From: Psammoneis japonica | Lineage: Eukaryota | Direction of reading: 5' to 3' | Assembly (NCBI GenBank): GCA_008632985.1 | Contig: QPGO01000128.1 | Span: 1-64,000, forward strand | DNA length: 64,000 bases | Part shown: one piece after another, positions 1-64,000 of the stretch | Layout of the letters: each line of letters begins with the position of its first letter | Position numbering within the stretch: the first letter of the stretch is position 1 | Translations under genes and position numbers: made by a program | The notes under the pieces: model-generated | Databases searched by the model: none | What the model was told of the DNA's origin: nothing | The model's input: the letters and a program-made list of their open reading frames with translations, nothing else

Positions 1-1190
1 ATCCTTGTTCCATCTTTCGAAAATGCAACGGATTCCACCGATCCATCGTGTCCCTCGAGAACATTCCCGCACATTCCTGTGGTTGCGTCCCAAATGCGAA
101 CGGTATTATCATGAGACCCCGAAACAATCCTTGTTCCATCTTTCGAAAATGCAACGGATTCCACCGATCCATCGTGCCCCTCGAGAACATTCTCGCACGT
201 TCCCGCGGTTGCATCCCAAATGCGAACATCATTGTCATAAGACCCCGACACAATCCTCGTTCCATCTTTTGAAAATGCAACGGATGTCATCCAATCATTG
301 TGTCCCTCGAGAACATTCTCGCTTGTTCCCGCGGTTGCATCCCAAATGCGAAGGGTCATGTCCCAAGATCCCGACACGACCTTTGTTCCATCGTTGGAAA
401 ATGCAACGGATGCTACAGTGTCATTGTGCCCCTCGAGAACATTCCCAATCATTCCCGTGGTTGCATCCCAAATCCGAATGGTCTTGTCGCCGGACCCCGA
501 CACGACCCTTGTTCCGTCGTTGGAAAATGCAACGGATGTCACCCAACGATTGTGTCCCTCGAGAACATTCTCGCACGTTCCCGCGGTTACATCCCAAATG
601 CGAAGGGTCTTGTCCCAAGATCCCGACACGACCCTTTTTCCATCGTTGGAAAATGCAACGTATGCCACAGTGTCGTTGTGTCCCTCGAGAACGTTCTCGC
701 ACCTTCCAGCGGTTGCATCCCAAATGCGAACGGTCTTGTCCCAAGATCCCGACACGACCCTTGTTCCATCGTTGGAAAAGGCAACGGATGCCACAACGAC
801 ATTGTGTCCCTCAAGAACAATCCCGCACATTCCCGTGGTTGCATCCCAGATGCGAATTGTTTTGTCATAAGACCCCGACACAATCCTTGTTCCATCTTTC
901 GAAAATGCAACGGATTCAACCGATCCATCGTGTCCCTCGAGAACATTCTCACACGTTCCCGCGGTTGCATCCCAAATGCGAACGGTCTTGTCCCAAGATC
1001 CCGACACGATCCTTGCTCCATCGTTGGAAAATACAACGGATCTCACCAAGTTGTTGTGCCCCTCAAGAACATTCTCGCACGTTCCCGTGGTGGCGTCCCA
1101 GATTCGAACGGTCTTATCACAAGACCCCGACACAACCCTTCTTCCATCATTGGAAATTGCAACAGACTGACATAATCATTGTGTCCAGTC
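1..1190 (-). repeat. Tandem array of 126-bp (42-codon) near-identical WD40 repeats, more than 9 units, truncated by the window edge
   Basis: GAAAATGCAACGGA recurs at 19, 145, 271, 397 and onward (period 126). The minus strand encodes 10 GH motifs and 9 SGSxD motifs. Confidence 0.95.
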
Positions 1191-3617
1191 ATTTCTCTCA
1201 AACAACTCTCTGTGGCTTGTTCCCATGCGGGTGACACAGGGCACCACCATCGGTTAAAGTCATAGTCATACTCTTTCAATCTTTGCAGAAAATCATTCAG
1301 GACTCCATTTCTCTACTTCCATCAATAAATCTTGTCCTAGATCCCAACAGCCGCCCAATAAGTTGCCCGGGAAATTGTCTATAGTCTTTTCTTGTCGCAT
1401 TCAAGGCCAAACCGACTGCTCGACCAATAAGGTGCACAACATCGTCGTTCAACCAATTTTCTCACAGTCCCAACAGACTCTATGGCAGTCCCCGCCTTAG
1501 CCCTCGCCATCAACCAGCTTACATCCAAAACCAGCGATCGTGCTTCGTCCCGCATGCCAGCTGCACACAGATGGGCGACGCCATGCCGCAGTGCATACTC
1601 GACCACTCTATCGTCACAAGAGTATTCGACTGTAGATTGCTTCATATCTGCAAAACCACATTCTTTCAAGAGAGCAAAGCAGCATTGTCCCCAATACCGT
1701 GCCTCTCTATTCCTATCAACGAAAAAGTCATGCGCATACTCACGATTGGGATCGACCAACCAATCCGCGAGACTCTTATGGTATAGATGCATTTTCCAGC
1801 TACATCAACGGTAAAGAAGGAGGATAGCTTCCGTACCGCCTCTCTTCTTTCTATTGCACTGCAGTGTAAAAACGCATCAAGCAAAGTCATGTGAAGTGGC
1901 TCTGCAGCCGTAGCCACAAGCTTGACAATTCGCCATTCTAAACAGTCAGAGCCGTTGGGCATGATGCGTTCAAATGCTGTATCGTAGTACTCCTCAATAC
2001 CCTCGGGAAATCCGTCCAATAATTGCTCATTGATATCGTCTCCTTCCCTGTGATGATCAAGAACCATTTGGTTCAAATAAGCGGCACATATAAAGAGGCC
2101 TTTTGATTTCTCAGCAAGAAACCTAGCCGCATTGTTCTCATTCATTCTTGTCAACGTGATCTTGGCCAATGACGTTTGAAAGAAAACACGTATGTCCTGC
2201 ATGTTATAGTCTTTTTCTGGTTCAATGTACACTGGGTCAAACTTGTTTAGTTTGTTCTTGATGTCAACTTCGGGACGACACGTAATGTACACAAAGAGCC
2301 AGGCGGGAAGCTTCATGAAATGGCGCTGGATGCAATCGAGAATGTTGTTCCTCCCACCATGTTCGCACTCGTCGAGAGCATCAATGATAATAGCATACCT
2401 TTTTTTGATTGACATTAACGCTTCTGAGTGGGTATAGGAGAAAATCTGTAAAAAGGGAGATAACACTATAGTCGTTGCTCATGAGACTTTCCCGTGAAAG
2501 TCCATCTTGATCAAGTTTGGATTCAACTTTGGCTTTGAATTCAGGAAAAGTCTGCGCCAATTGATATATAAGCGAGAGAATCAATGACTTGGGATTGCTT
2601 CGGCCGGGGTCGTCATGGCGACAAAAGTGATGAGCAAGTATGTTGTGAGCGCGTTCCTTGACAAGCTTGCACGCGATTCCCGTCTTTCCAACGCCAGGAG
2701 CGGCCATTAGCACTAGCATATGTCGTTTATCCATGTTGTCCTCTTTGGAGAGCCATTCGTCAAATGCAGCCGTTGCCCACCCGCGTGTACCCGGCGTAAG
2801 ACGCTTCACTTGCTCAGAAATGAATTCCCTATCATTAAACGGACGAAGGATCTTCTTCAGTGCTTCCGTGCTTGAGAAATCATTTTTACATTCTCGGAAC
2901 CGCTGAACAATGGCATTTATTTCCTCATGGGTGCCCTCCTTCTGAAGAAAAGTAAGAATTCTGTCCTTATCACTCGCTACCGTTGCATGTGCGTCTGAGA
3001 CACTGGAATTTTTATCTAGAAAGGTATTGGGACCACCCAGAAATGTTCGATCGGGGTGCAACTTGAGTTTGTGTGCATAGATAATCTCGCATACGCACCA
3101 GATGCGGCTGTACAAGTCTTTCCTTGAGTTTCGCACCACGAGAAACAAAGAGGCACGTTGTAGAGCCTTGGACAAACGGCGAGTCCTCGATTGGACCGTC
3201 GACTTGATCCCCCACAACGGCTGCACTGCCTTGAATCAGTGCAAAGGAGCAAATCCACAAATGTGGCTTTGGCTCCTTTGAAGCAAAAGCTTGCCGAATG
3301 GACTCGACAAAATCCGCAAATGGTTCATCCCACGAATGCGAGACAAAAGAACCAATCTCCAGACCGTTAGAATTGAGATGAAGAGCATACGATGTCTTTG
3401 ACTCTCGACAAACAGGCTCAACAAAATCTTTCACAATATCTCGCATGGTCTTTGCAGGATATTCGGATTGGTAGAAACGCGACGCGTCTCGGTGAAGCTC
3501 AATAAGCTGGTCATAAGAGATGCAGCATTTACTCGGATGAGTTTCAGTTGACCCAGAAGCACGGATGGATGGCTGCTGGTCCGCGTCGAGTCCGATGGTG
3601 GTTTGTTCATCATCCAT
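1..3617 (-). CDS. HNWD-like STAND/NLR protein: N-terminal HET/TIR-like domain, NACHT NTPase and C-terminal WD40 array. Runs off the window start and has about five frameshifts (pseudogene or assembly indels).
   Basis: Joined minus-strand ORFs 3012-3617, 2381-3226, 1666-2466, 1379-1792 and 1043-1279. N-terminal FVSHSW...LWICSFALIQ...LYSRIWCVCE. NACHT motifs PGTRGW, Walker A AAPGVGKT, HHFC, LIYQLA, Walker B IIIDALDEC, KGLFICA and LYHKSLADWL. My translation of minus-strand 1167->1 is stop-free and gives WD40 repeats (LEGH....SVAFS.DGTR.VSGS.DKTVRIWDA). Confidence 0.85.
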
Positions 3618-5659
3618 GTTGTTTCGATGATCTGTTAATAGTTGTCTCTTTTCGTGACGCCGTCAATGACACCGCACACCGTACAATAGAAAACAACACA
3701 TCCAACTGCGCACAGCGAATAAGGTCTCACCGTTTCCTGTCCTCTGAAAGAACACCCTTGAATCTTGTGTTTGAACTGCACACATGGCAATCTGGGTGCA
3801 TGCCGTTGGCCAAATGGTATGGGTGCATTGGATTGCTGTTGCCTGCACTGGCTGCACTCAGACCATGATGATTGGCTCAGCACCCAATCGTTCTCACACA
3901 CATCCCAGCAAATGCACATCCAAATTTGCAGTTGACCAAGGAAATGAGGGCAATTTTTGGGAAGGAACACCCAAAAAACAAGACGATTGCGGCAGTGTGC
4001 TGTGAGGCTTTTTTGGTGGAGTGTGCTGTTGGTCAAAGCATGGTGGAGACATCGCCATTTCAACACCACGGCAAGCAAAACGATGCACTGCAGCAGTGTG
4101 TCTCATGATGGGCGCTCCCTCACCAGAAGTCTTCTGCAACTGCCCAGCAAAGACAAGGTGCAGACATGCCCAAGGGCTTTGTTGCTGACATGCTGGTGAG
4201 TCTGAGAGTGCTGCCAAGTCTCCACAAGAGCACTTCAGAGCTGTTTGTTGACAGCACACAAAACGCTCATGTTCTTCCTTGGCTTGGTCGTTTTTGGTGA
4301 CTGTGGGGAAGAGATTTGGCAGCATTTTCTCACAATGCAGTCACAAACAGCACATCACTGCAAAGGCCTGAGCCTCAAAATGTGGGCATGGAAATGACAG
4401 CACTGCCACCCCACCACAAGTGTTTCAGAGCTGTTTTGTGGTGATGCACAAAGATCCTCTGAGTGCCTGGTCCAGCAAATTTTTGCAGATGGAGCAACAC
4501 TCTTTGTTGTGGCTGCAAAGATTTGGGGTGCAATGACCCCAACCAAGCAGATTTGTTGCATTGAGTGCCAATGATGGGCTGGACATGCAGGGCTGGCAAT
4601 GATGTCACCTCAAGCACATTTCACAGGAGCTGTTGTGTGGGGTGATGCAAAAATGCTCTGTGGCATCATTTTTGGCAATTGATGATTCAGCACCATGCCT
4701 TGCACATGTTTCTGCTGCAACAGCAACAGCTGGATTGGCACAAAAAATGACTCTGAGTTCACCCCTCTGTGCACCCCAGTGGCAATGCAGGCAGCAGCTC
4801 TTTGATCTGCAGGGTTGTTCTGCATTGTGCATGGCGTGTGCAGCCCACGTTGCTGCTGCCCCAACTCCTTCCTTGTGTCAATGTTGATCACTGTTCAGTT
4901 GATGGAAACAATCACTCTGATGATGGATTGTGGTGTGGGGCCACCTGGAGCTGAGGCGGGCAGCGCACCAACACGACGAGCAACACAGAGATCACAGCGA
5001 CAAAGGATGGCATCTTTTTCAACCACTGCAGCGCTGCTCTTTGGGGCCAAACTGGGTGCCTTTGGCACCCACCATGTGGCGGGGTGGAAAGCTGCGCCCA
5101 TGCTTGCTCTCTTTCTTGTGCGCCCCAACCACGCGGCAGGGTGCGGAGGCAATGGCATCTGCAGCAGTGCCATTCTGCATTGTGTCTGGCACAGTCCATG
5201 CCATTGCCACTTCCACTTCCTCATGGCAATGACAATCGTTGCTTTTTTTGTAGAAACAATGTCATTTTGATGCATTGGCTGTGATTTTTACATTTGCAAC
5301 ATGACGTCAGAGGGCTGCGGTTCAACCATTCGTTCATTCTGTGGGTGCGCAAAAGCAACAGTTGGTGGTGGGCAATTGGTGGGCCAGTGTGCAATTTGCA
5401 ACCACGCTCTTCTGTCGCAGCATGTGGGAAATGCAGATTCTGTGCACTGATGGGTGGGTGCAGATGCAGCAGTGTCTTGACTTGTGTTGCAACACCCTCA
5501 CCCTTCTGGGGTTTGTCACACTGGTGTCTGCTGCAACTCTTGCACGATTTGAAAGGATTGTGGCCCAAACGCGCATCTCAAGCTGTTCCCCCTGATGCCA
5601 GTGACACCGCAATCTTGTTGCCATTGACACACTGACCAAGAGACAGACAGCTCTGCTGG

Positions 5660-8600
5660 GATTCACTTGGTCCCTGCAAATTGGCAATGCTTTGCCGGTT
5701 CATCCACTTGAAACATCCTCTCACAAAGAGGTGAGACACAAACCCAATTGGCCACCAGCCAGTCTGGCTTGGGAGGTTGCAAGGCGTGAACGCAAATCAT
5801 GAGCCCTGGACCCTGGACTTTGGCTGTGAGGGACCACCGCTGCCAAAACAGGAACAAACACAACTGCCAATGCAGCTCACCTGGCATCAACTTTGTCAAC
5901 AAATCTGCCAAATTCATCTCCACATCTTCATTTCCAAGTCGCATGATTCCAGCTGCAACTGCCTCTCTCACTGTGTGACAGTTGACTGTGTTGTTGTGCT
6001 TCTTGTGCAGAGCAGATTCCAGGACACTGACATTCTTCACCATGCTGTGGTTGTCACAGAACACATTTGCTGCTCTCCATCCAATGGCACACCAAACACA
6101 TGCCCAACTTGCAATGCAAAGCAACAATCACGTCCTTGCAAATGTGCATTGCAACCAACTCACTGCTGAATGCAGAAGACTCAGCTGCATTTTGTTGCTT
6201 GCTGAGCCACACAATTGGAGAGTCATTGACAAAGATGACAACGCCAGAGTGTGACCTGTGCATGACAACATTTCCAGCATGGTTCACATCATCAACGAAA
6301 GCGTGCACAGTTGCCGGGTTCCACATGATGGCTTGGGCATGTCAGGTGGTGACTCCTCCTCAACATCACCATGGAATTGGTCCAATCTGCCGCACTGTTA
6401 AGGGGGGTCATCCCCCACTTTTTTAGCTCGAATTTGGCCGAATGGCTCGGGATTTGCATGATTTTTCTTGAATTTCACCGTGCTTCACCGTGGTGAAAAC
6501 ATCAAGCCATAAGTCTGTGACGGAGGTGGGCCGTGCGTCAACTCTCATTTATTTTATGCTTGTTGTGTATCTAAGGTCACAGATGCATCAAATGTTTGCG
6601 CACGGACCACTGCGTTTTGGACTTATGTCTATGTTACCGTCATCGTCGTGCTTCGATCACGGTGCCTGATGTTCTCGTTTTCGTGCGCGATCGGGGGTGA
6701 ATGTAAATAATTTTTGTATTCAAAAATAAACACTATAAATGTCCTTATTCAAATGCCACGATAATTTCTAGGATAATGTTGCGCAGTTTTGCCATCATGT
6801 TTTTCCCATGCTGCCTTCACCTTGGTCATTTCTTTGTTGATTGCTTGAGCCCAGCAGCATGTCCCCATTTCACGATCAATCTGCAGTGCTTCATGACTGC
6901 TCTTTGGCAATTTGACCCCAAACTTGTGTGTGATTCTCCAACATTTCAACTTGACCTTTGACATGGCAGTGTGACTCCGCTTTCTCAGCACACAAGGCAC
7001 CCACCAAGCAAAAGGGGTGTTGTCTGCAATTTGATTTGCCACTGCGCACTCAGCCACTTTGATTGGGTTAGAATCCTTGATGTCTTTCAATTTGACCCAG
7101 TTGGAACTGCCGTCGTTCCATGCCACAAGCAACTCCCAGTCTTTTGTTGTCTTCCTCTTCTCATCTTGGCCTCCTGCAGTCTCGACTGCACCGTCATCCT
7201 TCAAAATTGCTTCCCATGTCATCCGGTGGTCTTGCACTTCATGCAAAACAGAGAACTGATGACCCTCATCATCAACCTGAGCAAACACATTTTCAGCTGT
7301 GACATTGTTTGCAGCACACTTGTCTTTCGTTCCATCCGTGTGTTCAATTTTTGCACTCTCTTGCATCAAACAATGGGCTCTGATGTCTTCTTTCTGTTGG
7401 TTTGCTGTCATGGCCTCTCACTCTCTTTGTGACCACTCCACATCTCTCCCCTTCTGTTCCAAAATCAAGGATCAGTTCCATGCCAAGGTGCTGGTCTGTG
7501 GCTTCCTCGTCATCATCATCAGGACGCGCGCCCCATCTGTTGGCATGCTGCCATGTTCTTTGTCATCTGGCATGACACCTCCTTGATGCTGCACTGCATT
7601 GTCCCCGTCTGTTGCACAGTCATCCAAACAGAATGCTGGGGCTGCCTTGTCTCCCTCAAGCATGAAATTTTCATCATCCAAACGTTCCGTCAAGGCTTCA
7701 CCAAACTCATCAATCCACATTTCCTTTTGTCCAATTCAACATGGTCTGCCTGCACAGGTTGCAGTCCAACAGCACATGTCCAATCTGACCTTGTGTGACA
7801 TGCCAAGCCATTTTCTGAGTCATTTTGGGTCTTCAGCTGCACTTGGCTTCAAATCTGGTCTATCCCACCACCAAACCAGGCCGCAGAATCCAAAGTCTGG
7901 GCACTCCCCAATCTCTGGTGTTTGTCATGTCACTTCTTCATGTCCAGTTTTCCTGTCTTGACCTCATGCCAATCTTGACAGCAACTCTGCTTCATGTGGA
8001 AGACCAAAATCCCATGGCCATTTTGGAACCTTCTTCTTGTTCATTTGCAGTCTTCAGTGCTTGGCCAGGAAACTCATCTCCCACACTGCTGCATGGTTCT
8101 GGTTCTTCCTGCCCTGTTCAGAGTTCCTGAGCTGCACCCACATGTGCCTTGCATGTTTCACAAAATCTGCATTCTTGCCAGTGAATTCTCCTGCCTCATC
8201 CATTGACAAGAACTTGGGTGCTCCAACGTCATCTGCAAACTTGAATGGAGACCATCCTGCCTCTGACCAAGCCATCATTGGGACAACCTTTACAAACTTT
8301 CCCTGAGTGCAAACATCAGCACAAGTGTCGCCAACAATGAACTTGACCTTTGAGATGAGGGTGTCAGCAAACCATGTCCCTTTTGGTCTCTTCTGGTGCA
8401 AATCCAAGTTATCCACGCAAACACGCCTCAAAAATGGTTGCGTTGCTGTCCTGACACTGTGCTGAGTCATGACATTGAGAGTGTCCTTTGCTGTTTCTGG
8501 GCCAACATTCCATCACTTCTGTGCCAACTCCTCCACCGTGATCTTAGAGTGCTGATCCTTTGTGCAAAGTTCTGAGCCCTTTTTCTCTGGCCTGTCAACA

Positions 8601-9950
8601 TCCTCCCCATGGGCACACGCAATCTTTGCAGATGCAGTCATGTGGTCACAAAACATCTGAAGGTGATGAATCAGGGAAACACTTGCCACAGCCTTCTCAA
8701 CTTCTCCCCACCGGACTGCCATGGACTCACCTCCATCTGCTCTTGCCAACTCTGACATCTCTGACTTGTGCATGTGTGGCATCAATGATTGGATGGTCCG
8801 CATGTCCTGTTGCTCTCTGGTCTCACTCGGGAAACCCATGTCAACTTCTGATGGATTCCAAGTGTTGCCTGCAAGCAGGGCTGTGGGCAAATTCTGCTCC
8901 TCCCATTCTGTGGGCACACAAGACTCAAAAGACACCACTGTCCCAGTGGCTTGAAAAGGGATGAAGGCTTCTTCTGTTGGTGAAACACCAAAGCTGTCTT
9001 GGGGATTGCAAGGGTTGTAATTCACTGAGACATTGCATGCCTGCAGCTGCTGATTTGGATCCAAAACATGACATCTGGTCACCCAATGACAAATGTTTGA
9101 TCATTGCATCTGGATCTGTCCAAACAGTGCAACATCGCGCAACTGGAATTTGGTTGACCCATCGCACAATTCCAGGAATGAACTTGCTTCACACATTTCA
9201 TTGGTGGTCTCCATCAATTTCCAGTTTGCTCCTCTGCACAACATGTGTCTGCATGAGTGTCACATTCATTGCAGGACATGTGGCCGGGAACCACATTGAG
9301 ACAATTGTTGCATTCACTGACTGTGCCAATCTCTTGGAGGTTGCCTTCACTTTTTGAAAGCTCTTTGCAATGTTGTTTGGGTGGGGCTTAGACAGCATGA
9401 GCAGCAACAGCAGAGACAATGCAATCGTGTTTGTGTGATGTGCAAAAAAAGCTGAAGCCGCCTTCACCCCACACCATCAGATGTGTGCATGGGCACCACC
9501 ATGTTGACCTCCTTTCTCATTCTCTCATCTGTGTCCACATCCATGACCTGCACTTGCAGCATCGGTTGGTGGTTGTTCCTGCTGTTGTTGCATCAATTTG
9601 TCTGGATTCTGGCACACAACAGCTGCCTGTTGTCCACCGGGGCTGCCACGTCCACATCTGGGACTGTTGCCTTGTCCAGCCATGCACTTGCGGGCTTGCA
9701 CAACATGCACTTGGCCACCATTGAACCTCAGTTGCTGCCATTCATTTGGGGAAAAGGTGTGAGTGGGATCTGCTGTGTCCACACTGTCAATCATTGCACC
9801 CGCACCTCTGCCCTCTGCCACCGAATTGTCCCCTGCCATGCCTCTGGGTTCACGGCCTCCACCACCACCTCCTTGGGGGGGCCTCTGCCACTGCCTCAAG
9901 TTCAGCCCCCACCTGGGCCTCTGTCATGGGACTTGGTTTGGTTTTGCTGT
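5660..9950 (-). mobile_element. Degenerate Ty1/Copia LTR retrotransposon (diatom CoDi-like): gag end, protease, integrase and RNase H; RT core missing
   Basis: Protease-like NECDTHADTCC and IPVARCCTVWTD (about 9100-9270). Integrase GTWFADTL, FADDVGAP, AGEFTG, SEQGRKNQNHAA (8054-8470). WELLVAWNDGSSNWVKLKDIKDSNPI...FAWWVP (6749-7411). RNase H FVDDVNHAGNVVMHRSHSG, SSAFSSELVA, VFCDN, VNCHTVREAVAAG, NLADLLTK (5830-6330). Many stops and frameshifts. LTRs not resolved; possible PPT/LTR start near 5665-5680. Confidence 0.9.
6402..6776 (+). mobile_element. Non-autonomous DNA transposon (MITE) copy 1; left TTAA and TIR present, right TIR missing
   Basis: TTAA at 6398-6401 followed by GGGGGGTCATCCCC. 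The body aligns with 34127-34520 (e.g. TGAATTTCACCGTGCTTCACCGTGGTGAAAAC, AAGCCATAAGTCTGTGACGGAGGTGG). It ends at GGATAA, where Copia sequence resumes. Confidence 0.85.
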
Positions 9951-12900
9951 GGGATCCTCAAAAATTCCCTGGGGTTGCCACCTTTGGCAGTGTTTTTCTG
10001 TGGGAAGCGTGAACTCTTTGTGGGGGGGGGGGGGGGGGAGCACAAGTGATGCTTCGTCACATGCATGCTCAACACATGAATGAAAAACAATGCATTGACA
10101 ATTCCCCATGCTTCCCCTCTTGTACATTTCTGTGTGCTCCTTGTGTCAGCATGTGCAGAACCACACACCAGATGTGTGCAAATCAACAACAATTGAAATC
10201 GACCGACCGCAACAAAAATGGGCAACACACCATGGAGCGTTTGCACCCCAGCTGTGATGGCTTTTGCCAAACAATGACAACACCAGTCAATCTGGTGAAC
10301 AACACCACAATTGACAGTGTAAAATGTAAAATGAACAAAAGCTTGACAGATTGTGTTCAGAAAAATGGTGCACTGGTGGATCATTGCACTTGTTCTTTTG
10401 TTGTGCAGTCACAAATGCAAGCCATGAGGCATCTGCAGCAAAGTCCAAGGCAAAAGCAGAACTGTTTGTGGCCAACAAAAATGTGGTGGATTGAACAGTC
10501 ATGCTTGTTCTTCCAGTTGATGCATCTCATGTGCAGAGTGAAGCGAGTTGTTTGGGTGGGAATCACTCTGTTGTCATGCAGCTGTGGGTGGGGACGCAGT
10601 GGACATCATGCAGAAACGGATTTTCTTGGATCAAAATGAGAGTCATCTCCTGTGGAGATTTGCTCCCCTGGTGGTTGAAGGGTTGAGGTCACATCTTCTA
10701 GTGTGTTGAACTCCAGCTTTGTCATCCTTCCCAGTTGTCCATTTGACATGGGTTGAGCTGAGGGTGCAGTTGCTGGAGTCAAAGGCATGACCAACAAAGA
10801 CGTTGAGGGCAAACAAGCAGCATCGTGGGGATCGCAACAGCAGACTGTGGAAACTCAGCAACAAGCAGCTCCCGACAATTGTTCAAGCACTGCATCTTGG
10901 AAAGAGAAACATCTAGATGTGTTGCCTTTCTAAGTTTGGGCCAAAACCACTGCTGATCCAAACTCGTCATCACCTTCTGCTGCTCATGGTCCTCTCCATG
11001 CTTGACAGTGCGGTCGACCATCCACGAACAAAGGTTGAGTCGACTGCCAAAGATGCTGATCATGCTGACCATGCTGGATGCAAAGCCCCACATTCTCATG
11101 TAAATCACAACTGTCATGTGAGTGTAAAGTTCGCGCTGCCCTGGACAGTCCAGAACTCATCGTCCAAAAAATCATCTAAATGATCCTGCAGCCACTCCAA
11201 GTGCTGCAGAAAACATTCCATGCAACAGTCAGTGGTCCATTTGGCCCCAGCCCAAGCTCTTCCATGACATCCTTGATGGAAATTAAGTCTCTTACATCAG
11301 AGAACACATCATGCCAAAAGGTCTTGACAAAAGTTTGCAACATGTGCTCTTTGATGCCTTGCACCGGTTGGAGTCACACAGTGCTGTTGCGTGGCATGAC
11401 AACAGGCACTTTTGCCCAAACCTGCCGGTCCCTGCAGCACTGACAAAAAGAAAAGTGTGAGAGACTTGGTCGGCCAGCGATTGCGGTTGCCTTTTCGTGC
11501 TTCTCACAGATGCCACAGCACATGCCATTGCGATTTCAGTTGCACAACGTCCATTTTGATTGAGTCTAACCAGGAATGTGTTGCTCACGCAACATTGCCA
11601 TTGGCAACTGCCACAAGTGCTGTGTGTGTTGTTGCCTCTCTTGCGTGCAAATGTCAATGAGTTGTCCCCAGGGCATTGCTGTTGAGCACAGGTTGACTGG
11701 CATTTGAGGCGTCAGACTGTGCTGCTGCTGCATGCTCCCGTGCCTCCACATCATGAATCCATTTGTTCATTCTGTGTGATTTTGGGAACAACACTCAAGA
11801 GCACTTGTGCTGTGTGAGCAAAAAAGAACACACTGTGCGACGAGGCAAGAAAGCAAGTTCTGATTCAACTTGCACGTGTGCACAGTGCTGCGCGCACTTT
11901 GTGCACTCGCCTCTTTTAGAGCAAACACTGCACAACATTGTGGCTTTGATTTTGCAAGATGTCATGGTTCAGGCGGCTCAGTTCTGTCTCATGAAAGCAC
12001 CATTTGGATGACGGCATGTTGCTCAGATGAGATGTGAACAAGTGACGTGTTCCAGCCGCACATGACCCAAATCGTGCACAAAAACAACATTTGCGCGATT
12101 TTTGCACGGTCTCTGACTTACAAACGGTTTTTCACCACCAAAAGCATAGATTTGTTCAAATTTGAATGTTTTGCAACACTGACAAGACTCGTGTGAGTGT
12201 TGCAAAATCATTGTTGTTGTGCCATCAATGTTTTTCATTGCGACAAACAAACGAATCGTAACACAACGGATGATTTTCGGCAAAATTGTTGCCGTTGTTT
12301 GGGTGCCAACCAAGTGTGTCTTTCTATGATGCTGCTTAGCAGGTTTTCTGCTTGCAAAGAAATCTCAGCATAAAATGTGCTGACGCACAATCAGCGTTGA
12401 GTCCACTGAGGAAGTTTGTGATGCATGTCCCATGAGGACTTTAATGCCCCACAAAAAACTGTTTAAATGTTCATGCTCCAGATGCCCACAAAAGCCAATC
12501 CACTTGAACATTTTACATTAAAATGCTTCATACACTAAAAGGCACATAATTTGCATTCAAAATCGATTGTCATTTTGTGTGTCACCTGGGGCTGGAACAC
12601 GTCAAGTCCTTCTCAGACATTTCAAAATCACTTGATTGGGCGGCCGCCAACAGTCACACTTTGGTGCGCCCCGCCTGATTATATGATGGCGGACATGATG
12701 GCATCAAAAGCACAACTCTTTGTGATGATCCTGTGGGTGCGAAAGCGATTTGGTGCGAAACGGTGTGTTTGCTGGTCAGGTGTCGACATTGCTCAATGTC
12801 TCAACCAAATCATTGTTTGAGACAGCCCTTCAGCGTGCTCCACCTAATTAGATGATGGCAGATGCAATGCTTCAAAGGGGCTGTCTGAAACAGTGATTCT

Positions 12901-13690
12901 GAGGGTGCGAAAGCGATTTGGTGAAAAATGGCAGGTTGATTTGGTTGGCGCATAGCCAAGGCTGTGGAGGGAGTTGAAAGCTCGGCCTTGCGCGTTGTGA
13001 TCGCACGTTGAGTCTTATGAATCGTGACAATGACCATTTTTTTTTGGTCACGACGTTGACGACCGCCATGGTCCATTTGGGCAACGAGGTTGGAAAGGCC
13101 TTGCATGCGGCGGGTGTGCCCATTTCAGGCAAGGTTCCTCACATTTTTGATTGGTTGGCGGTCCATGTCTACAATGAGCCTCCAGACTCGAATTTACAAA
13201 AGTTCTTTCAAACAAGCGACGCCTACAAGGGCTTTCGGTGTCCATTGGTTCAATTCATATTTTACCGAAGACATTAATTTGGGATTGTGCGGGTACAAGG
13301 GCCTTGCTGAAATTGTAAACGTGCAAAATCCCACCTTTGACGAAATTATTTTGTGGGCGCAAAAACATATGGGCAAGTAGTTTTTGAATGCCGACGGTAA
13401 ACTTGAGGGCAAGGATATTGGCGAAACCAACGCGCCTCAACGATTCGGCATCAACACGATTGATGATTTGAAACAGATGTACGCTAGTGACAGTAGCTAG
13501 GGTTGTAAAAGGACGAATTGAAATCATGGACTATGCATTATATTCCATAGATTGCAAGTCTGAATTGGTTTGTGCCTGCTCATCCAAAGTTCAAACTCGA
13601 CAAAACGTATTCTAAATAGCAAAATGCAACAATCACGGCCTCTTCTGATTATTCACACGCACACATGCACACCCTTCTCTCTCTTATTGT

Positions 13691-15313
13691 TTACCTCCGC
13701 TTCATGATCACCTGGATTGCAATCGCAATTGACCCAATCACAGCGGCAGCAATCAAACCCTTCTTGATGGTGCTCTCTGAAACAACAGAATTGCCTTCAC
13801 TATCCAACCGCTCTTGAATCCTCTGTTCCACAAAGGCTTGCACCACCTTGAGATCGTTGGGACAATTGCTACGTCTTGTCTTTTTCGTCGCCAGACTCGC
13901 CAATGCCGGAGGCGGAGTCGGGAGAGGGTTAACGGCACGCTTGACGGCATCGGGAAACTTGGCTTCATGAGCCGTGGCAAGGCATACCGTTTCCGACTTG
14001 ACCAACTTTAATTGATGAATGGCATTGACACCCACGGCGCTGTGAGGACAAAGCACATAATCAAACTTGTCATGGTAGTCCCGAATCGTTTCGAGCGTCA
14101 TTTTCGTATCGGCCCGTGCCGACAAAAAGTCCGACTGTGCCCTCTTGAGCAAGTCACCGGAAATGGTTAATTTGCCAGTCGACTCGAAATCCTTCATCCA
14201 CTTGGCCACCGTATCAGCGTTGTGGTCTGCGAGATGGAATAGATAACGTTCAAAGTTGCTGCTGACACAAATATCCATGGACGGACTAATCGATTTGGCG
14301 ATATTCAGACGATGGTATTCACCCTTGGTAAAGAAACGGTGCAAAATATCATTCTCGTTTGTCGCCACAACGAGCTTACCTACGGGCAAACCCATTTGTT
14401 TGGAATAAAATCCCGCCAAAATGTCTCCAAAGTTCCCCGTTGGAACCGAGTAGTTGATGTCTCCCGTTTCTCCCGCATCCGTGACACGCAAATAGGACCA
14501 AAAGTAATAGGTCGTTTGTGCCAAGACACGACACCAATTAATGGAATTGACGGCACCCAAATGAACTCGTTTACGAAAGGGCTTGTCGTTAAAACTCGCC
14601 TTGACCAAGTCTTGACAATCATCAAAGGTCCCATTGATTGCAACACAATGGATATTGCCATCTTGGACGGTGGTCATTTGTCGTTCTTGAATTTCCGACA
14701 CGCGGCCATTGGGGAAGAGGATAATGCAATCGACACCCTTTTTCCCACGCAATCCGTAAATGGCAGCACTGCCCGTGTCACCCGACGTGGCACCCAACAC
14801 GGCCAAGCGTCCGCCGTTGGAACCCGTGGATAAAAAGTATTCAAAGAAATTACCCAACATTTGGAGTGCCACATCCTTGAATGCAAACGTGGGGCCGTGG
14901 AAGAGTTCCTGATGTTATTGAGAGTTACGTAGAGAGAAGAGTTAGAACAAGTTGTTCTTTATCCACCATAAACAGCATGTATCACTACTACTACTACTCA
15001 CCAACACGTAATGCCCATCGACATGCACCACCGGAGTTACATCCTTGGAAGAAAAGGCGGCACACGACTTGTGTACAATTTCAACAAGATTTTTTTGTGG
15101 AACTTGATCTGGCTTGACAAATTTGGAAATCACCTCGACGGCCAAGTCGGGATAGGAGAGAGATCGCCACTGCTCGAGTTCGTCTTTGGACACGGACGGC
15201 ATTTCATCCGGTACAAAGAGACCTCCGTCGTGGGCCAAACCCGTCATGACGACCGTGCGGAAATCCAAATTCTTGTCCGCACCGCGAGTAGAAGAATACG
15301 TGACACTAGACAT
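13691..15313 (-). CDS. thrC: Threonine synthase, two exons (15313-15002 and 14908-13691), with a C-terminal hydrophobic tail
   Basis: YSSTRG, GLAHDGGLFVP, ELFHGPTFAFKD (PLP lysine) formed across the GT-AG intron 15001-14909, ATSGDTGSAA, NSINWCR, VPTGNFGD, SPSMDICVSSNFER, CPHSAVG, LATAHEAKF. Confidence 0.97.
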
Positions 15314-16201
15314 GGTTGTTGTTGTTATTGTTGTTGTTTGGAATAAGATGGGCTATGGAGTTCAACAACAGCGTCAACACAAGATGAGCAGACTAGAGTT
15401 GTGTGGGATCAATTTTTTTGATTTTTTCGAAAAACGTCACCCGCGAATTTTGTGGACGCGAGCTCGACTCACGTAGGTTTGTACGGGTGACATACGTAAT
15501 AGGAAACGTCATAATTCATGCTGACATCATCATGTCTGCAACATCATATCAGATGATGGACAGACGTCTTGAAAAAAGATGGACATACGAACGGACGCGA
15601 AAGAGTGAAAGAGTCGAGTGGTTCGATTAGATGGGTGTCAGTGCACCCGCCTCCATCGCGAGACAAAGTACCCTCTCTAGCTAGAGAGAGGGCCCTACCT
15701 ACAGTAAGAAGAAATTGTAGCTGACAAGAGAATCACAACTCAAGGACAAGTTGGTTAAGAAACATTTCGACACAAAAACTCTGGAACGCTAGTCCTTGGA
15801 GGTGGAGCAGGGGGGTTCCTCCTCCAGGATGATCCTCCTCTGTAGAGAAAGTGCATTATAAAACCTCTTGGATCTAACTTCTTCCGTCTGAAAGAACGTT
15901 GCTCGTTGTATGTACGACGCATGGTACCGTACAACAGTAGACTGTAGTTTCGATTTTTTTGCGTTTCATCAGGTGTGGTTACAGCATCGCTGATCCCACT
16001 TCCGGGTTGTTTGGAGGGACACATGGATCTTCGTACAAAAGCTACAGTACTGTACGTAGGAGCCGCGATCAGAAACGAAATGAGGTGACCTCATCCCACG
16101 CAAAGTGTTTTTCGCACTGCGTTGTTGAACCTGCTCGTGAACAGACCCTCTGCAGTTATCAAGTATCACTGCATAGAGCTTTACAAGGCAGTTGGCAAAC
16201 T

Positions 16202-17338
16202 ATGGAGCAGCCAGAACAGCATAACGGGATAGAAATAAATGGTGGTGAAAAAGCAGAAGAAAACGGAAAAGCAGAAGAGGAGGTGCGAAATTCGAATTCT
16301 CCTCCAGAAGCAATCACTGTTGAGAATGGTGAAGCTGACGAAGAGAGTGTAAATGATGATGATAATGACGAGGAGGATTCACTCGACAGCGTTGTTGTTA
16401 TAGATCCGCCAGCATCGTGTGGAGAAAACTTTCGTGATTTCCTGCTACGATTTCTGGATCGCGTCGAGTTTCAAATTATCGGAATTATCGTGCTTTTCGT
16501 TGTAATTGCCGACGGTGCGCTCTTTTTCTTTCTTCTCGTGGGGTGGCAAGCCATGTGCGACGAACCATCGAGAACGGACTGTCAGCCTCGGAATGACGTA
16601 TACAATGTATCGGTTCAAATCCTCAATGGCTGCTTTACCTACATGGCCATTGTCTCCATGCCGTGGCGCAGCACACAGTTTCTTCACATTATGGGGTGGA
16701 GTTGTCCGTACCGTTCGAATGCGATCGGGCACGATGTGTACGGGTTGGAAACGACGGAAATTTGGTATCACATTTCACGGTGCAAACGTATTTGCATGTG
16801 TCTCTTGTTGTTGGCGAATTGTATTACACAATTTATCAATCAAGGAACTCGCATTTGGTACAACAATTATGCGCAGCAAGACTCATCGCCCGGCAACATT
16901 TGGACCAATGTCTTTTTCTTTTCGAGTATGCTGTGTGCCTTTTTGGCTGGATGTTGGCAGGCGTACGAAGAAAACCAAATTCGGAAACGAAATCCCGGTG
17001 TATTCAACCCCGGCCCACTCAATCAGCTTCGAGAATATCTGGATTATCCCATTCGAAAAGCTCGCGAGTACCTTGATTATCCCTGCTTTTGTTGCTGCTG
17101 CAAGCACAAGAAACCCAATCAACAAGAAGAACCGACAGAGCGAATGGATCTTGATGAAGAAGAAGAAGGAGGAGCAGAACACGAAGCACAAGAAGAACGG
17201 TCAGAAGGAGCCGAAGAGGATGAAGCGCACCATCACCACCCTGACCGCCATTCGTATCACGGGGAAGAAAATACGCATTGGCGAGGACATCCAATTCTAC
17301 CATTGGATCGTGCTGGACTGAGACTGTGGGCAATGTAA
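16202..17338 (+). CDS. Multi-pass membrane protein, DUF2985-like
   Basis: ATG at 16202, acidic N-terminus, four hydrophobic segments, and RNDVYNVSVQILNGCFTYMAIVSMPWR, which resembles the DUF2985 QILNALF..PWR signature. Confidence 0.7.
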   Translation: MEQPEQHNGIEINGGEKAEENGKAEEEVRNSNSPPEAITVENGEADEESVNDDDNDEEDSLDSVVVIDPPASCGENFRDFLLRFLDRVEFQIIGIIVLFVVIADGALFFFLLVGWQAMCDEPSRTDCQPRNDVYNVSVQILNGCFTYMAIVSMPWRSTQFLHIMGWSCPYRSNAIGHDVYGLETTEIWYHISRCKRICMCLLLLANCITQFINQGTRIWYNNYAQQDSSPGNIWTNVFFFSSMLCAFLAGCWQAYEENQIRKRNPGVFNPGPLNQLREYLDYPIRKAREYLDYPCFCCCCKHKKPNQQEEPTERMDLDEEEEGGAEHEAQEERSEGAEEDEAHHHHPDRHSYHGEENTHWRGHPILPLDRAGLRLWAM

Positions 17339-17666
17339 AGCATTACTGCGTACTTGGACTATTGTTTGACAGACTGTGAATTGCAGCAAGTCAACGTTGG
17401 TCAGTGTGTTAGACTGGGACAATTGAAATTGTTTCTTTTAGATATTAATTTTGACCCTTTTAGTTCTATTAACACTTATTACAGTACAAGTAGGGATTGC
17501 CAGGCAAGTGCTCAAACGCCTCTACAAGCATAAAAGCAGCTTGAAATGCACCGGTACTCTCCACCTTACGGATCTTGAAATAAATGATCGAGTAGTCTTG
17601 GCGTGCTTTCCTGTGTCAACAACGCCACTCGGCCGTCAAGCGTCCGTCCACCATGGATACCTTTAG

Positions 17667-19019
17667 TCAGAATGGTTCACTTTTCTCTAGCTTTGGTGGA
17701 ATTTTGAAATCGCATGGCTCGTACGAGTAGTAGTTTCGTCGGTTTAACAAGACATTGTTGTCGAGACAGTCTCCAACATAGACAGCGCATCGCATCTCTC
17801 CTCCTCGAATATAGTACGCTGCAATACTGAACATGCTCCAACTTACAACAAGACACGTCGAGTCCATGAGCACCACATTTTCCGCGTACGTTTGGATGGT
17901 GGCGTCCAGGACCTGCTGCTCTTGAGCAAACGCGGAAACATCCCGTTTCTCGCCAAACATGCGTTTTCTTGTATTCTTGTCAACATGAAATGGTTTCAGA
18001 TCCACAAGAGCACGAACGTGTGTTTCGTTCTGGATGAAATGCATCTTTTTCTCGTCGTCATCGGCGGCTAGATAGCCAAACTCTGCCAATTTAGAATCTA
18101 TAAAGCGGTGAAAGCATGAACGCAGCACGTCTGGATCTGTCTTTCGATTTCCAATTCTGTTTCTAGAGTTCTGCCATTTGACCATGCTGGAATCTCCGGA
18201 CCGCATGTGTAGGCCTACAAAAGGTACACCTTGTCCAAGCCCAGTCGTTTCCCTGATACCTTTTGCTTTGGACAAGACTCGAGCATCATAGCGAAACAAG
18301 GTCCAATATGCCAAACGAAACATTTCTGCGTCGGAAATGGTGGATGCTGGACTATATCTCTTGCTAGAAAAGTAATTTTTCATTTCATGGCTTGATACAA
18401 TATCGCCCAGTGACTTTCGTCGTGGTCCATTGCAGCTCTGAAGTCTGTAGCCCAATATGTCCACTCTATTCTCGATTGAGGCTTCTCTCCGCATGTCATC
18501 AAACTTCTGCGCTGTTGTTGGAAAGGAAGCATTCCATTGAATGAAATGAGGATTCAATATTTGGTCAAGAGCCACGGGAAAAGGAGCGTCAATCAAGAGA
18601 ACGCGGTTCGTCGCCACTGCCAAGAAAAAGGCCTTGACCATGGCGAGTGCTCGATCTCCCAATCCACCACAGAGCAACTTTTCCGAGCACTCGTAAACTA
18701 TATACCGTACTCCAGGCAAGATTTTGCCATCCTTGATTGCTGAATTGTGGAAGCTAATATAGTCTCGTATCCACGGTTCTGTGGAGAGCGAATCCACGTC
18801 CATACTCGAAAGTTGTGCAATGGTGGAGCCAACAAATACTGAGTCGTCGAAGGAAATGATTGTTTGATTGCCAGTATCATTGGTCTTTATCGACTGATCA
18901 TCCCATTCAAGCTGTCGCGAGACAAGTTCATCTCGTAGCGGTTCGAGGATATTCGCAATCAAAACGACAGAGAGGAGGAGTAACAGCAGTAACAGCTTTG
19001 TTTGACTGACTCTCATCAT
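17667..19019 (-). CDS. Type II membrane glycosyltransferase, fucosyltransferase-like (GT-B)
   Basis: N-terminal poly-Leu anchor; CGGLGDR..MVKAFFLAVATNRVLLID, VGLHMRSGD, YLAADD and SMFS motifs typical of fucosyltransferase-like families. Confidence 0.75.
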   Translation of the reverse strand: MMRVSQTKLLLLLLLLSVVLIANILEPLRDELVSRQLEWDDQSIKTNDTGNQTIISFDDSVFVGSTIAQLSSMDVDSLSTEPWIRDYISFHNSAIKDGKILPGVRYIVYECSEKLLCGGLGDRALAMVKAFFLAVATNRVLLIDAPFPVALDQILNPHFIQWNASFPTTAQKFDDMRREASIENRVDILGYRLQSCNGPRRKSLGDIVSSHEMKNYFSSKRYSPASTISDAEMFRLAYWTLFRYDARVLSKAKGIRETTGLGQGVPFVGLHMRSGDSSMVKWQNSRNRIGNRKTDPDVLRSCFHRFIDSKLAEFGYLAADDDEKKMHFIQNETHVRALVDLKPFHVDKNTRKRMFGEKRDVSAFAQEQQVLDATIQTYAENVVLMDSTCLVVSWSMFSIAAYYIRGGEMRCAVYVGDCLDNNVLLNRRNYYSYEPCDFKIPPKLEKSEPF

Positions 19020-19519
19020 TTCAATCACATTTACTACGTTTCAAAATTTACCACTCCTATTATCCGACTTGAACCGCTTTATTCTCCTCTTCGACACTAC
19101 ACGCCCATCATTTGGAAACAGAAATGCTTGTTGGAAGAAGAACAGTGGTCATCGCCGCCACTGATGCCTGATGCTCTTCGTGAGAAATCGAAATCGATAC
19201 ATCGAAATTGAAAATTTCAAAATGTCTACGATGACCGGACATATGTCCAAAATGACCCAATAAGCGAACTACGAAAAAAGAGAGCTCGTGCCGGTGAGGT
19301 TACACGCAGACGGCCGGCTTTCAAGCTTCTTTACTTTCGCACAGTACCGGCACTGTCTCAAGTCTCAATTTAGGCCCTAGGTTCAAGTATGACGGAAGTG
19401 TAGCTGCTGATGCCGGCAGCTCTACTGTTTTCCTAATTTTTGGTGGAGGGGTGCAGTGCAGCACATGCCAGTCTCTAGAAAGAAGTGGCAATCGAAGCGC
19501 CAAAGTGTCAGCAGCAAGT

Positions 19520-22500
19520 AAAACCAAGAAGTGAAGCTCCCCATGCAGCAAACGAAACCAAGAAGCAATTCATGAAACAGTGGAAATGAAGATTTGTGTG
19601 CACATCCCAAAGTGTCGGTTCAAACAACACCTCCCCACCTGCGGTGCAGTCAGGAGCATGTTGTGGGATGTGATCAAAGAGGCGCTTGGACTGCTGCATC
19701 CACTGGCTGGCAATCATAGTTCCGCAAAGAGACTGACACAGTGAAAGGTCGCCTTCACCAGTCATTCTCTTCTGCATCACTTGACGGCGAGGACAAAACA
19801 CCACTGGAAGATGAGCTCAAGTTGAACCTGCCCGGCTCCATCTTGGCGGCCGCCCTGGCCGGGGCAACAGATGGTCGAGCGGCAGGTTTTCGATCCAAGT
19901 CAGAATCATCATCGCTGTCGCAGAGATCAATCACGAGGCCCTTGTTGGCAGCGTTGTCGAAAATCTTTGTGATCCGGGCCTCGGCGCTGTCACAGCAAGG
20001 ACATCAAGTTCCAAATCCTCCCGCTCAATTCCGAGCAACTCCACCGCGTCTCGCTGCATCTCGGCAAGTCGGTTGAGATGAGGTGGGAGTTTATCACGAC
20101 ATTCTCGGACCTTGCGTTGCATTTCGGGATCAAGCTGGCCGGAAGCCTCACTTTGGTTGTCCCACGCGACGGAGTGCACACTTTCGAAGGTCCTCCACAG
20201 AATCTGCACTGTGGCTGAAATCTTTGAACAAAGCTGCTCAATCAATTCACCAATGGCTTTTAACAACTCCACAGTTGAACTGCTAAACATGGACTGGACG
20301 CTTGAGGCAGCGTGTGAGTTCATGGCATGCTTCATGCGGTCAAACTTGCCTGGGCCACCAGGGACGCTGATGGTGGCAGTGTGGCCACTCTTCATGTGAG
20401 GTTGAATCTTTGGCAACAACGATCGATTGAGAGTTCGTTGACTGGAAGCGGTGGTCTCTTTCATTGACTGAAAAGAAGCCTTGGCAGCTGTCTTGCAGCT
20501 GCGGCTGGCAGCGTTCATCATCTGCGAAATTCTGTCATGAGACAAACCGGCTTCAGCGAGTTCGAACGACAACGATTTGTCGACAGAAGCGCACACAGCC
20601 AAAATTTCAGCTTCGCATTCTCCCAAGAATGCTCTCAATGACAAGTCCATGATCTGCTGCCAATCTGAGCTGAACTCTTTCTCCATGGGATCACAAAGCT
20701 CTTGATTCAGATCGACTTCACCAGCTGATGCCGACGCATGGACGCCGTCGCGGCGAGCTGTTGCAAAGTGGGTAGACCAGTGAAGCCCATTTCTCTGAGG
20801 GCTTCGATGATCGCGGCTTCTCCGGCTTTTTGAGCCCCACGAGGCAAAGGTGGCCATTGCGGCAGCGTTTCCTTTCTTGGCACCCGCCTCAAGAGCAGGG
20901 CGCAGTGCAGACCGAACTTTCATCTCAGCCTTCTCGTGGAATTTTGCATCGGCAGACTTCACTTTCTCATTCAACAGATGCATCTCCTTTTCAAATGCAG
21001 TCTTCAGGTTTCGAGAGGCTCGCCCACTGGGAATGTCTTTTGCATCAGCTGCGACAAGTTTCACTCGATCCAACATGTCACTTGAGGCAGACACAAAAGC
21101 TTCCGTGAATGTCGCCCGTTGTCTTGCAGTGGTGTCGTGGACAAACGCACAGAGTGACGGGATTTGAGCATCAGCCGCGGATGAAAACGTGCTTGGTGGC
21201 CCATCAGTCGATGGCTTGACACCTTGAATCTTGAGGCAGTCGTTGGCACTGATGCAGTGAACATCCATGTCAAAATCGTCGGGAATGGGAGGGGCGTCGG
21301 CGACAACATCGTCCCCACCTTCATCTTCTCCACGAGTTGACTCTTCCAAACCCGCCCGGAAATCATCCTGAAGGCATTTCTTGCTGCACTCGTTTCGCAC
21401 TTCGGCGCATGAGGGCTTGAGGCGAAGCTGCAGTCTACGAGACTGACTGTTCAAACTGTTGAGTTTGTCGCCATTGGCCTCTTTCCACGTGTCAAGTCCT
21501 TTCAAGGTAACACGGAAATGGTCTTTCGAAACCTGGATCGCAGATTCAAGTTTCGCATGGGCTGCGTCATTGTCGACAATCACACCATCACTGTCGACAC
21601 TGCCAGCATCTTCATCTTCTTCAAATTCCTTGAGCTCTTGCTTCGCCTCCTTCCAAGCTTGTCTAGCGCACTCCTTCTCTGCTTTCAAGTCTTCCTCTTC
21701 GGAACGCAAATTTGCAAGTTCCTTGTCAATTGTGGCGAGTTGATCCGAAAGATCACCAATTGTCTCCCATCGCCCAGGCTTCTCCACAGCCACGTCCTGG
21801 TGGTCCCGCATGGTCTCCATGGGTCTGCAATCATCAGTTTGAGTGCAGACAAATGCAACATTGCCGTGCTGACCATCCATCAGCAGCCGTCGCTTGAATT
21901 GTTCTCCCAAAAGCTCCTTTGCGGTTCCATCATCCACAGCCCGTTTGATTGGGGCAACAACCCAGATTTGACTGCAATTCTGCAGGTGCTGTTCCGAGAC
22001 TCTGGCTCTGGCCGTGTTTGCGTCACGCACGCCGGGGAGATCAACGAGACAAGTGCCAGCAGACAGAACTGGCCATGGTCCTTGTAGAACAACCTTTCGA
22101 ATCAAAGGCCAAGTCTGCGGCTCATTTCCATTGCCCTTTCGGCAGATGAATTCGTTGACAGTGGATCTAAATTCGAGTGCCCACTTCTTCTTCTTTCGGC
22201 GAAGTCGTCCACTCATCTTTCCAAATCCTTGCAACAGGGTGGCGGCGGCATCCGTGTCAGCCTGGCCCTTTTCCACAATGATGGAATTGTTCCTGTTCGC
22301 GTCCATCCTGTGAAGCAAGAAGCCTGTGCACTCGCTGATCACGTGAAAGGTCAAAATGCAATTGCTCGCTGCTGCATCCGTGACACCTGGACATCTTTCC
22401 CCGTCCACAGACTTGTTCCATCTTGCTCCATGCAGCTGCTGCTTCGGGTTGGTGCTGCTCATCTGGAACAAGGGCGCAGATTTTCTTTTTGTTGTGAGTG

Positions 22501-25380
22501 CTGCGTTCATCAATCAGAGTGCGAAGCTCATCCAACCACTCGCCATGCTTGATGAACTCGACTTCACCCTTGCAAACAGGAACTTCCTCCTCAATCGCAT
22601 TAGACAGGTCTGAGTTGAAGCGGAGTTCCACAATGGCAGCCGTGCAACCACGAGAGCCAGAAGTCGGCAAAACAGCCGATTCTTGAATCAAGGCATTCAG
22701 CATGCTTGACTTGCCAGCACCTGCATTTCCGAGTGCGCCAATGGTCACATGTGGTGCCGACTGGGCAAGGCTTTGAGCAATCTCGTTAGACCATTCTTGG
22801 CAACAATTCTCAGAACAAAAGAGAGGACTCTCCTTGAGCATCGCGTCGACATCCCTTAGAACACTGCAACTCTTTTCCAGAGCCGAGTCATGCAGTTTGT
22901 GAGCCTTGTTCTCCGCTTCAGTTTCATGAACTGTGATCTTGTCGTTGTTCTCTTCCTCGTCGTCAAGAAGCACAATCTCCATCGGTGACGAGGCGTCCTT
23001 GGCCGGCGAGTTCTCGTTCGCTGGGGACTCTGGTGCCTTTGAAGGCTTCTTGGGGCGTTCCGCAGCTCGGTTGTTGTCATTTGCGTCGTCTGCTCGATTG
23101 TCCTTTGTGCTCTGGCCATCAGAGTCGAAATCGCTGTCGCTGTGGTGATTCATGGATGCATTCGCATCGCACACATTCCCGGCATGAAAAGCAGCGGATG
23201 TTTCGAGAGTCACGCCTTTAAAACTCTCGTTTTCAGCCTCCTCGCCTCTTTCTTCAGACGGCACTTTCTTGGAAGGTTCGAAAGCATCAACCATTTCAAC
23301 GTTGCTTGGTGCAGAGTCAGTCTTGTTGTTGGCACTGTCTTCCTCGGAGGTCTTGTTTGGCAAGACAGTCGGAGGTTCAAAATCCTTCTCCTTCAGATCC
23401 TTGACAGCTTTGGAATCCGTTGAGTTGCTCTCCATGACTCGTTCCAGATTGGGCGTCTCTGGCGCGTCTTCAGGACCATCCACATTGCTTTTGAGGTTGT
23501 TTTCGGCAAGCTGGTTTGGCAAGACCTGTGGAACACTGGTGGGGTTTGCATTCAAAGAGTCATCCTTGCCCTTCTCCGCAGCAGTGAGCCCATCAGATTC
23601 CGGCATCGACTCTTCTGGGTGACTCTCGGCATTGGCACAAGGCTCCTTGGCGTTGTTGGAAGGTGCTGAAACGCTGGGAGCCATGTTCTTGGGTGCGTGG
23701 AAAGACTCTGCAACTTGAGACTGCTCTGTAGAAGGCTCCGTGGCAGCATTTCCGTCTTCTTGACGAGATTTCTTAGCCGCTAAGACTTCATCTTCAGAGG
23801 TGCTGATGACAAGTTTTCGCTTCTTCTCGTGAACACTGATCGTCCTCTCTCCCAGATTCCAACACAAGAGACGATGCTCTTGCTTTCTAGACAAGCGCAC
23901 ACCATCACAACAAAAACAGCACTCGCCCTTGGGAAGCACATCATAGTCAAATTCGTCCTTGATGAGTTGACGCACGTTTGCAAGAACGTGCGACGAATTG
24001 ACTTCGACAAATCCTCGATCGTTGTCGCCAGTGCAAATCACAAAAGGCCTTGTCAATGTCGACACTGAACTGGGAGCATCATGCTCAATGCCAGTGCTGG
24101 CACTGTCACCCATGGTTGTTGCAGTCTCGATCAGAATGAATCATCAATCAATCAACAGCAACACGACGGTTGCCATCATGCAATGAGGTGCGGGCTCATG
24201 CATCGCGTTCATTTTTGAATTCAAGATTTATTTGTTTGGCGCAATCCAGTTTTGAGTCGCGTGAGGAGTCCTCGCCCGACTGCACACAAACTGCAAATTC
24301 ACTCGACGGACCTCGCGCAGGAAAAACCGCAAAAGCACCATGCCAAATGCCAAACGCCAGTGCGGCGACCATCACCAAAGCATCAAAACGACAACAGCAA
24401 CTCTGTCCAATCTCATGACCTCTGTCAGAACAAGATTGATGGGGGTTTTGAACTGGGAAATTCAGACAAAGAAGGCAAACCATCTCGAAAGGAGGAGCGT
24501 CATTTCGGCAAAAAAATGGAAGCAGCAAAAGAAGTCCAGGTGGGAGGAGCCCATTGGCAATGTGGAGCAGGTGTGGAATGTTTTGGTCGATTGTTTGAAT
24601 GAAGGCCCGACATCAGATTTTGTGAGCAAGAACAGCCGACAGGACAACACTTTCTGCCAAATTTTGACGATTTTGTCACAGGCGCGCTCCGCAGTGTGCC
24701 CTTGTGGAGATGTGGACAAGGTTTCAAAGGCCACCCAGGCTGCATCATGGCACCCATGACATGGTTCACTGTCTGTGTGCATTGGGTGTTTGCTTTGAAG
24801 AACTCCAGCAAGCCGACACATTGCACACCTTCAGCTTCTAGAGACTTTGAGTGCAGCCAGAGGAATCCCCCATTTCCATGAAACTTTCACATCTTCCCAC
24901 GCTGTTGGCGCAAGCTCATCGGCAGACTCTCAAGACAGCTGTTTTGCCGCTTGTTCAGCCACTGCACAGATGGGACAAGCACTGGAATCCTGGGACATTT
25001 TGCGTGCATTTGCTTCATTTTGTTGTGATGTTTGAAGCTTCAACCACAGAGAATCATGAGCCCATTGCTGATGATTGTCCGCTTGTCTCCAAAACTGGAA
25101 TCTGCAGCACTCGTGAGCTGAAGGACACACCGACTAAAAAACTCGTTCATCACTTTTCTTGTCCCTGGATCAAAAATGACAGTGAGCCGAGTGTCAGAAA
25201 AAGAACCCCTTCTTCTGTTTTTGAGCTGTGAAACTGTTGCTTGCGGCCTTAGCGTCTTCTTTTCTTTGCATGGAGAGAGGCATCCCGAGATCCTGCTTTG
25301 AGTCACACCGGTGCCGGTGTGAGTCGTCCGTCAACGAACTTGTTTCGGCCAACTTCAACGAGTGGATTGACTCACTGTTC
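19520..25380. other. TpA-erased domain 2, with CpG largely retained in the GTPase gene body
   Basis: About 20 TA by eye across 19.5-24.1 kb while CG is abundant (e.g. GCCGACGCATGGACGCCGTCGCGGCGAG at about 20730). Confidence 0.9.
19931..24113 (-). pseudogene. Dynamin-like (nuclear GTPase SLIP-GC type) GTPase gene, TpA-hypermutated, with frameshifts near 22300 and 19980
   Basis: G1 GNAGAGKSSMLNALI, LPTSGSRGCTA, WPLIRKV, G3 LVDLPGVRDAN, IWVVAPIKRAVDD, FVCTQTDD, VHCISANDC, GLHWSTHFATARRDG. One Tyr in the 618-aa ORF and none in the 860-aa ORF. Confidence 0.85.
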
Positions 25381-25634
25381 GACTCCGTATGTACACACTG
25401 GTACAAATCTGAGGATAAGCTCCTTTAACGTTACGCTGAATATATAGATATGAATATCAATGTCCGTCCAACCGTAATGTCCACAAAATCATTCCATCGA
25501 TTGCAACTCACGTTTTTCGCACAATAGGGCCTAGTGACTTGAGCGTTGCAACTCCAGCTAATTCATCGCTCTCCAGAACTTTTCGTAGTTGCCATAATTT
25601 TCTGAGGCATCGACAATCGAGGCTGCTCAAACCC

Positions 25635-26516
25635 ATGTCTAGAATAGTCGGACTTTTCAGCCGTGCAGGAGGCGCAGTAGTTCTTTTGGGCATTGCCATC
25701 TCGTCGTGTTTGGAAGATGCCGCGGCCATAGTTGAGGACAATGTGGTTATCAAATCGAAATTGAGACGTACCAATAGCCAACGCGTTATCAGTGGTGCCT
25801 TTGATAAATCAGATGTGGTCAAAGCAGTCGAAGATGAGGCTTTCTGGGACCGTTTTCTTGAGTCGCCTGATGGTTCTATGGTTGTCCCCACCATGTCAAC
25901 ACCGGTGCCCACTCCTGCCCCGCCAACACCCGCCCCCGTTGTGACACTCCTACCAACTCCAGAAGCTCCCTCACCGTCGGATGCTCTTGGTGGATTCATT
26001 CAAGACATCTTAGATTGCACAACTGGCATTGACGATCTTTCAAAGCTTTGGCATATTCTCGAACAATATGGCATCACCGACGTTGACAATGTTATCTCCC
26101 TCTTCAATGAAACTCTCCTTGAGAATATTTTCGACCTGTTGAACACTATTGACCTATCTGGCATTGATATTGCGGACCTGTTGAACATTACGGACCTGTC
26201 GAACATTACGGGCCTATCGAATATGACCGATATTTTAAACATTCTCGACGTGTTGGGCACTGTTGACCTATCTGGCTTTGACATTGCGGACCTGTTGAAC
26301 ATTACGGACCTCTCGAACGTTACCGACCTATCGAATATGACCGATATTTTAAACATTCTCGACGCGTTGGGCACTGTTGACCTATCTGTCTTTGACATTG
26401 CGGACCTGTTGAACATTACGGACCTCTCGAACATTACCGACCTATCGAATATCACCGATTTCTTGAACATTACCGACTTTCTGAACGTAAGTGCAGTGAT
26501 GCAAGATGGAAAATAA
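25635..26516 (+). CDS. Predicted secreted protein with a Pro/Thr linker and C-terminal D-L-[SL]-N-[IMV]-T repeats
   Basis: ATG at 25635, signal-like GAVVLLGIAISSC, diatom-type EAFWDRFL segment, PTPAPPTPAP, then 38-aa repeats made of hexapeptides containing N-x-T. Confidence 0.7.
   Translation: MSRIVGLFSRAGGAVVLLGIAISSCLEDAAAIVEDNVVIKSKLRRTNSQRVISGAFDKSDVVKAVEDEAFWDRFLESPDGSMVVPTMSTPVPTPAPPTPAPVVTLLPTPEAPSPSDALGGFIQDILDCTTGIDDLSKLWHILEQYGITDVDNVISLFNETLLENIFDLLNTIDLSGIDIADLLNITDLSNITGLSNMTDILNILDVLGTVDLSGFDIADLLNITDLSNVTDLSNMTDILNILDALGTVDLSVFDIADLLNITDLSNITDLSNITDFLNITDFLNVSAVMQDGK
26133..26490 (+). repeat. Coding tandem repeat with a 114-bp period (about 3 units) built from 18-bp subunits
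   Basis: TGCGGACCTGTTGAACATTACGGACC at 26171, 26285 and 26399. Confidence 0.9.
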
Positions 26517-27502
26517 CAAAGAGCGCCGTACTCCCGACGTTTATACGAGAAGTTCTGCATGTGGATCACCTATGCATCCTTGTCCCAACATTTTGGGATC
26601 TCTGTTGTACTCACTCCACTATAGCCGTAAGACCAGAAGCCCGAGACTTGACTGTCACCGAAGTCCAGCACAATATATAAATGTTTGTCATATTGTTACT
26701 GATTTCATGTAGCCCATCATTGCTGTAGACTAATTCTTTGTTGGTAATCTTAATCTGTAACTGGTGGAACGGCGTGATGACCAAAAGGGCAATCCGCCTT
26801 TTTGTGCCAGGTGGCGGGAAACTGAGTAATCTGCGAAGATGACGGGAACGAACCGGCCTTGCCACGAACGAACCTGGTAGGCCTTGCTGCAAAATCCTGA
26901 GTTACTTTTGCGACAGAATGTGCACTGTCGCAGCATTCTCTCTCCTTTCTACGGTCGCCACTAAATTCCTTTTGAGCAACAGGATCGCGTCGAGATCACA
27001 CTCCAAGCCGTCAAATTATTTTGGATCATCGGGGAGGCAACCGAGACAACCACACAACTCATTCGGTGACATCAAGAATAGCAAATAAAAGCAGCAACTC
27101 GTGACAGGTTCGATTGATAATGTTCTTTCGCGCGCTGGCGCTGATGAGTTCGCGGATTGAAGTTCGCGGATCTGTTATCGAAAGCGATCGTTGACCGTCG
27201 ACGGACGTCAAGCATGATAGTTGGGATCCGCGAACTAATGCCGGTACTGAGTAAACTTTCGAAGCGAAGTCATCGATAAATATTTTCGAGCAAGTTGTGC
27301 GGTTGCCGTTGGCAGGCACGTTCTCTTCGCTTTTTCCCATATCCTGCATCGATTTTCCCTCACAAGAACAGCTTGTCCCGCAGCGAAACCAAAATAATGT
27401 GCTTTCGAGTTGTATTCGAGGATCAAACCATTTGGTTTGTTTCATGATGATTGCTCTGTCTCACAAAATTCAAAACGACGACAAAGTCACAACAACAAAA
27501 AG

Positions 27503-28582
27503 ATGAAAACCGCCATTTACCATCACCTCCTCGTCCTCTCCTCTCTAGTTTGGATCGGATCTCACCGTGCTGTGGCATCCGAAACACCACTGTGTGGTCT
27601 CCCACCGGTGAACAAGCGAAAGGATAAGGGCGTCTTTCTTGCAAAAAAGTGTGGCTTTTCCGACCAGTGGTTCGTGCAAGCTACTGGCGGTCGGCAGGCT
27701 TTGTCCGTCAACGGCACACTCGTGCCAGAGGAAAACGCGAGAGTCGTGGTGAAGAACAAGGACTTCACCATTGATGTGGACAAGAAGGATGTCGATGGTT
27801 TCACCTTCCGTCTCAAAAAGGGAGAAGCCTGCTTCACTCTCAACTCGCCCGACGATGCACCCCTCTATGTTGGTAAGAACCGTGTGCAGCTAGCTTCCAA
27901 GTCAGTCAGGCTCCCTAGCTTCAAGCCGTGTGACGGACCAGTACTCGAATACCTCTTTGATACTTCAAACAACGTCTACAAAGACTCGGGAGAAAAGGGA
28001 TTTGATGGCAAGGCGGGAAGAGGCCGCTATGTGGGGTCCCACGGTCCAGGTTTTGCAGGACGGTCAGTTTATCTTGATGGCAGGGATGACACCATGATTA
28101 TCCCCGACTCTACCAAAATGAACATGAACGAATACACCATGATGGCATGGGTGTGGTACCGCGATACTGGCACAAAAGACTTTGCGTATCAGATCATTCA
28201 GAAAGCGAGTGCCATTTGGCTCAACATCAACGTCGAAACTCGAGCTGTAAACGGAGGTGGTTTCTTCGGTGGTTGCGGTGGAAAGGACTTGTTCAAAGTT
28301 ACAAGCACCAAACCAGTCCCCAAGGAACATTGGACCCACGTTGCTGTCACCAACGACCGTAAGTCATTGAAGATCTACATCAATGGAGACTTGAGTGGAG
28401 AGGCAAAACTGCCGACGAGTAAACCTCACTGCGCCAACCTGGGACCGTTTGTGATTGGCTCCAATTATCGCGAGACGGCGTCCGAATCCAAGGGCTATTT
28501 TGGCGGGTACATGGACTCGGTCCGCGTCTTCGACAAGGATCTCAGTCAAGAGGAAGTCCGTTCCGAAATGTTTCGCAACTAG
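27503..28582 (+). CDS. Secreted LamG/concanavalin A-like lectin-domain protein, copy 1
   Basis: Signal peptide MKTAIYHHLLVLSSLVWIG; LDGRDD, YTMMAWV, WTHVAVT, KIYING, FVIGS, FGGYMDSVRVFDKDLSQEEV (LamG-3 pattern). Confidence 0.85.
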   Translation: MKTAIYHHLLVLSSLVWIGSHRAVASETPLCGLPPVNKRKDKGVFLAKKCGFSDQWFVQATGGRQALSVNGTLVPEENARVVVKNKDFTIDVDKKDVDGFTFRLKKGEACFTLNSPDDAPLYVGKNRVQLASKSVRLPSFKPCDGPVLEYLFDTSNNVYKDSGEKGFDGKAGRGRYVGSHGPGFAGRSVYLDGRDDTMIIPDSTKMNMNEYTMMAWVWYRDTGTKDFAYQIIQKASAIWLNINVETRAVNGGGFFGGCGGKDLFKVTSTKPVPKEHWTHVAVTNDRKSLKIYINGDLSGEAKLPTSKPHCANLGPFVIGSNYRETASESKGYFGGYMDSVRVFDKDLSQEEVRSEMFRN

Positions 28583-28899
28583 TTGTACACGCACAACGGT
28601 GTAAGAAATTGACCATAACAAAATAATGTCCGTTTCGACGAGTATCTTACTTGATTTTTGATTTGGTGGATACAGAATGACTTTCGTTTGTTCATTCTGT
28701 AGTCTGCTCAAATTATTTAGCACCCCATGCTATTTGTAATTGAAATTCCCATCTCTTGTGAGCATTTCGTGGGTTTTGACCTCTTCATTGATACACGCGA
28801 TAATAGCCAACGGATCATAAGCTTGTGCCTGTCATGCACGAAGAAAGGAAAATGAAAAAATAAAAGCGTTCCACCGCACCGTTACAGTGCAGTACGTCC

Positions 28900-31560
28900 G
28901 TCCACAGGCTCGACTGCTCGACGGCTCCATTGTCCTTCTGCCCATCAGAATTTGAGTCGAAATCCTTTTTGCGGCGCTTTGATCCCGTCATTGAGCTGAT
29001 CGCTTTGAAACAGTGCGTGGACCTGTGCACGTTGGAACACCTGCAGTCTGCATCAGAAGTGCTGGGTTGATTGTTGTGGAGATGGTTGTCTCTGCAGATG
29101 CACTGGTTTCCACAGCAGCGGGGCATGCGAGAAAGCAGCTTTTTCACAGCACTCTCTGCACACCAGATTTGTGCACCTCAGACAGCTCACATTTTTGGCC
29201 GCAGTGCAGTTGTGTGAAGAGCACCAGGATGCACTGGTTTCCACTGCAGAGATGTGTGAGAAAATTGAGTTTTCATGGCATTTGCCAGATTTGCCTCAGA
29301 CAGCAGCTCACAGCTTCAGCTTTGGTGCAGCTGTGTGAGAGGCACTCTCCGGCCAAATGTCAGTGTGTGTGGCACTCACACTGGTGGCTCCTCTCTGCTT
29401 GCTGCTCTTTTGCCTGAAAAAACTTCCCAAATGAGGGGACATTGAAGCAAGCTTTGCAGAAGGCAGCCAAGGTGAGCATTGTCATGAAAGGAGCTTTGAA
29501 ATTGGCGAGCTTTAACCCACGCTTCCAGCTGTGCCCAAGGTGAGTGTTGCACACAAGTCTCTGTCAAGCACCCAAGCTGCAATGAGCCAGAAAAGGAAAG
29601 AGGCTGCAATTCTCTTGCAACAGTGGGCAAAACCATTGTGATGAACAAAGTGCGCCACAAGCCAAGCAGAAGACTGGGCTGAGCAGGGGTTGCAAGATTT
29701 GCAACTTGATGCATTGTTGCTTCTCTGACAGCCAGCACTGTTTGCACAACAGGCTTGCTGCAACTTCTTTTGGGCTTGTTTGTTTTGAGTTGCAACTCCA
29801 TGTGTCTGTGATCCCCTGGACCTCTGAAGTGCACCAGCCAGCCAGCCAGCCTTGAGTTGTCACTTGGGGCAGGCTCTGCTGGAGCAAAAGGTGCCAGCTC
29901 TCACACTGGTGGGGAGACAAAAATGACCTGGTGTTTCAAGTTTCGAGTGCTTGATCTTGCAAGAGATGCGCACTTGTGAACAAAACCCATGTGATGCCTG
30001 TCAACTTTCCTCTTACAGAAATGTGTTGAAAGCTGAGGGGAGGGCATCACCACCACATGTTTGCAAGAGTGGCAGATTCCATTGTCTGTGTCATCTCTTT
30101 CATGTGCAGAGGTGCCCTCTGGTGAGTTGTGGCTTTGCAAAAAGGCTGTCACAATGCAGCAACACACTTGATGTCAACTTCACTGAAAACATTTTTGTTG
30201 AGGGGTTGCAAGATTTGCAACTTGGTGCATTGTTTTTGCTTCTCTGACAGCACTGCTTGCACAACAGGCTTGCCACAATTTCTTTGGGCTGCTTGTTTTG
30301 AGTTGCAACTTGGCTTCTCTGCACCACCCCAGACCTTTGAAGTGTGCCAGCCAGCCAGCCAGCCTTGAGCTGTCTTTTGGATCAGGCTCTGCTGGAGCAA
30401 AAGATGTCCAGCTCTCACACTGGGGAGACAAAAATGACCTGATGTTTCAAGTTTCAAACCCTCCATCCCATGAGCAAGAGTGTGCATTTGTGAACAAAAA
30501 CCCATGTGATGCATGCCAACTTCCTCTCAATGAAATGTGTTGGCAGCTGGGGGAGGGCCTCACCACCACATGTTTGCAAGAGTGGCAGACTCCACTGCCT
30601 GTGTCATCTCTTTTGTGCTCAGGTGCCCCTGGTGAGTTGCTTCTCTTTGCAGAAGAGCTGTCACAATGTAGCAACACACTTGATGTCAACTTCTCTGAAG
30701 ACATTTGTCAAGCTTTGAGGCTTCAAAAGGAATTTTCAAGGTTAAAACCCAACTGACCAGGAGGCGCAACACCCAGCTTTGATGACCGGAGAAGGGCAGT
30801 GCACTGAAAAGAAGCACGCATGCTTCAGATGTTTCCAGGTTGGCACAAAGCCAACAGCCACTCACAGTGCTTGAAAAGTTGAGTTCTTGTTTTTAGAGAG
30901 AGTTGCTCCTTTTGGTGCTGGCAATGATCAAGGACATCGCTGGGTGACACCAATGGTGGGTTGGCTGCTGCTGGGGATCTGGGTGGCACAATGTGTTTGA
31001 CCAGAGTTGCTTGAAGCTGTTGTTGAGTGGGTCTGAAATTCAACAATGACCCTTGCCAAAATTTCAATTTGTGAGATTTCTGTGAACAAAGAACAATTGC
31101 AAAAGTGCAACAAGGGGAGTGGCGATGCATTTTCAGCCCCCCCCCAGGCAGGGCCACATGTGTGGCTCCGGCCCCCTCACAATTCCTCAAAAATGTTGCT
31201 GCAAAAATGTCAGATGGCAAACAAACCAACAACTGCCAGCTGAAAAAGGGGCAACTTGTGATTGAACAAATGAATCACCCATGCTTGAAGCCTCGTGCAG
31301 CTCAAGGTGGCCCAGAGGAGGAGGCGGGTGCAGTGGTGGTTTTCAACACAAAAAGAGCCATGCGTTCAGCAACCAGTTCCACAAGTCAGCAACTTGAAGT
31401 CACTTGTTGGAACATGCTGCATCACCCTGACATGAAGATCCCAGTAAGATCCAGCAGAGGCAGCAATGCAAAATTCCAAACAATGTTGCAACAACTCGTG
31501 TGACTCGGATCGAGGGTCAGTCGAGATGCAGCTTTGTGTGCTTTCGCGCGAAAGGTTCGC
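28900..31560. other. TpA-erased domain 3, lying between the two LamG paralogs
   Basis: Very few TA dinucleotides, TG/CA-rich, contains an internal tandem duplication. Confidence 0.88.
29685..30706. repeat. Diverged direct tandem duplication, period about 516 bp
   Basis: AGGGGTTGCAAGATTTGCAACTT at 29685 and 30201; shared GGGGAGACAAAAATGACCTG and CACTTGATGTCAACTTC. Confidence 0.9.
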
Positions 31561-31898
31561 GGACTATTTACAGCACAGTGTCGTGGATGCGGTTCGCGGG
31601 TTGAAGTTTTATAAAAGTTTATCCGCGAACCATACTGCAACAGCCAATGCCGGTATTGAACAAAAGCAGAAGCGAATCATCATCCGCATTGTTGTTTTCG
31701 TGCAAATAATGACTTTACCATTAGCAAGCATGTGTCTCTACAAGCATCCTTGCCCACACAAGAACAGCTTGTCCCGCAGCGAAACCAAAATAATGTGCTT
31801 TCGAGTTGCATTCGAGGATCAAATCATTTGGTTTGACTCATGATGATTGCTCTGTCTCACAAAATTCAAAACGACAACAAAGTCGAAACAACAAGAAG

Positions 31899-32978
31899 AT
31901 GAAAACCGCCATTTACCATCACCTCCTCGTCCTCTCCTCTCTAGTTTGGATCGGATCTCACCGTGTTGTGGCATCCGAAACACCACTGTGTGGTCTCCCG
32001 CCGCTCAACAAGCGAAAGGATAAGGGCGTCTTTCTTACGAAAAAGTGCGGCTTTTCTGACCAGTGGTTCGTGCAAGCTGCTGGCGGTCGACAGGCTTTAT
32101 CCGTCAATGGCACACTCGTGCCAGAGGAAAACGCAAGAGTCGTGGTGAAGAACAAGGACTTTACCATTAATGCGAAGAAGAAGGATGTAGCTGGTTTCGA
32201 CTTCCGTCTCAAAAAGGGAGAGGTCTGCTTCACTCTCAACTCACCCGACGACGTACCCCTTTATGTTGGTAAGAACCGTGTGCGGCTTTCTTCCAAGTCA
32301 GTCAGGCTCCCTAGCTTCAAACCGTGTGACGGACCAGTGCTCGAATACCTCTTTGACACTTCAAACAATATCTACAAAGACTCGGGAGAAAAGGGACTTG
32401 ATGGCAAGGCAGGAAGAGGCCGCTATGTGGGGTCCCACAGTCCAGGTTTTGCAGGACGGTCAGTTTCTCTTGATGGTAGGGATGACACTATAATTATCCC
32501 CGACTCTACCAAGATGAACATGAACGAATACACCATGATGGCATGGGTGTGGTACCGTGATACTGGCACAAAAGACTTTGCGTATCAGATCATTGAGAAA
32601 TCGAGTGCTATTTGGCTCAACATCAACAGCAAAACCCGAGCGGTAAACGGAGGTGGCTTCTTCGGTGGTTGCGGTAAAAATTTCTTGTCCAAAGTTACAA
32701 GCACCAAACCAGTCCCCAAGGAACATTGGACCCACGTTGCTGTCACCAACGACCGTAAGTCGTTGAAGATCTACATCAATGGAGACTTGAGTGGAGAGAC
32801 AACGCTGCCGACGAGTAAACCTCATTGCGCCAACCTGGGACCGTTTGTGATTGGCTCCCATTATTTCGAGACGGAGTCCGAATCTAAGGGCTACTTTGGC
32901 GGGTACATGGACTCGGTCCGCGTCTACGACGAGGGCCTCAGTCAAGAGGAAGTCCGTTCCGAAATGTTTCGTAACTAG
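31899..32978 (+). CDS. Secreted LamG/concanavalin A-like lectin-domain protein, copy 2 (paralog offset 4396 bp)
   Basis: Same length as copy 1 with a highly similar protein. Homology extends about 140 bp upstream and 30 bp downstream. Confidence 0.85.
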   Translation: MKTAIYHHLLVLSSLVWIGSHRVVASETPLCGLPPLNKRKDKGVFLTKKCGFSDQWFVQAAGGRQALSVNGTLVPEENARVVVKNKDFTINAKKKDVAGFDFRLKKGEVCFTLNSPDDVPLYVGKNRVRLSSKSVRLPSFKPCDGPVLEYLFDTSNNIYKDSGEKGLDGKAGRGRYVGSHSPGFAGRSVSLDGRDDTIIIPDSTKMNMNEYTMMAWVWYRDTGTKDFAYQIIEKSSAIWLNINSKTRAVNGGGFFGGCGKNFLSKVTSTKPVPKEHWTHVAVTNDRKSLKIYINGDLSGETTLPTSKPHCANLGPFVIGSHYFETESESKGYFGGYMDSVRVYDEGLSQEEVRSEMFRN

Positions 32979-33478
32979 TTGTGCACGCACAACGGTGTGA
33001 GAAATGATGGAGCAAGATGAGATAACCGTTTAGCCGGCGACGAGTCTTACCTTAGGATTTTCATTTGCCCATTCTTCACTCAGCTCTTGAGTTAATCTTC
33101 GTTCTGTTTGCACAGAGTATCTCAAATTTATCGTATTCCCGATCTTGCATGCATTCCATATGCCGTTGGTTGTAGCTTGAGAAAGTCACACAGGACATGC
33201 TCTCCAATATCACGATCTTGTCTTGACGCCATTGTTGCCTTCATACACTTTGAAAGCTCGCCTTTTTCCTCCTGACGTTCGACAAGTCACTCTACCAAAA
33301 CTATTGGAGCCCATGAAGATCCCACGAGCTCTCATTATCTCTTTCGCATTTCATCCACGTGCAATTCAACAAGAGTCTACTACAAGTTACTTACTCTTCT
33401 GCTGGTTGAATCAACTCTCATTCTTGCTATACACAGATTCGCCGCTCTCTCGGTGGTACCCCATTTCATGCCCTTACA

Positions 33479-33867
33479 TCAAATTTGCTGCTGCAAAATG
33501 GGTTTCAACGGATCCGCTCGTGTCTCCTCTTTCAGTTTATCCGCCACAAAATCAGAAATGAGCATAACATTATCCCCCCGAATCACATACAATCCCAATG
33601 GAACCTTTTCGACATCTTGGTCCAACGAATAAATGAATTCTTGTGATTCTTTTAATATTAGGTTCTGAACCTGATCGTGTCCGGCCAATTCTCCTACAAT
33701 CGTTCGACCGTCGCAAGTCACAACAAGAACCATTTCTGCGAAAAAACGTGAGAAAGAGATGAGAACGAACGAGTGGATAAAAGTTGGAATCCAAACTAAA
33801 AATCAATGCTTCAGCTTTCTTTTCTTAGAAACTTACGGTTTTTCCAATCCTTCAAAGTACCCGCCAT
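33479..33867 (-). CDS. LSM8: U6 snRNA-associated Sm-like protein LSm8, two exons (33867-33837 and 33735-33479)
   Basis: MAGTLKDWKNQ joined across a GTAAG...GCAG intron to VLVVTCDGRTIVGELAGHDQVQNLIL...VPLGLYVIRGDN. Confidence 0.92.
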
Positions 33868-34126
33868 TGTGCCGACGACTCGCCCAACACACACACACAC
33901 ACACACACACACTCAACAGAATAGAGTAATAGATAGCCGTAGCGGTGGCTGCCCGATCCTGTTCGTACTTAGGCTGAGCTACTGCGCGTTAGACTACACT
34001 GCTGCGTTGCTGCTTTTCGATTGATGATTCGTTACGGCTGGTGCAGCCAGGAGCATGGAAAATTTAGACAGTAATAAGATTTTGGAGTTTGACAACGGCA
34101 AACCCCACGCCCCACGCATCTATTAA

Positions 34127-34520
34127 GGGTGGTCGGTTGCTACTTTTTTTAGCTCGAATTCGGCCGAATAGCTCGTGTTTTGCATGATTTTTCCTGAATT
34201 TCACCGTGCTTCACCGTGGTGAAAACAACAAGCCATAAGTCTGTGACGGAGGTGGTCCGTCTACCAACTCTCATTTATTTTATGTTTGTTATGTATCAAA
34301 GATTGTATATACATGAAAAGTTGGTAGACGGCAAACTACGTTTTTGAGAAACATCGATGTTTGTCATCATCGTCGTGCTTCGATCGCGGTGCTGATGGTT
34401 CTCGTTTTCGTGCGCGATCGGGTGTGACTATGAACAATTCTTGTATTCAAAAATAAACACTATAAAAAACCTTATTCAAATGCAACGGTAATTTTAGGAT
34501 AAACGCGGGGATGACCCCCC
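34127..34520 (+). mobile_element. Complete 394-bp MITE copy 2 with TTAA target-site duplication and GG...CC termini (Kolobok-like)
   Basis: TTAA at 34123-34126 and 34521-34524. The right end GGGGATGACCCCCC is the exact reverse complement of the copy-1 left end. No transposase ORF. Confidence 0.85.
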
Positions 34521-35049
34521 TTAATACCGTGCGTGAAAGAGGTGCCATAGCCGTAAGCCCGGTACATTGTCTGTTCTTCAACCCACTACACGTTAAATAC
34601 ATACCACGACTTACGTTAAGATCCCAGGCGCGGACAGACATTCTTTCCGAAGCGGTGGATTTTTGGTTTGGAGTTGATAGATGATGGATGCGCCGACCCA
34701 CAATCCGCCTTGTTGGAGCTGTTCTCCATCGTTTTCGTTCATTGAAGACATGGATGTTACTTTTGGGAGATCGTACCATTGGCTGAGGTCCTTGGTTTGG
34801 TGAGAACAAACGGAGTTGTCGTTGTGAAGAAAGCAAGTTTTTCTGTTGTCTCAGCCATTTCTGAGCAACAAAACCCACAATCGGATGTTCATTCATTCAT
34901 TTCACCTCCTCTGTTCAATGCCATTGCTTGTGTCGAACTAACACAGTTAAAGAAGGCATCCCATGTCTTGGGTGTGATGTGGGTGGGGGCTGTGGCGAGA
35001 AACATCTTTCTCTCGCATTGGACAAGAAACACCAAAAAACATGGAATTG

Positions 35050-36110
35050 ACACGATCCATGATCCAATGTTTGTTCATTTGCTGCACCTCCTCTGTTCAA
35101 TGCCATTGCTTGCATCAACTTGTCACAGTCACGAAAGGCATCCCATGTCTTGTGCATGCTGTGTGTTTGACCTGAGGTGAGAAACATCGGTCGCACTCGT
35201 GCGGTCTCGTGTCGGCAGTTCGTGACTGCGCCGACCCATGCTTTCATGTTTGTTCATTCATTTTGTCTCTTTGCTCACACTTCTTTGATTGAATCTTTGC
35301 TTCACAGACACAAAACAACTTTCTTCTCTTGGATTTGATTTCAATTGAAGTGCAACAGACCCACCAAGAAATGCCAAGTGAATGCCGTTGTTGACACGTC
35401 CACCGAGGAAAGCACCGATGCCGTTCGTGCGAGTGCCAGTGCTGACAAAAAGAACTGGGGTTCTTTCATCAACATTGAAATCAAAAGTGCTTGCAGCTCA
35501 TCAAGCAACTCCTCTGCTCATGATTCTTCCAGCGAAGGTGCTGACATTGAACAAAATGAAAATTCCAGTCTTCACTCGACTCACTGGCACACCCGACAGC
35601 CGAGGAGCATGATGCTGCCAATGAAAGCAAGTGAACAACAGCTTCAGACAATGGAAGAATTCGTGCAGTGTCGCCATTCCATTTTGTGACTCAATCAGTG
35701 TCCAGTGGATGAGACAAATGGGAAAAATGCATTCTCGGAACTCGGAAAGTGAGGAGAGGCATCGGCGCATGTCGTCGTTGGCAGGAATGATCTTTGTTCT
35801 TCACAGCTCGCACTGAAAGCAAATCCAAGTGAGCACAATGTTTTTGCACCTGCAAATCAAAGGTTCAATCAAAGAAGTTTGAGCAAAGAGATGAAATGAA
35901 TGAACAAACAAACAAAGTGTGGGTCAGCGACAATCACAAATGGCTGACACGAGACCACACGAGTGCGACTGACATTTCTCACCTCAGATCAAACACACAG
36001 CATGCACAAGACATGGGACACCTTTCGTGACAATGTTGAGTTGACACAAGCAATGGGCATCAACAGAGGAGGCAATGCGAATGAATGGACATCAGAGCAT
36101 GGGTTCTTGA
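35050..36110. repeat. Diverged inverted repeat, arms about 35050-35307 and 35851-36110, plus a partial direct copy at about 34870-35010
   Basis: CCCATGTCTTGTGCATGCTGTGTGTTTGA at about 35142 is the reverse complement of TCAAACACACAGCATGCACAAGACATGGG at about 35990. Confidence 0.9.
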
Positions 36111-38890
36111 CAACAGGCGAATGTGGGTGAGTCAGTGAATTGCAAAAAACACCAATCAAATCAAGACTTTGAGGAGGAATCGCCACACAGTGTCCTTCTG
36201 TTGGGGGCAAGAGAGACTGTCACACCCCGATTCCTCCTCAATTGTCAACATTGACAACCTCGGAACAGTGCACTCATCATGGTTGACGGCTTTTTTCCCT
36301 GCACAAAAAGCACGGAGAACGCGGATGATGGACAAGCAAAAAGCAAAAACATTTGGTCGAGCCATTCAAGCCACAATGCAACTTTCACGCAGAACTTTCA
36401 CGGAGTGTGCCTGGCAATCAATCTGCTGTCTGTGTGCCATGCGTGTCAGAATTCCCTCCTCAGCAGCCATCACACCAGCTCTGGTGTGACGACTGGTGGG
36501 AAAAGATCTGTCGTTGCAGTTGATCTGGACTCAACAACATTGTGTGAGAACAAAGTGAAATGCCATGCCAAGAACACAAACAAGTGCAATGCTGGAGAAG
36601 CAAGCAACACCGGTGCATGAACATTGACCACACAGGTGGCACGCCACCAGCAGGCATCACACCAGGCACTGGGCACCATCGCACACTCGTCAGCACCACT
36701 CCAGGCAGGTGCAGCTGAGGCACTTGGCACTCACACAGCAAGCAGAGGAAAAACGTGAATGACGCTGCTTTCTTCTTTGTTCCAAGGTCCACTGAGCATG
36801 ACCAACCCAGTCTGAGCACCCCACAGAGAGTCACAACCAAGTTTCCCAGCCTTCTTTGCTTCTTGCTGCAGCAGGTGCAGCCCCCCACTTCCTGCAAGAA
36901 CAGGCCATTTTCTCCATCTTCTTTTTGTCCCATGTGAGACAAAAACCTTGCAACATCCCTCACACCCACCAAGCTGATCAAGAACATCTCTTTTCATTGC
37001 ACTCTTGATCAGGCACAACCCCGCCATCCTCAAAAACCACTTTTCAACATTTTTGAGCTTTGCCACATGTCTGACCATGACACCCCACACTCACAAAAGA
37101 CCAAGCAGCTCCAACCACTTTTTTGTTGTGTTTTTGTCCATTCTTCAATTTTCATCCTGGCCCCACCTTTGTCTGGCTGGAGCACCGCCACAGCCCCCCC
37201 TGCTCCTCATTGTTTTTCAAGTTCTTGGACAAGGGGTCAAAATGTTGCCCCTCCCATTTTGCAGATGAGAGAAAGAAAATCACCCCCAACCACCAACATC
37301 AATGTCTTTCAACTGCTTTTCCAGGACATGACCCAGTTTCCTGGCCTTCTCCAAAACAAGCTGCCGGCCAGTGCAACCTCATGCTCCAAGAAGAAGGCTC
37401 ACCATGATGTCTTGGATGTGAGTTCATGGAACATCACCTCCCCACTTCTGGAGCCAAGCCACAAAAAAGAGTCAAAACTTTGTTCCCCATTTTTGAAAAG
37501 CAACATTCCAAGCCATTCCTCAAGAAGACTGCCAAGCTTTCCAGCACTCTTTGAAATGCTCCACTTGCTTTTGACCACCTTCCAAAGTTCTTTCCACATC
37601 CTTGACATGTGCTCATGGAACATTGCACTGCATCATCTCTTGCGCTTCTGTGTCAAAGACAAGGAGTCAAAGCACTGCTTTCCATTTTTGAAAAGCAGTG
37701 CTTTGAGCAATGCAAACTTCTGTGAGACTCCAGCCACAAATGCTGCTGAGCTTTCTGGCATTCCCGGAAGAGAGTGCTGCATTTTTCAACACATCCCAGG
37801 GTTCTCCCCATCCTCAACATGGCTTTGTCATGGAGCAAGGCAATGTTGGAATTCTGTGAATCCTGCCAGCTCAGCTGCCATTTTAAAAGGAGGGCAAAGT
37901 GCTGAAAAGGGCACATGGATCACAGACACTGGCCATGTTGATCATTCTCATCCAGAAAGACACAAGCTCCTTCTTGGTTGCTTTTGAAGCAAGTCTTTTT
38001 TCTTGTTTGGCTTGATGTCATTTTTGTCCAGAATGAGGGGCACGTGTGCCACTCAACACACAGTCTTCTGCTTCAACCAAGAAGTGGCCTGACATGTCCA
38101 ACAGTTTTGCAGCTTTTGCAATCTTGTTGGGTGACACACATGCACTTCCTTTGTTTTGCAACATTTCCACAGGCCTGCAAAGTCAAATGACAATGTGAAG
38201 CCAACTGCAGTGCTTTCAACATGAGCTCTGGTGGGGGCACTCTTTCCTCCACTTTGCTCAAATGTGGGCATTGTCACCCCCCACTGGCTCCTGAGCCAGC
38301 ACCAAACCTTTGTTGCCATTGCTGCTGTCCTCATTGAAAGATTTTTGAGCAGCTCCCAACAAAGCCTGACTTGTTGAGCTTTGTGTCATAAAAAAGAAAG
38401 AACAAAATGGCTGATCTTGGCCCAAAGGACACTGCAAACACACATGCACACAAAAATGCCATCACAAGTGGCAAAGCTGTCAAGTTGGATCCTCACGCCA
38501 TTGATGCAGGTCCAGAGTTGTGTCATGTCAATGACTCATTTGGAGCTCTGTGGAAGCAAATTAGATGACAGTGCAGTGGCATTTTTCCACACAGGTCATG
38601 GTGCACAACATGCTGCCATTGTTCACATGGACAAAAACACATGTTGCAAGTGCAAGGTGCAAGGTTTTGTAGAACCTGATGCTTCCATCTGGGTTTTGTT
38701 GCTTCCACACCATTCCATGACTTCTGGCCCAAACTGCTCCAATTGCAACACAACATCACACAACAACGCAGCTGTCATTCATTTTGTTCCTTGTCTGCCA
38801 CAAGAACTCCACATGTTGTCAAAAGATGCAACCTTTTCAAACAAGCTTTTGGCCCCAAAATGTGACAAGTTTGCAAGCATGGCTGCAGCT

Positions 38891-38892
38891 CA

Positions 38893-38926
<34 letters not shown>

Positions 38927-38928
38927 TG

Positions 38929-38960
<32 letters not shown>

Positions 38961-39001
38961 AACAGCAGCAACAACAGCAACAGCAGCAACAACAGCAACA
39001 G

Positions 39002-39033
<32 letters not shown>

Positions 39034-39064
39034 ACAACAACAACAACAACAACAACAGCAGCAG
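38891..39064 (+). repeat. (CAG/CAA)n microsatellite, about 58 triplets
   Basis: Read directly; flanked on both sides by AAGTTTGCAAGCATGGC. Confidence 0.97.
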
Positions 39065-41813
39065 TGCTGTGGAAAGTTTGCAAGCATGGCGTGAGCTCTG
39101 GTGGGGCTCTTTCTCAACTTTGCTCAAATGCAGGCATTTTCCCCAGCTGGCTCCCAAGCCAAAGCATTGAATTTTTGTTGTCATTGCCACTGTCCTCATT
39201 GAAAGCTTTTTGAGCAGCTTCCAAAGACAAACTTGCTGACCTTTGTGTGATGAAAAATGAAAAAGAAGGGACAGTGGTGCACATCAGCCCAGGGCACACA
39301 ACAAACAAACACACACACAAATGCCATCACTGGTGGCAAAGCTGTCAAGTTGCATCATGTTGTTGATGAATGTCCAGATTCATGTTGTGTCAATGATTCA
39401 TTTGGTGTTGTGGAAGTGAATTGGACTGTGGTGTGGTGGCATTGCTGCACAGGTGCTGCTGCCCAACGTGCTGCTGTTCACAGGCAAAAACACCCATGTT
39501 GCTTCCACGCACCGTCACCAGATGCACATCAATTTGTGTGCATGCTGAGTGTGCAAATGTGTCTGCAGATGACAACAGATGATTCATGCACCTCTGGCTG
39601 CCACCCACCACTGCTGCTCATGCGTGACTCCTGCTTCACAGGAAACAAAAATTGACAGAATTGCACAGAATGTGCACTTTTTTCCACATTCTGTTTGTTC
39701 ATTCCATGAAAAATGAGGCCTTTTTTTGCACTCCATTTCTGACTTTTCTGTGGAATGTGCCCTCATGTTCCATGTCAAAGTGTCAGCAATTGGAGCATGA
39801 CAGTCACATTCCATTCTGACCACCAAGACAGGTGCACTCCATTTTGGTGCAGAAATGTTGAGGCATCTTTTCATTGCATTGTGGCCACACGGAATGCCAA
39901 GCCTGTGTCTTCTGTGCATGCCAGCATTCCATGCACAGGACAGAGGTTGATGCATTTTTGCATTCTCTGTCATCAATGATGATGCCAACATGTTTTGTGC
40001 CATTCGGCACACAGCATGGAATGAGAACATTGCATGCAACTGAAGTGACAACATCTGCATGGTTTGTGATGCTGCTGCTTAAATTCTCTCCATTTGTCTC
40101 TCTGTCACTGCACACAGCATGGAATGAGAACATTGCATGCAACTGAAGCAACAAACATCCACATGGTTTGTGACACTGCTGCTTGAATTCTCTCCACTTG
40201 GTTCTCTGTCATTTCAATGATTCAAGCAACAACAACATCAAGATTGCAGGGGAAGGGGGTGTTGTCATTGGGATTTGGGATTGCTGTTGTGTTTTTCTGT
40301 CTTTTTTTGTCATGGAAAATGTCACTCAAATTGTTCATTTCTGAGCTTGCATCAAATTCTCTGTTGCAGTTCCTTGGCATGACAATGCAGAAGTGGCAGA
40401 TGAAGTCCTTAAATGGAGCTGGAGCAAGAATCCTGAAATCTGCACTTGTTTCATTCATTGCAATGTGGCACACACTCAAACACATGCTTTGAAGAATGCA
40501 TGAAGCAGCAATGGCTCAAACCTTGGGAGTGGCAGATGGACATGGAAAACAACACAAAAAATGTTCATGGTCACATTTGATGTTCATTTGACAATGCCTG
40601 GTAAAACGTCATTGAATTCTGTGTTTTTTTGTCTGTGCAGAATGCACTGCAATTGACGCCAGAGGAGAGGACATGCTCTGGACACAAATTTTTCTCTCAC
40701 TTCTCATCCGCTCTTTCACAAAACACAGAAAGCAACAACGGTGGCATCCAAAGCAACAGCGACAAACAACAGCAGCAGCAAGCACATGATTGTGTGGTTT
40801 GATGGGTGATGATTGTGGCACACTTGATGGCAAGCCATGATGGGGTTGACCAGAGCTTCAAAGTTTGCTTGCGCTTGCATTTTCTTCTCTCTTTTTGCTG
40901 TTGAGGTTCATTTTCCACAGGGTTCTGATTCTGAGTGTTGCTGCTCTGCAGCTGAGAGAGTGGTGCCACATCACTGGCCGCTCTGTTTTCTGGTGATGGA
41001 GATGTGTGGGCAGCCATGTCCATCGACAGTCAACAAGTGCTGCCATCTTTTTTGGCTTTTGTTCTGCAACCTTGAACCTGTTGCTCACTTTTTACTTTGT
41101 TGCATTGTGCTCATGTTTTGCAAAGGTTGAAGCACCCTTTGTCATCCAACGGGCAACCAAAATCATCAAAAGAAGAAACGCATCGTTCTGAGATTCAGCC
41201 AAGTGGTGCAGCGTGAAGCAATCGGTCATGCAAAGGCAGGCAGAGCACCAGCATGGGCAGAACAGAAGTTCTTGTTCAATGGAAATGCAGTGGCACAACA
41301 ACCCCATTTTAAAACATGGCTTTGTTCTGCAATGCACTCCATGCCACATGCTGTGGCTGGCACCCCACATTCCGATCGCAGGGCGGAAAGTGAGACCATT
41401 GCATTCCGTGTCTTTGATTGAGCGCAAGGAATCCACAAATGGAATGTGGCAAAAGGAATGGCAAATGGAGTGCACAATTTAAATGGCCTTTTTCTGACAA
41501 ACAAAATGGTGAAACGGAATGTGCAAATTTCATCCTGGGTGCGGAACGTGGTGTGCGTCAGAATGTGATGCGGATTTTGATGAGGCTTTTTTTGTTTGCT
41601 CTGTGTCGTCATTTGCACTCCATTTTGAGGTCTTTCCTGATGGTCACACACACATTCCGTGCAATTCATTCCATGGATTCTTCATCCTTGTCAATGGGAG
41701 TCATTCAAAAATGTCACAAGAGTCACAATTGGCACTTTGCATGAGGAAAAATGCCAAATCATGTGGAAATGCACACAATGTCATGTGAGAGGGTGATCAG
41801 AGCTGGTGATTTT

Positions 41814-41915
41814 TCGGGAACTCAATTGAAGTGTCATCTGACCAAAGGCATTTTAATTTGCTGCATGGTGAAGAGCAATGCCTTTGGTCAGATGACACTT
41901 CAATTGATTTCCCGA
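41814..41915. repeat. Near-perfect hairpin: 39-bp arms (one mismatch) and a 24-nt loop
   Basis: TCGGGAACTCAATTGAAGTGTCATCTGACCAAAGGCATT versus AATGCCTTTGGTCAGATGACACTTCAATTGATTTCCCGA. Confidence 0.93.
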
Positions 41916-42149
41916 GAAGTTGACATTTGAGTGCGGATGGGTGGACAGACTGAAATCAATTGTTTCTGGTGCTCTTCTGCACAATTTCCATGCAACGACT
42001 CTGAGAGCCGCAATGATTCCTGTTGCTCCTGTGCTTTGTTTGACCATTTCACATTTCTGGCCAACTGTGACACATCACACAACAACACAATCATTGCATT
42101 CATTGTTGTTCCTTGTCTGCCATGACAGTTCTGTGTTCATTGTTGAAAG

Positions 42150-42610
42150 ATGGAACCTTCAAACAAGCCTGCGGCCCCAAAACGTGACAAGTTTGCAAGC
42201 ATGGCTGCAGCTCAGCTGCAGCAGCAACAACAACAGTCAGCACCACCACATCGCAGAAAGTTTGCAAGCATGGCGGCAGCCCAAGAAAGGTCTGCTTCCA
42301 GCGAGAGTGCTGCATCAGAGACAAAAAAGGACGCCAATGATGACAAAGACATTGCACAGAAACAAAAAGAAGCCTTGCAGAAATGAATCAATCAACGTCA
42401 AGCTGTGCTGAGAGATTTGGAGGTGGCTGAGCAAAAGACTTGGAAACTGTTGGAATTGGCATCCACCACGACGCAGTTGCTTTCGGGTTTGAATTTCAAC
42501 CAAGATGAGGTTTCAGAGCTGAGCAAATGATGCCGTGATGCACTGCAACAGGTGCACTTGCTCCTCATGCCTCACACGCACTTTGTGGTGCCCTGTCAAA
42601 ATCACAAAAT
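42150..42610 (+). pseudogene. Decayed copy of a small helical host gene (weakly Mediator Med11-like); second partial copy at about 38825-39090
   Basis: MEPSNKPAAPKRDKFASMAAAQ...RKFASMAAAQ, continuing after stops as LRDLEVAEQKTWKLLELASTTTQLL...FVVPCQNH. The upstream region also aligns with 38720-38890. Confidence 0.35.
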
Positions 42611-45600
42611 TGACAAGCAAGACACCAAGAAAATGCAAGAAAACAAAAGCAACAACATGCACACAGCATGAGTTGAGGTGAGACCAGCCAAGGAAAAACA
42701 AGAGATTCCATCAGAATTTTTGCGACTGGAAAAGCAACAAGCAAACAATGATCTGGGGACTCCATTGAGCCAGAACACTTGCAAGCATCCACGAGAAGAG
42801 TGGCAACAACTCCAACACTCTTGAGTCATTTCGACTTTGCATGCCCCATGTGGTGAGTTGCTGCTGCTGAAAGGCAAGACAACAAGCCTCCAGAAGGAGC
42901 AAATCATCCTCAGCATCACTTTCACTGCAAGCATGCTTCCTTGCTTTGGTTTTTCTTTAGCTTGATGCAAAAAGACCTCCTTTTCTAGGTGGAAGAGGAC
43001 ATGGTCTGTGCTGTTGATGTGGCTGGCAAGTTGCTTTGCCTTCATGGCCATGCAAGCACAGCTGCGTTTCCTTCGTGGCCTCAGGTGCAAGCACATGCAA
43101 AGCACGGATTGCATTGTTTTGGCATTTTGTTGTTCAAAGTTTCAGAGCTGTTGCATCTGTCATCTGCCCCAGCGGTTTGTCTGCTTCTTAGTGTGTTGTT
43201 TCATGCCCTGACATGAACATGATGTGCGTCATTGTGTCGGTCATTTCTCCCCAAGGCAACAGTCACATTGGTCTGGAGCAGCTGCCGGCATCAGAAGTTC
43301 AACACTCGGAAACCAATTGATCAAGTTTTTGAGTGCAAGTTGTGAGTCTGCAGAGGAAGAATCAGCAAGACGGAGAAGGCAATCTTTTGTGCTTGGTCAG
43401 AAGCTGACTCCACTCCATCCCAACCTGCTCAGGGCCGCTCTCACGGTCTCACAACCAAATTTCTCAGCCTTTCTCAAATGGCACAGCTTGCATGCTCAGC
43501 CTTTCCCATTCTCCACTTGACAACAAGCAACTTGCAATTTTCCTCTCATTTTTTGAGCTCAGCAATGGAAAACATGATTGGACTTTTGCACGTGCAGCTC
43601 CCAAGCTGCACCAAGGTCTTCAAGTCTTTTTTCAAGCACCTGGCCAAGCTTTCCTGCCTTTTCATTGTGAGATGCATTTTCAACCACCATCCAAGAGATT
43701 GTTTTCTTTCTGCACAGAATGGCTCTCATTGCTTTGCTGCTCACCAAAGCATGTGGTGTCCTCAGCAAAAAATTGAAAAACACCTCAAGTTGTGATGCAC
43801 CCTCCATCAGATCTTCTTGTGGCCTCTCCTGAAGAAGAGGATGAAAACAAATCAAACAAGGAGGACAACACCAAAATGACATGCAGCTTTTGGCGTGGTG
43901 TTTGGCAGTGCAACAACTGACTTCAACGATCAAGATCAATGTGCCAATGCTGCCAATTGCAACACACCATTGACAAACAAATGACAGATGCCCCAAATCC
44001 AAATTGCATTGTTGCCAAAGTCAGGTGACTTTTCTGCACATGTGGTTGGAGTGCCCATGAATTGAGGCATCACCCCATCTCAGTGGATGTTGCTTGCATG
44101 CCAAATGGTTGCTTCTCAAACAGGCTTTTGACAGATTTTTTTTTACTGAGTTGCCAGCTCAGCTCCATCAAAAGCAGTTGGACATTGGGAACATCTGTCT
44201 GCCATTCAGCCTTGAAGTTGCTGCAGCATTGACAAACAACTGGGCCATTGTTGGCAAGGCACAGATGGCCCCACATCTCAGGCAAGATTGGCAGGAGGAG
44301 ATGCCTCCATTTCATCTCAAAGCTGTCCCAGTGGAGGAGTTAGAATCACATGGAAAGGAAGGTCACATCTTCTGCCAGAGTTGTGTCTTTGGCGCCACAT
44401 TGTCTCGGGTGAGCCACAAAGCATCGTGCAGATCATTTTGCCTTTCCAAGTTCTCACTCTGTTTCAAATCACAATTTTACAATGTTGGTCAGTCAAAGAA
44501 CATTGTGTGCAACAAAAACCATCAACCACCAGGAGTTTGCATTTGCCCAGCCAACACAGACAAAGTTTGTTTCATTGCACTTGCTCCACACAGACAAAAT
44601 GACCTGTCCACTGGGCACAGGCAAAGTGGTGAGCTCCATGCAGCAAGACTGTGGCACAGATGGGAAAGTTTGCATGTGCTGCTTTTTTGAATGTCTCGAA
44701 TCATGTGCTGTTTGTGTCTCATGAGCTGTCAAATGTCGCTGCAAAAGGCATGTGCAGCCAAGTTTCTTGTTGATGCAGACTTGCTTCTGGGCAAAGCACT
44801 GGATTTGCTTGGTGCCAATTGCAGCCACTTCTCTCATAAATTGAAAGCACAAAGTGAGGCAGACAAGCTCAAGGAAAAAACTCCTTGGTTTGGGTGAAGA
44901 AGTGCTGGCCCTTGGACTCAGTGAATTGCACAAATGGCAAGTGTCAGAGAGCCACTTTGTTGTTTGCTGTGGATGAGAACAAGCGGCAGGCTTGGCTGTG
45001 TCCCCAACTTTGGTTTGACTGATTTGGACAAGACAAAAAATCATGGCACAAAGAAAATTGTTTGTGGAAAAGAAAAAAGGGTGCCAGCTTCTCAAACACA
45101 CTTGTGGCTTGAAACAAATTGGCATGGTGTGATTGGCCTGGCAAGAAATTTGCACTTCTTGACCCAGGTGTGGAGCAATTTGTTGCTTGCAGAGCATGTG
45201 CACTCATCTTTTTCTGACTTGCACCCAGCAATGGTGTTGTGACAAACAACAAGTTGGCACCTGGTGTTGGCACACGTGCAAGGTTTTTGAGTTGCTGCAG
45301 TTGCCACAGGAGGAAGCCAGTCTCAGCCTGCTGTCACAAGAAACCAGCAGGGTGATTGAGGATGGGCTGCACATTGTCTTTTTGCCATGTTGCAGAGGAA
45401 GAACATGATGAGCACCAAGATCATGATGAACGCACTGCATTGGCAACAGTGCAAGTAAAAAAAAAAAACAGAACCCAATGCACAAGAACTCCACCCGTGC
45501 CTCAAGAACAGAGCATTGAGCAGAAAATGACATTGACAAAAACAGTGCAAAGTGAGGTGAGTTTTAGAATGGCAGCTGCATCTGATGCACATGAAGTGTT

Positions 45601-45859
45601 GGTCTTGCCTTGGAAAGCTTTCCTTGCCTGATGGAGGTGTCTTGCAAAACAAGTTGTGTGGGGTCCACTTTTTTTTCATCACTGGTTCTTCTGCCATTTC
45701 CCCGTGGTGCCCCGTCTTTTGCTGCAGCAATTTTCAATCACTGTGTCTCCTTTTTCTCATTCCCAAACACTCTTCTGACTTGACACAGCTCCTCCTGCAC
45801 TTGCAATTCTTTCCCCAAGCAAAAGAAAATAAAAAAAAGAAGATCAAGGTGCAAGCTTC

Positions 45860-47250
45860 AATGACGAAAGATGTTGCTGCAGTTGGAAAAAACCCCTGTG
45901 TGCACCATGCAATGCACTCTGTTTGCTGACTGGTCTTTTTGTGGCACCAAGATCAGCACTGGGAGCCCATGCATTGGAATGCCAGGGGTGTCATTTTGTT
46001 TCAGAAAAGCAGCTGTTTCTTCCAGTGCAAGCCATTTCTGGAAGCTCAGCAATGACAGTTGGTTGCTCTCCAATGGGTGGACTTTCTGACCCAAGCCATC
46101 ATGCTGAGGCATTTTGGAGGACCCTGCTTTTGTTGAAGCAACCTCAACAGCTGCCTTCAATGATGACGGCACTGTCATTTTAGACCAATCAATTGCTGCC
46201 ATGTCCAAAAAGTCTGAAGGAAAAGTGGCTCATGCAGGCTGACCATGCAAGGGTGACAAAGGGTTGCCAACCCCAACAAATGGTGCCCCATCAACAGACA
46301 CACTTTGTTGGCAAAGCTCAGCTCTTGTGGCGGGGCCACAACCACAGCTGGGCCACAATGTTGAGCTGCTGCATTAAACTCTGTTGGATGTCACCCATCC
46401 CCAGAGGCACATCAATGACAAGACAATCAAAACCACCCCAGCCAGCCATGCTCAACTCTTGGTCAATGAGTTGGGTGACGAGCAGCAACCATGGGCCTGC
46501 ACACCGTGGCACTGCCCCGTTGTCAATGCATCCGAAGCTTGTAAAATGAAAGGCTGATGTTTTTGTTGCAGTGGAGCAATTTGGCATCCCACAAAGTGGA
46601 CAATGTTGTTGCTTGGCTCTGTCATGGTGTGGGCCACAAGCTGGGGTTGCAGATGATGGCATCAAGAGTGCCTCCACCATGGCGCCTGACTCTTTTCCAG
46701 GGCAAAGGCAAGAGTGACCAAAGTGGTGGATTTTCCCACCCCACCTTGGCAATGGCCAATCACAAGGGCAATGGCACCTGCTTGTGTCAAACCAAAGGCA
46801 TCCATTTCAGTGTGTGTTTCTTGGGCCATCATTTGCATGTGAGCACCTTCTGCCCAAGGCAGAGCTTTCGCCAATTGTTTTTGCTGTTCTTGAGATGAGT
46901 CCTTGATGGAGCACACTGGTGTTGTAAATTGCACATCACAGGAAACATCGTTTTCATCATCTTTGCTCAAATGGCAAAGCCCAGCAGTTGTGTGATGACA
47001 TCAGCATTGAGATCAGGGCCAGTCATTTGCTCCAAGGTTTGCAGTTTGTAGAGCACTGGGCTGCCCTGCCATTTGGTGGGAGGAGGAGTTGGCAACAAGG
47101 AGGCATGCAGTGTTTGCAGTGGTCTGCTGGAAAACAACAATGACGACAGAGCAGAAGCCATTGTCACATGGATGAGAGCCAGAAAAATCAGCAAGAGATC
47201 AGCTTGCTGAAGGGGCAAGTGTGGCACCCACTCCTTCTTGTTGTCATCAT
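45860..47250 (-). pseudogene. HCF101: HCF101-like (Mrp/NBP35 P-loop Fe-S assembly factor with N-terminal DUF59) pseudogene, copy A
   Basis: GPDLNADVI..LGF, VSCDVQFTTPVC (DUF59), CQGGVGKSTT..LAFAL, SFGCIDNG, VTQLIDQ, WGGFDCLVIDVPLGMGDIQ. Fragmented by stops and frameshifts. Confidence 0.75.
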
Positions 47251-50039
47251 GACAACTTGATGGTTGGAAAAATTTTGGCTTGTTTTGTTTTGTTTTTAAT
47301 GAACTGATGAGGTTGACCAAAAACATGAGGGAAGTGCCTGACTTCCAACCACTTTGACATGAGTCAGCCAACACGAATGCTGGTGACACACCAAGAAGCC
47401 ACTTTTGACACACAAGAACCCAATTGATTGAGATGACATCACACAGCAGTGAGCAACCTTTTTAGATCCTCCAGTGCAGAGTGGCAGTTTTTGTTGTGGG
47501 GATGAAAAGGAGCAAAAACTGCAAGTCCACAGCCCCACAATCAAGCTGACCCAACTCCAACCAGCCAACAAACAAAATGTGTTTGCCGCGGCCCACACAA
47601 ATGCCACCAAGAATGCTGCTGGAGAGGAGCACAAACCCCTGGTTCCTTGTTGCACTTTCTGACTTTGGAGGGCTGACAGCGTTGCTCTTCATGCCTTGTA
47701 AAAGATGTTGGGTGGCCATCTCCATGCTTCAGAGCCCTGTGTGGCAAGGGCTTCTTGAGAGCAGAACTTTGACTGGTGTTGGGAACCACTGTCTCAATGC
47801 CTGTTGCAACTGGTGCACTTTTTATGAGCTCCAAGAACATTGTGTTTGGTTGTGAAAATGATCCCCAATCCATGCCAGTCAATTTTCCCTCCATTGTGAT
47901 GACAGCCAGTTGATTTTGCTGAGGCCCCTCATCTTTTCAGAAAACCAGCTCGAATCAAGCCAGTTGCAGGATGAGTTTGTTGGAGGGAGGAAGCGAATCC
48001 ACGAATGGGGCATGTGTCACACCCCCTCACACAGTGCATGATGTTGGCCAGTGGGAGCCAAAGCATGACACACAATGCAAACTGCATCCTTGCAGCAGCT
48101 TCACTTGTTGCACTGCAGTGCAAAAAAGAAAAAAAACATCAGACATCTGTCATGCCAAAAAAACCCAAATTTTGGGAATGCAACTGCTGTTTTGCAGACT
48201 CTGGGACTCTGTCAACAATCCACCTTAAAACAAAATCATGAAACACAACAAAGACAACCTTGTCATGGTCATGGCAGTCCAAGTCTCAAAATGACAGTAG
48301 AGAAAAGGAGGGTTCAAGTGCAAAACACAAAAAATGGCACCTCAAAAATTGGGTCTGCAATGATGGCAAACACATGCTGCACACACAGCAGGAAGTCTTC
48401 TTTGCAATGACAGAAGCTCGCTGCATTGTGTGTGGAGCTTTCAAGGAGCATTTTTGCAGTTGCAGCATCAGAGTTGCTTTCGCAACAGTCGACCAAGATC
48501 AACAATCTTTGTGTTGATTCATGTCGCCAAAACACAACAACCAACAATGACAAGCACATGGTCCATCGACATGTGTTAAATGCAAGAGGATGCAATGGTT
48601 GAAAGTGTGTCAAAGGATTTTTGTGAATGTGATGAGCCATTTTTGCGTCCCCACATTTGTGGCTGATTTGTGGATCTCAATGTTCAAATTTGGTGCAGGC
48701 GAGCGCATTGCACATGCGAGGCAAGATGTTGCAAGCATTGCAACAGCTTCGTTGTCATTGCAGAGACTGCTTTGTGGAGTGGAGTTGACATCATCATCTC
48801 TTGTGTCATTTGCCAAAGTGGCACATTGTTTTCTGCCTCCAGTGCATTTTGCCTGCCTCAATTGAGGGAAAAACCCAGCAGACCAGACACTCTCCAGGCC
48901 AGAGCAGCTGTCTGCTGGCATCTGTGGTTGGAAAGTGCACAAATGGCTGTGTTGATCTGTGGCATGTGAGGGCTTGGATGAGTGTGCACCAACATGAGAA
49001 GTGGTCAGTCCCACCCACTTGTGACTCAGCACTTTGCTGCAGTGAAAACTGCACAGGAATCCAACAATGACAAAAATGGTCAGATGACCTCTGCCAACAG
49101 CAATTCAAGCTGCACCTGACACACATTCTTTGTTCTTGAACACATGAGTTGACCACTTCAAACATCACATGCAGTTGCTTGGACAAACTGGCAGCTTGTC
49201 TGAACGAAAGATGAGTTGTGCTGAGCACTGTTGCTTTTGTGCGCAGTGCAGTGCTCAGCATCATTTTGGCAAAGGTCAGTGAAGTGACTGCATGCAATGC
49301 TCAAAGTTGTGAATTCATGCGCAAAAGAATTGGGAATGTGTGTCAGGTGCAGCTTGTCTGTCTGTGTCTCCTCCTTGCTGGCTCTGACCCACAACCGGGC
49401 TGGAGACAGATGGGTGAGACGAAGTTGGGGTTTGGGGCTGACCACATTGAAAATGACCAAATTTGCATGCGGTCTTTGTTGCACACAAAATGGTGTCCAA
49501 TGACTTTCAAAGGCTTCGGGACTTCACAAATTGGCGCCAAAGATTCCAAATTTTGAATTGCTGCAGTCATTTTTGGGCTGGGATGCCATTGACTCCTGGC
49601 CAGTCGACAGGCCATTTTTCCATTTTGAGGTCATTGGTCATTGGCATTTGAGTGCCGGTTGCTTTTGTCTTTCAATTCTTCACCCTTGGGTGTGAGTGTG
49701 ATGTGGGCAGTGGGACTTGGCCTGCAATGATGCCATTTTTCAGTTGAGATGATGGATTTTTGGGTTTTTGTGCTTTTTGTTGCACATGCAAGCTTGCTTT
49801 CAAACCGGTGGACATGCATGCAGAGACAACTCAACCCCCTTCGTTTCCATGCCTGACAAGGACAATCACACAATGCAAGCCTGGATTGTTGCTGCACTGT
49901 TGAAACCAATGTCTGATGTTTGCAACCTTCAGTTACACTGCCTTGCATGATCATTTGCAGCAGGAGCCTGAGAGCCTTCTTGGGGCCCTCTTGCATGCCT
50001 GAAGTGACCAAGAATGCCAGTGACATGACCTCCATTTCC

Positions 50040-50300
50040 CTGTCATCAAGCTTCTTCCTGAGATGAAGTCCCCCTTTCTTGTTGTCACTCTAGACAGAAC
50101 CACATGAACCCAGTTGTCTCTGTGGTCAAAGTTGTTGACAACCAGGCTCTCAATTGCCCCCCCCCCCCCCCCGGAGCTTTTGTGTGCAGTTGCTGCATTC
50201 TTGTTGCACAAAACTGGGAGCTGAGTCATCTGCATCCTCCAACTGATTTTTGGGGTTCTGTTGTCAATGAAACCCATCACAAGGATGGGCAAGTTGGCAG
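50040..50300 (-). mobile_element. C-terminal fragment of a PIF1-like helicase (Helitron-type); partial second copy at about 55350-55470
   Basis: MTQLPVLCNKNAATAHKSSG...NWVHVVLSRVTTRKG resembles the PIF1 motifs A.T.HK.QG and YV.LSR (Y->H). Confidence 0.6.
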
Positions 50301-50769
50301 CGCACATCTCTCTCCTTTGAAGCCACACAAAATGGACCTCACCACAGTGCACACAACTCACCTCATGCCTCAAGATGGATTGCAAAAATTTGAAAATTGC
50401 ATCCTCATGATCATTGAGCAGCATCATGACTTGCTTTTCCAACAGAGTTGCAGAGAAATGGCTTCCAAGCACTTGGCAGTGAGAGCTGGTGTGGTTGCTG
50501 TCTTGCCTGCAGCCACGGCAATGGCCACATCAACACTGTGTTCATTTGAACACTCGTGCTGTGCTCCCATTGAATGAATGTTGTTCCTTTGCTTCACAAA
50601 TCAAATTTGGCCATCATCCAGGAAAATCATTGGCAAGGATTCATTCCCATTGTTTGGCAGTGACTCACGCTTTCCAGAACTTGTCATCATGACACTTGAG
50701 ACATGGTCAAAGAGCAATCTCAAAAACAATCAAAGAGATCATGCACAAGAGCAGCAGCAGCTTGCAGTT

Positions 50770-51320
50770 GAACACTTGGTTTCCCACAAAGCAGACAATG
50801 TCATCATCCAGTTCTTCAATCATGGTGAACAAGCTGCGCCCACCAATGTGGTGCCCAGTTCTTGCAGGGCACCAAAGGCAATGAGTTGAATGAAGGGATG
50901 GATTTTTCCACTCTTCCTTTGCAGCTGCCAACCATGACAATGCCCCCCACTTGTGACAAACCAAAGTCATCCACTTCAGTGTGTGTTTCTTGAGCAGTCA
51001 TTTGCACTTGAACACCTTCTTCTGCCAAAGGCAGAGCTTGTGCCAGTTGTTTGCACAATTCTCAAAATGAGCCCTTCAGTGTGGTTGAGATTGGGGTCAA
51101 CCACACAAGGTTTGCAGAACATGGCCCTGCCATTTGGTGGGAGGAGTCAGCAATGAAATGAGGCATGCAGTGTTTGCAGGAGTGGTCCGCTGAAAACAAC
51201 AATGGCAACAGAACAAAAGCCATTTTTGTGTGTGAGCAAGAGCAAGAATGATTGGAAGAAAGGGATCAGCGCCCACTGCAGGGGCAAGTGGCACCTGCTC
51301 CTTCTTGTTCTCATCATGGT
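50770..51320 (-). pseudogene. HCF101: HCF101-like pseudogene, copy B (5-prime part only); block 46590-47720 is duplicated at about 50770-51730
   Basis: CKQLAQALP..VQMTAQETHTEVDDFGLSQVG..VGSCKGRVEKS, then SLFTMIEELDDDIVCFVGNQ. DNA aligns with copy A and its upstream flank. Confidence 0.7.
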
Positions 51321-52409
51321 GGCTTGATTGTTGAAAAAGAATGTGCTTGCTGCTCTCATCTCATGTGACCTGGCCATGTTGAGATGAGGGGGGTTGACAA
51401 AAAAGCCAGCACAATTGCAGGTGACACCAAGCTGCTTTGATGCACAAGAGCTCAGCTGATTTAGAGACAGCGTTGCACAGCAATGGCCTTCTTTGGGCCC
51501 TCCAGCACACAGCTGCAGTCTTTGTCATGGGGAAAGAAGCACAAAAAACACAAGTTGCTTCTTGGCTTCACCACCAAACTGATCTGACTCCAACCAACCA
51601 AAAATCTGCTGGTCCGCTGCACACACAAACACCGCTGGCAACAGAGGAGTGCAGATTGTGATGTGAGTGGTGTTGCACCAGGAGCCAACAAAAAAGCAAA
51701 CAAACTCAGCTCCTGGACTTGCCTTCAAGCAACTGGTGTTGCTTTGCTCGCACGACTTCTTGCGGTGATCTGACTCCAGGAGCAGGCAACCAGAGCAGGG
51801 ATGGGAGGACTTTGCCACCACAGCTGGCCCCTTTCCATTCCCAAGCTGGAACGGCAGCATGGCCAGAGGGACGGAGAGGTGGCGGCACTTTTAGACTGTC
51901 CATTTGGCTTGCTGCCAAAGCTCTTCGAAAGAATGAGCAAAGCAGCTCGCTTCCAAAAGCCAGCTGAAACATGCTCAATGATGACGACGATGCGGGGAGT
52001 GATTTTCAGTTGCGTCATCAACTGGCACTGAGAGGTCATCTCCCCATGTCGGTCTTTACGAGGCCAGTGGATGAAATGAGCCCAGAAAGCAGAGAAGAAC
52101 AATCAACTGTTGTCAACACGATCACCAATTATGACCAACGAAGAACAATTCCATGACACCCCATGACACATTGGACGTGAGACGGACAGACTCTCTCTAA
52201 AAATACGACCGACATGTTGCTGACAGACGGTCAGATCGTCACAATTCATTCGCTCCATAAAACGAACGAAACGTGACGCGCTTCCCTCACTGTTGCTTGT
52301 TGCTTGTTGCACTCCGCAAAATGGAAAAGAAATATCATCGTACTCGACACCGGAAGCAAAGGCTCTTCTCATAGTGCATTTTAAAACAAACGTCCAATAG
52401 AGCCGCACC

Positions 52410-53171
52410 ATGGAAGATGAACCCGTTGCCGATGCGATTGCGGTAGACGCTGAACCTGTTATTGTCGACGCGATTCCGGTAGAGGACGAGCCTCTGGCAG
52501 GTCTTCCCTTGCTCCCCACCACTCTGGACGAGGTATTGGGCACAACGACTCCAGAGGCCCTTCAAATCCACACGGATTTACGAAACTCGATCGACAACTT
52601 GACTAATCTGGCCGCCTGTAAGAATTTCTTTGATGACGCCGCTTTTGCCCAGGTCGTGCATATCTTGCGTTCATCTCAATCCTTCCGCATTCCGCCGCCA
52701 GCGGTCGCTCAATCACGCGAAGAATGGGCCCGTGCTTGGGCCACAAGTCTACACAATGAGAGCGAGGAGGCGTGGGCGCTCAACAATTGTCGCAAAACCG
52801 CCCTCAAACTCCTCTTTAAAGTCTGCAATATAGCTGCTGAATCGGACGAATCCGAAGAGGCCCAGGTTCAACAAATCGCGAGAGTCTTTGAAAAGCGCCG
52901 ACTCGATGACATTATCTATCCTTGTTTGGTGATGGATCGATTCAATTGTTTGTACAACATGAAAGTGACGAGCACCTTCGAGTTAGGATTGGGGTGGTAC
53001 GCGGAAGGTGACGAAGCAACATATCAAGGTTTGCGCAATCCTCCATTGCCACTCAATTCATCGGGCCATACCATTAACAAACGTTTCAAGCGACTGCAAC
53101 ACCTGTATCCGGAAAATGACATGGTGCATCGTTGGTTAAAAGTTGCTGCCCCAGAGCGTCTGACTCAATAG
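52410..53171 (+). CDS. Hypothetical protein (253 aa) in a normal-composition island
   Basis: Uninterrupted ATG-TAG ORF with normal Tyr and TA content and an acidic N-terminal repeat (EPVADAIAV/EPVIVDAIPV). No family recognised. Confidence 0.65.
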   Translation: MEDEPVADAIAVDAEPVIVDAIPVEDEPLAGLPLLPTTLDEVLGTTTPEALQIHTDLRNSIDNLTNLAACKNFFDDAAFAQVVHILRSSQSFRIPPPAVAQSREEWARAWATSLHNESEEAWALNNCRKTALKLLFKVCNIAAESDESEEAQVQQIARVFEKRRLDDIIYPCLVMDRFNCLYNMKVTSTFELGLGWYAEGDEATYQGLRNPPLPLNSSGHTINKRFKRLQHLYPENDMVHRWLKVAAPERLTQ

Positions 53172-53359
53172 AGAATTGGTTAGAAGTAGCGGCCCAGATC
53201 ATCTGACTCCTTAATTACAGAATCAGTCTAGATGTTGTGTAACTCCTACTCTAGAGTAGAGACACTTGAAAAACTAAAACTGAGATAAGGAGTCTGTCTA
53301 GATTTGCAACTCCCACTAGAGAGACTTGATGAATAAAAAGTGTGCATTAACCTTTCTGC

Positions 53360-56320
53360 CAGGGGATCTGTTTGCACTGATGCTTCTTTTGGCGGTGGCT
53401 GGTTCAACAGACTCTCAATCGCGCAGCAGCCAGCACTGAAGCTCAAGCCGGCAGATGAAGCCTTCCATTGAACATGATTGGTGGGCACTCAGCAAAAGTG
53501 CTCTGTCTGTCACCACACATTTGTTTGCATGGCTGCTGTAAAAAACCATAAATCTTGTTTACAGTGCTGCTGTGCTGTTGTCCAGCAAGCTGCCTGGTGT
53601 GCAGGCCTGCTGTCAGCGAACCAGCCAGCAGGGAAATGGCAAACTCACACTCATTGTTCCTGCCACAAAAACACATGCCCAAGCACTTAATTCAAGTGGG
53701 CTTGAGCCCATGCCAACCAGAGCAGAGAGGTGCTTTCATGGTGCAATGCTGGCTGCCACAGGGCTTCACATGGGGTTCATGCCACCACAAGTCATGATGG
53801 AGCGAGTGACAGAGAAAGAGTGCCTCTCAAATCTGTGGCAAAAGTGCCACGCAGCCACATGCTGCTGTTGATGGCTTCAGTGAATTGATGCAACCATGGC
53901 ACCTTCCACAAAGCATCACATTGAGCATGAAACTCTTCCAGCAGCAACTCTTTGTCAACAAGGGAAGACCAAATGGCAAGGATGCAATCCGCTCCTCAAG
54001 AGATGCAAAGTTGAGCTGGCTCAGGGTGTTCATGATTGAAATTCTGCTGCACTTTTTGGCTGTGGTGGGGCCACATGAGTGGATCAACAGTCAGTCCTTC
54101 CGTGGCAGACTGTGACATGATGACTTGCAATGCAACTCTGCCCCTCATCTGGTGCAACAGTTGCCTGACATTTCCAGCACCGCCACCCCTTCCTTCCAAG
54201 AATGTGCACTTGTTGGTGCAAGGATGAGCTGTTGTGAATCTGATGAGACAATGACAGAGATGATGTCCAGCAACAAAGACAGTGCAGTCTTGTCGGCTGC
54301 AGCTGTGGATGCAGTTGATGAGGGCATGTTCATGGAAGGATGACTCATTCAATGAGGAAGTGACCAAGGACAGATTTTTGTTGGCTGAAGTGCTGGTCTG
54401 GTTTAACAGCAACTCATTGCTCATCAGCATTTTGTTTGACAAAGGTGAGTTCTGCATTTGTCAAGCACAGCAAGAGCCGCGCATCAGCTGGGGTTGCATT
54501 GATTCACTGAGAGGAGGCAGTCAACAGTGGGGCCACACACATCCCTTCAAAGACTCTCAACTTGTTTTGCTTTGCATCTGGCAAAATGTTGATTTGCATC
54601 ACATCCCTCTCACTTTTTGTTTTGTTTCTTGCACAGGTGTGTTGCTTGGTGCAGCCATCTCAGTCAACGTGTCCTTCATTGTTGTTGCCACCACAGCTGA
54701 GCTCACTCAAAAACAGAACAACAGCCTGTGGCACCAACCAGCCAACAACAACAACAACAACAACAACAGCCCAAAAAAACAATGAGTGCCGCCACCAGCA
54801 CATTCACCAACATGGTTCTTGGGTGGGTGCACCAGCACCTCTGTGGCTTTTGCCTTTTTTTGGATGCAAACAAAGGCGACAAGAAAACATGCCTTTTTCC
54901 CAGCAACAAGAGGATGATCCTCCTTGCAGTGGCACTGAGCCACTTGCTCAAGAATTTTGATGTTTGAACGGGTGTGATGTGTGTTTTCTTGGCAGCATGC
55001 CCCCACAGGAGCTCACCCATCTTCGCTCAGTCTTGTTCTTGTGGCTGTTCTGGCCAATCTGTCTGTGTCTCCCCCCTGCCCCTGCCCTGACCCCAAATGG
55101 ACCAGAGACAGACGGGTGAGATAAAGTTGGGGTTTGGGGCTGACCACTTTCAAAATGACCAAATTTGCAAGCGGTCTTTGTGTGCGAAATGGAGCGCAAT
55201 GACTTTCACACATGGTTGGGTTTTCACAAAAATTGCCATGTTTGCCCATGCAACATTTCAAATTTTGCACTGTCTTGGTCATTTTTGGGTTGGGATGACA
55301 TTGACTCCTGGCCAATCGATTGGCTGTTTTTCTGTTTTGAGGTCATTCATTTCCTGCCATCACAAGCTTCTTCCTGGGACAAAGTCCCTTTCTTGTTGTC
55401 ACTGCTGCAAACAGAACTGCATGAACCCAGGAGTTGTCTCTGCAGTCAAAATGTTGTTGTTGACAACTGGGCTCTCTGAGGCAAAGTGGCCTCTGTGTCA
55501 AACAAAAAGATGCCTCATCTTTTCATTCAAACACTGGAACTTCAGCAAAATGCATCACTCAGCTTGTTGTGGTTGTGGACAGGGGTGACAAGGTCCAATT
55601 CTTTGGGCGCACCTTCTTGACAAGGATGTGAGGAATGGATTGCTGGAAGATCAAGTTTCTTGACTTTCAGATGTTGCCATGAAGATCCGCCAGAGGAGAA
55701 TGGCTGGCCTGCTGTCAGGACTTGTCTGATCACAGCCAATGAATGAAAACACCATGGAAAACCACATCTTTGGCTTTGTCAGTTCGTTGAGAACTGGGCA
55801 AAACAAAGCCCAAAGACAACAAGCACAACAAGACACAAGACAGAGCAGCATGTTGCCAATGATGGTGCATTGTGTGATGTTGTGTGCACGCTCCACCTGT
55901 TGCACACCTGGCCATTTGTGGGCGCTGCCAGCACCATCATCAAGTTGATCAGAGAGGCACATGATGGAAGACGATGCTGATGGGACATTTTACAAAACTC
56001 ACATGGATGTCACAAAGTTGCAGCTTGCTGGTGATGAATGTCCAAACAAAACAAAAGAGCATTGCAGACATGTCCTTTTCCCTGACATTTTTTGATGAAC
56101 AACACGCTGACGTCATTTGTGCGTGTTGTTTGAAGCATCTGACATTTTTGCTCAATGTTTGCAAATGAAGAGACAATGAGACACAGCCATTCAGCGAAGC
56201 GTCCAGTTTGCAGTGATTGCTGCTGGTTCCCACCTTGTGCACTGTACCAGATGCCAGATCTGGGATTTTGACATTTTTTGAAAAGAGATTCCTGTTCACT
56301 CTTCGTCGAGCTCTGGGAAA
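53360..56320. other. TpA-erased domain 5; contains a copy (about 55060-55470) of 49360-49640 and 50030-50150
   Basis: TA is scarce. AAGTTGGGGTTTGGGGCTGACCAC and AAAATGACCAAATTTGCA are shared with 49420-49470. Confidence 0.88.
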
Positions 56321-56469
56321 GACATAAAGTCCGGGCATTGGCACTCAACGGCTTCCCAACGGTCACAAAAATGCACAAACAGCCCGCAGCAACACGAAAG
56401 ACGAAAGGTGAAAGGTGACGACATTATCAACATTGGCACCGCCCAACAACAACAACAATACAGCAGACA

Positions 56470-58040
56470 ATGTTGAGACCATCACGCAAGCAAAGATCCA
56501 ATGGCAGACACAACGAATCCCAAAAAAGTAGTCATCATGCATTCATTGATGACGATGCGTCGGGAAAGAAAAAGGCGTTCTTATCCAACTCGACCATGGG
56601 ATTTGCCTTTATCGCCGTGTTGCTCTTGACGGTATTGGTCAATTATCAAAGTAGTAGTCGAACTCATCATTATCGTCGCATTAATTCTGTGATGGATGTC
56701 ATTCCATACAAGAGCATTGACGAATTGTCGAATACTGATGTATCCGAAACTACTCAACAACATCGGATTCGCAATTTGCTCTTGACACCACAACAAGACG
56801 AGGAATTGGAAATCAACAAGGACGGTATTGGTTCGCATTTGGTCTTTAGTACAGACTGTTCGTCGTATCAACATTGGCAATCTTATTTAGTGTTTTATTC
56901 GGCTCTACGAGTCAAACAACCGGGACACGTGACACGCATAGTTTCGGGATGCAATCCGGAACAAAGCCAACAAATGATGGATTGGTTTCAAAAACACATA
57001 CAACACATGTCTCCCAAGCGCTTTCATGTTCACTTGACTCCACACTTTTCCAAAACGGCCACGGGTGGGGATTACAAATTTTACAACAAACCCTTTGGAT
57101 TGCAACATTGGTTACAGCACTCGGAAGAACTCATGAAAAAGAAGAATGATGATGATTTGGTCATTTTGATTGATCCCGACATGGTCTTGTTGCGACCCAT
57201 TACGGGTGATTTTTCCAATCCATCCGAAACAATAGTCTCCAAGCGTCGTGCTCAACACAAGCCTTTTGATTCCATGGTGGTACAACACGGCAAACCCTTT
57301 GCACAAACGTACGGTATGGGAACCCAATGGATGAAATTTAATTTAACCAAAATTGCCGGACCGGATTCACCCTCTCTCAAGGTACAACAATTGGAAGCCG
57401 GCATGTGGTATCCGGCGGGACCGCCGTATATTGCTACTTTACAAGACATGGACAAGATTGCCAATGCGTGGGTGGAATTTGTGCCAAAAGTCCACGAGGA
57501 ATACCCACACTTGTTGGGAGAAATGTTTGCCTATTGCATTGCCGCGGCACACTTGGAATTGCCACACAAATTGATTGATTCACTCATGGTGTCCAATAGC
57601 AATGTCGGTGGAGAAGCGTGGGAATTGGTCGATCGTATTGGCAACGATCAAGTTTGTAAAGTGGCAGCAACAGCAGGAGCCTCGCAGCATTCCAACAACA
57701 ATACATCAAGACCCTTGCCATCGGTGATTCATTATTGTCAACGCTATGCGGTGGGCGACGATTGGTTTTTTGCAAAACGCCGTATCCCACACGACGTGTT
57801 TTCGTGTCCACACGCCTTGTTGCGAGAACCACCGTCCGATTTGGCAACACGCTACGACTACAAGAAACCACCGGGTCAAACGGAACGGACCTATTTCCAA
57901 AAACCAGAATTGGCGGGACGGGAAGCCTTTTGTGTTGTGGCATGACGGCCATTTTGAATGAGGCGGCAACCTTTTACAAACACTTTGCGTGTAGTTCTGG
58001 CGAAACGGCAAATTTGAAAAAGACCTTTGTGTTGAAATAA
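56470..58040 (+). CDS. Hydroxyproline O-arabinosyltransferase / peptidyl-serine galactosyltransferase-like (HPAT/SGT1) type II membrane GT; probable 1-nt indel near 57935
   Basis: N-terminal TM; HLVFSTDCSSYQHWQ, QPGHVTRIVSGC, YNKPFGLQHWL, DPDMVL, GPPY, EMFAYCIAAAHL, IHYCQRY. The continuation CGMTAILNEAATFYK lies in another frame. Confidence 0.85.
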
Positions 58041-58132
58041 TCATAATAGCATACAGTACGTATACAGAGGATAACTTGCTACAGTACAGCTACAAAAAAC
58101 ATACAACACCTACTTCATAACATACTTCTTTT

Positions 58133-59328
58133 TCATTCGTCATTCATTTTGGTAAAGAGTTTCAATGGCGGAGCATTGGAATCAATCAAGATTTCATCAC
58201 CCAACTCAACATTATGTGTCAAATGCGATCCATCAATAAAGATTCGTCCCTTTTGTGAATTCCATCGCAAATGCATTTTTCGTCCTTGTAACAAACCGTT
58301 ATTGATGCAATCCTTTTTTGTTTCCGAGGATGAAGTTGCGCCGCCGCCTTCAATCATGTGTTCACGGATGAGATATTGTAAATCATGAGAATCTTCCGGC
58401 ATGGGTTTTCCACCGGCTGCCGCCATGGCGGCGGTCGATCCCGTGGCGGTACACAACCACATGCCCGAACTCCATACATTGAGACTGTCTTGTACGTCGT
58501 AGGCGTTACGACCAAACCGTGTGACCGTGCCGTATTGAGTCGATTTGGGCAAGTTTTTTGTTTCATCCACGGTTGTTGTTGGTTGTTGCGCGATTATGTT
58601 GTTAGTATTGACTTTATGAAGCCACCCCATACGGAATCGACTCACGGCTGCCGGACTGGGATTGGCAATGAGCAAATCATTGAGTGCGGGAACGAGACGT
58701 GTTTCGGAAAAGGTCGATTTGACAACGCAATGGATCCGCGTCCGTTCCGTCACGTCCGCACCACCATACAAGACCTTTTCAGACCCACCGTCAAGTTATT
58801 GGCCGTCACAAGACAGAGTGCTCCGTGCGAACGTCGTTCGTCCGATTTTTTCTTGACACCCACCGATCGGTCTTCTTCGGAAATGGGATCGGAATTGATC
58901 CCCAACAGCGGGATGGTGCCGTGATCTAAAAAGTGTGCACTGCTCAACACGGTCCCATCACCACCGACCGCCACCATTAGATCGACATTCGATAAGTGTT
59001 GACGATCCAATTCGACCCGATTGACACAGGAAAAATTGACACGGTGTTTTCGTAAATGATCCAACAAATCATTGACACATTGCTTATGAGACTTGTACCG
59101 ACTCTCGAGACGTTTCCAACGCAAGGCCTTCGGTGCTTGGCCTCGTAATTTTAGCTATAATAATAAAAATATAAAAAGATAAAGTTGAGTGAGTGTCAAC
59201 AAAAAATATAAAAAAAACAGAACAGTACAAGAGCAAAATCAAAAAGAGTTGCACACCTGAGAGTATTCTTCGTATGCCGTCTGCTTGATGACCACCAGCA
59301 AATTTCGAAAGCGAGGAGTCAAAGACAT
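58133..59328 (-). CDS. ATP-NAD(H) kinase (NADK3-like), exon 1 59328-59257, intron 59256-59155, probable 1-nt indel near 58778
   Basis: VAVGGDGTVL, LGINSDP, RRSHGALC, ALNDLLIA, SSGMWLCTATGSTAAMAAAGG, IFIDG. Confidence 0.92.
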
Positions 59329-60181
59329 GGTAAACACATACACAACAAGGAGGGGGGTTGAACTATATATGTGTGAGCTTGTATCTTGTATAACAGAGTG
59401 ATTTTAGAAAGGTGCGTTGGATGATTGCGTTCTCATTGTTGTTGTTGCGGCGTTGATTGCACCAAAAATCTTTTTGCGACGTGGCTTCCTTTCGCGCGAT
59501 CGAGGGAGTCGCGCGAAGAAAGCCCGCGCGCCCGCGCGACTCGCCACCGCCGATCGAGCTCATCAGAGCTGCCAGCACAATAAAAAATACCTTGACCCAG
59601 CCATGATGACGATGAAAAATCATCATGATGTTATTTTGCGTGCAGTGTGTTTTGGTGCAACTCTCTCTACTCTAGAGAGAGTAAAGTAGCTACTAGAGAG
59701 TACTCTTTGTGCATTCATAGGAGGAGTCTTTGTCTCAATGGGCAAGAACTTTGGAGGTTTTGAATGATGCCGTTTAAAAGAAAAAACACAAAACTCCATT
59801 TCGCTCTGTCCAGAAATGAGGGCTGCTCCAACGGCATGACGCAATGACGACCTGACCCCGACATGGGAAACCTGCATGTGGGAAACCTGTGATGACAGCT
59901 CACAAAAGCTCACCCAAAAACTCTTTCTAGAGTTCCTGTCATTCCCCGCAGTGAGAGAAGGAGAGATGAATTATCATGCCGTTGCATCATTCTTTCTCAA
60001 GAGTCAAGAGTTGAAGCTTTGAGCTTGACTGCTCCAGCCGTTGCTTCCTCATCATCAAGTTGGAGCTGGACGATTCTGTGGGTTGCAGCCTTCCTCATCC
60101 TGTTGGTGTGATGATTCATGATTATCCCCAGCGTTTCGTGCTTTGACGACTCCCTTACATTGTCGGCTCATTTCGTGCATC

Positions 60182-60521
60182 GACGACCCAATTCGATTCA
60201 TGTATTGACAATACAGTTCCAATGGAGTGCAAAAGAAGAGTCGATTCGGGCTTGGAAAATGTCATTTGATGACCCAATTCGATTCATAAATCGACAATAA
60301 CAGTTGCAATGGGGTGCAACGAAGAATCGATTCGTGCTTGGTAAATGTAATCCGATGACCCAATTCGATATTCGTGCAATATAGTTTCAACGAGATGCAA
60401 CAAAGGTTCGATTCGTGCTTGGAAAAAAACGTAATAGACGATCCAATTCGATTCGTGCATCGAAAATACAGTTCCAATGGGGTGCAACGAAGAATCGATT
60501 CGTGCTTGGATAAAATGTAAT
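60182..60521. repeat. Minisatellite, 4 diverged units of about 83-86 bp, just upstream of the 60612 ORF
   Basis: GA(C/T)GA(C/T)CCAATTCGAT at 60182, 60268, 60354 and 60437. Each unit also has TCGATTCG(T/G)GCTTGG. Confidence 0.9.
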
Positions 60522-60611
60522 GAACGAATCAACAACAAAAGATCTTCACTCACATTTTTTGTCACTTTTTCAGCTCAAGCTCCTTCAACACGTGAGACCG
60601 TTCTATCCACC

Positions 60612-61697
60612 ATGGATGCTACCATTGACACTCCTCAAGCTCTGGACCGCCCTCGTGTTTTAAGTGACATTGAGGTCAACGCCTTTCTCAATGTCTTGTT
60701 TGATGGAGAAAAGAGCAACGACGAGTCTCCGTCTTCTGTAGATAAGGCGATTGAGTTGGATCCGGAACTCCGTCGCCTAAATCGAGAGGCGGAAACAGAG
60801 CTACTTGTGGCTCGCTCCGAATGGAGGAGGGCACTCGACGAGAAGATGCTGTCGCAGTCCATTGGTAGCCGCGTTCATGCCGAGATCAATGGCGAAGTCG
60901 AAGGAGCCGGTTTCTGGTATGCGCGTGGCTACAGGTACTTGTTTTCACCCGAATTCCAGGCTGCATGGAATTCCAAGAGCTATGGCAGGATCGTTGCAGA
61001 TCTCGTGACGGAGCTGGGCATTGGCGCAGGGATTGATCAACTACGAGACAGCTTGAAGTCGGGTCTCGATAGACTCATGGCTGGGCTGGAGAGCACGAAC
61101 GCCAGATGTGCCATCCCCGTGATTCTCCTGTTCCTCATGATGTACGTGACGCTTCCCAGAGGAAGCAGGTCTTGGTCGGGAATTCCGATGAACCTTCTCA
61201 TGGCATCGTTGAAGACGGCCGTTTTCTACTATACCTCTGTTTGGGTAGGAATCCCTCTCATGTTTATGGTAGACCACTACAATGAAGCTCGCCAAGATCT
61301 CTCGAATGCTGGATACGAAGGACGCATCTGGCTGGCGGCACTCAAGAGTGCCCTTAAGAGCTCCTTCGTGGGCACCGTGCACAGGAGTGTGCTTGGAGGA
61401 GGAGGAGTGGGAGAGATGAATTTTGATCCCGCTGTTCTTCACCCGGACTGCTTTTGCCATGAGAGCTTCACGGATGTCTTTGGTGATCTAGAAGTCATGA
61501 GCGACCCTGTCTTCTTGCATGGCTTCCAGATGGAACGTGAGTTTGCCACGACCATTGTTCGTCAGGGACTCCCGCATCCCATCACCAGGAAACGCATCTT
61601 GCTTGCTCACATCCTGGAACCAACCCCTGAATACAAGCGCCTGCATCAGGAGTACATTCGTCAACGTGACGCCGTGATCCGTGACCATGTGTTCTAA
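60612..61697 (+). CDS. Membrane protein with a C-terminal U-box-like domain
   Basis: ATG at 60612; hydrophobic segments AIPVILLFLMMYV and AVFYYTSVWVGIPLMFMV; C-terminal EVMSDPVFLHGFQMEREF...HPITRKRI...LEPTPEYKRLHQEY resembles the U-box pattern. Confidence 0.6.
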   Translation: MDATIDTPQALDRPRVLSDIEVNAFLNVLFDGEKSNDESPSSVDKAIELDPELRRLNREAETELLVARSEWRRALDEKMLSQSIGSRVHAEINGEVEGAGFWYARGYRYLFSPEFQAAWNSKSYGRIVADLVTELGIGAGIDQLRDSLKSGLDRLMAGLESTNARCAIPVILLFLMMYVTLPRGSRSWSGIPMNLLMASLKTAVFYYTSVWVGIPLMFMVDHYNEARQDLSNAGYEGRIWLAALKSALKSSFVGTVHRSVLGGGGVGEMNFDPAVLHPDCFCHESFTDVFGDLEVMSDPVFLHGFQMEREFATTIVRQGLPHPITRKRILLAHILEPTPEYKRLHQEYIRQRDAVIRDHVF

Positions 61698-62350
61698 TTC
61701 AAGTTGGATAGAAGTTGTAGACTTTTAGGAAGCTGGTTGTTTTCCTGGTTGTTTTCCTCTTTGGCTGCGTCTTGGGCTACAACTGCAGAAGACTCACTCT
61801 ATTAAAACTTAACTGGCTACTCGTCGCAACGTCATTACCTCCTCGAACATAACTTATTTAGTACAACTACAGGTGTGGTTATCGTCACTACTGTTTGGTA
61901 GAACGTGCTGTAACCTTTTCGCCCGGTTCGCCGACGACGGTGCAAGAAACGATACCGTCGCTTGTCGATTGCAGATTTTCGAAAAAGCGGCGTTTCTCGA
62001 TGCCGTTGAAAGAATGGGACAATGTGGGACATCATCTAGAGCAGCTAGCACTCTTTGCATTTACGGTAGGAGGAGTCTTTGTTCTAATCGGCAACTCCCT
62101 CTTTCTCCAGGAATGGCGCTCTACTAGTTGCTATGACGACCTCTACAGGATACTGTAGCTCACACAAAACTTATGTACCGGTAGATAGGCTAGACAATGA
62201 TAGAGTTGCTACTCTAGGGCCTACGGTAACCCCTATTGAACAAAATCATCCCATTTTAAAATACATCATATAAAGAGTTGTTGTTGATACAAGAGTTAAA
62301 AACAAATTACTCGATATTACATAGAAACTAAAACAACAGCCATCATATGT

Positions 62351-63563
62351 TTAGGCCATGGCACCACCTTGCTTGGAAAGATCCGCCTTGCTTCCCTTGG
62401 TAAGCTTGGCATGAAGCATGGCGGCATAGACGGCAAGCAAAACGGTTCCAATAATGAAAAAGGCCAAGGCAAACTTTTGTCCACCCGTCGTCTTTCCGCC
62501 GCCACCAAACGTGCCACTGGAACCACTGACCTGAATCTCTCCATTTTCATTGTAGGTACCCGACTCGAGCGCGGAAATAAAGCTGCAGACAATGTCTTCC
62601 TGAGCAAGCTGGTTCTCGTATCCATAGTAGTTGGAGTAGCCATCATCAAATCCGTGAACCTTCTCGCACTTGCCGGCAAGCTCGTAAAGCTGTTGGCACA
62701 TGTCGACAACCTCGGGTTCTTCGTATCCATTGTTGTTTCCGTCGTTTTCGGGAGGAACCAAGCAAGAGACACACGATTCGTCGCCGTAGGTCTTTTTCAT
62801 GAGAGCATAGGAAAGCTGAAAGTATCCTCCATTGTCATTGACAAGGTAGTCCTGAACATCGGCATTCTCCTTGACCAAGTTGCACTCCTCATCGGTAAAG
62901 ACACCAATCTTGATCTTGTATCCATTGTTGGTGCAAATGGGACCGGCGTAAAGAGCTTGGGCGCGGTCGTCTTCGGGGTCGTAAATCATTTGGCACTCGA
63001 TAAATTCCGAAGCCTCAATGTATCCATTGTCCTCCATGTTTTCCATCATCTGGCACTCATCATAACAGGACGAGCAAAAGTCTTCCGAAAGCTTGTTGCC
63101 CTGATCATCATAGGCATATCCGTTCTGCCTGTCTGCAATTGTCACACGCCTGGCAGTACTCCTCATCCTGTTCTTGTTGGTACTGAATCGCCGCTTCCAA
63201 GTACTCTTCAAGCGAAATCACATACTCGCCGTATCCATAGTTGCATTGTCCGCAGTCCGAATCGGGACAGAGACGGAAAATAACAAAGCGTTGCGTCCCG
63301 AGAACGGTTCCCGCCTCTTCGTTTTCGGCAAGCTCATCGTCGTAGGCCTTGACAAATTGGCACTGCTCAAACTTGACCGAGTACTTGGAAATGTCCGGCA
63401 TGTACTCTTGGTCGAGCTTACGCATCTGCGAGTTGGCAGTCTCCGTGGCGCCGCGTACCAACTTGTTCACGTAAGACGACTTGGCCGAGTTGGTCGACTT
63501 GGCCGCAAAGGGATTGGCCGACGCCGAAGCGGCAAGGAGGGCAAAGACGCACGCAAACTTCAT
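62351..63563 (-). CDS. Silicanin-like single-pass membrane protein (signal peptide, RKL motif, acidic Cys-rich lumenal domain, C-terminal TM); frameshift near 63125
   Basis: MKFACVFALLAASASA, MRKLDQE, YSVKFEQC, RFVIFRLCP..C..CNYGYGEYVI, YAGPIC, IGVFTDEEC, CQQLYELAGKCE, TM FALAFFIIGTVLLAVYAAML and a short basic tail. Acceptor-like TTTTGCAG just before the ATG suggests a 5-prime UTR intron. Confidence 0.75.
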
Positions 63564-64000
63564 TTTTATCTGCAAAAGAAAAAAATGACACGAAAATTGT
63601 GTGAGGCACGATTTGAAAAGTGATTTATGGTGACGAAGAAAATATATCATTGATGGATATACAGCTGCGAAGACATCATTCACAGGATACTTGGCGATGT
63701 CGAAAAAATGATGCGTTTCGAAACTTGCATGACGATGGTTGCTGCTGTACTGCTCCCGACGCCGCTTATATAAATAATCGCCAGTCATATGATGATACCG
63801 TGATAAGACTGAAAGCGAGAGATACACGACGACGACAACACACAGAGAGCGTGACGCCGAACGACGACGAAAAAAACAGGCTCTTCTTTGACCATGACAA
63901 CGACGCAACGGCACCGTCACGATCACGCCGTCCACTAACAATTACAACGCTACTCCCATAGAGCACATTAGCCAAGACATCACCGCCGCCGCCATGTTGT

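Follow-up and report, generated by a model that had tools for sequence, protein, structure and literature searches.

What kind of protein is encoded at the left end of the window (the whole 64,000-nucleotide stretch of a Psammoneis japonica contig, QPGO01000128.1, that was analysed), and is it one protein at all? The first-pass annotation had proposed, from the letters alone, a receptor with the order of motifs and domains found in the fungal HNWD family, and this order was confirmed: head motifs, Walker A and B and WD40 repeats all lie on the minus strand, and head, NACHT and WD40 array form a single gene, which begins with an ATG at 3617 and is open at the window edge. The start codon (3617-3615) and a 26-residue leader occupy 3540..3617, the homology to the family beginning at about residue 27. 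They are followed by a TIR/HET-like head of about 220 residues (2882..3539), lying in two frames joined at about 3170 and carrying the motifs FVSHSW (3347-3330), WICSFALIQ (3257-3231) and SRIWCVCE (3109-3086, Glu codon 3088-3086). The NACHT-type STAND ATPase (2000..2881, with a frame break at about 2400) contains Walker A AAPGVGKT (2704-2681), Walker B IIIDALDE (2391-2368), ITCRP (2286-2272) and GLFICA (2100-2083). It was matched by Pfam NPHP3_N above the cut-off (E 7.5e-14) and by Pfam NACHT only under it (E 0.015); with both Walker motifs present, it has the central NACHT ATPase expected of an HNWD protein. The region 3' of the ATPase (1175..1999), interrupted by breaks at about 1803, 1490, 1450 and 1304, is, judged by its position and homology, a putative winged helix plus APAF1-like helical arm: it is 35-40% identical to relatives L001, P0154, P0155 and P0157, and its match to Pfam APAF1_C (E 0.0054) stayed under the cut-off. 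The WD40 array (3..1174; Pfam WD40 E 2.4e-114, 10 stretches) consists of eight full 42-codon units and two partial ones, with a break at about 1172 just before it.

That these segments could be separate, unrelated genes was ruled out by relatives that carry the same parts fused in order. P0060, P0158 and P0148 have head and NACHT within single ORFs, and the metagenome contig L001 has head, NACHT, helical arm and WD40 in that order, with 43% identity over 550 residues; its repeats are divergent (24% within) and it has frame breaks of its own. Five of 120 proteins retrieved with the WD40 piece alone have a head of this family too (E 2e-21 to 2e-7). Of these five, four are green-algal; four are head-NACHT-WD40 proteins, and in the remaining one (P0179) the WD40 array comes first. 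The head-NACHT-WD40 layout is thus also present in L001 and in green algae.

The gene is split by seven one-base frame breaks, at about 3170, 2400, 1803, 1490, 1450, 1304 and 1172. The absence of the WD40 frame from the ORF list had been ascribed to the window edge; the array does run off the window, but the breaks contribute to the absence as well. We examined them in short-read contigs of the same sample (runs X1 and X2) by comparing the depth of break-free contigs with the total depth, which in run X1 were 79.7 of 79.7 at 3170, 88 of 88 at 2400, 94.3 of 94.3 at 1803 and 101.4 of 101.5 at 1490. Since these four breaks are missing from all short-read contigs, they are assembly errors. The breaks at 1450 and 1304 are probably errors too, this assignment is less firm: among the contigs listed, the frame was restored there solely in variant contigs, such as record 9 of run X2, one variant copy with the frame restored at 1304, 1450, 1490 and about 1804. 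The break at 1172 is at the edge of the contig-covered stretch. The frame breaks are, in sum, mostly assembly errors. Introns were rejected as their cause, because relatives align across the breaks without loss of residues and the contigs differ by one base. Run X2 comprises 30 million letters with a longest record of 16 kb, is recorded, as we guess, as DNA, and gave no coverage upstream of 3631; no sequence of run X3 aligned to the locus.

With the frame at 1450 and 1304 restored, among the contigs listed, in variant contigs alone and with 1172 at the edge of the covered stretch, the protein of this copy might end ahead of the propeller; the copy might then be a pseudogene or truncated allele, with intact copies elsewhere in the genome. 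We consider this quite improbable. Four of the breaks vanish in all covering contigs, and records 1 and 2 of run X1 are, by length, three and two bases longer over 1223-1598, which fits more restored frames. Furthermore, three long contigs identical to the window show no other letters, the substitutions create no in-frame stops, and the CpG (0.92) and TpA (0.53) values of the non-repeat part are comparable to those of ordinary genes.

The first-pass annotation had suggested that the head is TIR-related, and this stands: it is a TIR-type fold in models predicted for two relatives, not for the window's own domain, with middling structural scores (Z never reaches 8). TIR domains ranked top in all four structure searches of these two models. 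For model 1, a relative 51% identical to the window head (pLDDT 97), the first 18 Foldseek rows listed were all TIR domains (best E 0.015), and the best VIA match was the SARM1 TIR (Z 6.8, rmsd 3.7, 112 aligned). Model 2, a green-algal relative (pLDDT 85), matched SARM1 with E 8e-4 (Z 7.2, rmsd 2.9, 112 aligned). In a profile alignment (hhalign) against 27 TIR sequences the head reached probability 82 (E 1e-5, 84 columns), compared with a maximum probability of 1.6 for the reversed and 30 shuffled controls; the similarity ends after helix C, and the WCxxE glutamate aligns with the helix-C glutamate of TIR_2. In model 1 this residue (E156) is within helix 151-162, which follows strand 136-140. 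The best match in a sequence search of the PDB was PdTIR (3h16, E 0.19). The suggestion that the glutamate of WCVCE is a possible catalytic residue was likewise supported by its position and by its conservation in 144 of 147 relatives; the other kept residues are H (145/145), W (144/145), Q (149/150), R (150/150) and a second W (149/149).

Membership in HET proper, by contrast with the name used in the annotation, was not upheld. Pfam HET had no match in the window pieces (E up to 1 or 10), 10 domain rows and three distant members, and was absent from the 25 families listed for 103 head-family members; it also matched none of 401 bacterial genomes and none of 14 controls. The spacing of H.W, W.......Q and R.W...E in the head presumably resembles that of the HET motifs. 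Pfam TIR and TIR_2 had no match in the window, in the relatives tested or among the 25 families listed, while a Hondaea TIR used as control was matched. Against this single Hondaea TIR the family profile aligned over 12 columns only, and the Hondaea TIR as a PDB query gave no match. Nor did the label "fungal" hold for the NACHT. A quick IQ-TREE analysis with 77 rows placed 53 named fungal ones beyond a branch with SH-aLRT 99, and the window NACHT fell outside this sampled fungal group. It must be noted that the sample was biased to WD40 hits and contained no Podospora protein, and that 76 of the 143 candidate rows entered it, the green-algal NACHTs being below the coverage filter. Transfer from fungi thus received no support from this tree of sampled rows.

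The head belongs to a protist, unannotated family of at least 2,399 clusters, with members in diatoms, dinoflagellates, choanoflagellates and green algae; one member is from Seminavis and one Atlas cluster is mostly Bacillariophyta (the rows of a second Atlas search were all <0.8). These two findings and the kinds of genes next to the receptor gene point indirectly to a diatom as its host. The family is missed by Pfam, NCBIfam and PADLOC, and of a 2026 eukaryotic TIR table four members looked for were all missing and five of six motifs were absent. In the head-domain tree the window was in no well-supported group. Short-pattern scans of prokaryote genomes (220 stretches) and viral contigs (23 and 35 stretches) found no head relative, with one or two patterns, from which absence does not follow; a viral structure library gave nothing under E 0.2, its top row being a TIR/WD40 protein of Tetraselmis virus 1. 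We found no diatom HET/TIR-NACHT-WD40 gene in the mostly open-access literature searched. HET homologs in a diatom have been on record since 2014 (PMC4986451), which makes the head alone less surprising.

What may such a protein do? We think it probable that the product is a cytosolic STAND (NLR-like) receptor with a TIR-fold, NAD-cleaving head, a NACHT switch, a helical arm and a WD40 propeller of at least nine blades. It is a candidate, in a diatom-like alga, for a full set of sensor, switch and effector. By analogy with known STAND and TIR proteins, the propeller would bind a foreign or altered protein, the NACHT would then exchange nucleotide and oligomerise, and the heads thus brought together would cleave the N-glycosidic bond of NAD+ or a related nucleotide by means of the WCVCE glutamate, so that NAD+ depletion or a signal product would lead to defence or cell death. 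There is a precedent in TEP1, in which a TIR-like head (TeTIR) is joined to NACHT-WD40; this head is an NADase that depends on its glutamate and is lethal to cells. Some glutamate-bearing TeTIR homologs are inactive (10.64898/2026.09.21.753143). The killing mechanism of fungal HET domains themselves is unknown (PMC10890737).

The same receptor might have a head that is not an NADase, but a like-with-like scaffold recruiting family members, or an N-glycosidase or transferase acting on another nucleotide. Nucleoside deoxyribosyltransferases tie with TIR in the structure searches (Z 6.3 for model 1, 6.0 for model 2), thus the substrate may not be NAD+; together with MilB-type folds they come within 1-2 Z of TIR. 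The head is moreover a mobile module with many partners (LRR, membrane-LRR, Roc-COR, ankyrin, CHAT, kinase and WD40), as adaptor domains are, and adaptor recruitment was proposed for HET by Dyrka 2014 (PMC4986451). We nevertheless hold such a head to be unlikely, as H, Q, R, W and E are near-invariant in about 150 relatives, more like an active site than a binding surface, and the best structural matches are the enzymatic TIRs SARM1, RPP1 and SpbK.

The sensor end of the proposed NAD-cleaving receptor is a repeat with a period of 126 bp (9.2 copies, 82% matches), continuing past the window edge. The repeats are less alike than the "nearly identical" of the annotation: among the eight full units, amino-acid identity is 75% on average (64-90%) and nucleotide identity 82.5%. 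Over 100 residues, the closest internal match reaches 84%, just missing the cut-off for high internal conservation of 85% over 100 residues (PMC4986451), a marginal difference in an array cut by the window edge. When 1,587 foreign units are compared as well, all eight still have their nearest neighbour within the gene itself. The variable codons are 4, 5, 7, 23 and 25, counted from GH. At four binding-face sites, fixed beforehand from those selected in Podospora (PMC1805685), pN was 0.48 compared with 0.10 elsewhere, and 22 of 100,000 random site sets were as high. The pN/pS ratio was 1.68, with a bootstrap interval of 1.05-2.54 which nearly touches 1 and comes from eight non-independent units. 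Surface loops accept change in any WD40 protein. The blades of this gene evolve in concert, with diversification at predicted binding sites, as in the Podospora NWD genes.

One might see in this a true allorecognition gene like het-d and het-e, acting e.g. at gamete fusion, since layout and variable sites are as in HNWD genes and at least three sequence variants occur within one sample. Diatoms are not known to form vegetative heterokaryons, however, and the same sites also vary in the green-algal P0180 and in L004. Most fungal NLR and HET genes serve roles other than allorecognition (PMC12881547), and only 5 of 125 HET genes are allorecognition genes (PMC10197012). An allorecognition role is unsupported here, and we regard it as very improbable.

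The array is also short of TpA, with 9 seen against 42 expected. Within the gene the depletion is confined to the array, at whose edge the drop begins. The consensus unit has no TpA where 4.2 are expected (P 0.006); one of 85 ordinary coding stretches had none. At the variable binding-face codon 23, TAT is found alongside both products, CAT and TGT. Outside the gene, upstream of it, a decayed block (3761..13000) is depleted in TpA and CpG (TA o/e 0.02-0.10, CG 0.27-0.33), with relics that we take to be retrotransposon-like; Pfam gave no match in this block. Elsewhere in the window, the ORF at 62354-63217 gave no match as a PDB query. In its TpA loss the array resembles the mutated transposon blocks of this genome, which may be a parallel to RIP. 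A more far-reaching and rather doubtful possibility is that the product is an immune receptor of HNWD type whose head, from an uncatalogued TIR branch, actively cleaves NAD, and that its array is fed mutations by the alga's own TpA-directed mutator, which otherwise hits transposon-like DNA, as proposed for RIP in Podospora. If a host mutator does cause the TpA loss, genome defence would be linked to receptor diversification outside fungi.

It is instructive to compare the gene with known systems. With the enzymatic TIRs (SARM1, RPP1/RUN1/SNC1 and bacterial TIR_2 such as PdTIR) the head shares the core from beta-A to helix C and the helix-C glutamate; it differs in that its N-terminus is extended by about 60 residues forming three helices, its BB region is longer, its C-terminal half diverges, and neither Pfam TIR nor TIR_2 matches it. 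The non-fungal HET homologs of Thalassiosira, Ectocarpus, Emiliania and Salpingoeca have a similar lineage range and PdTIR as nearest structure, and in them, too, the similarity is lost beyond helix C, but they are Pfam-annotated HET presented as single domains, and the accessible part of that report describes no algal HET-NACHT-WD40 protein (PMC4986451). Hondaea fermentalgiana P0195, a stramenopile TIR_2-NACHT-WD40 protein, has the STAND-WD40 layout in a protist; its head is a canonical TIR_2 (E 6e-11), and a single 42-residue unit was counted. The green-algal APAF1_C/WD40 proteins show this layout in algae; the Ulva family has NB-ARC or is without ATPase (PMC8891106).

The TeTIR proteins TEP1, NWD1 and NWD2 (10.64898/2026.09.21.753143) likewise have an extended TIR-like head directly before NACHT and WD40, a catalytic glutamate (putative here) and a NACHT region matching NPHP3_N. 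TeTIR invariably sits immediately before NACHT, whereas the window's head family occurs in many architectures; the RWG loop motif was found in none of 135 domain rows and not in the window, so membership was rejected. From the Podospora anserina HNWD proteins (HET-E, HET-D, HET-R) the gene differs in its head, which has no Pfam HET match, in its NACHT, which is outside the sampled fungal group, in its lack of a known partner like HET-C, and in its repeats (75% identical here, >80-100% there; PMC12222747). It shares with them a TIR-related head, the NACHT, WD40 units of 42 residues or 126 bp, internal repeat conservation and the four binding-face codons that vary (PMC1805685). This parallel with fungal self/non-self receptors makes the gene a candidate algal immune sensor.

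A gene on the minus strand runs from an ATG at 3617 to past position 1. The first-pass annotation had described the head motifs FVSHSW, WIC.FAL.Q (here WICSFALIQ) and SRIWCVCE, a NACHT domain and a WD40 array, and all are present on this strand. The P-loop ATPase, which follows the head, matches Pfam NPHP3_N (E 7.5e-14); Pfam NACHT (E 0.015) and a weak APAF1_C match after the ATPase (E 0.0054) are under the cut-off. The array, in the 3' part of the gene, has a period of 126 bp and 9.2 copies. The reading frame shifts seven times, near 3170, 2400, 1803, 1490, 1450, 1304 and 1172.

The breaks were checked with short-read contigs of one sample aligned over 1170-3800. In run X1, contigs without the break made up 79.7 of 79.7 of the depth at 3170, 88 of 88 at 2400/2401, 94.3 of 94.3 at 1804 (break 1802/1804) and 101.4 of 101.5 at 1489/1490. 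At 1450 and 1304 the frame-restoring rows among those listed accounted for 31.4 of 127.8 and 28 of 115.7 of the depth, and for all of the depth of run X2; the lengths of records 1 (+3 bases) and 2 (+2 bases) suggest that further contigs restore the frame at both. The break at 1172 lies at the edge of the compared stretch, and relatives read straight across that point. All contigs also correct two substitutions, at 3017 and 3120, thus the window assembly is imperfectly polished over this gene. Run X1 may have supplied the reads behind the window itself, which makes it apt for checking breaks, not independent support. The receptor copy is probably intact, and it is quite improbable that it is truncated. 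The sample contains no fewer than three sequence variants, to judge from three contigs over 1995-2341 with 0, 34 and 40 differing letters; unattached contig ends at 3075-3300 point to additional genes having only the head in common. At 3283 one X1 contig of depth 57 is 2 bases short; it may represent a damaged or less closely related member of the family.

Intact relatives align through the position of the 3170 break. Head and NACHT are fused in proteins P0060, P0158 and P0148. At L001, one of six loci found, the order is head, NACHT, helical arm, WD40, and this locus too is interrupted by frame breaks. When only the WD40 piece was used as query, the 120 of 7,592 matches listed included at least five proteins with the same head family, three from Pseudoscourfieldia marina and one from Cymbomonas tetramitiformis, in which the WD40 array comes first; the head profile of the five matched the diatom-type profile with probability 99. 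The closest NACHTs are also joined to other heads (P0154-P0157, L002-L006), thus heads are swapped on this ATPase clade. Members of that group have a different N-terminus, starting MGG or MGS and followed by a helical region, and lie on low-GC, eukaryotic-looking contigs; WD40 units of L004 and L005 are 77-78% identical. A quick tree set the NACHT of this gene apart from all 53 named fungal rows (SH-aLRT 99), and there was no Pfam HET match. The HNWD-like receptor is real and, by the tests run, does not belong to the fungal family.

AlphaFold models of two relatives of the head have the strand-helix order of the TIR core plus three extra N-terminal helices. TIR domains ranked first, with middling scores, in all four PDB structure searches done with the two models, and deoxyribosyltransferases were close behind. 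When 135 head rows were compared with 26 bacterial TIR_2 sequences and the canonical TIR_2 head of Hondaea fermentalgiana, the alignment of the two profiles spanned strand A through helix C (probability 82, E 1e-5; controls below probability 2) and placed glutamate on glutamate. Catalysis by TIR NADases depends on the helix-C glutamate. The available text of the preprint on TeTIR, a TIR-like head on NACHT-WD40 proteins (10.64898/2026.09.21.753143), also supports this role. We consider it unlikely that the head is something other than an NADase. Its best PDB sequence match is PdTIR (E 0.19), and the similarity to TIR ceases after helix C; the same two features hold, in the accessible part of Dyrka et al. 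(PMC4986451), for HET, which makes a relationship with HET likely. In a viral structure library the best-ranked row for the head model, the TIR/WD40 protein A0A2P0VP16 from Tetraselmis virus 1, had a non-significant E of 0.24.

The head profile found 2,399 clusters at E <= 0.001, of which the best 150 were viewed; 20 proteins looked up include members from Seminavis, Acanthoeca, Effrenium, Gymnodinium, Polarella and Breviolum. Most of the 76 longer members scanned had no Pfam family, the others carrying LRR, ankyrin, Roc-COR, CHAT, kinase and WD40 among other partners. In P0006, P0026, P0032, P0039, P0042, P0074 and P0093 the head comes first, then a hydrophobic segment, then LRRs, which inverts the Toll-like layout; it follows Roc-COR in P0076 and P0077 and precedes CHAT in P0002. 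HET, TIR and defence-system models gave no match to the head or to the family members scanned, and the accessible table of a TIR atlas (PMC13142454), possibly a reduced set, held none of four family members and one of six motifs. The head is an uncatalogued TIR branch, and it allows a direct NADase test.

The repeats had been called nearly identical, which overstates their likeness: among the eight full units, mean identity is 75% for amino acids and 82.5% for nucleotides, and the best 100-residue internal match (84%) is just below the 85% cut-off. When each unit was compared with the others in this gene and with 1,587 foreign units, its nearest match always came from this gene. The part of Paoletti et al. 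(PMC1805685) available to us reports selection at Podospora codons 7, 9, 25 and 27, flanking conserved 8 and 26; by the 18 residues that separate the conserved V and D we mapped these to codons 5, 7, 23 and 25 from GH. There pN was 0.48, vs. 0.10 elsewhere (overall pS 0.29), and pN/pS was 1.68 (interval 1.05-2.54; 1.58-1.83 on dropping any one unit), which, the units being few and not independent, supports selection without proving it. The variable sites of the P0180 and L004 arrays mostly match. The anatomy is observed directly; ligand, activity, expression and biology we infer. The most likely reading, held with moderate confidence, is a STAND receptor whose propeller would bind a protein that is foreign or altered and whose heads, once clustered, would cleave NAD+ or a related nucleotide; a true allorecognition gene is very improbable.

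Near-TpA-free, low-CpG blocks, identified by dinucleotide counts, occupy 3761-13000, 29000-31000, 35000-52000 and 54000-56000, with sharp borders against ordinary genes. Relics at 5.7-7.5 kb, which had no Pfam match, we take to resemble diatom copia-type retrotransposon proteins. On the minus strand at 19931-24140, a dynamin-like/DUF7605 gene consists of two long ORFs with a TpA o/e of 0.07 (9 each vs. 67 and 51 expected), 0-0.2% tyrosine and CpG kept at 0.81; the TpA process has apparently rewritten the entire gene. On the plus strand, two secreted laminin-G/lectin genes that closely resemble each other stand in tandem (27398-28582 and 31794-32978) with a TpA-depleted block between them, and 25440-26516 (plus strand) encodes a protein that looks secreted and has N-x-T-rich repeats of 114 bp and 18 bp. 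Two minus-strand ORFs at 62351-63941, without match in Pfam and PDB searches, resemble silicanin-1, the diatom silica-vesicle membrane protein.

The WD40 array has a TpA ratio of 0.13 and the remainder of the gene 0.53; ordinary gene blocks lie at 0.42-0.55, decayed ones at 0.02-0.12. With protein sequence and local codon use taken into account, the array should contain 42 TpA and has 9, while two NACHT pieces were at expectation (32 vs. 32.2 and 27 vs. 30.3); the arrays of L004 and L001 are not depleted. Because the units are copies, a single unit is the fair test: it has 0 TpA vs. 4.2 expected, the sole outlier among 16 dinucleotides (P 0.006, or about 0.1 corrected for the 16, the test having been picked after the profile was seen). 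One of 85 ordinary 126-base stretches lacks TpA. Three points speak against a mutator: CpG, low in most decayed blocks, is not lowered in the array; A-to-G changes are not over-represented where units differ; and among the variable sites the mutator's products fit codon 23 only. A link between the array and the host's TpA mutator is possible. In the accessible parts of the sources, matching chemistry is reported from Bigelowiella natans (10.64898/2026.01.13.699255), and RIP was proposed as one source of mutations for the Podospora repeats (PMC1805685).

The literature searched contained no account of a head-NACHT-WD40 layout in a diatom. Indirect evidence points to a diatom-like host for the present gene. 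As far as the accessible portions of the sources go, green algae have APAF1_C/WD40 proteins (PMC8891106), TIR, LRR and NACHT genes are raised in virus-resistant Gephyrocapsa (PMC12489294), and eukaryotic NACHTs had repeated origins (10.1101/2022.07.19.500537); reviews (PMC10197012, PMC12881547) and papers (PMC10890737, PMC12222747) give further background. By the same partial sources, HET homologs outside fungi, one diatom included, have been known since 2014 (PMC4986451), and TeTIR-NACHT-WD40 NADases have already been described (10.64898/2026.09.21.753143).

Follow-up and report, generated by a model that had tools for sequence, protein, structure and literature searches.

So far, a process that erases TpA has been reported once, in the chlorarachniophyte B. 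natans, an alga unrelated to the diatom studied here. The main text of that preprint describes de novo hypermutation of TpA to TpG or CpA in mutation-accumulation lines (10.64898/2026.01.13.699255, bioRxiv 2026). There, two viral regions collected 231 mutations, of which 230 were A>G or T>C changes, all located at TpA, and the rate was about 1000x the background. The B. natans genome also contains clusters of 1-kb windows poor in TpA and rich in CpA+TpG, together with a class of CDS with a TpA frequency of 0.0018, enriched for reverse transcriptase and DDE endonuclease domains (10.64898/2026.01.13.699255). The authors propose adenine deamination, which is unproven (10.64898/2026.01.13.699255). 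Fungal RIP resembles the locus described below in that it too brings regional and saturating transition hypermutation to transposons and duplicated genes, and leaves dinucleotide-skewed blocks beside normal genes.

The DNA analysed here is a 64,000-nt stretch of Psammoneis japonica (contig QPGO01000128.1, positions 1 to 64,000), hereafter the window. In sliding 1-kb windows, the observed/expected ratio (o/e) of TpA is about 0.00-0.07 inside five blocks (B1 to B5), which sum to 36,284 nt or 56.7% of the window, and 0.43-0.83 in the genes and DNA interleaved with them. This agrees with a preliminary description, made from the sequence alone, of five TA-poor and TG/CA-rich blocks over more than half of the window, separated by genes with normal TA. 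For TG and CA the o/e is 1.1-1.7 in the block at 19519-25135 and 1.6-2.2 in the other four. Block edges are abrupt, being resolved to ~50-250 bp. The whole window holds 1,127 TA, and its longest TA-free gaps measure 2,936, 1,433, 1,410, 1,371 and 1,357 bp; with TA at 0.039 per position, as in normal DNA, the computed chance of the first is ~e^-117. The TA erasure is thus confirmed as genuine and far outside chance. It spans all codon positions and both coding and non-coding DNA, as expected from the frame independence and non-coding reach claimed previously. The proposed loss of TAA/TAG stops with a surplus of ORFs is likewise observed, since per 1,000 positions TAA goes from 8.8 in normal DNA to 1.4 in blocks and TAG from 7.7 to 0.8, and the density of ORFs of at least 90 aa is 3.1 per kb in normal DNA and 4.7 per kb in blocks. 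The TA surviving in the blocks is skewed toward T-TA-R contexts, which could reflect an enzyme preference or another cause.

Block B1 (3818..12119) is TpA-erased and CpG-depleted (TA o/e 0.00-0.14, CpG 0.17-0.58; TA frequency 0.0052 vs 0.039 in normal DNA). It harbors on the minus strand a Copia-type (RVT_2/rve) pol remnant at 5841..9270, identified by protein matches and by metagenome DNA matches, and a TA-normal island at 6391..6776 (TA o/e 0.67, CpG 1.26) that is 83% identical to 34115-34502. In block B2 (19519..25135), TpA is erased and CpG nearly intact (TA 0.0039 and CG 0.0502 vs 0.0392 and 0.0570 in normal DNA); this block contains a dynamin-like GTPase pseudogene of the DUF7605, SLIP-GC/NUGGC type (19991..24071, minus strand; Pfam DUF7605 and Dynamin_N). 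Block B3 (28893..31445; TA o/e 0.02-0.06, CpG 0.07-0.19) is TpA-erased and CpG-depleted, and sits between two TA-normal paralogous Laminin_G_3 genes on the plus strand (27354..28609, an internal control, and 31750..33005; Pfam Laminin_G_3). The largest block, B4 (34948..52057; TA 0.0022, CG 0.0122), also TpA-erased and CpG-depleted, has at its edge a TA-normal multi-copy element (34115..34502), a relative of the B1 island. The block is composed of degraded repeats in mosaic, with diverged internal duplicates, and contains the 2,936-bp TA-free run; pairs of its internal repeats show TG/CA double mismatches. A gene fragment for an iron-sulfur carrier ATPase of the Mrp/ApbC/HCF101 type lies in B4 on the minus strand (46321..47000; Pfam ParA, E 5.5e-6; NCBIfam MrpORP/ApbC, E 2e-4), with a second diverged copy at ~50873-51338, the duplicates being 76% identical. 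Finally, block B5 (53348..56245; TpA-erased, CpG-depleted; TA o/e 0.01-0.08, CpG 0.15-0.42) has diverged repeats in common with B4 (49357-49635 with 55058-55347, and 50033-50151 with 55348-55476). No recognisable viral genes were found in the blocks, and most block DNA has no identifiable match.

All four protein motifs quoted in the preliminary description (VNCHTVREA, SFGC, FDCLVID and HVVLSR) are present at their places, and the replacements of family Tyr by Cys read in two of them are confirmed by alignments. In the Mrp/HCF101-type fragment, FDCLVIDvPLGMGD is aligned to LDYLLIDlPPGTGD of a PDB match, itself weak (E 0.02). In the Copia remnant, the family column with Tyr in 110 of 150 sequences reads Cys (TGT). 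The homology search recovered no homolog of the PIF1-like reading (HVVLSR). The Copia ORF (5666-6127, minus strand) matches the far C-terminal end of Copia polyproteins, with 762 representatives at E<=0.001; the long matches (1,353-1,413 aa) have RVT_2, and one has rve. DNA matches to metagenome Copia loci cover positions 5841-6401, 7766-8512 and 9113-9270 of the window; this metagenome set is the best 80 of 303 confirmed matches, a choice that favours intact copies. The alignment of transposon copies to intact relatives suggested earlier gives a polarity, limited to 10 consensus-TA sites in one 600-nt alignment. At these sites, where 33 TA-normal relatives keep TA in 84.5% of the cells, the window has 5 TG, 4 CA, 1 GA and no TA, that is TG or CA in nine of ten. 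In the same small sample, A>G is found at 5/10 TpA sites vs 7/76 other adenines, and T>C at 4/10 TpA sites vs 12/73 elsewhere, with no elevation at ApA (4/29 in the window vs 0.098 in normal relatives). The source elements are not equally TA-poor, as TA o/e is at least 0.44 in 77 of the 80 Copia loci (best 80 of 303). Three metagenome Copia contigs have a TA o/e of 0.25-0.30 with CpG at 0.79-0.90. These are the closest DNA relatives of the window Copia among the best 80 of 303, and their pairwise comparison yields 7, 15 and 16 CA/TG double mismatches. Copia copies with normal TA differ from one another mostly at CpG.

The pseudogene in B2 has homologs that are 40-61% identical and belong to a diatom dynamin-like GTPase family, and its tblastn frame shifts from -3 to -1 at 22317/22288. 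As a paralog within a host gene family, the B2 target has no obvious foreign origin. Tyr accounts for 0/860 and 1/627 residues of its two ORFs, which contain 0 and 1 TAT+TAC codons and 7 and 6 cross-codon T|A, vs 17-20 in smaller normal genes. At 14 columns with a Tyr majority among 39 homologs, the pseudogene has 7 His (CAY), 3 Cys (TGY), 2 Phe, 1 Val, 1 Asn and no Tyr, and its other columns are conserved (Trp 11/11, Phe 16/17, Gly 26/28). Conserved columns carry 59 single-step changes, of which 17 are compatible with TA>TG/CA and 8 with CG>TG/CA. An excess of TA>TG/CA is thus seen in both the protein and the DNA comparisons. YpR steps as a whole are constant, at 0.2432 of dinucleotides in blocks vs 0.2439 in normal DNA; from normal DNA to blocks, TA goes from 0.0392 to 0.0032, CG from 0.0570 to 0.0195 and TG+CA from 0.1477 to 0.2205. 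The loss of TA and CG therefore equals the gain of TG+CA, which indicates conversion and not composition. A foreign or ancient DNA natively devoid of TA, or selection against TA, has the composition itself in its favor and nothing more, and we give it practically no credence. This mass balance is exact, pseudogenes and non-coding DNA are hit equally, family-invariant Tyr became His/Cys while other residues stayed conserved, and TG/CA stands at the consensus-TA sites of the element family; the polarised comparisons refute it.

Another explanation places the signature in the sequencing, with a base modification in silent chromatin making the basecaller read TA and CG as TG/CA. Both dinucleotides are possible methylation targets, conflicting strand calls could give a random choice of TG or CA per site, and the platforms of the assembly and of the public run X1 are without record. 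X1 may come from the same sample as the assembly and is not fully independent of it; its contigs (~60x depth) nevertheless match the blocks almost exactly, with 10 differences over 20684-26242 and 0 over 28980-31786, and resolve CpG/TpG allelic differences in B2, where X1 depth is 66-82, near the flank value of 61. The blocks are thus also carried by contigs of this public run. Moreover, the three separately assembled metagenome Copia contigs show a partial TA loss that 77 of the 80 relatives (best 80 of 303) lack, and a TA-normal insertion is located within the TA-free block B1. In the B. natans lines, the signature was called from Illumina data, according to the main text of the preprint (10.64898/2026.01.13.699255). 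An artefact is therefore highly improbable.

Both strands were used equally. TG:CA counts are 316:316, 619:598, 469:533, 297:267, 1856:2044 and 301:293, and the order of TG and CA is random (runs-test z -1.31 to +0.78); since TpG and CpA products are both present, either strand was hit. Pairs of repeats within blocks (10 alignments, 2,490 aligned nt) contain 54 adjacent TG/CA double mismatches, the next commonest class of double mismatch numbering 7, vs 2 in 2,547 nt of control repeats in normal DNA (7 alignments). Such TG-vs-CA differences between copies imply a separate conversion of each copy, on both strands. These data show the direction from TA to TG/CA, the specificity for TpA, the equal and independent use of the two strands, and the action on each copy after duplication. 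The core of the preliminary description is supported by the polarised comparisons, the mass balance and this strand symmetry: in silenced or degenerate DNA, transitions have arisen at TpA on both strands. An ADAR-like A-to-I hyper-editing of retroelement transcripts, followed by reverse transcription and reinsertion, would fit the retrotransposon in B1 and the 5' U/T preference of known RNA editing enzymes, a preference noted in the B. natans discussion (10.64898/2026.01.13.699255). It is at odds with the equal and randomly interleaved TG and CA on both strands, with duplicated copies converted independently in place, and with B2, a pseudogene that is no retroelement and is affected together with its flanks; this route is disfavoured and extremely improbable.

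In all blocks but B2, CpG is strongly depleted as well (o/e about 0.07-0.45), which implies that about half of the TG/CA excess there is due to CpG decay. This decay is a separate and slower process, because B2 lost ~90% of its TA and only ~12% of its CpG; B2 looks like the youngest block. By an indirect estimate, the TpA rate per site in B2 is at least ~18x that of CpG decay. The allelic differences listed for B2 number 11; a CpG<->TpG/CpA exchange accounts for 8 of them, and no TA site is involved in any. No sign of current activity is found in these listed differences or in the island of B1, a later and unmutated insertion of a multi-copy element. CpG decay driven by 5mC alone is rejected, because B2 and three environmental loci combine a depleted TpA with an almost normal CpG. 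One of the mechanisms put forward earlier, an error-prone repair of T:G mismatches derived from 5mC, would recruit patch repair of the Pol eta type and leave A:T>G:C errors at WA near methylated CpGs. Pol eta errors do prefer WA motifs, and TA and CpG are both depleted within identical boundaries in four of the five blocks. The fit is nevertheless poor: the losses in B2 leave too few triggering events, ApA is flat, the three environmental Copia copies are TA-depleted with CpG still at 0.79-0.90, and an erasure above 90% would lie far beyond the polymerase error rate per repair patch. We regard this repair route as very unlikely.

The targets recognised in the blocks are a transposon (the Copia remnant), a pseudogene of a host gene family, and old repeats. 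The preliminary description had presented the process as a candidate genome defence directed at repeated DNA, and neither part of this proposal is supported by the data. The two Laminin_G_3 copies are 93% identical over 1,256 nt, both TA-normal and with 0 TG/CA double mismatches between them. Summed X1 contig depth, which is not a copy number, is ~5,157 for a relative of the B1 island vs ~60 in flanks. A repeat trigger is unsupported because this 1.26-kb duplicate and the multi-copy element are untouched. A defence function would be conjectural; one target is a host gene family paralog.

Taken together, the blocks probably represent silenced, decaying diatom nuclear DNA, hit near saturation by a TpA mutator and, more slowly, by CpG decay. 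Their content would comprise the Copia remnant, old repeat mosaics with a captured or duplicated Mrp/HCF101-type fragment, and a frameshifted dynamin-like GTPase paralog. A context-specific mutator would have turned the A:T pair of the palindromic 5'-TA-3' into G:C, each TA becoming TG or CA according to the strand hit. The TpA step may be enzymatic and fast, acting in place on double-stranded chromosomal DNA, and would be episodic rather than continuous and limited to discrete chromatin domains, not triggered by sequence repetition. Ordinary CpG transition, such as methylated cytosines in silent diatom DNA should undergo, proceeds more slowly in the same domains and feeds the same TG/CA pool. 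Genes would be inactivated through missense (His or Cys in place of Tyr, and A to G at the first codon position where the preceding codon ends in T) and not by truncation, with TAA/TAG stops removed and none created. As for the chemistry, the likeliest candidate may be a deaminase with a preference for a 5' T, TadA/ADAT2-like or otherwise, that turns adenine into hypoxanthine, which is then read as G; adenine deamination is at best a tentative assignment. No deaminase candidate gene was found within the 64-kb window, and a weak deaminase-like Pfam match there was dismissed as noise. As TpA is palindromic, A>G on one strand is indistinguishable from T>C on the other, and all observations equally fit an initial attack on thymine, in which a TET/JBP-type oxidation of T at TpA (to 5-hydroxymethyluracil or a derivative) would be miscopied or mis-repaired to C. 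Modified thymines occur in some protists. Nothing in the data prefers this route over adenine deamination, literature searches found no case in which thymine modification had led to saturating T>C, and the B. natans authors prefer adenine deamination, likewise unproven (10.64898/2026.01.13.699255). On balance, a start at thymine is unlikely.

With respect to known systems, fungal RIP converts CpA to TpA and makes TA and stops, the opposite of the diatom blocks, where TA disappears and stops do not arise; RIP is rejected, TpA being lost and not gained and the duplicates being TA-normal. In B1 and B3-B5, decay of CpG by 5mC accounts for the lost CpG and for about half of the gained TG/CA. It also explains the allelic CpG/TpG differences of B2 and the CpG-dominated differences among TA-normal Copia copies, but it cannot remove TpA, whose loss is faster and possible with CpG almost intact. 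The AID/APOBEC enzymes and the A:T phase of somatic hypermutation are similar in being clustered, context-specific and enzyme-initiated, against foreign DNA or for diversification. However, they start at cytosine in single-stranded DNA and produce strand-coordinated tracts, whereas in the diatom blocks adenine/thymine at TpA is hit, with neither strand tracts nor an excess at ApA. Natural adenosine deaminases (TadA/ADAT2, ADAR) work on tRNA or double-stranded RNA, and we know of no natural enzyme that erases TpA from double-stranded chromosomal DNA. These deaminases and the engineered adenine base editors share with the blocks a change of A to G and a 5' T/U preference, as discussed in the B. 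natans preprint (10.64898/2026.01.13.699255). DNMT4 genes related to RID are reported in many diatoms with no assigned function (PMC9998398); nothing ties them to TpA erasure.

The closest likeness is with B. natans, from its main text: TpA becomes TpG or CpA, on both strands and in confined regions, and the TpA frequency of the diatom blocks (0.0022-0.0052) is comparable to that of its CDS class. B1, B3, B4 and B5 lie beyond both B. natans-type cut-offs (TpA, and TG/CA at 1.52) over many consecutive windows, and B2 beyond that for TpA, its TG/CA being partly <1.52. Given this precedent, the candidate new system of the preliminary description is not new in general. Full-text literature searches found no report of TpA hypermutation in diatoms. 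The hosts differ, a rhizarian there and a stramenopile here, and de novo events in an integrated virus stand against a saturated fossil footprint in a Copia remnant, old repeats and a host-family pseudogene. The main text of the preprint contains neither the term "CpG" nor the term "diatom" (0 occurrences each; 10.64898/2026.01.13.699255). Relative to that text, the connection with CpG decay is new, and so is the order of events; the diatom host appears to be the new element.

Five blocks of the window (B1 to B5) are almost devoid of TpA, with an observed/expected ratio (o/e) of 0.00-0.07 in 1-kb sliding windows versus 0.43-0.83 between the blocks, and their edges are sharp (within about 50-250 bp). 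B1 (~3818-12119), B3 (~28893-31445), B4 (~34948-52057) and B5 (~53348-56245) are also strongly depleted in CpG (o/e 0.07-0.45), a point left unstressed in the preliminary description, whereas B2 (~19519-25135) is not (o/e 0.63-0.91). TG and CA reach o/e values of 1.6-2.2 in B1 and B3-B5, and of 1.1-1.7 in B2. Together the blocks cover 36,284 nt (56.7% of the window), which confirms the TA loss and TG/CA excess previously claimed for over half of this DNA. The whole window contains 1,127 TA dinucleotides, and the longest stretches lacking them measure 2,936, 1,433, 1,410, 1,371 and 1,357 bp; by hand arithmetic, the chance of the 2,936-bp gap is about e^-117 at the normal TA frequency of 0.039 per position.

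This skew is a conversion and not a matter of composition. From the TA-normal rest of the window (hereafter normal DNA) to the blocks, TA falls from 0.0392 to 0.0032 and CG from 0.0570 to 0.0195, and TG+CA rises from 0.1477 to 0.2205. TA and CG together lose 0.0735 and TG+CA gains 0.0728, and YpR steps (TA+CG+TG+CA) represent 0.2432 of dinucleotides in the blocks versus 0.2439 in normal DNA. Purine-pyrimidine steps display no such pattern of loss and gain between the two. Among stop triplets, TAA is reduced about six-fold and TAG about ten-fold in the blocks, and stop-to-stop ORFs of at least 90 aa increase from 3.1 per kb in normal DNA to 4.7 per kb, as expected from the loss of stops and the extra ORFs that had been pointed out. 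Such blocks inflate ORF counts, and gene predictors and domain searches can be misled by their Tyr-free, Cys/His-rich pseudo-proteins. In genome surveys, blocks free of TpA and rich in TG/CA at an unchanged YpR total could also serve as a simple marker.

Most block DNA is past recognition by Pfam, either as ORFs (B1, B3-B5) or as read-through (B1, B3, B5). Among 149 of the 175 block ORFs of at least 90 aa (the scan omitted 26 ORFs lying in B2), the only matches were a ParA/Mrp-type fragment and three sub-threshold ones, and only one match, again sub-threshold, came from B1, B3 and B5 when all six frames were read through with X in place of stops. B1 harbors a Copia-type retrotransposon remnant, supported by protein and DNA matches: its ORF 5666-6127(-) has 762 relatives at E<=0.001 and corresponds to the extreme C-terminus of proteins of 1,353-1,413 aa with RVT_2 and, in one case, also rve, and related DNA extends over 5841-9270. 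B2 is a gene-sized unit with a paralog (19991-24071(-)) of a diatom dynamin-like GTPase family (domains DUF7605 and Dynamin_N), named SLIP-GC/NUGGC by some sources. The reading frame of this paralog shifts at ~22288-22317 and it is therefore a pseudogene; no convincing terminal repeats bounding B2 were found. A fragment of an Mrp/ApbC/HCF101-type ATPase gene is present in B4 (46321-47000, minus strand), with a second diverged copy near 50873-51338. The host is a diatom: a threonine synthase gene in normal DNA shares 70-81% identity with proteins for which every named source is a diatom, and none of them matches it exactly.

The ORF previously read as PIF1-like (49954-50529(-)) has no homolog among longer proteins and no NCBIfam match, leaving the PIF1/Helitron idea unsupported. 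In B5, ORF 53999-54460(-) matches the Pfam family SNAD1 (AID/APOBEC-like deaminase) at E 0.008 among 149 queries, with 16.5 bits versus a cut-off of 25; its translation carries no HxE motif and gave no Atlas match. We judged this match to be noise because a Cys/His-rich composition mimics zinc-binding motifs, and the Cys/His richness of this ORF is the product of TA>TG/CA and CG>TG/CA changes.

Some other features lie within or near the blocks. A long CAG/CAA triplet array is present in B4 (38867-39081), and a related flanking segment is found again at 42158-42236 (87% identity). ORFs with an NPHP3_N (NACHT-type P-loop) domain (1666-3662(-)) directly adjoin B1, with a normal to slightly low TpA o/e (0.33-0.64). 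Positions 1-1186 consist of a tandem array with a 126-bp period, whose copies are 81-84% alike and lie within a long open frame, 2-1234(+). It contains 10 TA (o/e 0.12-0.28) and has a high CpG o/e (1.07-1.27); its low TA is probably due to the make-up of a single coding unit that was amplified, and not to hypermutation.

The direction of the change can be read in the B2 pseudogene. Its ORFs contain 0 Tyr in 860 and 1 in 627 residues, versus 2.6-3.7% Tyr in six neighbouring genes, and no Tyr-free homolog is present among the 120 listed from other diatoms (median 1.9%, minimum 0.67%). At 14 majority-Tyr columns in 39 homologs, 5 of which are invariant among the 31-39 homologs aligned at those positions, the pseudogene has 7 His (CAY), 3 Cys (TGY), 2 Phe, 1 Val, 1 Asn and no Tyr. 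It keeps 11/11 Trp, 16/17 Phe, 26/28 Gly and 14/16 Met columns. Counted over all strongly conserved columns, the pseudogene matches at 344, differs by a single step at 59 and by several steps at 20. Of the 59, TA>TG/CA fits 17, Ile>Val and Thr>Ala following a T-ending codon included, and CG>TG/CA fits 8; the remainder comprises 9 other A>G/T>C, 5 other C>T/G>A and 20 transversions. Two of the Tyr replacements noticed beforehand were also recovered. In the Copia ORF, Cys (TGT) replaces the Tyr found in 110 of 150 relatives, and the Mrp-type fragment reads FDCLVIDvPLGMGD versus LDYLLIDlPPGTGD and LDYLVLDmPPGTGD in two solved proteins, which a PDB search aligned only at E 0.02-0.03, with no match at E 0.01.

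At the DNA level, about 600 nt of the Copia remnant could be aligned with 36 of 80 related loci from metagenome contigs (the best 80 of 303 confirmed matches), 33 TA-normal relatives serving as reference. In the window, the 10 consensus-TA sites read TG five times, CA four times, GA once and TA never, and the 14 consensus-CG sites comprise 8 CA, 3 TG, 2 AG and 1 CG, whereas the 33 relatives keep TA in 84.5% and CG in 70% of the corresponding cells. A>G changes affect 5/10 TpA, 4/29 ApA, 0/10 CpA and 3/37 GpA, and T>C changes 4/10 positions at TpA versus 12/73 elsewhere; these are small numbers, in agreement with the protein data. The proposed polarity of substitution, TA to TG/CA, fits 17/59 differences in protein and 9/10 sites in DNA.

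Contigs are available for part of the window from X1, a public run of one sample (word depth ~60, platform unrecorded) that is possibly the assembly's own source. They cover 17000-36999: one contig over 20684-26242 shows 10 differences, two over 28980-31786 show none, and CpG/TpG alleles are resolved inside B2. Contigs of a second run, X2 (labelled 'DNA?'), skip 33736-33836 (101 bp, GT..AG ends, minus strand), probably an intron, and cover mainly gene regions, so that X2 behaves like a transcriptome of spliced RNA. X2 gave no cover on B2 nor on most of B3, an absence that says nothing on expression.

Source elements are not equally TA-poor, since TA o/e is at least 0.44 in 77 of the best 80 of 303 metagenome Copia loci. 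The three exceptions among these 80 (L020, L024 and L050) have TA o/e of 0.25-0.30, TG/CA of 1.35-1.49 and CpG of 0.79-0.90; they are mutually closest (77-91% identity), and at the DNA level the window's Copia matches two of them best (68%). TA is absent at 10-12 of their 13 consensus-TA sites, and their pairwise comparisons display 7, 15 and 16 CA/TG double mismatches, versus 0-1 in four pairs of TA-normal relatives, which differ mostly by CpG transitions. These metagenome loci, which are independent evidence, indicate that this Copia lineage underwent the same process in separately assembled DNA. Six short Copia C-terminal fragments in a public protein library (P0256, P0267, P0270, P0296, P0304 and P0339) lack Tyr altogether and carry Cys or His at the column where the family has Tyr; such "proteins" may have been predicted from other data sets in which elements were scrubbed in a similar way.

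In every block, TG and CA occur in near equal numbers and are intermixed at random (runs-test z -1.31 to +0.78), with a dispersion in 300-bp bins close to binomial. This argues against editing of a sense-strand RNA followed by reverse transcription, and also against long single-strand deamination tracts; the runs test over the blocks found no strand-coordinated tracts. The 17 polarised sites of the pseudogene form 6 runs versus ~9.5 expected (hand arithmetic), which is only suggestive and unsupported by the larger test. In 10 alignments of diverged repeat pairs inside the blocks (2,490 nt), TG opposite CA is the commonest adjacent double mismatch, with 54 cases versus 7 for the next class, whereas 7 alignments in normal DNA (2,547 nt) contain 2, both in the pair formed by the element at 34115-34502 and its relative inserted in B1. 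Alignments within the tandem array at 1-1186 were omitted from this comparison, and two mixed pairs have 4 double mismatches each. A TG facing a CA is the outcome expected when one ancestral TA (or CG) is converted independently in the two copies. Mutation acted in place, after duplication, on each copy and each strand independently.

The TpA step was earlier and much faster than CpG decay. B2 keeps 10% of the normal TA frequency and 88% of the normal CG frequency, which corresponds by logarithm arithmetic to a hit rate per TpA at least ~18 times that per CpG. The 11 allelic differences listed in B2 are all transitions, 8 of them CpG<->TpG/CpA and none at TA, implying that TpA erasure is complete and fixed there and that CpG decay is current. 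With the insertion in B1 excluded, 93 TAs survive in the blocks, 49 with a 5' T and 74 with a 3' purine; ATAT, ATAC and GTAT are not represented among them, whereas each makes up ~7% of the 960 TAs counted in normal DNA (chi-square p ~1e-10 on each side of TA). The contexts in which TG and CA occur within the blocks leave this skew unexplained, and TA followed by a pyrimidine, on either strand, may be a better substrate.

Sequence duplication alone is no trigger of TpA erasure. Two Laminin_G_3 genes that flank B3, 3 kb apart and 93% identical over 1,256 nt, are TA-normal and have an ordinary mismatch spectrum. A 390-bp element at 34115-34502 (range also given as 33675-34502) has TA o/e 0.72 and CpG o/e 1.58, and its copy inserted inside B1 (6391-6776) has 0.67 and 1.26. 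The mutator has therefore not been continuously active on the B1 domain. Onset of TA loss in the inserted copy (8 sites versus 3) involves too few sites to call. The summed contig depth of this element in X1 is ~5,157 versus ~60 in the flanks, a sum that is no copy number; the element is apparently a mobile one, young and present in multiple copies. Of the target initially proposed, repeated or silenced DNA, silent DNA is retained and repetition as a trigger is not.

Regional hypermutation as a genome defence has long been held a fungal speciality, known as RIP. RIP is the nearest classical system, but its chemistry is opposite to that of the process seen here and its repeat trigger is unsupported in the window. 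RID-related DNMT4 genes are described as widespread in diatoms (PMC9998398), with no tie to TpA erasure. As found in the literature, a TpA-specific, GC-increasing counterpart of RIP has one report so far, a 2026 preprint on a rhizarian alga, Bigelowiella natans (bioRxiv 10.64898/2026.01.13.699255). According to this preprint, 15 mutation-accumulation lines yielded 302 de novo nuclear single-nucleotide mutations, of which 231 were located in two integrated viral regions, and 230 of the 231 were A>G or T>C, all at TpA, at a rate of ~6e-7 per site per generation (~1000 times background) and in some lines only. It also describes 124 genomic clusters of TpA-poor, CpA+TpG-rich windows and 324 CDS with a mean TpA frequency of 0.0018, among which reverse transcriptase and DDE domains are enriched. 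Its authors propose, as yet unproven, an ADAT2-like DNA adenine deaminase. The window blocks, with TpA frequencies of 0.0022-0.0052, fit the cluster definition given there, B2 being partly below the cut-off for TG/CA.

The core of the preliminary description, a TpA-specific transition mutator on both strands of silent DNA, is thus retained, but not its categorical novelty, because the preprint describes the same kind of process in another SAR lineage. Its remark that no description in diatoms was known agrees with our full-text literature search, which found no diatom report of TpA hypermutation, and the window appears to be the first such evidence. A saturated signature in a diatom, together with a partial form in environmental Copia relatives, suggests wide occurrence of the process across the SAR supergroup. 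As a tentative reading, to which we give somewhat less than even credence, an enzymatic pathway of genome defence, of a kind uncharacterised in any organism, would be common to diatoms and chlorarachniophytes. It would be chromatin-directed, act in bursts on double-stranded chromosomal DNA to turn 5'-TA-3' into TG/CA, bring a newly silenced domain to saturation well ahead of CpG decay, and disable genes through the loss of Tyr and other TA-bearing codons, never making a stop codon. If so, some of the ORFs that look like orphans in diatom genomes would be scrubbed transposons, and a natural double-stranded-DNA adenine deaminase with TpA specificity, if this is the enzyme, would represent a new class with a clear use in base editing. 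The main text of the B. natans preprint mentions neither CpG nor diatoms, and the order of events relative to CpG decay comes from this window, which also adds the independence of each copy and strand and the lack of a simple repeat trigger, all of which may aid the search for the mechanism.

Follow-up and report, generated by a model that had tools for sequence, protein, structure and literature searches.

The stretch of DNA analysed here (64,000 nt, referred to below as the window) carries a pseudogene of a diatom-wide family of SLIP-GC/NUGGC-like, dynamin-family GTPases, and this dead copy was probably inactivated by locus-wide transition hypermutation of the DNA that is specific for the dinucleotide TpA. 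The gene comprises 1,452 codons on the minus strand, from 24113 to 19758, and is enclosed in a block with sharp edges from which TA has almost vanished. The features of the locus are as follows:

19477..25387, no strand: TA-poor block, comprising the whole gene with 0.28 kb of downstream and 1.27 kb of upstream DNA
24114..25387, no strand: TA-poor upstream intergenic DNA, which stops just short of the neighbouring plus-strand ORF starting at 25440
22302..24113, minus strand: coding segment 1, 604 codons, ATG at 24113
24071-23808, minus strand: N-terminal conserved domain of segment 1
rest of segment 1, minus strand: long acidic/Ser-rich non-conserved region, P-loop GNAGAGKS and first half of Dynamin_N
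23943..23945, minus strand: sole surviving Tyr codon (TAT, residue 57, within DEFDYD)
22289..22301, minus strand: frameshift 1, 13 nt in the window versus 15 nt (5 residues) in homologues, from the ORF1 frame to the ORF2 frame
19991..22300, minus strand: coding segment 2, 770 codons, with the remaining half of the GTPase domain, a coiled coil and DUF7605
19990..19992 (about 19991), minus strand: frameshift 2, a 1-nt loss at which '...LELDVLAV' runs gapless into 'DSAEARITK...' in another frame
19755..19991, minus strand: coding segment 3, 78 codons, conserved C-terminal tail including KGLVIDLCDSDDD, TGA stop at 19757-19755

The two long ORFs with GTPase motifs named in the original prediction were both recovered: one at 22257..24140 on the minus strand (618 aa counted from the ATG at 24113) and one at 19931..22513 on the same strand (860 aa). 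Together they contain G1 (GNAGAGKS, 22730-22707), G3 (DLPG, 22042-22031) and a G4-like TQTD (21844-21833). In Pfam searches Dynamin_N (PF00350) scored 31.5 bits in the first ORF (cut-off 27) and its second half 20.8 bits in the second, so that the domain is split across both ORFs; DUF7605 (PF24564) was found in the second ORF with 44.3 bits (cut-off 27, E 2.4e-11). The pair Dynamin_N plus DUF7605 and the G1/G3/G4 motifs are common to the window copy and the SLIP-GC/NUGGC nuclear GTPases, from which it differs by two frameshifts and the lack of all 13 conserved Tyr residues. There were 156 homologues, and the named ones among the best 100 were diatoms without exception; several relatives are called 'nuclear GTPase, germinal center associated' or 'SLIP-GC' by their sources. 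The closest homologue is 60-61% identical, and tblastn with P0009, P0016, P0028 and P0031 gave a collinear match along the full gene (N-terminal domain, GTPase domain, DUF7605 and tail). The window copy retains every one of the 136 columns that are invariant among 18 aligned sequences (P0002 and 17 homologues). Dynamin_N with its motifs, DUF7605 and full-length homology are present, and the reading frame is interrupted.

The earlier claim that a cellular gene had been hit holds for the family, which is diatom-wide and had no member in the viral contigs of IMG/VR, where none of 13 pattern matches encodes a relative. An origin of the segment in a foreign genome or virus that is TA-poor by nature is reminiscent of the hypermutated regions of Bigelowiella natans, which are viral according to a preprint (Mettrop et al., bioRxiv 10.64898/2026.01.13.699255). 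Such an origin is hardly credible in view of the viral search, of the conservation of the family across diatoms with normal Tyr content, and of the loss of invariant Tyr residues, which is damage and not native composition.

Alignment with homologues by tblastn revealed exactly two frame changes in the gene. Frameshift 1 was placed by P0009, P0028, P0031 and P0005; an intron at this site was ruled out, as there is no room for one. Frameshift 2 was placed from the tails of P0003, P0004, P0005, P0009 and P0028, and after it the conserved C-terminal tail continues in the third frame down to 19758. No in-frame stop was found in any of the three coding segments, which agrees with the predicted two or so frameshifts and no internal stops. 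The description of the gene as near-intact stood only as regards the open frames, which overstate its intactness: sequence free of TA cannot contain TAA or TAG, and the absence of internal stops is therefore not evidence of an intact gene. The six frames of the region contain 223 stop codons, 194 of them TGA. The process eliminates TAA/TAG and creates no stop in frame, which is why the reading frames remain open and give the gene a nearly intact look.

Between 19931 and 24113 there are 18 TA dinucleotides versus 239.8 +/- 11.4 expected from 2,000 mononucleotide shuffles (lowest shuffle 199), and the observed/expected ratios (o/e) of TA, CA, TG and CG are 0.08, 1.53, 1.26 and 0.81, as foreseen in the statement that TA was almost gone and CpG plentiful. 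In 32 relatives the TA o/e of this gene is 0.18-1.14 (median about 0.48). At codon positions 1-2, 2-3 and 3-1 the GTPase gene has 0.7, 2.8 and 9.0 TA per 1,000 codons; the corresponding values for nine normal ORFs of the window (3,695 codons) are 30.3, 27.6 and 42.5. The block as a whole (19477-25387) holds 24 TA in 5,911 bp versus 351 +/- 14 expected from shuffles (TA o/e 0.06-0.07) at a CG o/e of 0.73-0.78. Its edges are sharp, each placed to about 100-200 bp, and TA o/e is 0.61 in the flanking non-coding DNA (19041-19476) and 0.38-0.65 in other ORF-free stretches. No Pfam domain was found in the ORFs of 24114..25387, a domain search of ORFs revealed no viral or transposon domain within the block, and neither terminal repeats nor a poly(A) tract were found at the block edges. 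The best match of a neighbouring gene in the protein collection was at 37%.

The loss of Tyr gives the direction of the changes. The window copy has one Tyr in 1,452 codons, close to the one in about 1,400 originally counted, compared with 1.0-2.9% in 57 homologues. At columns where up to 100 homologues have 67-100% Tyr, all 13 residues of the window copy are different (6 Cys, 6 His and 1 Phe); in leave-one-out controls 40 functional homologues had lost 0-4 of 6-13 conserved Tyr. At the DNA level 32 metagenomic relatives keep between 9/16 and 9/9 of the Tyr codons of P0009, and the window keeps 0/15. The original prediction had listed eight peptides with Cys or His where Tyr was expected, and the consensus of the 18 aligned sequences is Tyr at each of these positions, so that orthologues do not share the Cys or His; in DVHCISANDCLK the residue replacing Tyr is the Cys of NDCLK, not the His. 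All 12 Tyr losses by a single-step transition are TA>TG or TA>CA. The prediction across codon boundaries was borne out as well: Thr>Ala and Ile>Val replacements with a first-position A after T account for 8 TA>TG events. When 500 nt of DNA were aligned with 25 relatives, TA of a relative was read as TA, CA or TG in 29, 12 and 11% of cases in another relative and in 0.9, 27.5 and 19.7% in the window, i.e. TA has become CA or TG in 47% of cases. Tyr>Cys and Tyr>His are equally frequent (6:6), so both DNA strands were acted on.

This equality bears on a retro-copy of an ADAR-type hyper-edited transcript, i.e. a processed pseudogene. A preference of ADAR for a 5' U (Discussion of bioRxiv 10.64898/2026.01.13.699255) is in its favour, but editing confined to one RNA strand would show on the coding strand as A>G alone and hence as Tyr>Cys alone; moreover, the TA-poor state continues past the ATG into 1.27 kb of upstream intergenic DNA, and the edges bear neither terminal repeats nor poly(A). 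We consider a retro-copy highly improbable.

Contigs of DNA run X1 differ from the block by 11 substitutions and no indels, 8 of them interchanges of CpG with TpG or CpA and none involving TA, and k-mer contigs of this run (one of 5,559 nt with word depth 66) carry both frameshifts; X1 represents one sample or study, possibly the window's own assembly data, and as such gives weak independent support against a basecalling artefact. That TpA carries a base modification in silenced chromatin which was systematically miscalled in sequencing or assembly, and that the true gene is intact with its Tyr, would be favoured by this status of the sole run with the stretch, the platform of which is not on record. 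The artefact is nevertheless very unlikely, as the same sequence with both frameshifts appears in the k-mer contigs, conversion is near-complete over 5.9 kb with CA and TG at different sites, which is not expected from a strand-symmetric miscall, older blocks show the signature of CpG decay, and diverged repeats differ by CA versus TG.

Outside TA the copy has diverged no more than its intact homologues. Mismatches at conserved columns amount to 72/481 (15.0%), of which 22.3 are single-step TA>CA or TA>TG; 19 transversions and 7 multi-step changes are also included. The non-TA mismatches (about 50/481, 10.4%) fall within the range of the 40 leave-one-out functional homologues (4.8-19.5%), and thus other substitution classes are not equally frequent; equal frequency would have spoken against the original reading. 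Approximately 90% of TA has been lost while the remaining substitution classes are at background and CpG is mostly retained. That TA mutation is fast, as had been proposed, holds relative to the other classes, as a relative rate judged from end states.

The TA-poor part of the window amounts to 59% (37,869/64,000 bases; TA o/e 0.03-0.08) and is mostly without recognisable coding content, which is what an untargeted genome-wide bias stripping TA from unconstrained DNA might leave, with the block being an old neutral pseudogene. This is improbable, given the TA o/e of 0.61 in adjoining non-coding DNA and 0.38-0.65 in the other ORF-free stretches, the sharp block edges, and a non-TA divergence like that of intact homologues, by which the block is not old neutral sequence. 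In the older TA-free blocks none of 140 ORFs of 70-109 aa had a transposon or viral domain, and 103 longer ORFs gave only weak NUBPL/ParA-like matches and two at chance level.

The CG o/e of the GTPase gene (0.81) is close to the median of the relatives' genes (0.82), and it is 0.78-0.81 here, while the window's remaining TA-free blocks have 0.22-0.55. Because CpG is retained, TA loss is distinct from the decay of CpG and has run ahead of it. Deamination of 5-methylcytosine likewise enriches CpA/TpG, marks the other TA-free blocks and accounts for 8 of the 11 polymorphic sites in the block, but it cannot remove TpA; the two processes are separable since about 90% of TA is gone at a CG o/e of 0.78-0.81, as the original prediction had maintained. 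From 10 CpG-type replacements and the 8 polymorphic sites it appears that CpG decay has begun in the block, which is probably on its way to the TA-free, CpG-poor state of the others.

In mutation-accumulation lines of B. natans, de novo hypermutation confined to TpA (A>G/T>C) has been described for two regions only, integrated NCLDV and virophage DNA, at about 1000 times the background rate, with ordinary rates outside; the B. natans genome has further clusters that are depleted of TpA and enriched in CpA and TpG (Mettrop et al., bioRxiv 10.64898/2026.01.13.699255). As there, only TpA is hit in the window, TpG and CpA are produced (both strands), the regions are discrete, other mutation classes are not elevated (10.4% vs 4.8-19.5% in homologues) and the flanks are normal (TA o/e 0.61). 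The two cases differ in that B. natans is a chlorarachniophyte (Rhizaria) and the window is from a diatom-type genome; the NCLDV region is unsaturated (TpA still 3.3%, Rho 0.45) compared with a TA o/e of 0.03-0.08 in the window; the proven targets in B. natans are viral and the target here is a host-family gene for which viral relatives were not found; and the rate was measured de novo in B. natans, with the window known from its end state alone. The preprint draws no link to CpG decay and does not mention diatoms, and a literature search for the TpA hypermutation signature in diatoms found nothing.

RIP of ascomycete fungi resembles the process at this locus in being regional, saturating, dinucleotide-specific transition hypermutation with sharply bounded blocks and irreversible gene inactivation. 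RIP, however, converts CpA/TpG to TpA and creates many stop codons, whereas in the window TpA became CpA/TpG and stops were erased. Its signature (TpA excess and stops) is absent from the gene, with TA at 0.08, CA at 1.53, TG at 1.26 and no in-frame stop. RIP is also triggered by duplication, and a 1,256-bp duplicate pair of 93% identity in the same window is untouched and not TA-poor; duplication alone is therefore not the trigger of TA loss. No second GTPase copy was found within the 64-kb window; the contig of one relative (L002) bears two.

The process is read here from the end state of a single polarisable locus. Nearly every 5'-TA-3' in the 5.9-kb domain, a transcription unit with flanking intergenic DNA, was changed to TG or CA, equivalent to A>G at TpA on either strand. 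TAY codons became TGY (Cys) or CAY (His), removing each conserved Tyr codon, and xTA codons and junctions of T and A between codons were changed too. The copy would have been killed quickly and then subjected to slow CpG decay, TA loss presumably preceding both this decay and the frameshifts. An enzyme would be at work, most simply a deaminase of adenine in DNA that prefers a 5' T (A>I>G), and its target may be set by the silencing of a chromatin domain or by a guide.

Thymine oxidation at TpA by a TET/JBP-type enzyme, giving 5hmU or 5fU that mispairs with G and hence T>C on either strand, is a less likely source of the changes. 5hmU is concentrated at TpA in dinoflagellates, and 5-formyluracil is mutagenic. 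Since TA is its own reverse complement, both changes at TpA, T>C or A>G, end in the same CA/TG, and the present data do not tell them apart. This analysis gave no sign of such a base in diatoms, and the sole paper on the signature proposes an ADAT2-like adenine deaminase, likewise as a hypothesis (bioRxiv 10.64898/2026.01.13.699255).

A DNA deaminase with TpA specificity, should one lie behind the process, would be of interest for base editing too. TpA-specific hypermutation has one precedent, the 2026 preprint on a chlorarachniophyte, and the locus extends the signature to a diatom-type genome, showing that saturation is possible (TA o/e 0.03-0.08 over 59% of the 64-kb window) and that the process is able to destroy a host-family gene. 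Because the protein family is well conserved, the ancestral state is fixed and the mutation spectrum polarised, and the events can be ordered as TA loss followed by CpG decay. Hypermutated DNA keeps long open frames in all six phases owing to the erasure of TAA/TAG, and may therefore be annotated as coding by gene finders; translations devoid of Tyr are an easy means of spotting it. Tentatively, and with slightly less than even confidence, we propose that diatoms, like chlorarachniophytes, would possess a domain-targeted silencing system that edits DNA and mirrors fungal RIP. TpA would be cleared from a chosen locus, rapidly and to saturation, by A>G on either strand, with TAT/TAC preferred over TAA and without making in-frame stops, before cytosine methylation and CpG decay, and both repeats and conserved host genes would be hit; were the system present in Stramenopiles as well as Rhizaria, an ancient genome-defence enzyme common to the whole SAR group would be implied.

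The GTPase gene starts on the minus strand with an ATG at 24113 and comprises two long open reading frames of 618 and 860 aa, across which the Pfam domain Dynamin_N is split and which also carry DUF7605. Among 5.8 billion proteins searched, 156 matched, the top ones being 60-61% identical to the window gene. Among the best 100 of the 156 the named sources are diatoms only, the genera with a homologue being Skeletonema, Cyclotella, Fistulifera, Seminavis, Thalassiosira and Pseudo-nitzschia; several sources label the family 'nuclear GTPase, germinal center associated / SLIP-GC'. In humans SLIP-GC keeps AID-induced damage in check, a likeness treated here as coincidence. In tblastn the full-length homologues are collinear with the window across three frame segments:

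24113-22302, minus strand, GTPase frame segment 1
22300-19991, minus strand, GTPase frame segment 2
19991-19758, minus strand, GTPase frame segment 3

At the first frame change the window has 13 nt where the homologues have 15 nt, and since only this 13-nt stretch lies there, an intron is not possible. The second is a 1-nt loss within an ungapped alignment, beyond which a conserved tail (…KGLVIDLCDSDDD…) continues up to a TGA at 19757-19755. The original observation of about two frameshifts and no internal stops is exact in this three-segment reading, which comprises 1,452 codons and one Tyr. The G1, G3 and G4-like motifs are retained, as are all 136 columns invariant among 18 aligned sequences (protein P0002 and 17 homologues). 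No second copy of the gene was found within the 64-kb window, and the genes beside it are unmatched in the loci of 32 metagenomic relatives, one of them having its best protein match at 37%; two GTPase-domain copies about 5.9 kb apart on one relative contig (L002, 418-763 and 6369-6685) indicate that the family can be multi-copy.

The TA deficit is genuine and locally bounded. Between 19931 and 24113 there are 18 TA against 239.8 ± 11.4 expected from 2,000 shuffles, which, with 1 Tyr in 1,452 codons, confirms the initial observation of a nearly Tyr-free, TA-stripped GTPase gene. The deficit extends over a block somewhat longer than the gene:

19477-25387, TA-poor block: the gene with 0.28 kb downstream and 1.27 kb upstream

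The block holds 24 TA against 351 ± 14 expected from shuffles, i.e. about one per 250 bp compared with one per 30 bp in the flanks, and the density switches inside 100-200 bp at either edge. It ends shortly ahead of the next ORF, at 25440, and the non-coding DNA just beyond its other end (19041-19476) has a TA observed/expected ratio (o/e) of 0.61. Terminal direct or inverted repeats are absent at the block edges, and the mobile-element test found no tRNA genes. In the 32 relatives the TA o/e of the GTPase gene ranges from 0.18 to 1.14 (median near 0.48), and 189,207 bases of their contigs contain two short TA-poor stretches. On the relative contig L029 a 691-bp TA-poor stretch (839-1529; o/e 0.1, CG 1.05) lies upstream of the matched part of the gene.

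Table. TA per 1,000 codons in the GTPase gene and in nine normal ORFs of the same 64-kb window
Codon position 1-2: GTPase gene 0.7; normal ORFs 30.3
Codon position 2-3: GTPase gene 2.8; normal ORFs 27.6
Codon position 3-1: GTPase gene 9.0; normal ORFs 42.5

TA is depleted at all three codon positions and most strongly at the amino-acid-changing one, the reverse of what purifying selection is expected to leave. TGA accounts for 194 of the region's 223 stop codons over all six frames; since TAA and TAG have been removed and no in-frame stop has been made, both strands retain long ORFs.

The polarity of the changes was read from an alignment of the three-segment translation with 100 homologues, in which columns with at least 60% agreement among at least 25 homologues were taken as conserved (481 columns). 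The window mismatches 72 of them (15.0%), compared with 4.8-19.5% in leave-one-out controls on 40 homologues. All 13 conserved-Tyr columns are changed (6 Cys, 6 His, 1 Phe), against losses of 0-4 of 6-13 among the control homologues, so the replacement of Tyr by Cys or His, claimed from the sequence alone, is borne out. Each of the 72 mismatches was assigned to an explanatory single-nucleotide step.

Table. Steps explaining the 72 mismatches at conserved columns
TA>TG: 13.3
TA>CA: 9
CpG-type: 10
Other transitions: 13.7
Transversions: 19
Multi-step: 7

Counted against all other changes, the TA class thus makes up 22.3 of the 72; among these steps are the cross-codon changes that were predicted (Thr>Ala and Ile>Val with the first codon A after T), as well as Leu>Ser, Leu>Pro, Val>Ala and Ile>Met at xTA codons. 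The mismatch rate without it, about 10.4%, is ordinary within the GTPase family. At the DNA level the 32 relatives keep from 9 of 16 to 9 of 9 Tyr residues of the homologue P0009, and the window none of 15 (6 Cys, 8 His, 1 Phe). Over the best-conserved 500 nt, a TA of one relative is seen in another as TA, CA or TG in 29, 12 and 11% of cases, and in the window in 0.9, 27.5 and 19.7%; the CA and TG shares explain about 85% of the lost TA.

The CG o/e of the block is 0.73-0.81 and that of the gene matches the median for the gene in the relatives (0.82), so that CpG decay can be no more than incipient. Extent can be ranked roughly: an estimated 88-93% of TA and at most about 20% of CpG are gone, other sites being background-like, as judged from end states. 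The claim that TA loss ran ahead of CpG decay is thereby supported; the claim that it was fast holds as a relative extent (TA far above CpG and other sites) estimated from end states. In X1, a DNA run whose contigs match the window, 94% of sampled window words are present (word depth 61-66, not taken as copy number). Its contigs differ from the block by 11 substitutions and no indels, and from about 2.1 kb of compared flanks by no substitution; 8 of the 11 are CpG<>TpG/CpA and none involves TA. Present variation in the block is thus of the CpG class. Since X1 may come from the very sample that was assembled, its support for the sequence is weak. The runs listed as matching the window include no RNA run. 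Contigs of X2, another run from the sample of X1 (kind not on record), cover the flanking genes (18500-19150 and 25420-26500) and not the block, which is uninformative either way.

A targeted, TpA-specific process probably acted on the GTPase locus. Such domain-limited hypermutation would make a pseudogene from a conserved diatom GTPase gene, would outpace CpG decay and ordinary drift, and would erase TAA and TAG while creating no in-frame stop. Adenine deamination is a possible chemistry, put forward tentatively. Tyr>Cys (coding-strand A>G) and Tyr>His (T>C) stand at 6:6; both DNA strands are hit, which excludes a retro-copied edited mRNA. An RNA-edited 'cryptogene' restored in the transcript is rejected in view of the two frameshifts and of a TA loss that extends to non-coding DNA, GC-biased gene conversion because it is not TA-specific, and UV or mismatch-repair signatures because they have the wrong context and are not regional. 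Along the gene (22736-20086, minus strand) the 23 polarised TA events fall into 7 like-type runs (permutation p = 0.022), and the Tyr events alone into 4 (p = 0.067), a hint that one event of the TpA-specific process converts several neighbouring sites on one strand. Residual TA lies in TAA/TTA contexts in 82 of 109 cases in TA-poor stretches versus 432 of 1,018 in normal DNA, and in ATAT in 0 of 109 versus 7.3%. Provided that residual TA are survivors, the target preference would extend to TAT > TAC > TAG > TAA, and Tyr codons would serve best as substrates; should residual TA be new mutations instead, the preference fails.

Four older TA-free blocks lie in the same window, with TA o/e of 0.03-0.07 and CG o/e of 0.22-0.55 (ranges over the four) and CA/TG o/e of about 1.8-1.9:

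3688-12146, TA-free block
28862-31568, TA-free block
34775-52129, TA-free block
53550-56424, TA-free block

With the GTPase block and a 1-kb WD40 stretch they bring the TA-poor total to 37,869 of 64,000 bases (59%). A Pfam scan of 103 ORFs of at least 110 aa (some from the flanks of the GTPase block) and 140 ORFs of 70-109 aa found no reverse transcriptase, integrase or transposase and no other transposon or viral domain among the 243. A foreign origin of the GTPase block is disfavoured, since it has no viral or transposon Pfam domain and the 13 pattern matches found in viral contigs include no GTPase relative; the target belongs to a host family, in agreement with the original prediction that the process can hit a cellular gene.

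Repeats in the window bear on whether duplication may trigger the process, as in fungal repeat-induced point mutation (RIP). Two Laminin_G_3 ORFs of 394 aa each (27354-28609 and 31750-33005), 93% identical over 1,256 bp, bracket a TA-free block and are TA-normal (o/e 0.42 and 0.49); of the 88 differences between them, 18 are TA-type, 21 CpG-type and 49 other. This pair speaks against a simple RIP-like duplication trigger. Some repeat link is favoured by seven diverged repeat pairs in the old blocks, in which two adjacent differences most often take the form CA-versus-TG (52 cases over about 2 kb; 2 and 0 in two repeat pairs in normal DNA). Two of the seven are:

35057-35343 and 35814-36102, repeat pair
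38222-38647 and 39092-39502, repeat pair

The excess indicates that duplication came first and each copy was then converted on its own, although an identical pattern would arise from ancestral CG.

Further features of the window were noted. Near-threshold fragments of a NUBPL/ParA-like P-loop NTPase (46321-47000, minus strand, and 50873-51338; best score 26.4 bits, cut-off 27.1) lie within an older TA-free block, the stretch being duplicated about 4 kb off at about 76% identity; the fragments may stem from a further cellular-type gene that was hypermutated. A sub-threshold row for SNAD1, an AID/APOBEC-like deaminase, inside a TA-free block (53999-54460, minus strand; E 0.0083, 16.5 bits, cut-off 25), where no stretch passes alone, is most likely due to chance, and a creatininase match (E 0.0097) is at chance level. 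A STAND-type gene at 1-3662 (minus strand) joins an NPHP3_N/NACHT-like NTPase of normal TA (0.53) to WD40 repeats, a tandem array of 126-bp units of about 83% identity, which with TA o/e 0.14, CG o/e 1.24 and a small CA/TG excess is unlike the other TA-poor blocks.

The literature yielded one counterpart, a preprint on B. natans, and no report of TpA loss in diatoms. Mutation-accumulation lines of B. natans gained 231 single-nucleotide mutations in two regions of integrated viral DNA, of which 230 were A>G or T>C, exclusively at TpA sites and at about 1000x the background rate; clusters depleted in TpA and enriched in CpA+TpG are present in the genome too, and an ADAT2-like deaminase is the authors' proposal (bioRxiv 10.64898/2026.01.13.699255). 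The preprint makes no mention of diatoms. The signature of the window is identical, whereas its lineage, how far saturation has gone, the targeting of a host gene family and the connection with CpG decay are new. RIP is a functional analogue, but the chemical direction of the process in the window is opposite. The GTPase locus is a pseudogene that would be a new example of a very recently described kind of hypermutation, and it is valuable in that it yields the polarity, the order of events and a testable motif.

Follow-up and report, generated by a model that had tools for sequence, protein, structure and literature searches.

Results

Five domains in a 64,000-nucleotide stretch of the diatom Psammoneis japonica (contig QPGO01000128.1, positions 1 to 64,000; hereafter the window) probably carry the footprint of a context-dependent, TpA-specific A:T>G:C hypermutation. 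The few TA dinucleotides left in these domains would be survivors of a process that ran nearly to saturation within sharply bounded parts of the nuclear genome, a TA>TG change on one strand being a TA>CA change on the other. The edited A would require a T at −1, and its rate would be set by the +1 base (T ≥ C > G > A, roughly 3.7 : 3 : 2 : 1) and, equally, by the +2 base (non-A about 2.6-3.2 times A). With such rates, RTAY would go first and TYTARA (TAAA, TAGA and their complements) would persist.

Table 1. Depleted domains and features within them (positions in the window)
Feature	Position	Strand	Description
Domain 1	3819-12119	.	TA-depleted, CpG-decayed; interrupted by a TA-normal island, 6399-6774
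TA-normal repeat copy in domain 1	6391-6776	.	High-copy repeat; 20 TA
Domain 3	19718-25135	-	20 TA in 5.4 kb; CpG nearly intact (o/e ~0.8)
GTPase gene, dynamin_N + DUF7605 (SLIP-GC-like)	ORFs 19934-22513, 22260-24113	-	Two long ORFs in domain 3
Domain 3b	28894-31445	.	5 TA; CpG-decayed; internal tandem duplication 29685-30194 / 30201-30706
Domain 4	34949-51892	.	TA-depleted, CpG-decayed; 16,944 bp; 36 TA
Mrp/NUBP-type (ParA-like) P-loop ATPase relic	46321-47000	-	Decayed; inside domain 4
Domain 5	53689-56245	.	3 TA; CpG-decayed

Extent and copy number of the depleted domains

The domains range from 2.5 to 17 kb, and the edges of TA depletion are abrupt in all five. Within them the observed/expected ratio (o/e) of TA is 0.00-0.07, with CA and TG at 1.6-2.1; domain 4 shows this same TA range, with CA and TG each about doubled and CpG o/e of 0.07-0.69. 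Two TA-normal gene copies, 93% identical to each other, flank domain 3b, and diverged repeats are common to domains 4 and 5. The repeat copy that interrupts domain 1 has a second copy at 34115-34502, which contains 25 TA and is 83% identical to the first; TA is kept solely in this outside copy at eight sites, and the reverse is true at three. Word depth in run X1 is 6860 over 33835-34501, covering the repeat, and most of domain 4 is single-copy (word depth about 66), with embedded multi-copy segments where depth climbs to 1100-1855 (41172-42505) and 765-945 (49176-50509). X1 contigs of word depth about 66 match domain 4 almost perfectly, and such contigs repeat the TA-free sequence (in one example, over 5737 bp with 3 differences). 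Because single-copy DNA was hit while an adjoining repeat of about 100 copies is TA-normal, duplication is not the trigger.

Neither viral or transposon families nor a reverse-transcriptase domain were found in the 124 open reading frames of at least 100 aa and the read-through frames of three domains, which matched only weak ParA/NUBP and ATP_bind_1 relics. The first of these, the ATPase relic of domain 4, falls just below the Pfam ParA cut-off (26.4 bits against 27.1; E = 5.5e-6), aligns with PDB 3kb1 and 8zkc at E ~0.05, and has DCL in place of the conserved DYL and PLGMGD in place of PPGTGD. The second is a single sub-threshold ATP_bind_1 relic on the minus strand of domain 1, seen in the read-through frames.

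Contexts of the remaining TA sites

Residual sites were pooled over the five domains as bounded in Table 1, less the island in domain 1; the remaining 28.2 kb of the window, with 1011 TA, served as the normal reference. The 86 pooled sites comprise 46 YTAR, 39 mixed and one RTAY, against 146, 574 and 291 in normal DNA (χ2 = 93.6, p = 5e-21). Domain 4 alone also differs from normal DNA (χ2 = 48.4, p = 3e-11), its 36 TA being 20 YTAR, 11 RTAR, 5 YTAY and no RTAY. YTAR is thus the commonest class there and RTAY is missing, as the initial annotation had reported. All ten of the YTAR sites it listed are TA in the contexts given (TTAG at 38562, 42958, 45565 and 46181; TTAA at 40080, 40410, 41310 and 41480; CTAG at 42986 and 50091), and the mixed survivors include the GTAA, TTAC and GTAG that it named, together with three ATAA and one TTAT that it did not list. 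For domains 1 and 2 it had recorded RTAY at about 3818 and 10123 only; GTAC at 10123, in domain 1, is the sole RTAY inside any depleted domain, but GTAT at 3818 is the final TA ahead of that domain. Domain 1 without its island retains 22 TA (10 YTAR, 1 RTAY), and domain 3 retains 12 YTAR, 8 mixed and no RTAY sites.

The difference in YTAR:RTAY ratio survived correction for composition. With expected fractions computed from the xT and Ay dinucleotides of the depleted domains themselves, YTAR was observed at 46/86 against 0.315 expected (p = 3.5e-5) and RTAY at 1/86 against 0.192 (p = 3e-7). Survival was 0.29 for TTAA and for CTAA/TTAG, 0.14 for CTAG, 0.11 for GTAA/TTAC, 0.01 for GTAC, and 0 for ATAT and ATAC/GTAT. 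These data support a context-dependent loss of TA that was quickest at RTAY and slowest at YTAR.

Bases following the edited adenine

Relative to A at +1, the fitted model gave rates of 2 for G, 3 for C and 3.65 for T (A being 1), a single-base order (T ≥ C > G > A) with no clean split between Y and R. Sites without R at +1 left one survivor, against 291 such sites in normal DNA. Adding the +2 base to the +1 model gave 2dLL = 51.7 (likelihood-ratio p = 3e-11; six of the 86 survivors, in hexamers absent from normal DNA, were excluded from the fit), sites with non-A at +2 being lost about 2.6-3.2 times faster than those with A. The +2 base is as informative as the +1 base and is a new element of the rule: TANA or TNTA occurs at 79 of the 86 survivors and at 495 of the 1011 normal TA (49%), and TYTARA, with a survival of 0.49, is nearly immune.

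The earlier proposal that the mutator prefers A in TAY captures part of this behavior. The base 3' of the A does matter: the mirror of the +1 model, with only the base 5' of T, was rejected, its fit being worse by dNLL 23.9 over all CpG-decayed domains and by 18.2 in domain 4. RTAY is also fastest and YTAR spared, as the TAY rule has it, but the rule lacks the +2 effect and the order among the +1 bases, and a palindromic model, which gives equal weight to a −2 R and a +1 Y, comes within dNLL 2.4 of 'TAY only'.

A tyrosine-depleted GTPase gene and the direction of change

The two GTPase ORFs contain no Tyr in 860 aa and one in 618 aa, whereas Tyr averages 2.05% in homologues. At 14 conserved-Tyr columns this TA-free gene now has His (7), Cys (3), Phe (2), Val (1) or Asn (1), that is, Tyr>His/Cys at 10/14, while control residues of the same gene are retained (Trp at 11/11 columns, Phe at 15/16 and Asn at 14/15). 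That conserved Tyr residues are now His or Cys in a TA-free gene proves the direction of change directly, and Tyr codons, which had been named as the primary hotspot, have been wiped out. The DCL that replaces DYL in the ATPase relic of domain 4 points in the same direction.

A looser column cut yields 14 Tyr>His/Cys events, 8 His to 6 Cys (4 His to 5 Cys for Tyr codons after a pyrimidine); under 'TAY only', about 8.75 Cys would be expected. When 14 homologous genes from metagenomes (26.2 kb) served as a gene-family baseline, domain 3 had a P excess of 9.9 and a Q excess of 10.8 per kb, and no strand asymmetry was found in its gene against that baseline. The best-anchored gene in the window thus shows no choice of strand.

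Duplicates inside the domains indicate that the change occurred in place and on both strands. Old duplicates carry TG-versus-CA double differences at 13/433, 11/289, 7/517 (the internal duplication of domain 3b) and 5/294 columns, against 0/1256 and 2/389 in TA-normal pairs. No strand-coordinated tracts beyond the level of normal DNA were seen in the domains.

Products of the mutation and CpG decay

In mixed contexts, CA/TG is in excess by 44.2 per kb, which balances the 43.8 per kb of TA and CG lost, and RCAR plus YTGY show an excess of 31.7 per kb against 12.5 for RTGR plus YCAY (bootstrap CI of the difference, 13-25), in an analysis that presumes that the domains started with the composition of neighboring DNA and that is confounded by context-biased CpG decay. 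The gain of TGT/ACA was below the neutral-split prediction at the single-base level, and the +2 effect was weak among the products. Dinucleotide densities were also compared between 23 normal and 32 depleted blocks of 1 kb. GC stood at 52.9 per kb in the normal and 72.5 per kb in the depleted blocks (p = 2.6e-8), and AT at 68.4 and 55.8 per kb, respectively (p = 5.6e-5), a rise and a fall that TAC>TGC and TAT>TGT predict. AA/TT was unaltered (168 vs 166 per kb, p = 0.56), in agreement with the initial observation that AA runs persist. The Pol eta WA signature, in which an A preceded by either A or T is mutated, was rejected because AA is untouched.

CG fell from 54.8 per kb in normal to 19.2 per kb in depleted blocks. 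The CG>TG/CA change affected four of the five domains (CG o/e of 0.07-0.45), domain 3 being spared, and it favored a pyrimidine before the C (CpG survival of 0.16 in YCGR and 0.39 in RCGY). Since domain 3 lost TA without CpG decay, such decay does not explain the loss of TA; decay of methyl-CpG would account for the CpG part only. We infer that the CpG loss reflects a second and slower process, in which methylated cytosines of silenced DNA decay. Transposons of diatoms are reported to be cytosine-methylated (PMC9998398).

Discussion

We lean toward a mutator that reads the 3' side on the edited strand over one that reads the duplex as a palindrome. In the principal alternative, which we consider rather unlikely, the same hypermutation would attack thymine (T>C at R-T-A, e.g., by TET/JBP-type oxidation to 5-hydroxymethyl- or 5-formyl-uracil that mispairs with G), or a dimeric enzyme would read an RTAY palindrome. 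Oxidised thymine is mutagenic, and A>G on one strand is indistinguishable from T>C on the other by sequence alone. The fit of the symmetric-site model is, as noted, no more than dNLL 2.4 away from that of the +1 model centred on A, and in domain 1 it is better than that of 'TAY only'; the 8 : 6 division of His and Cys and the gene-family baseline choose no strand, and the refractory hexamer TYTARA is itself palindromic. Against this stand the slightly better fit of the +1-only model in the four CpG-decayed domains and a free two-position model that places almost all weight on +1.

Alternatively, the residual TAs might not be survivors at all, but later products of C>T at Y-C-A through the deamination that erodes CpG, which would leave the YTAR skew uninformative about the mutator. 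The domains are rich in CA/TG (about 230 per kb), CpG decay favors a pyrimidine before the C, and TTA/TAA is present in 67/86 residual sites. A hand calculation from the domains' CA/TG contexts with a 2.5-fold Y bias, however, yields about 29 YTAR, 45 mixed and 12 RTAY in place of the observed 46, 39 and 1, and a Y bias above about 40-fold would be needed to match. Domain 3, with almost no CpG decay, has the most residual TA (3.7 per kb vs 2.1 in domain 4) and the same skew. We regard this explanation as improbable.

It is less probable still that the domains are foreign or special DNA, poor in TA and CG from origin or by selection, with no mutator involved. Most of their length lacks recognisable genes, but the gene in which conserved Tyr gave way to His or Cys belongs to a diatom family. 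Tyr is retained in every one of the 120 protein homologues listed for this family (minimum 0.67%, median 1.9%), and TA o/e ranges over 0.18-1.14 at its 34 metagenome loci; the double differences between internal duplicates and a mass balance that agrees with a host-like starting composition also speak against it. Least probable is an artefact of sequencing or assembly in which modified bases at TA and CG were miscalled: both self-complementary dinucleotides were lost together in four domains, and X1, possibly the source data of the window assembly, may not be independent, but X1 contigs (mean 31-mer depth about 66) agree over kilobases with 0-3 differences, such exact words are beyond error-prone long reads, domain 3 lost TA and kept CG, and lines of Bigelowiella natans sequenced by Illumina acquire this signature de novo (10.64898/2026.01.13.699255).

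Among known systems, RIP of fungi likewise acts by dinucleotide-specific transitions on both strands in sharp nuclear domains. It converts C>T at CpA, leaving an excess of TpA and a deficit of CpA/TpG, and needs duplicated DNA; here TpA was destroyed and CpA/TpG made, and most of domain 4 is at single-copy depth, so RIP was rejected. ADAR hyper-editing through an RNA intermediate also gives clustered A>G changes with a 5' U preference, but ADAR favors G 3' of the edited A and acts on one strand. It was rejected as both strands were hit, strand-coordinated tracts are lacking and G at +1 is the second slowest base, and no reverse-transcriptase domain was found in the ORFs and read-through frames scanned here.

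The resemblance to TadA proposed in the initial annotation appears loose. With TadA and ADAT2-ADAT3 the edited A follows U/T, much as TA alone was lost here. Bacterial TadA has C after the edited A (UACG loop), and the GC-dinucleotide gain would fit TAC>TGC, yet T is at least as fast as C at +1 and the outcomes at Tyr codons show no clear choice of strand. In addition, A at +2 protects, an effect not known for TadA, and genomic DNA serves as the substrate, with both strands hit.

The closest parallel, and previously the only known case, comes from the chlorarachniophyte B. natans, where integrated viral DNA undergoes TpA>TpG/CpA hypermutation (Mettrop et al., bioRxiv 10.64898/2026.01.13.699255, 2026 preprint). 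That preprint reports de novo changes in mutation-accumulation lines at a rate raised about 1000-fold, exclusively A:T>G:C at TpA, on both strands, in discrete regions and in single-copy DNA, together with a long-term loss of TpA and gain of CpA and TpG in clustered 1-kb windows; here the changes at TpA, on both strands, in discrete regions and in single-copy DNA, are read from a footprint. The host lineages differ (Rhizaria there, a diatom of the Stramenopiles here), as does the depth of depletion (Rho 0.45 in the NCLDV region, against a near-complete o/e of 0.00-0.07). The targets there are integrated viral or other foreign DNA; the frames scanned here bear no viral or transposon hallmark, and one target is a diatom family gene. 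The main text of the preprint describes neither CpG, which four of our domains lost, nor flanking-base context. TpA hypermutation is thus known from B. natans, and the diatom host and the specificity rule are new. The preprint proposes DNA adenine deamination by a TadA/ADAT2-like enzyme, and the same chemistry may apply here by analogy, at what we judge to be somewhat less than an even chance.

The residual contexts give a first sequence rule for TpA hypermutation. We further suggest, more tentatively, that a DNA-editing system dedicated to removing TpA from selected chromosomal domains might exist in diatoms as in chlorarachniophytes, with single-copy DNA and a host-family gene among its targets. 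It would act through a palindrome-like site the size of a hexamer, being fast at V-R-T-A-Y-B and blocked at T-Y-T-A-R-A. If so, the enzyme would be a duplex reader of unknown type, common to the SAR supergroup, and not a borrowed tRNA deaminase, and its negative image would be seen in the TYTARA sites that survive.

Two dinucleotide states in the window

G+C content was uniform throughout the window (0.44-0.52), yet two dinucleotide states divided it. About 28 kb is normal DNA, with a TA observed/expected ratio (o/e) of 0.4-0.77, a CG o/e of ~1 and CA and TG o/e values of ~1.1-1.3. In five domains (see table), TA o/e fell to 0.00-0.11, the longest TA-free run reaching 2936 bp, and CA and TG were each 1.5-2.1 times their expected frequency. 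CG was depleted as well in four of the five (o/e 0.07-0.45), the exception being domain 3. Judging from the diatom relatives of both the domain-3 gene and a threonine-synthase ORF (top named relatives Ditylum, Thalassiosira and Nitzschia, 70-80% identity), the window is diatom nuclear DNA. A long CAG/CAA-type (poly-Gln-like) microsatellite lies within TA-free domain 4.

Features of the window and their coordinates
Feature	Position	Strand	Remarks
TA-depleted domain 1	3819-12119		376-bp TA-normal island inside, 6399-6774
TA-depleted domain 3	19718-25135		CG o/e ~0.8 retained
TA-depleted domain 3b	28894-31445
TA-depleted domain 4	34949-51892
TA-depleted domain 5	53689-56245
126-bp tandem array	3-1163		9.2 copies, 82% matches
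Region including NPHP3_N (NACHT-type) ORFs	1669-3226	-	adjoined by array
High-copy repeat, copy inside domain 1	6391-6776		20 TA
ATP_bind_1 (GPN-loop GTPase) match	~11200-11320	-	E = 1e-4, 22.6 bits (cut-off 27)
Threonine-synthase ORF	13694-14872	-
Laminin_G_3 (concanavalin-like lectin) gene, one copy	27354-28609		TA-normal
Laminin_G_3 gene, other copy	31750-33005		TA-normal
Contig of run X2	32501-34227	-
Segment skipped by X2 contig	32975-33050	-	76 nt, GT..AG ends
Segment skipped by X2 contig	33736-33836	-	101 nt, GT..AG ends
High-copy repeat, copy just outside domain 4	34115-34502		25 TA
CAG/CAA-type microsatellite	38889-39072
SNAD1 match	53999-54460	-	E = 0.008, 16.5 bits (cut-off 25)

The footprint arose by mutation in place

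Domain 3 encodes a GTPase with dynamin_N and DUF7605 regions, belonging to a diatom family. Its 860-aa ORF contains no Tyr at all, against a mean of 2.05% in the 26 homologues used; the 14 columns in which Tyr is conserved read His (7), Cys (3), Phe (2), Val (1) and Asn (1), while conserved columns were retained for Trp (11/11), Phe (15/16) and Asn (14/15). No Tyr-free relative was found among 120 listed proteins or 34 metagenome loci. One metagenome relative of the gene (L007:1137-1793, 66% identity) was rejected as similarly hypermutated: it keeps 2.3% Tyr, though its TA o/e of 0.18 is the lowest of the 34 loci. Old duplicates inside the domains showed paired TG-versus-CA changes at one dinucleotide in 13/433, 11/289, 7/517 and 5/294 columns, compared with 0/1256 and 2/389 in TA-normal duplicate pairs, and in mixed contexts (YTAY and RTAR) the CA/TG gain of 44.2 per kb matched a TA + CG loss of 43.8 per kb. 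Because of the Tyr loss, these double differences and the mass balance, we conclude that the footprint arose by mutation in place. A putative Mrp/NUBP-type ATPase relic in domain 4, recognised from weak matches, appears to carry the marks of both TA loss ('DYL' to 'DCL') and CpG decay ('PPGTGD' to 'PLGMGD').

Context of the surviving TA sites

All ten TA sites that the initial annotation had listed for domain 4 were correct in position and context, and its report that RTAY was missing there held for the complete set of 36 TA (20 YTAR, 11 RTAR, 5 YTAY, 0 RTAY). Pooled over the five domains, with the TA-normal island of domain 1 omitted, the 86 survivors comprised 46 YTAR, 39 mixed and 1 RTAY, whereas the 1011 TA of normal DNA in the same window comprised 146, 574 and 291, respectively (chi2 = 93.6, p = 5e-21; domain 4, chi2 = 48.4, p = 3e-11). 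Correction for the domains' own dinucleotides left the skew in place (YTAR, p = 3.5e-5; RTAY, p = 3e-7), and AA runs were indeed spared, AA/TT being the same in depleted and normal DNA. Survival in the depleted domains relative to normal DNA was 0.29 for both TTAA and CTAA/TTAG, 0.14 for CTAG, 0.11 for GTAA/TTAC, 0.053 for CTAC/GTAG, 0.036 for ATAA/TTAT, 0.013 for ATAG/CTAT, 0.01 for GTAC, and 0 for ATAC/GTAT and ATAT; an additive one-position model fitted these tetranucleotide values.

The context rule first proposed captured a real skew but missed an effect of the second base 3' of the edited A (+2, equivalent to the third base before it on the other strand), which emerged on looking further out. 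This base is A in 65% of survivor strand views versus 29% in normal DNA, and TANA or TNTA occurs at 79 of the 86 survivors (35/36 in domain 4) versus 495/1011 normal TA sites. Survival of the hexamer TYTARA was 0.49; sites without a purine at +1 on either strand, which number 291 in normal DNA, left one survivor. Adding +2 to the +1 model improved the fit strongly (2dLL = 51.7, p = 3e-11). The fitted relative rates for A, G, C and T, from which six survivors in hexamers absent from normal DNA were left out, were 1, 2, 3 and 3.65 at +1 and 1, 2.75, 2.6 and 3.2 at +2.

Which side of the edited base is read

The survivors cannot separate a preference for A in TAY from one for A in RTA, since each is the mirror image of the other when whole sites are counted. 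Products do distinguish the two: TAY predicts RTAR>RCAR and YTAY>YTGY. Every test on products presumes domains that began with the composition of neighbouring DNA and has CpG decay as a confounder. In the four CpG-decayed domains, RCAR + YTGY exceeded normal DNA by 31.7 per kb and RTGR + YCAY by 12.5 per kb (bootstrap CI of the difference, 13-25). That decay is itself context-biased (survival 0.16 for YCGR, 0.23 for mixed contexts and 0.39 for RCGY), with the greatest protection when G precedes C; AG/CT gains and GA/TC losses suggest that YCG>YTG dominates it. When the counts of NTAN, NCGN, NTGN and NCAN were all fitted jointly by likelihood, the CpG context being left free, the +1 model was favoured over its mirror (dNLL 23.9; domain 4 alone, 18.2). 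In depleted DNA the GC dinucleotide stood at 72.5 per kb (normal DNA, 52.9) and AT at 55.8 per kb (normal DNA, 68.4), as TAC>TGC and TAT>TGT would produce, which also counts for TAY.

Other results bore less clearly on the side read. The single-base products were uneven, the TGC/GCA gain lying at the possible maximum and the TGT/ACA gain below a neutral split, and the +2 effect was weak among products. In domain 3, the sole case anchored from outside, Tyr had become His eight times and Cys six times (4 : 5 after a pyrimidine), and against a baseline of 14 homologous genes the two product classes gained 9.9 and 10.8 per kb. A 93%-identical TA-normal gene pair had 18 TA-versus-TG/CA differences, the mixed-class sites splitting 5 to 6 between the strand models in a hand tally, which makes the pair uninformative on this point. 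A symmetric model, in which -2 carries the +1 weight and no strand is chosen, was only 2.4 worse overall (dNLL) and was better in domain 1. The initial proposal that the mutator prefers A in TAY is therefore upheld in part: the base 3' of the edited A has a definite influence and a rule based on the 5' side alone is rejected, but a TAY-only rule is just somewhat the likelier description, with a palindromic reading of RTAY a serious competitor.

What DNA is targeted

By depth, domain 4 is mostly single-copy, with embedded segments of ~4-28 copies, and the depletion in domain 3 spans a host-family gene with ~1 kb of upstream and 0.2 kb of downstream sequence. A repeat with a word depth of ~6860 in sequencing run X1 (single-copy, ~66) is TA-normal both inside domain 1 and just outside domain 4; TA was lost at eight sites in the inside copy versus three in the outside copy, and the repeat either was inserted after hypermutation or is not a target. 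As single-copy DNA was hit while this repeat is TA-normal, duplication is not the trigger.

Pfam searches of 124 ORFs, and of domains 1, 3b and 5 translated in six frames with read-through, returned no transposon or virus family, and Rfam and tRNA scans of domain content found none. The longest domain-4 ORF (349 aa) had one HMMER match among 1.84 billion proteins, a translated tandem repeat, and around domain 3 a search for flanking terminal repeats gave nothing beyond short chance-like matches. A below-threshold ATP_bind_1 match in the domain 1 read-through, together with the Mrp/NUBP relic, hints that the domains may hold decayed cellular rather than viral genes. An ORF in a TA-free domain matched SNAD1, an AID/APOBEC-like deaminase family, probably by chance.

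TA-free domain 3b lies between two copies of a Laminin_G_3 gene that are 93% identical. The 126-bp array and the NPHP3_N ORFs beside it resemble an NLR-like gene whose 42-aa WD40-type repeats are highly similar; the array was accordingly set aside as a hypermutated copy-versus-master case, and its low TA (o/e 0.12, CG normal) seems to reflect coding composition rather than hypermutation. Runs X2 and X3 lack cover over most of domain 4, which has no bearing on expression. The GT..AG skips in one X2 contig indicate that X2 behaves like RNA, marking two short introns of a gene adjoining domain 4.

Mechanism and alternative explanations

The change is a TA-specific A:T>G:C transition that hits both strands, with strand-coordinated tracts no more than in normal DNA; it acts domain-wide with sharp edges, depends on at least four flanking positions and is independent of CpG decay. 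It would be explained by DNA adenine deamination, as proposed for Bigelowiella natans, or by an attack on thymine instead, two readings that sequence alone does not separate.

Residual TA might also be new sites created by C>T at Y-C-A, so that their skew would say nothing about a TpA mutator. This is disfavoured: from the domains' own CA/TG contexts and a ~2.5-fold pyrimidine bias as for CpG, a hand calculation predicts ~29 YTAR, 45 mixed and 12 RTAY, against 46, 39 and 1, and CpG-intact domain 3 shows the same skew and the highest density of residual TA. An artefact of sequencing or assembly is unlikely, because X1 contigs (mean 31-mer depth ~66) repeat the TA-free sequence across kilobases with 0-3 differences, and error-prone long reads could not give such exact words; domain 3, in addition, lost TA and not CG. 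X1 may be the assembly's own source, and its agreement is hence not independent support. Neither native composition nor selection without a mutator is compatible with the Tyr loss and the TG-versus-CA double differences.

Relation to known systems

TpA-directed hypermutation was first described in a single alga in 2026, without an enzyme and, in the preprint's main text, with a rule limited to the dinucleotide (10.64898/2026.01.13.699255). In mutation-accumulation lines of this chlorarachniophyte, B. natans, two regions of integrated viral DNA received 231 of the 302 new mutations. Of these 231, 230 were A>G or T>C, every one of them on TpA; the genome held 124 clusters of TpA-poor, CpA+TpG-rich windows, and an ADAT2-like DNA adenine deaminase was proposed (10.64898/2026.01.13.699255). 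The main text contains nothing on flanking context or CpG, on which the figures and supplementary tables may hold more (10.64898/2026.01.13.699255). The window bears the same footprint, run much further. RIP differs in that duplication is its trigger. The parallel with TadA is built on the shared T/U before the A and on C being a good base at +1, where T performs as well as C or better. We know of no TadA counterpart to the protection by A at +2. A literature search found no report of TpA hypermutation in diatoms, and a Rhizoctonia paper that came up repeatedly uses standard RIP indices only.

We have therefore found a known process, described in one preprint from another lineage, in a diatom and with a new, testable specificity rule. 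With its ranking T>=C>G>A at +1, an A at +2 that protects and a nearly immune TYTARA, the rule provides a fingerprint for in vitro tests of deaminases or thymine-modifying enzymes, and the published de novo TpA mutations can be checked at once against it. For annotation, the process deletes TAA and TAG stops and every Tyr codon and makes no new stops, so that a gene that is dead or edited keeps long open frames and will be mis-called as intact. Diatoms and B. natans belong to different branches of the SAR supergroup, and the saturated footprint in a diatom suggests that TpA hypermutation is widespread among major marine phytoplankton.
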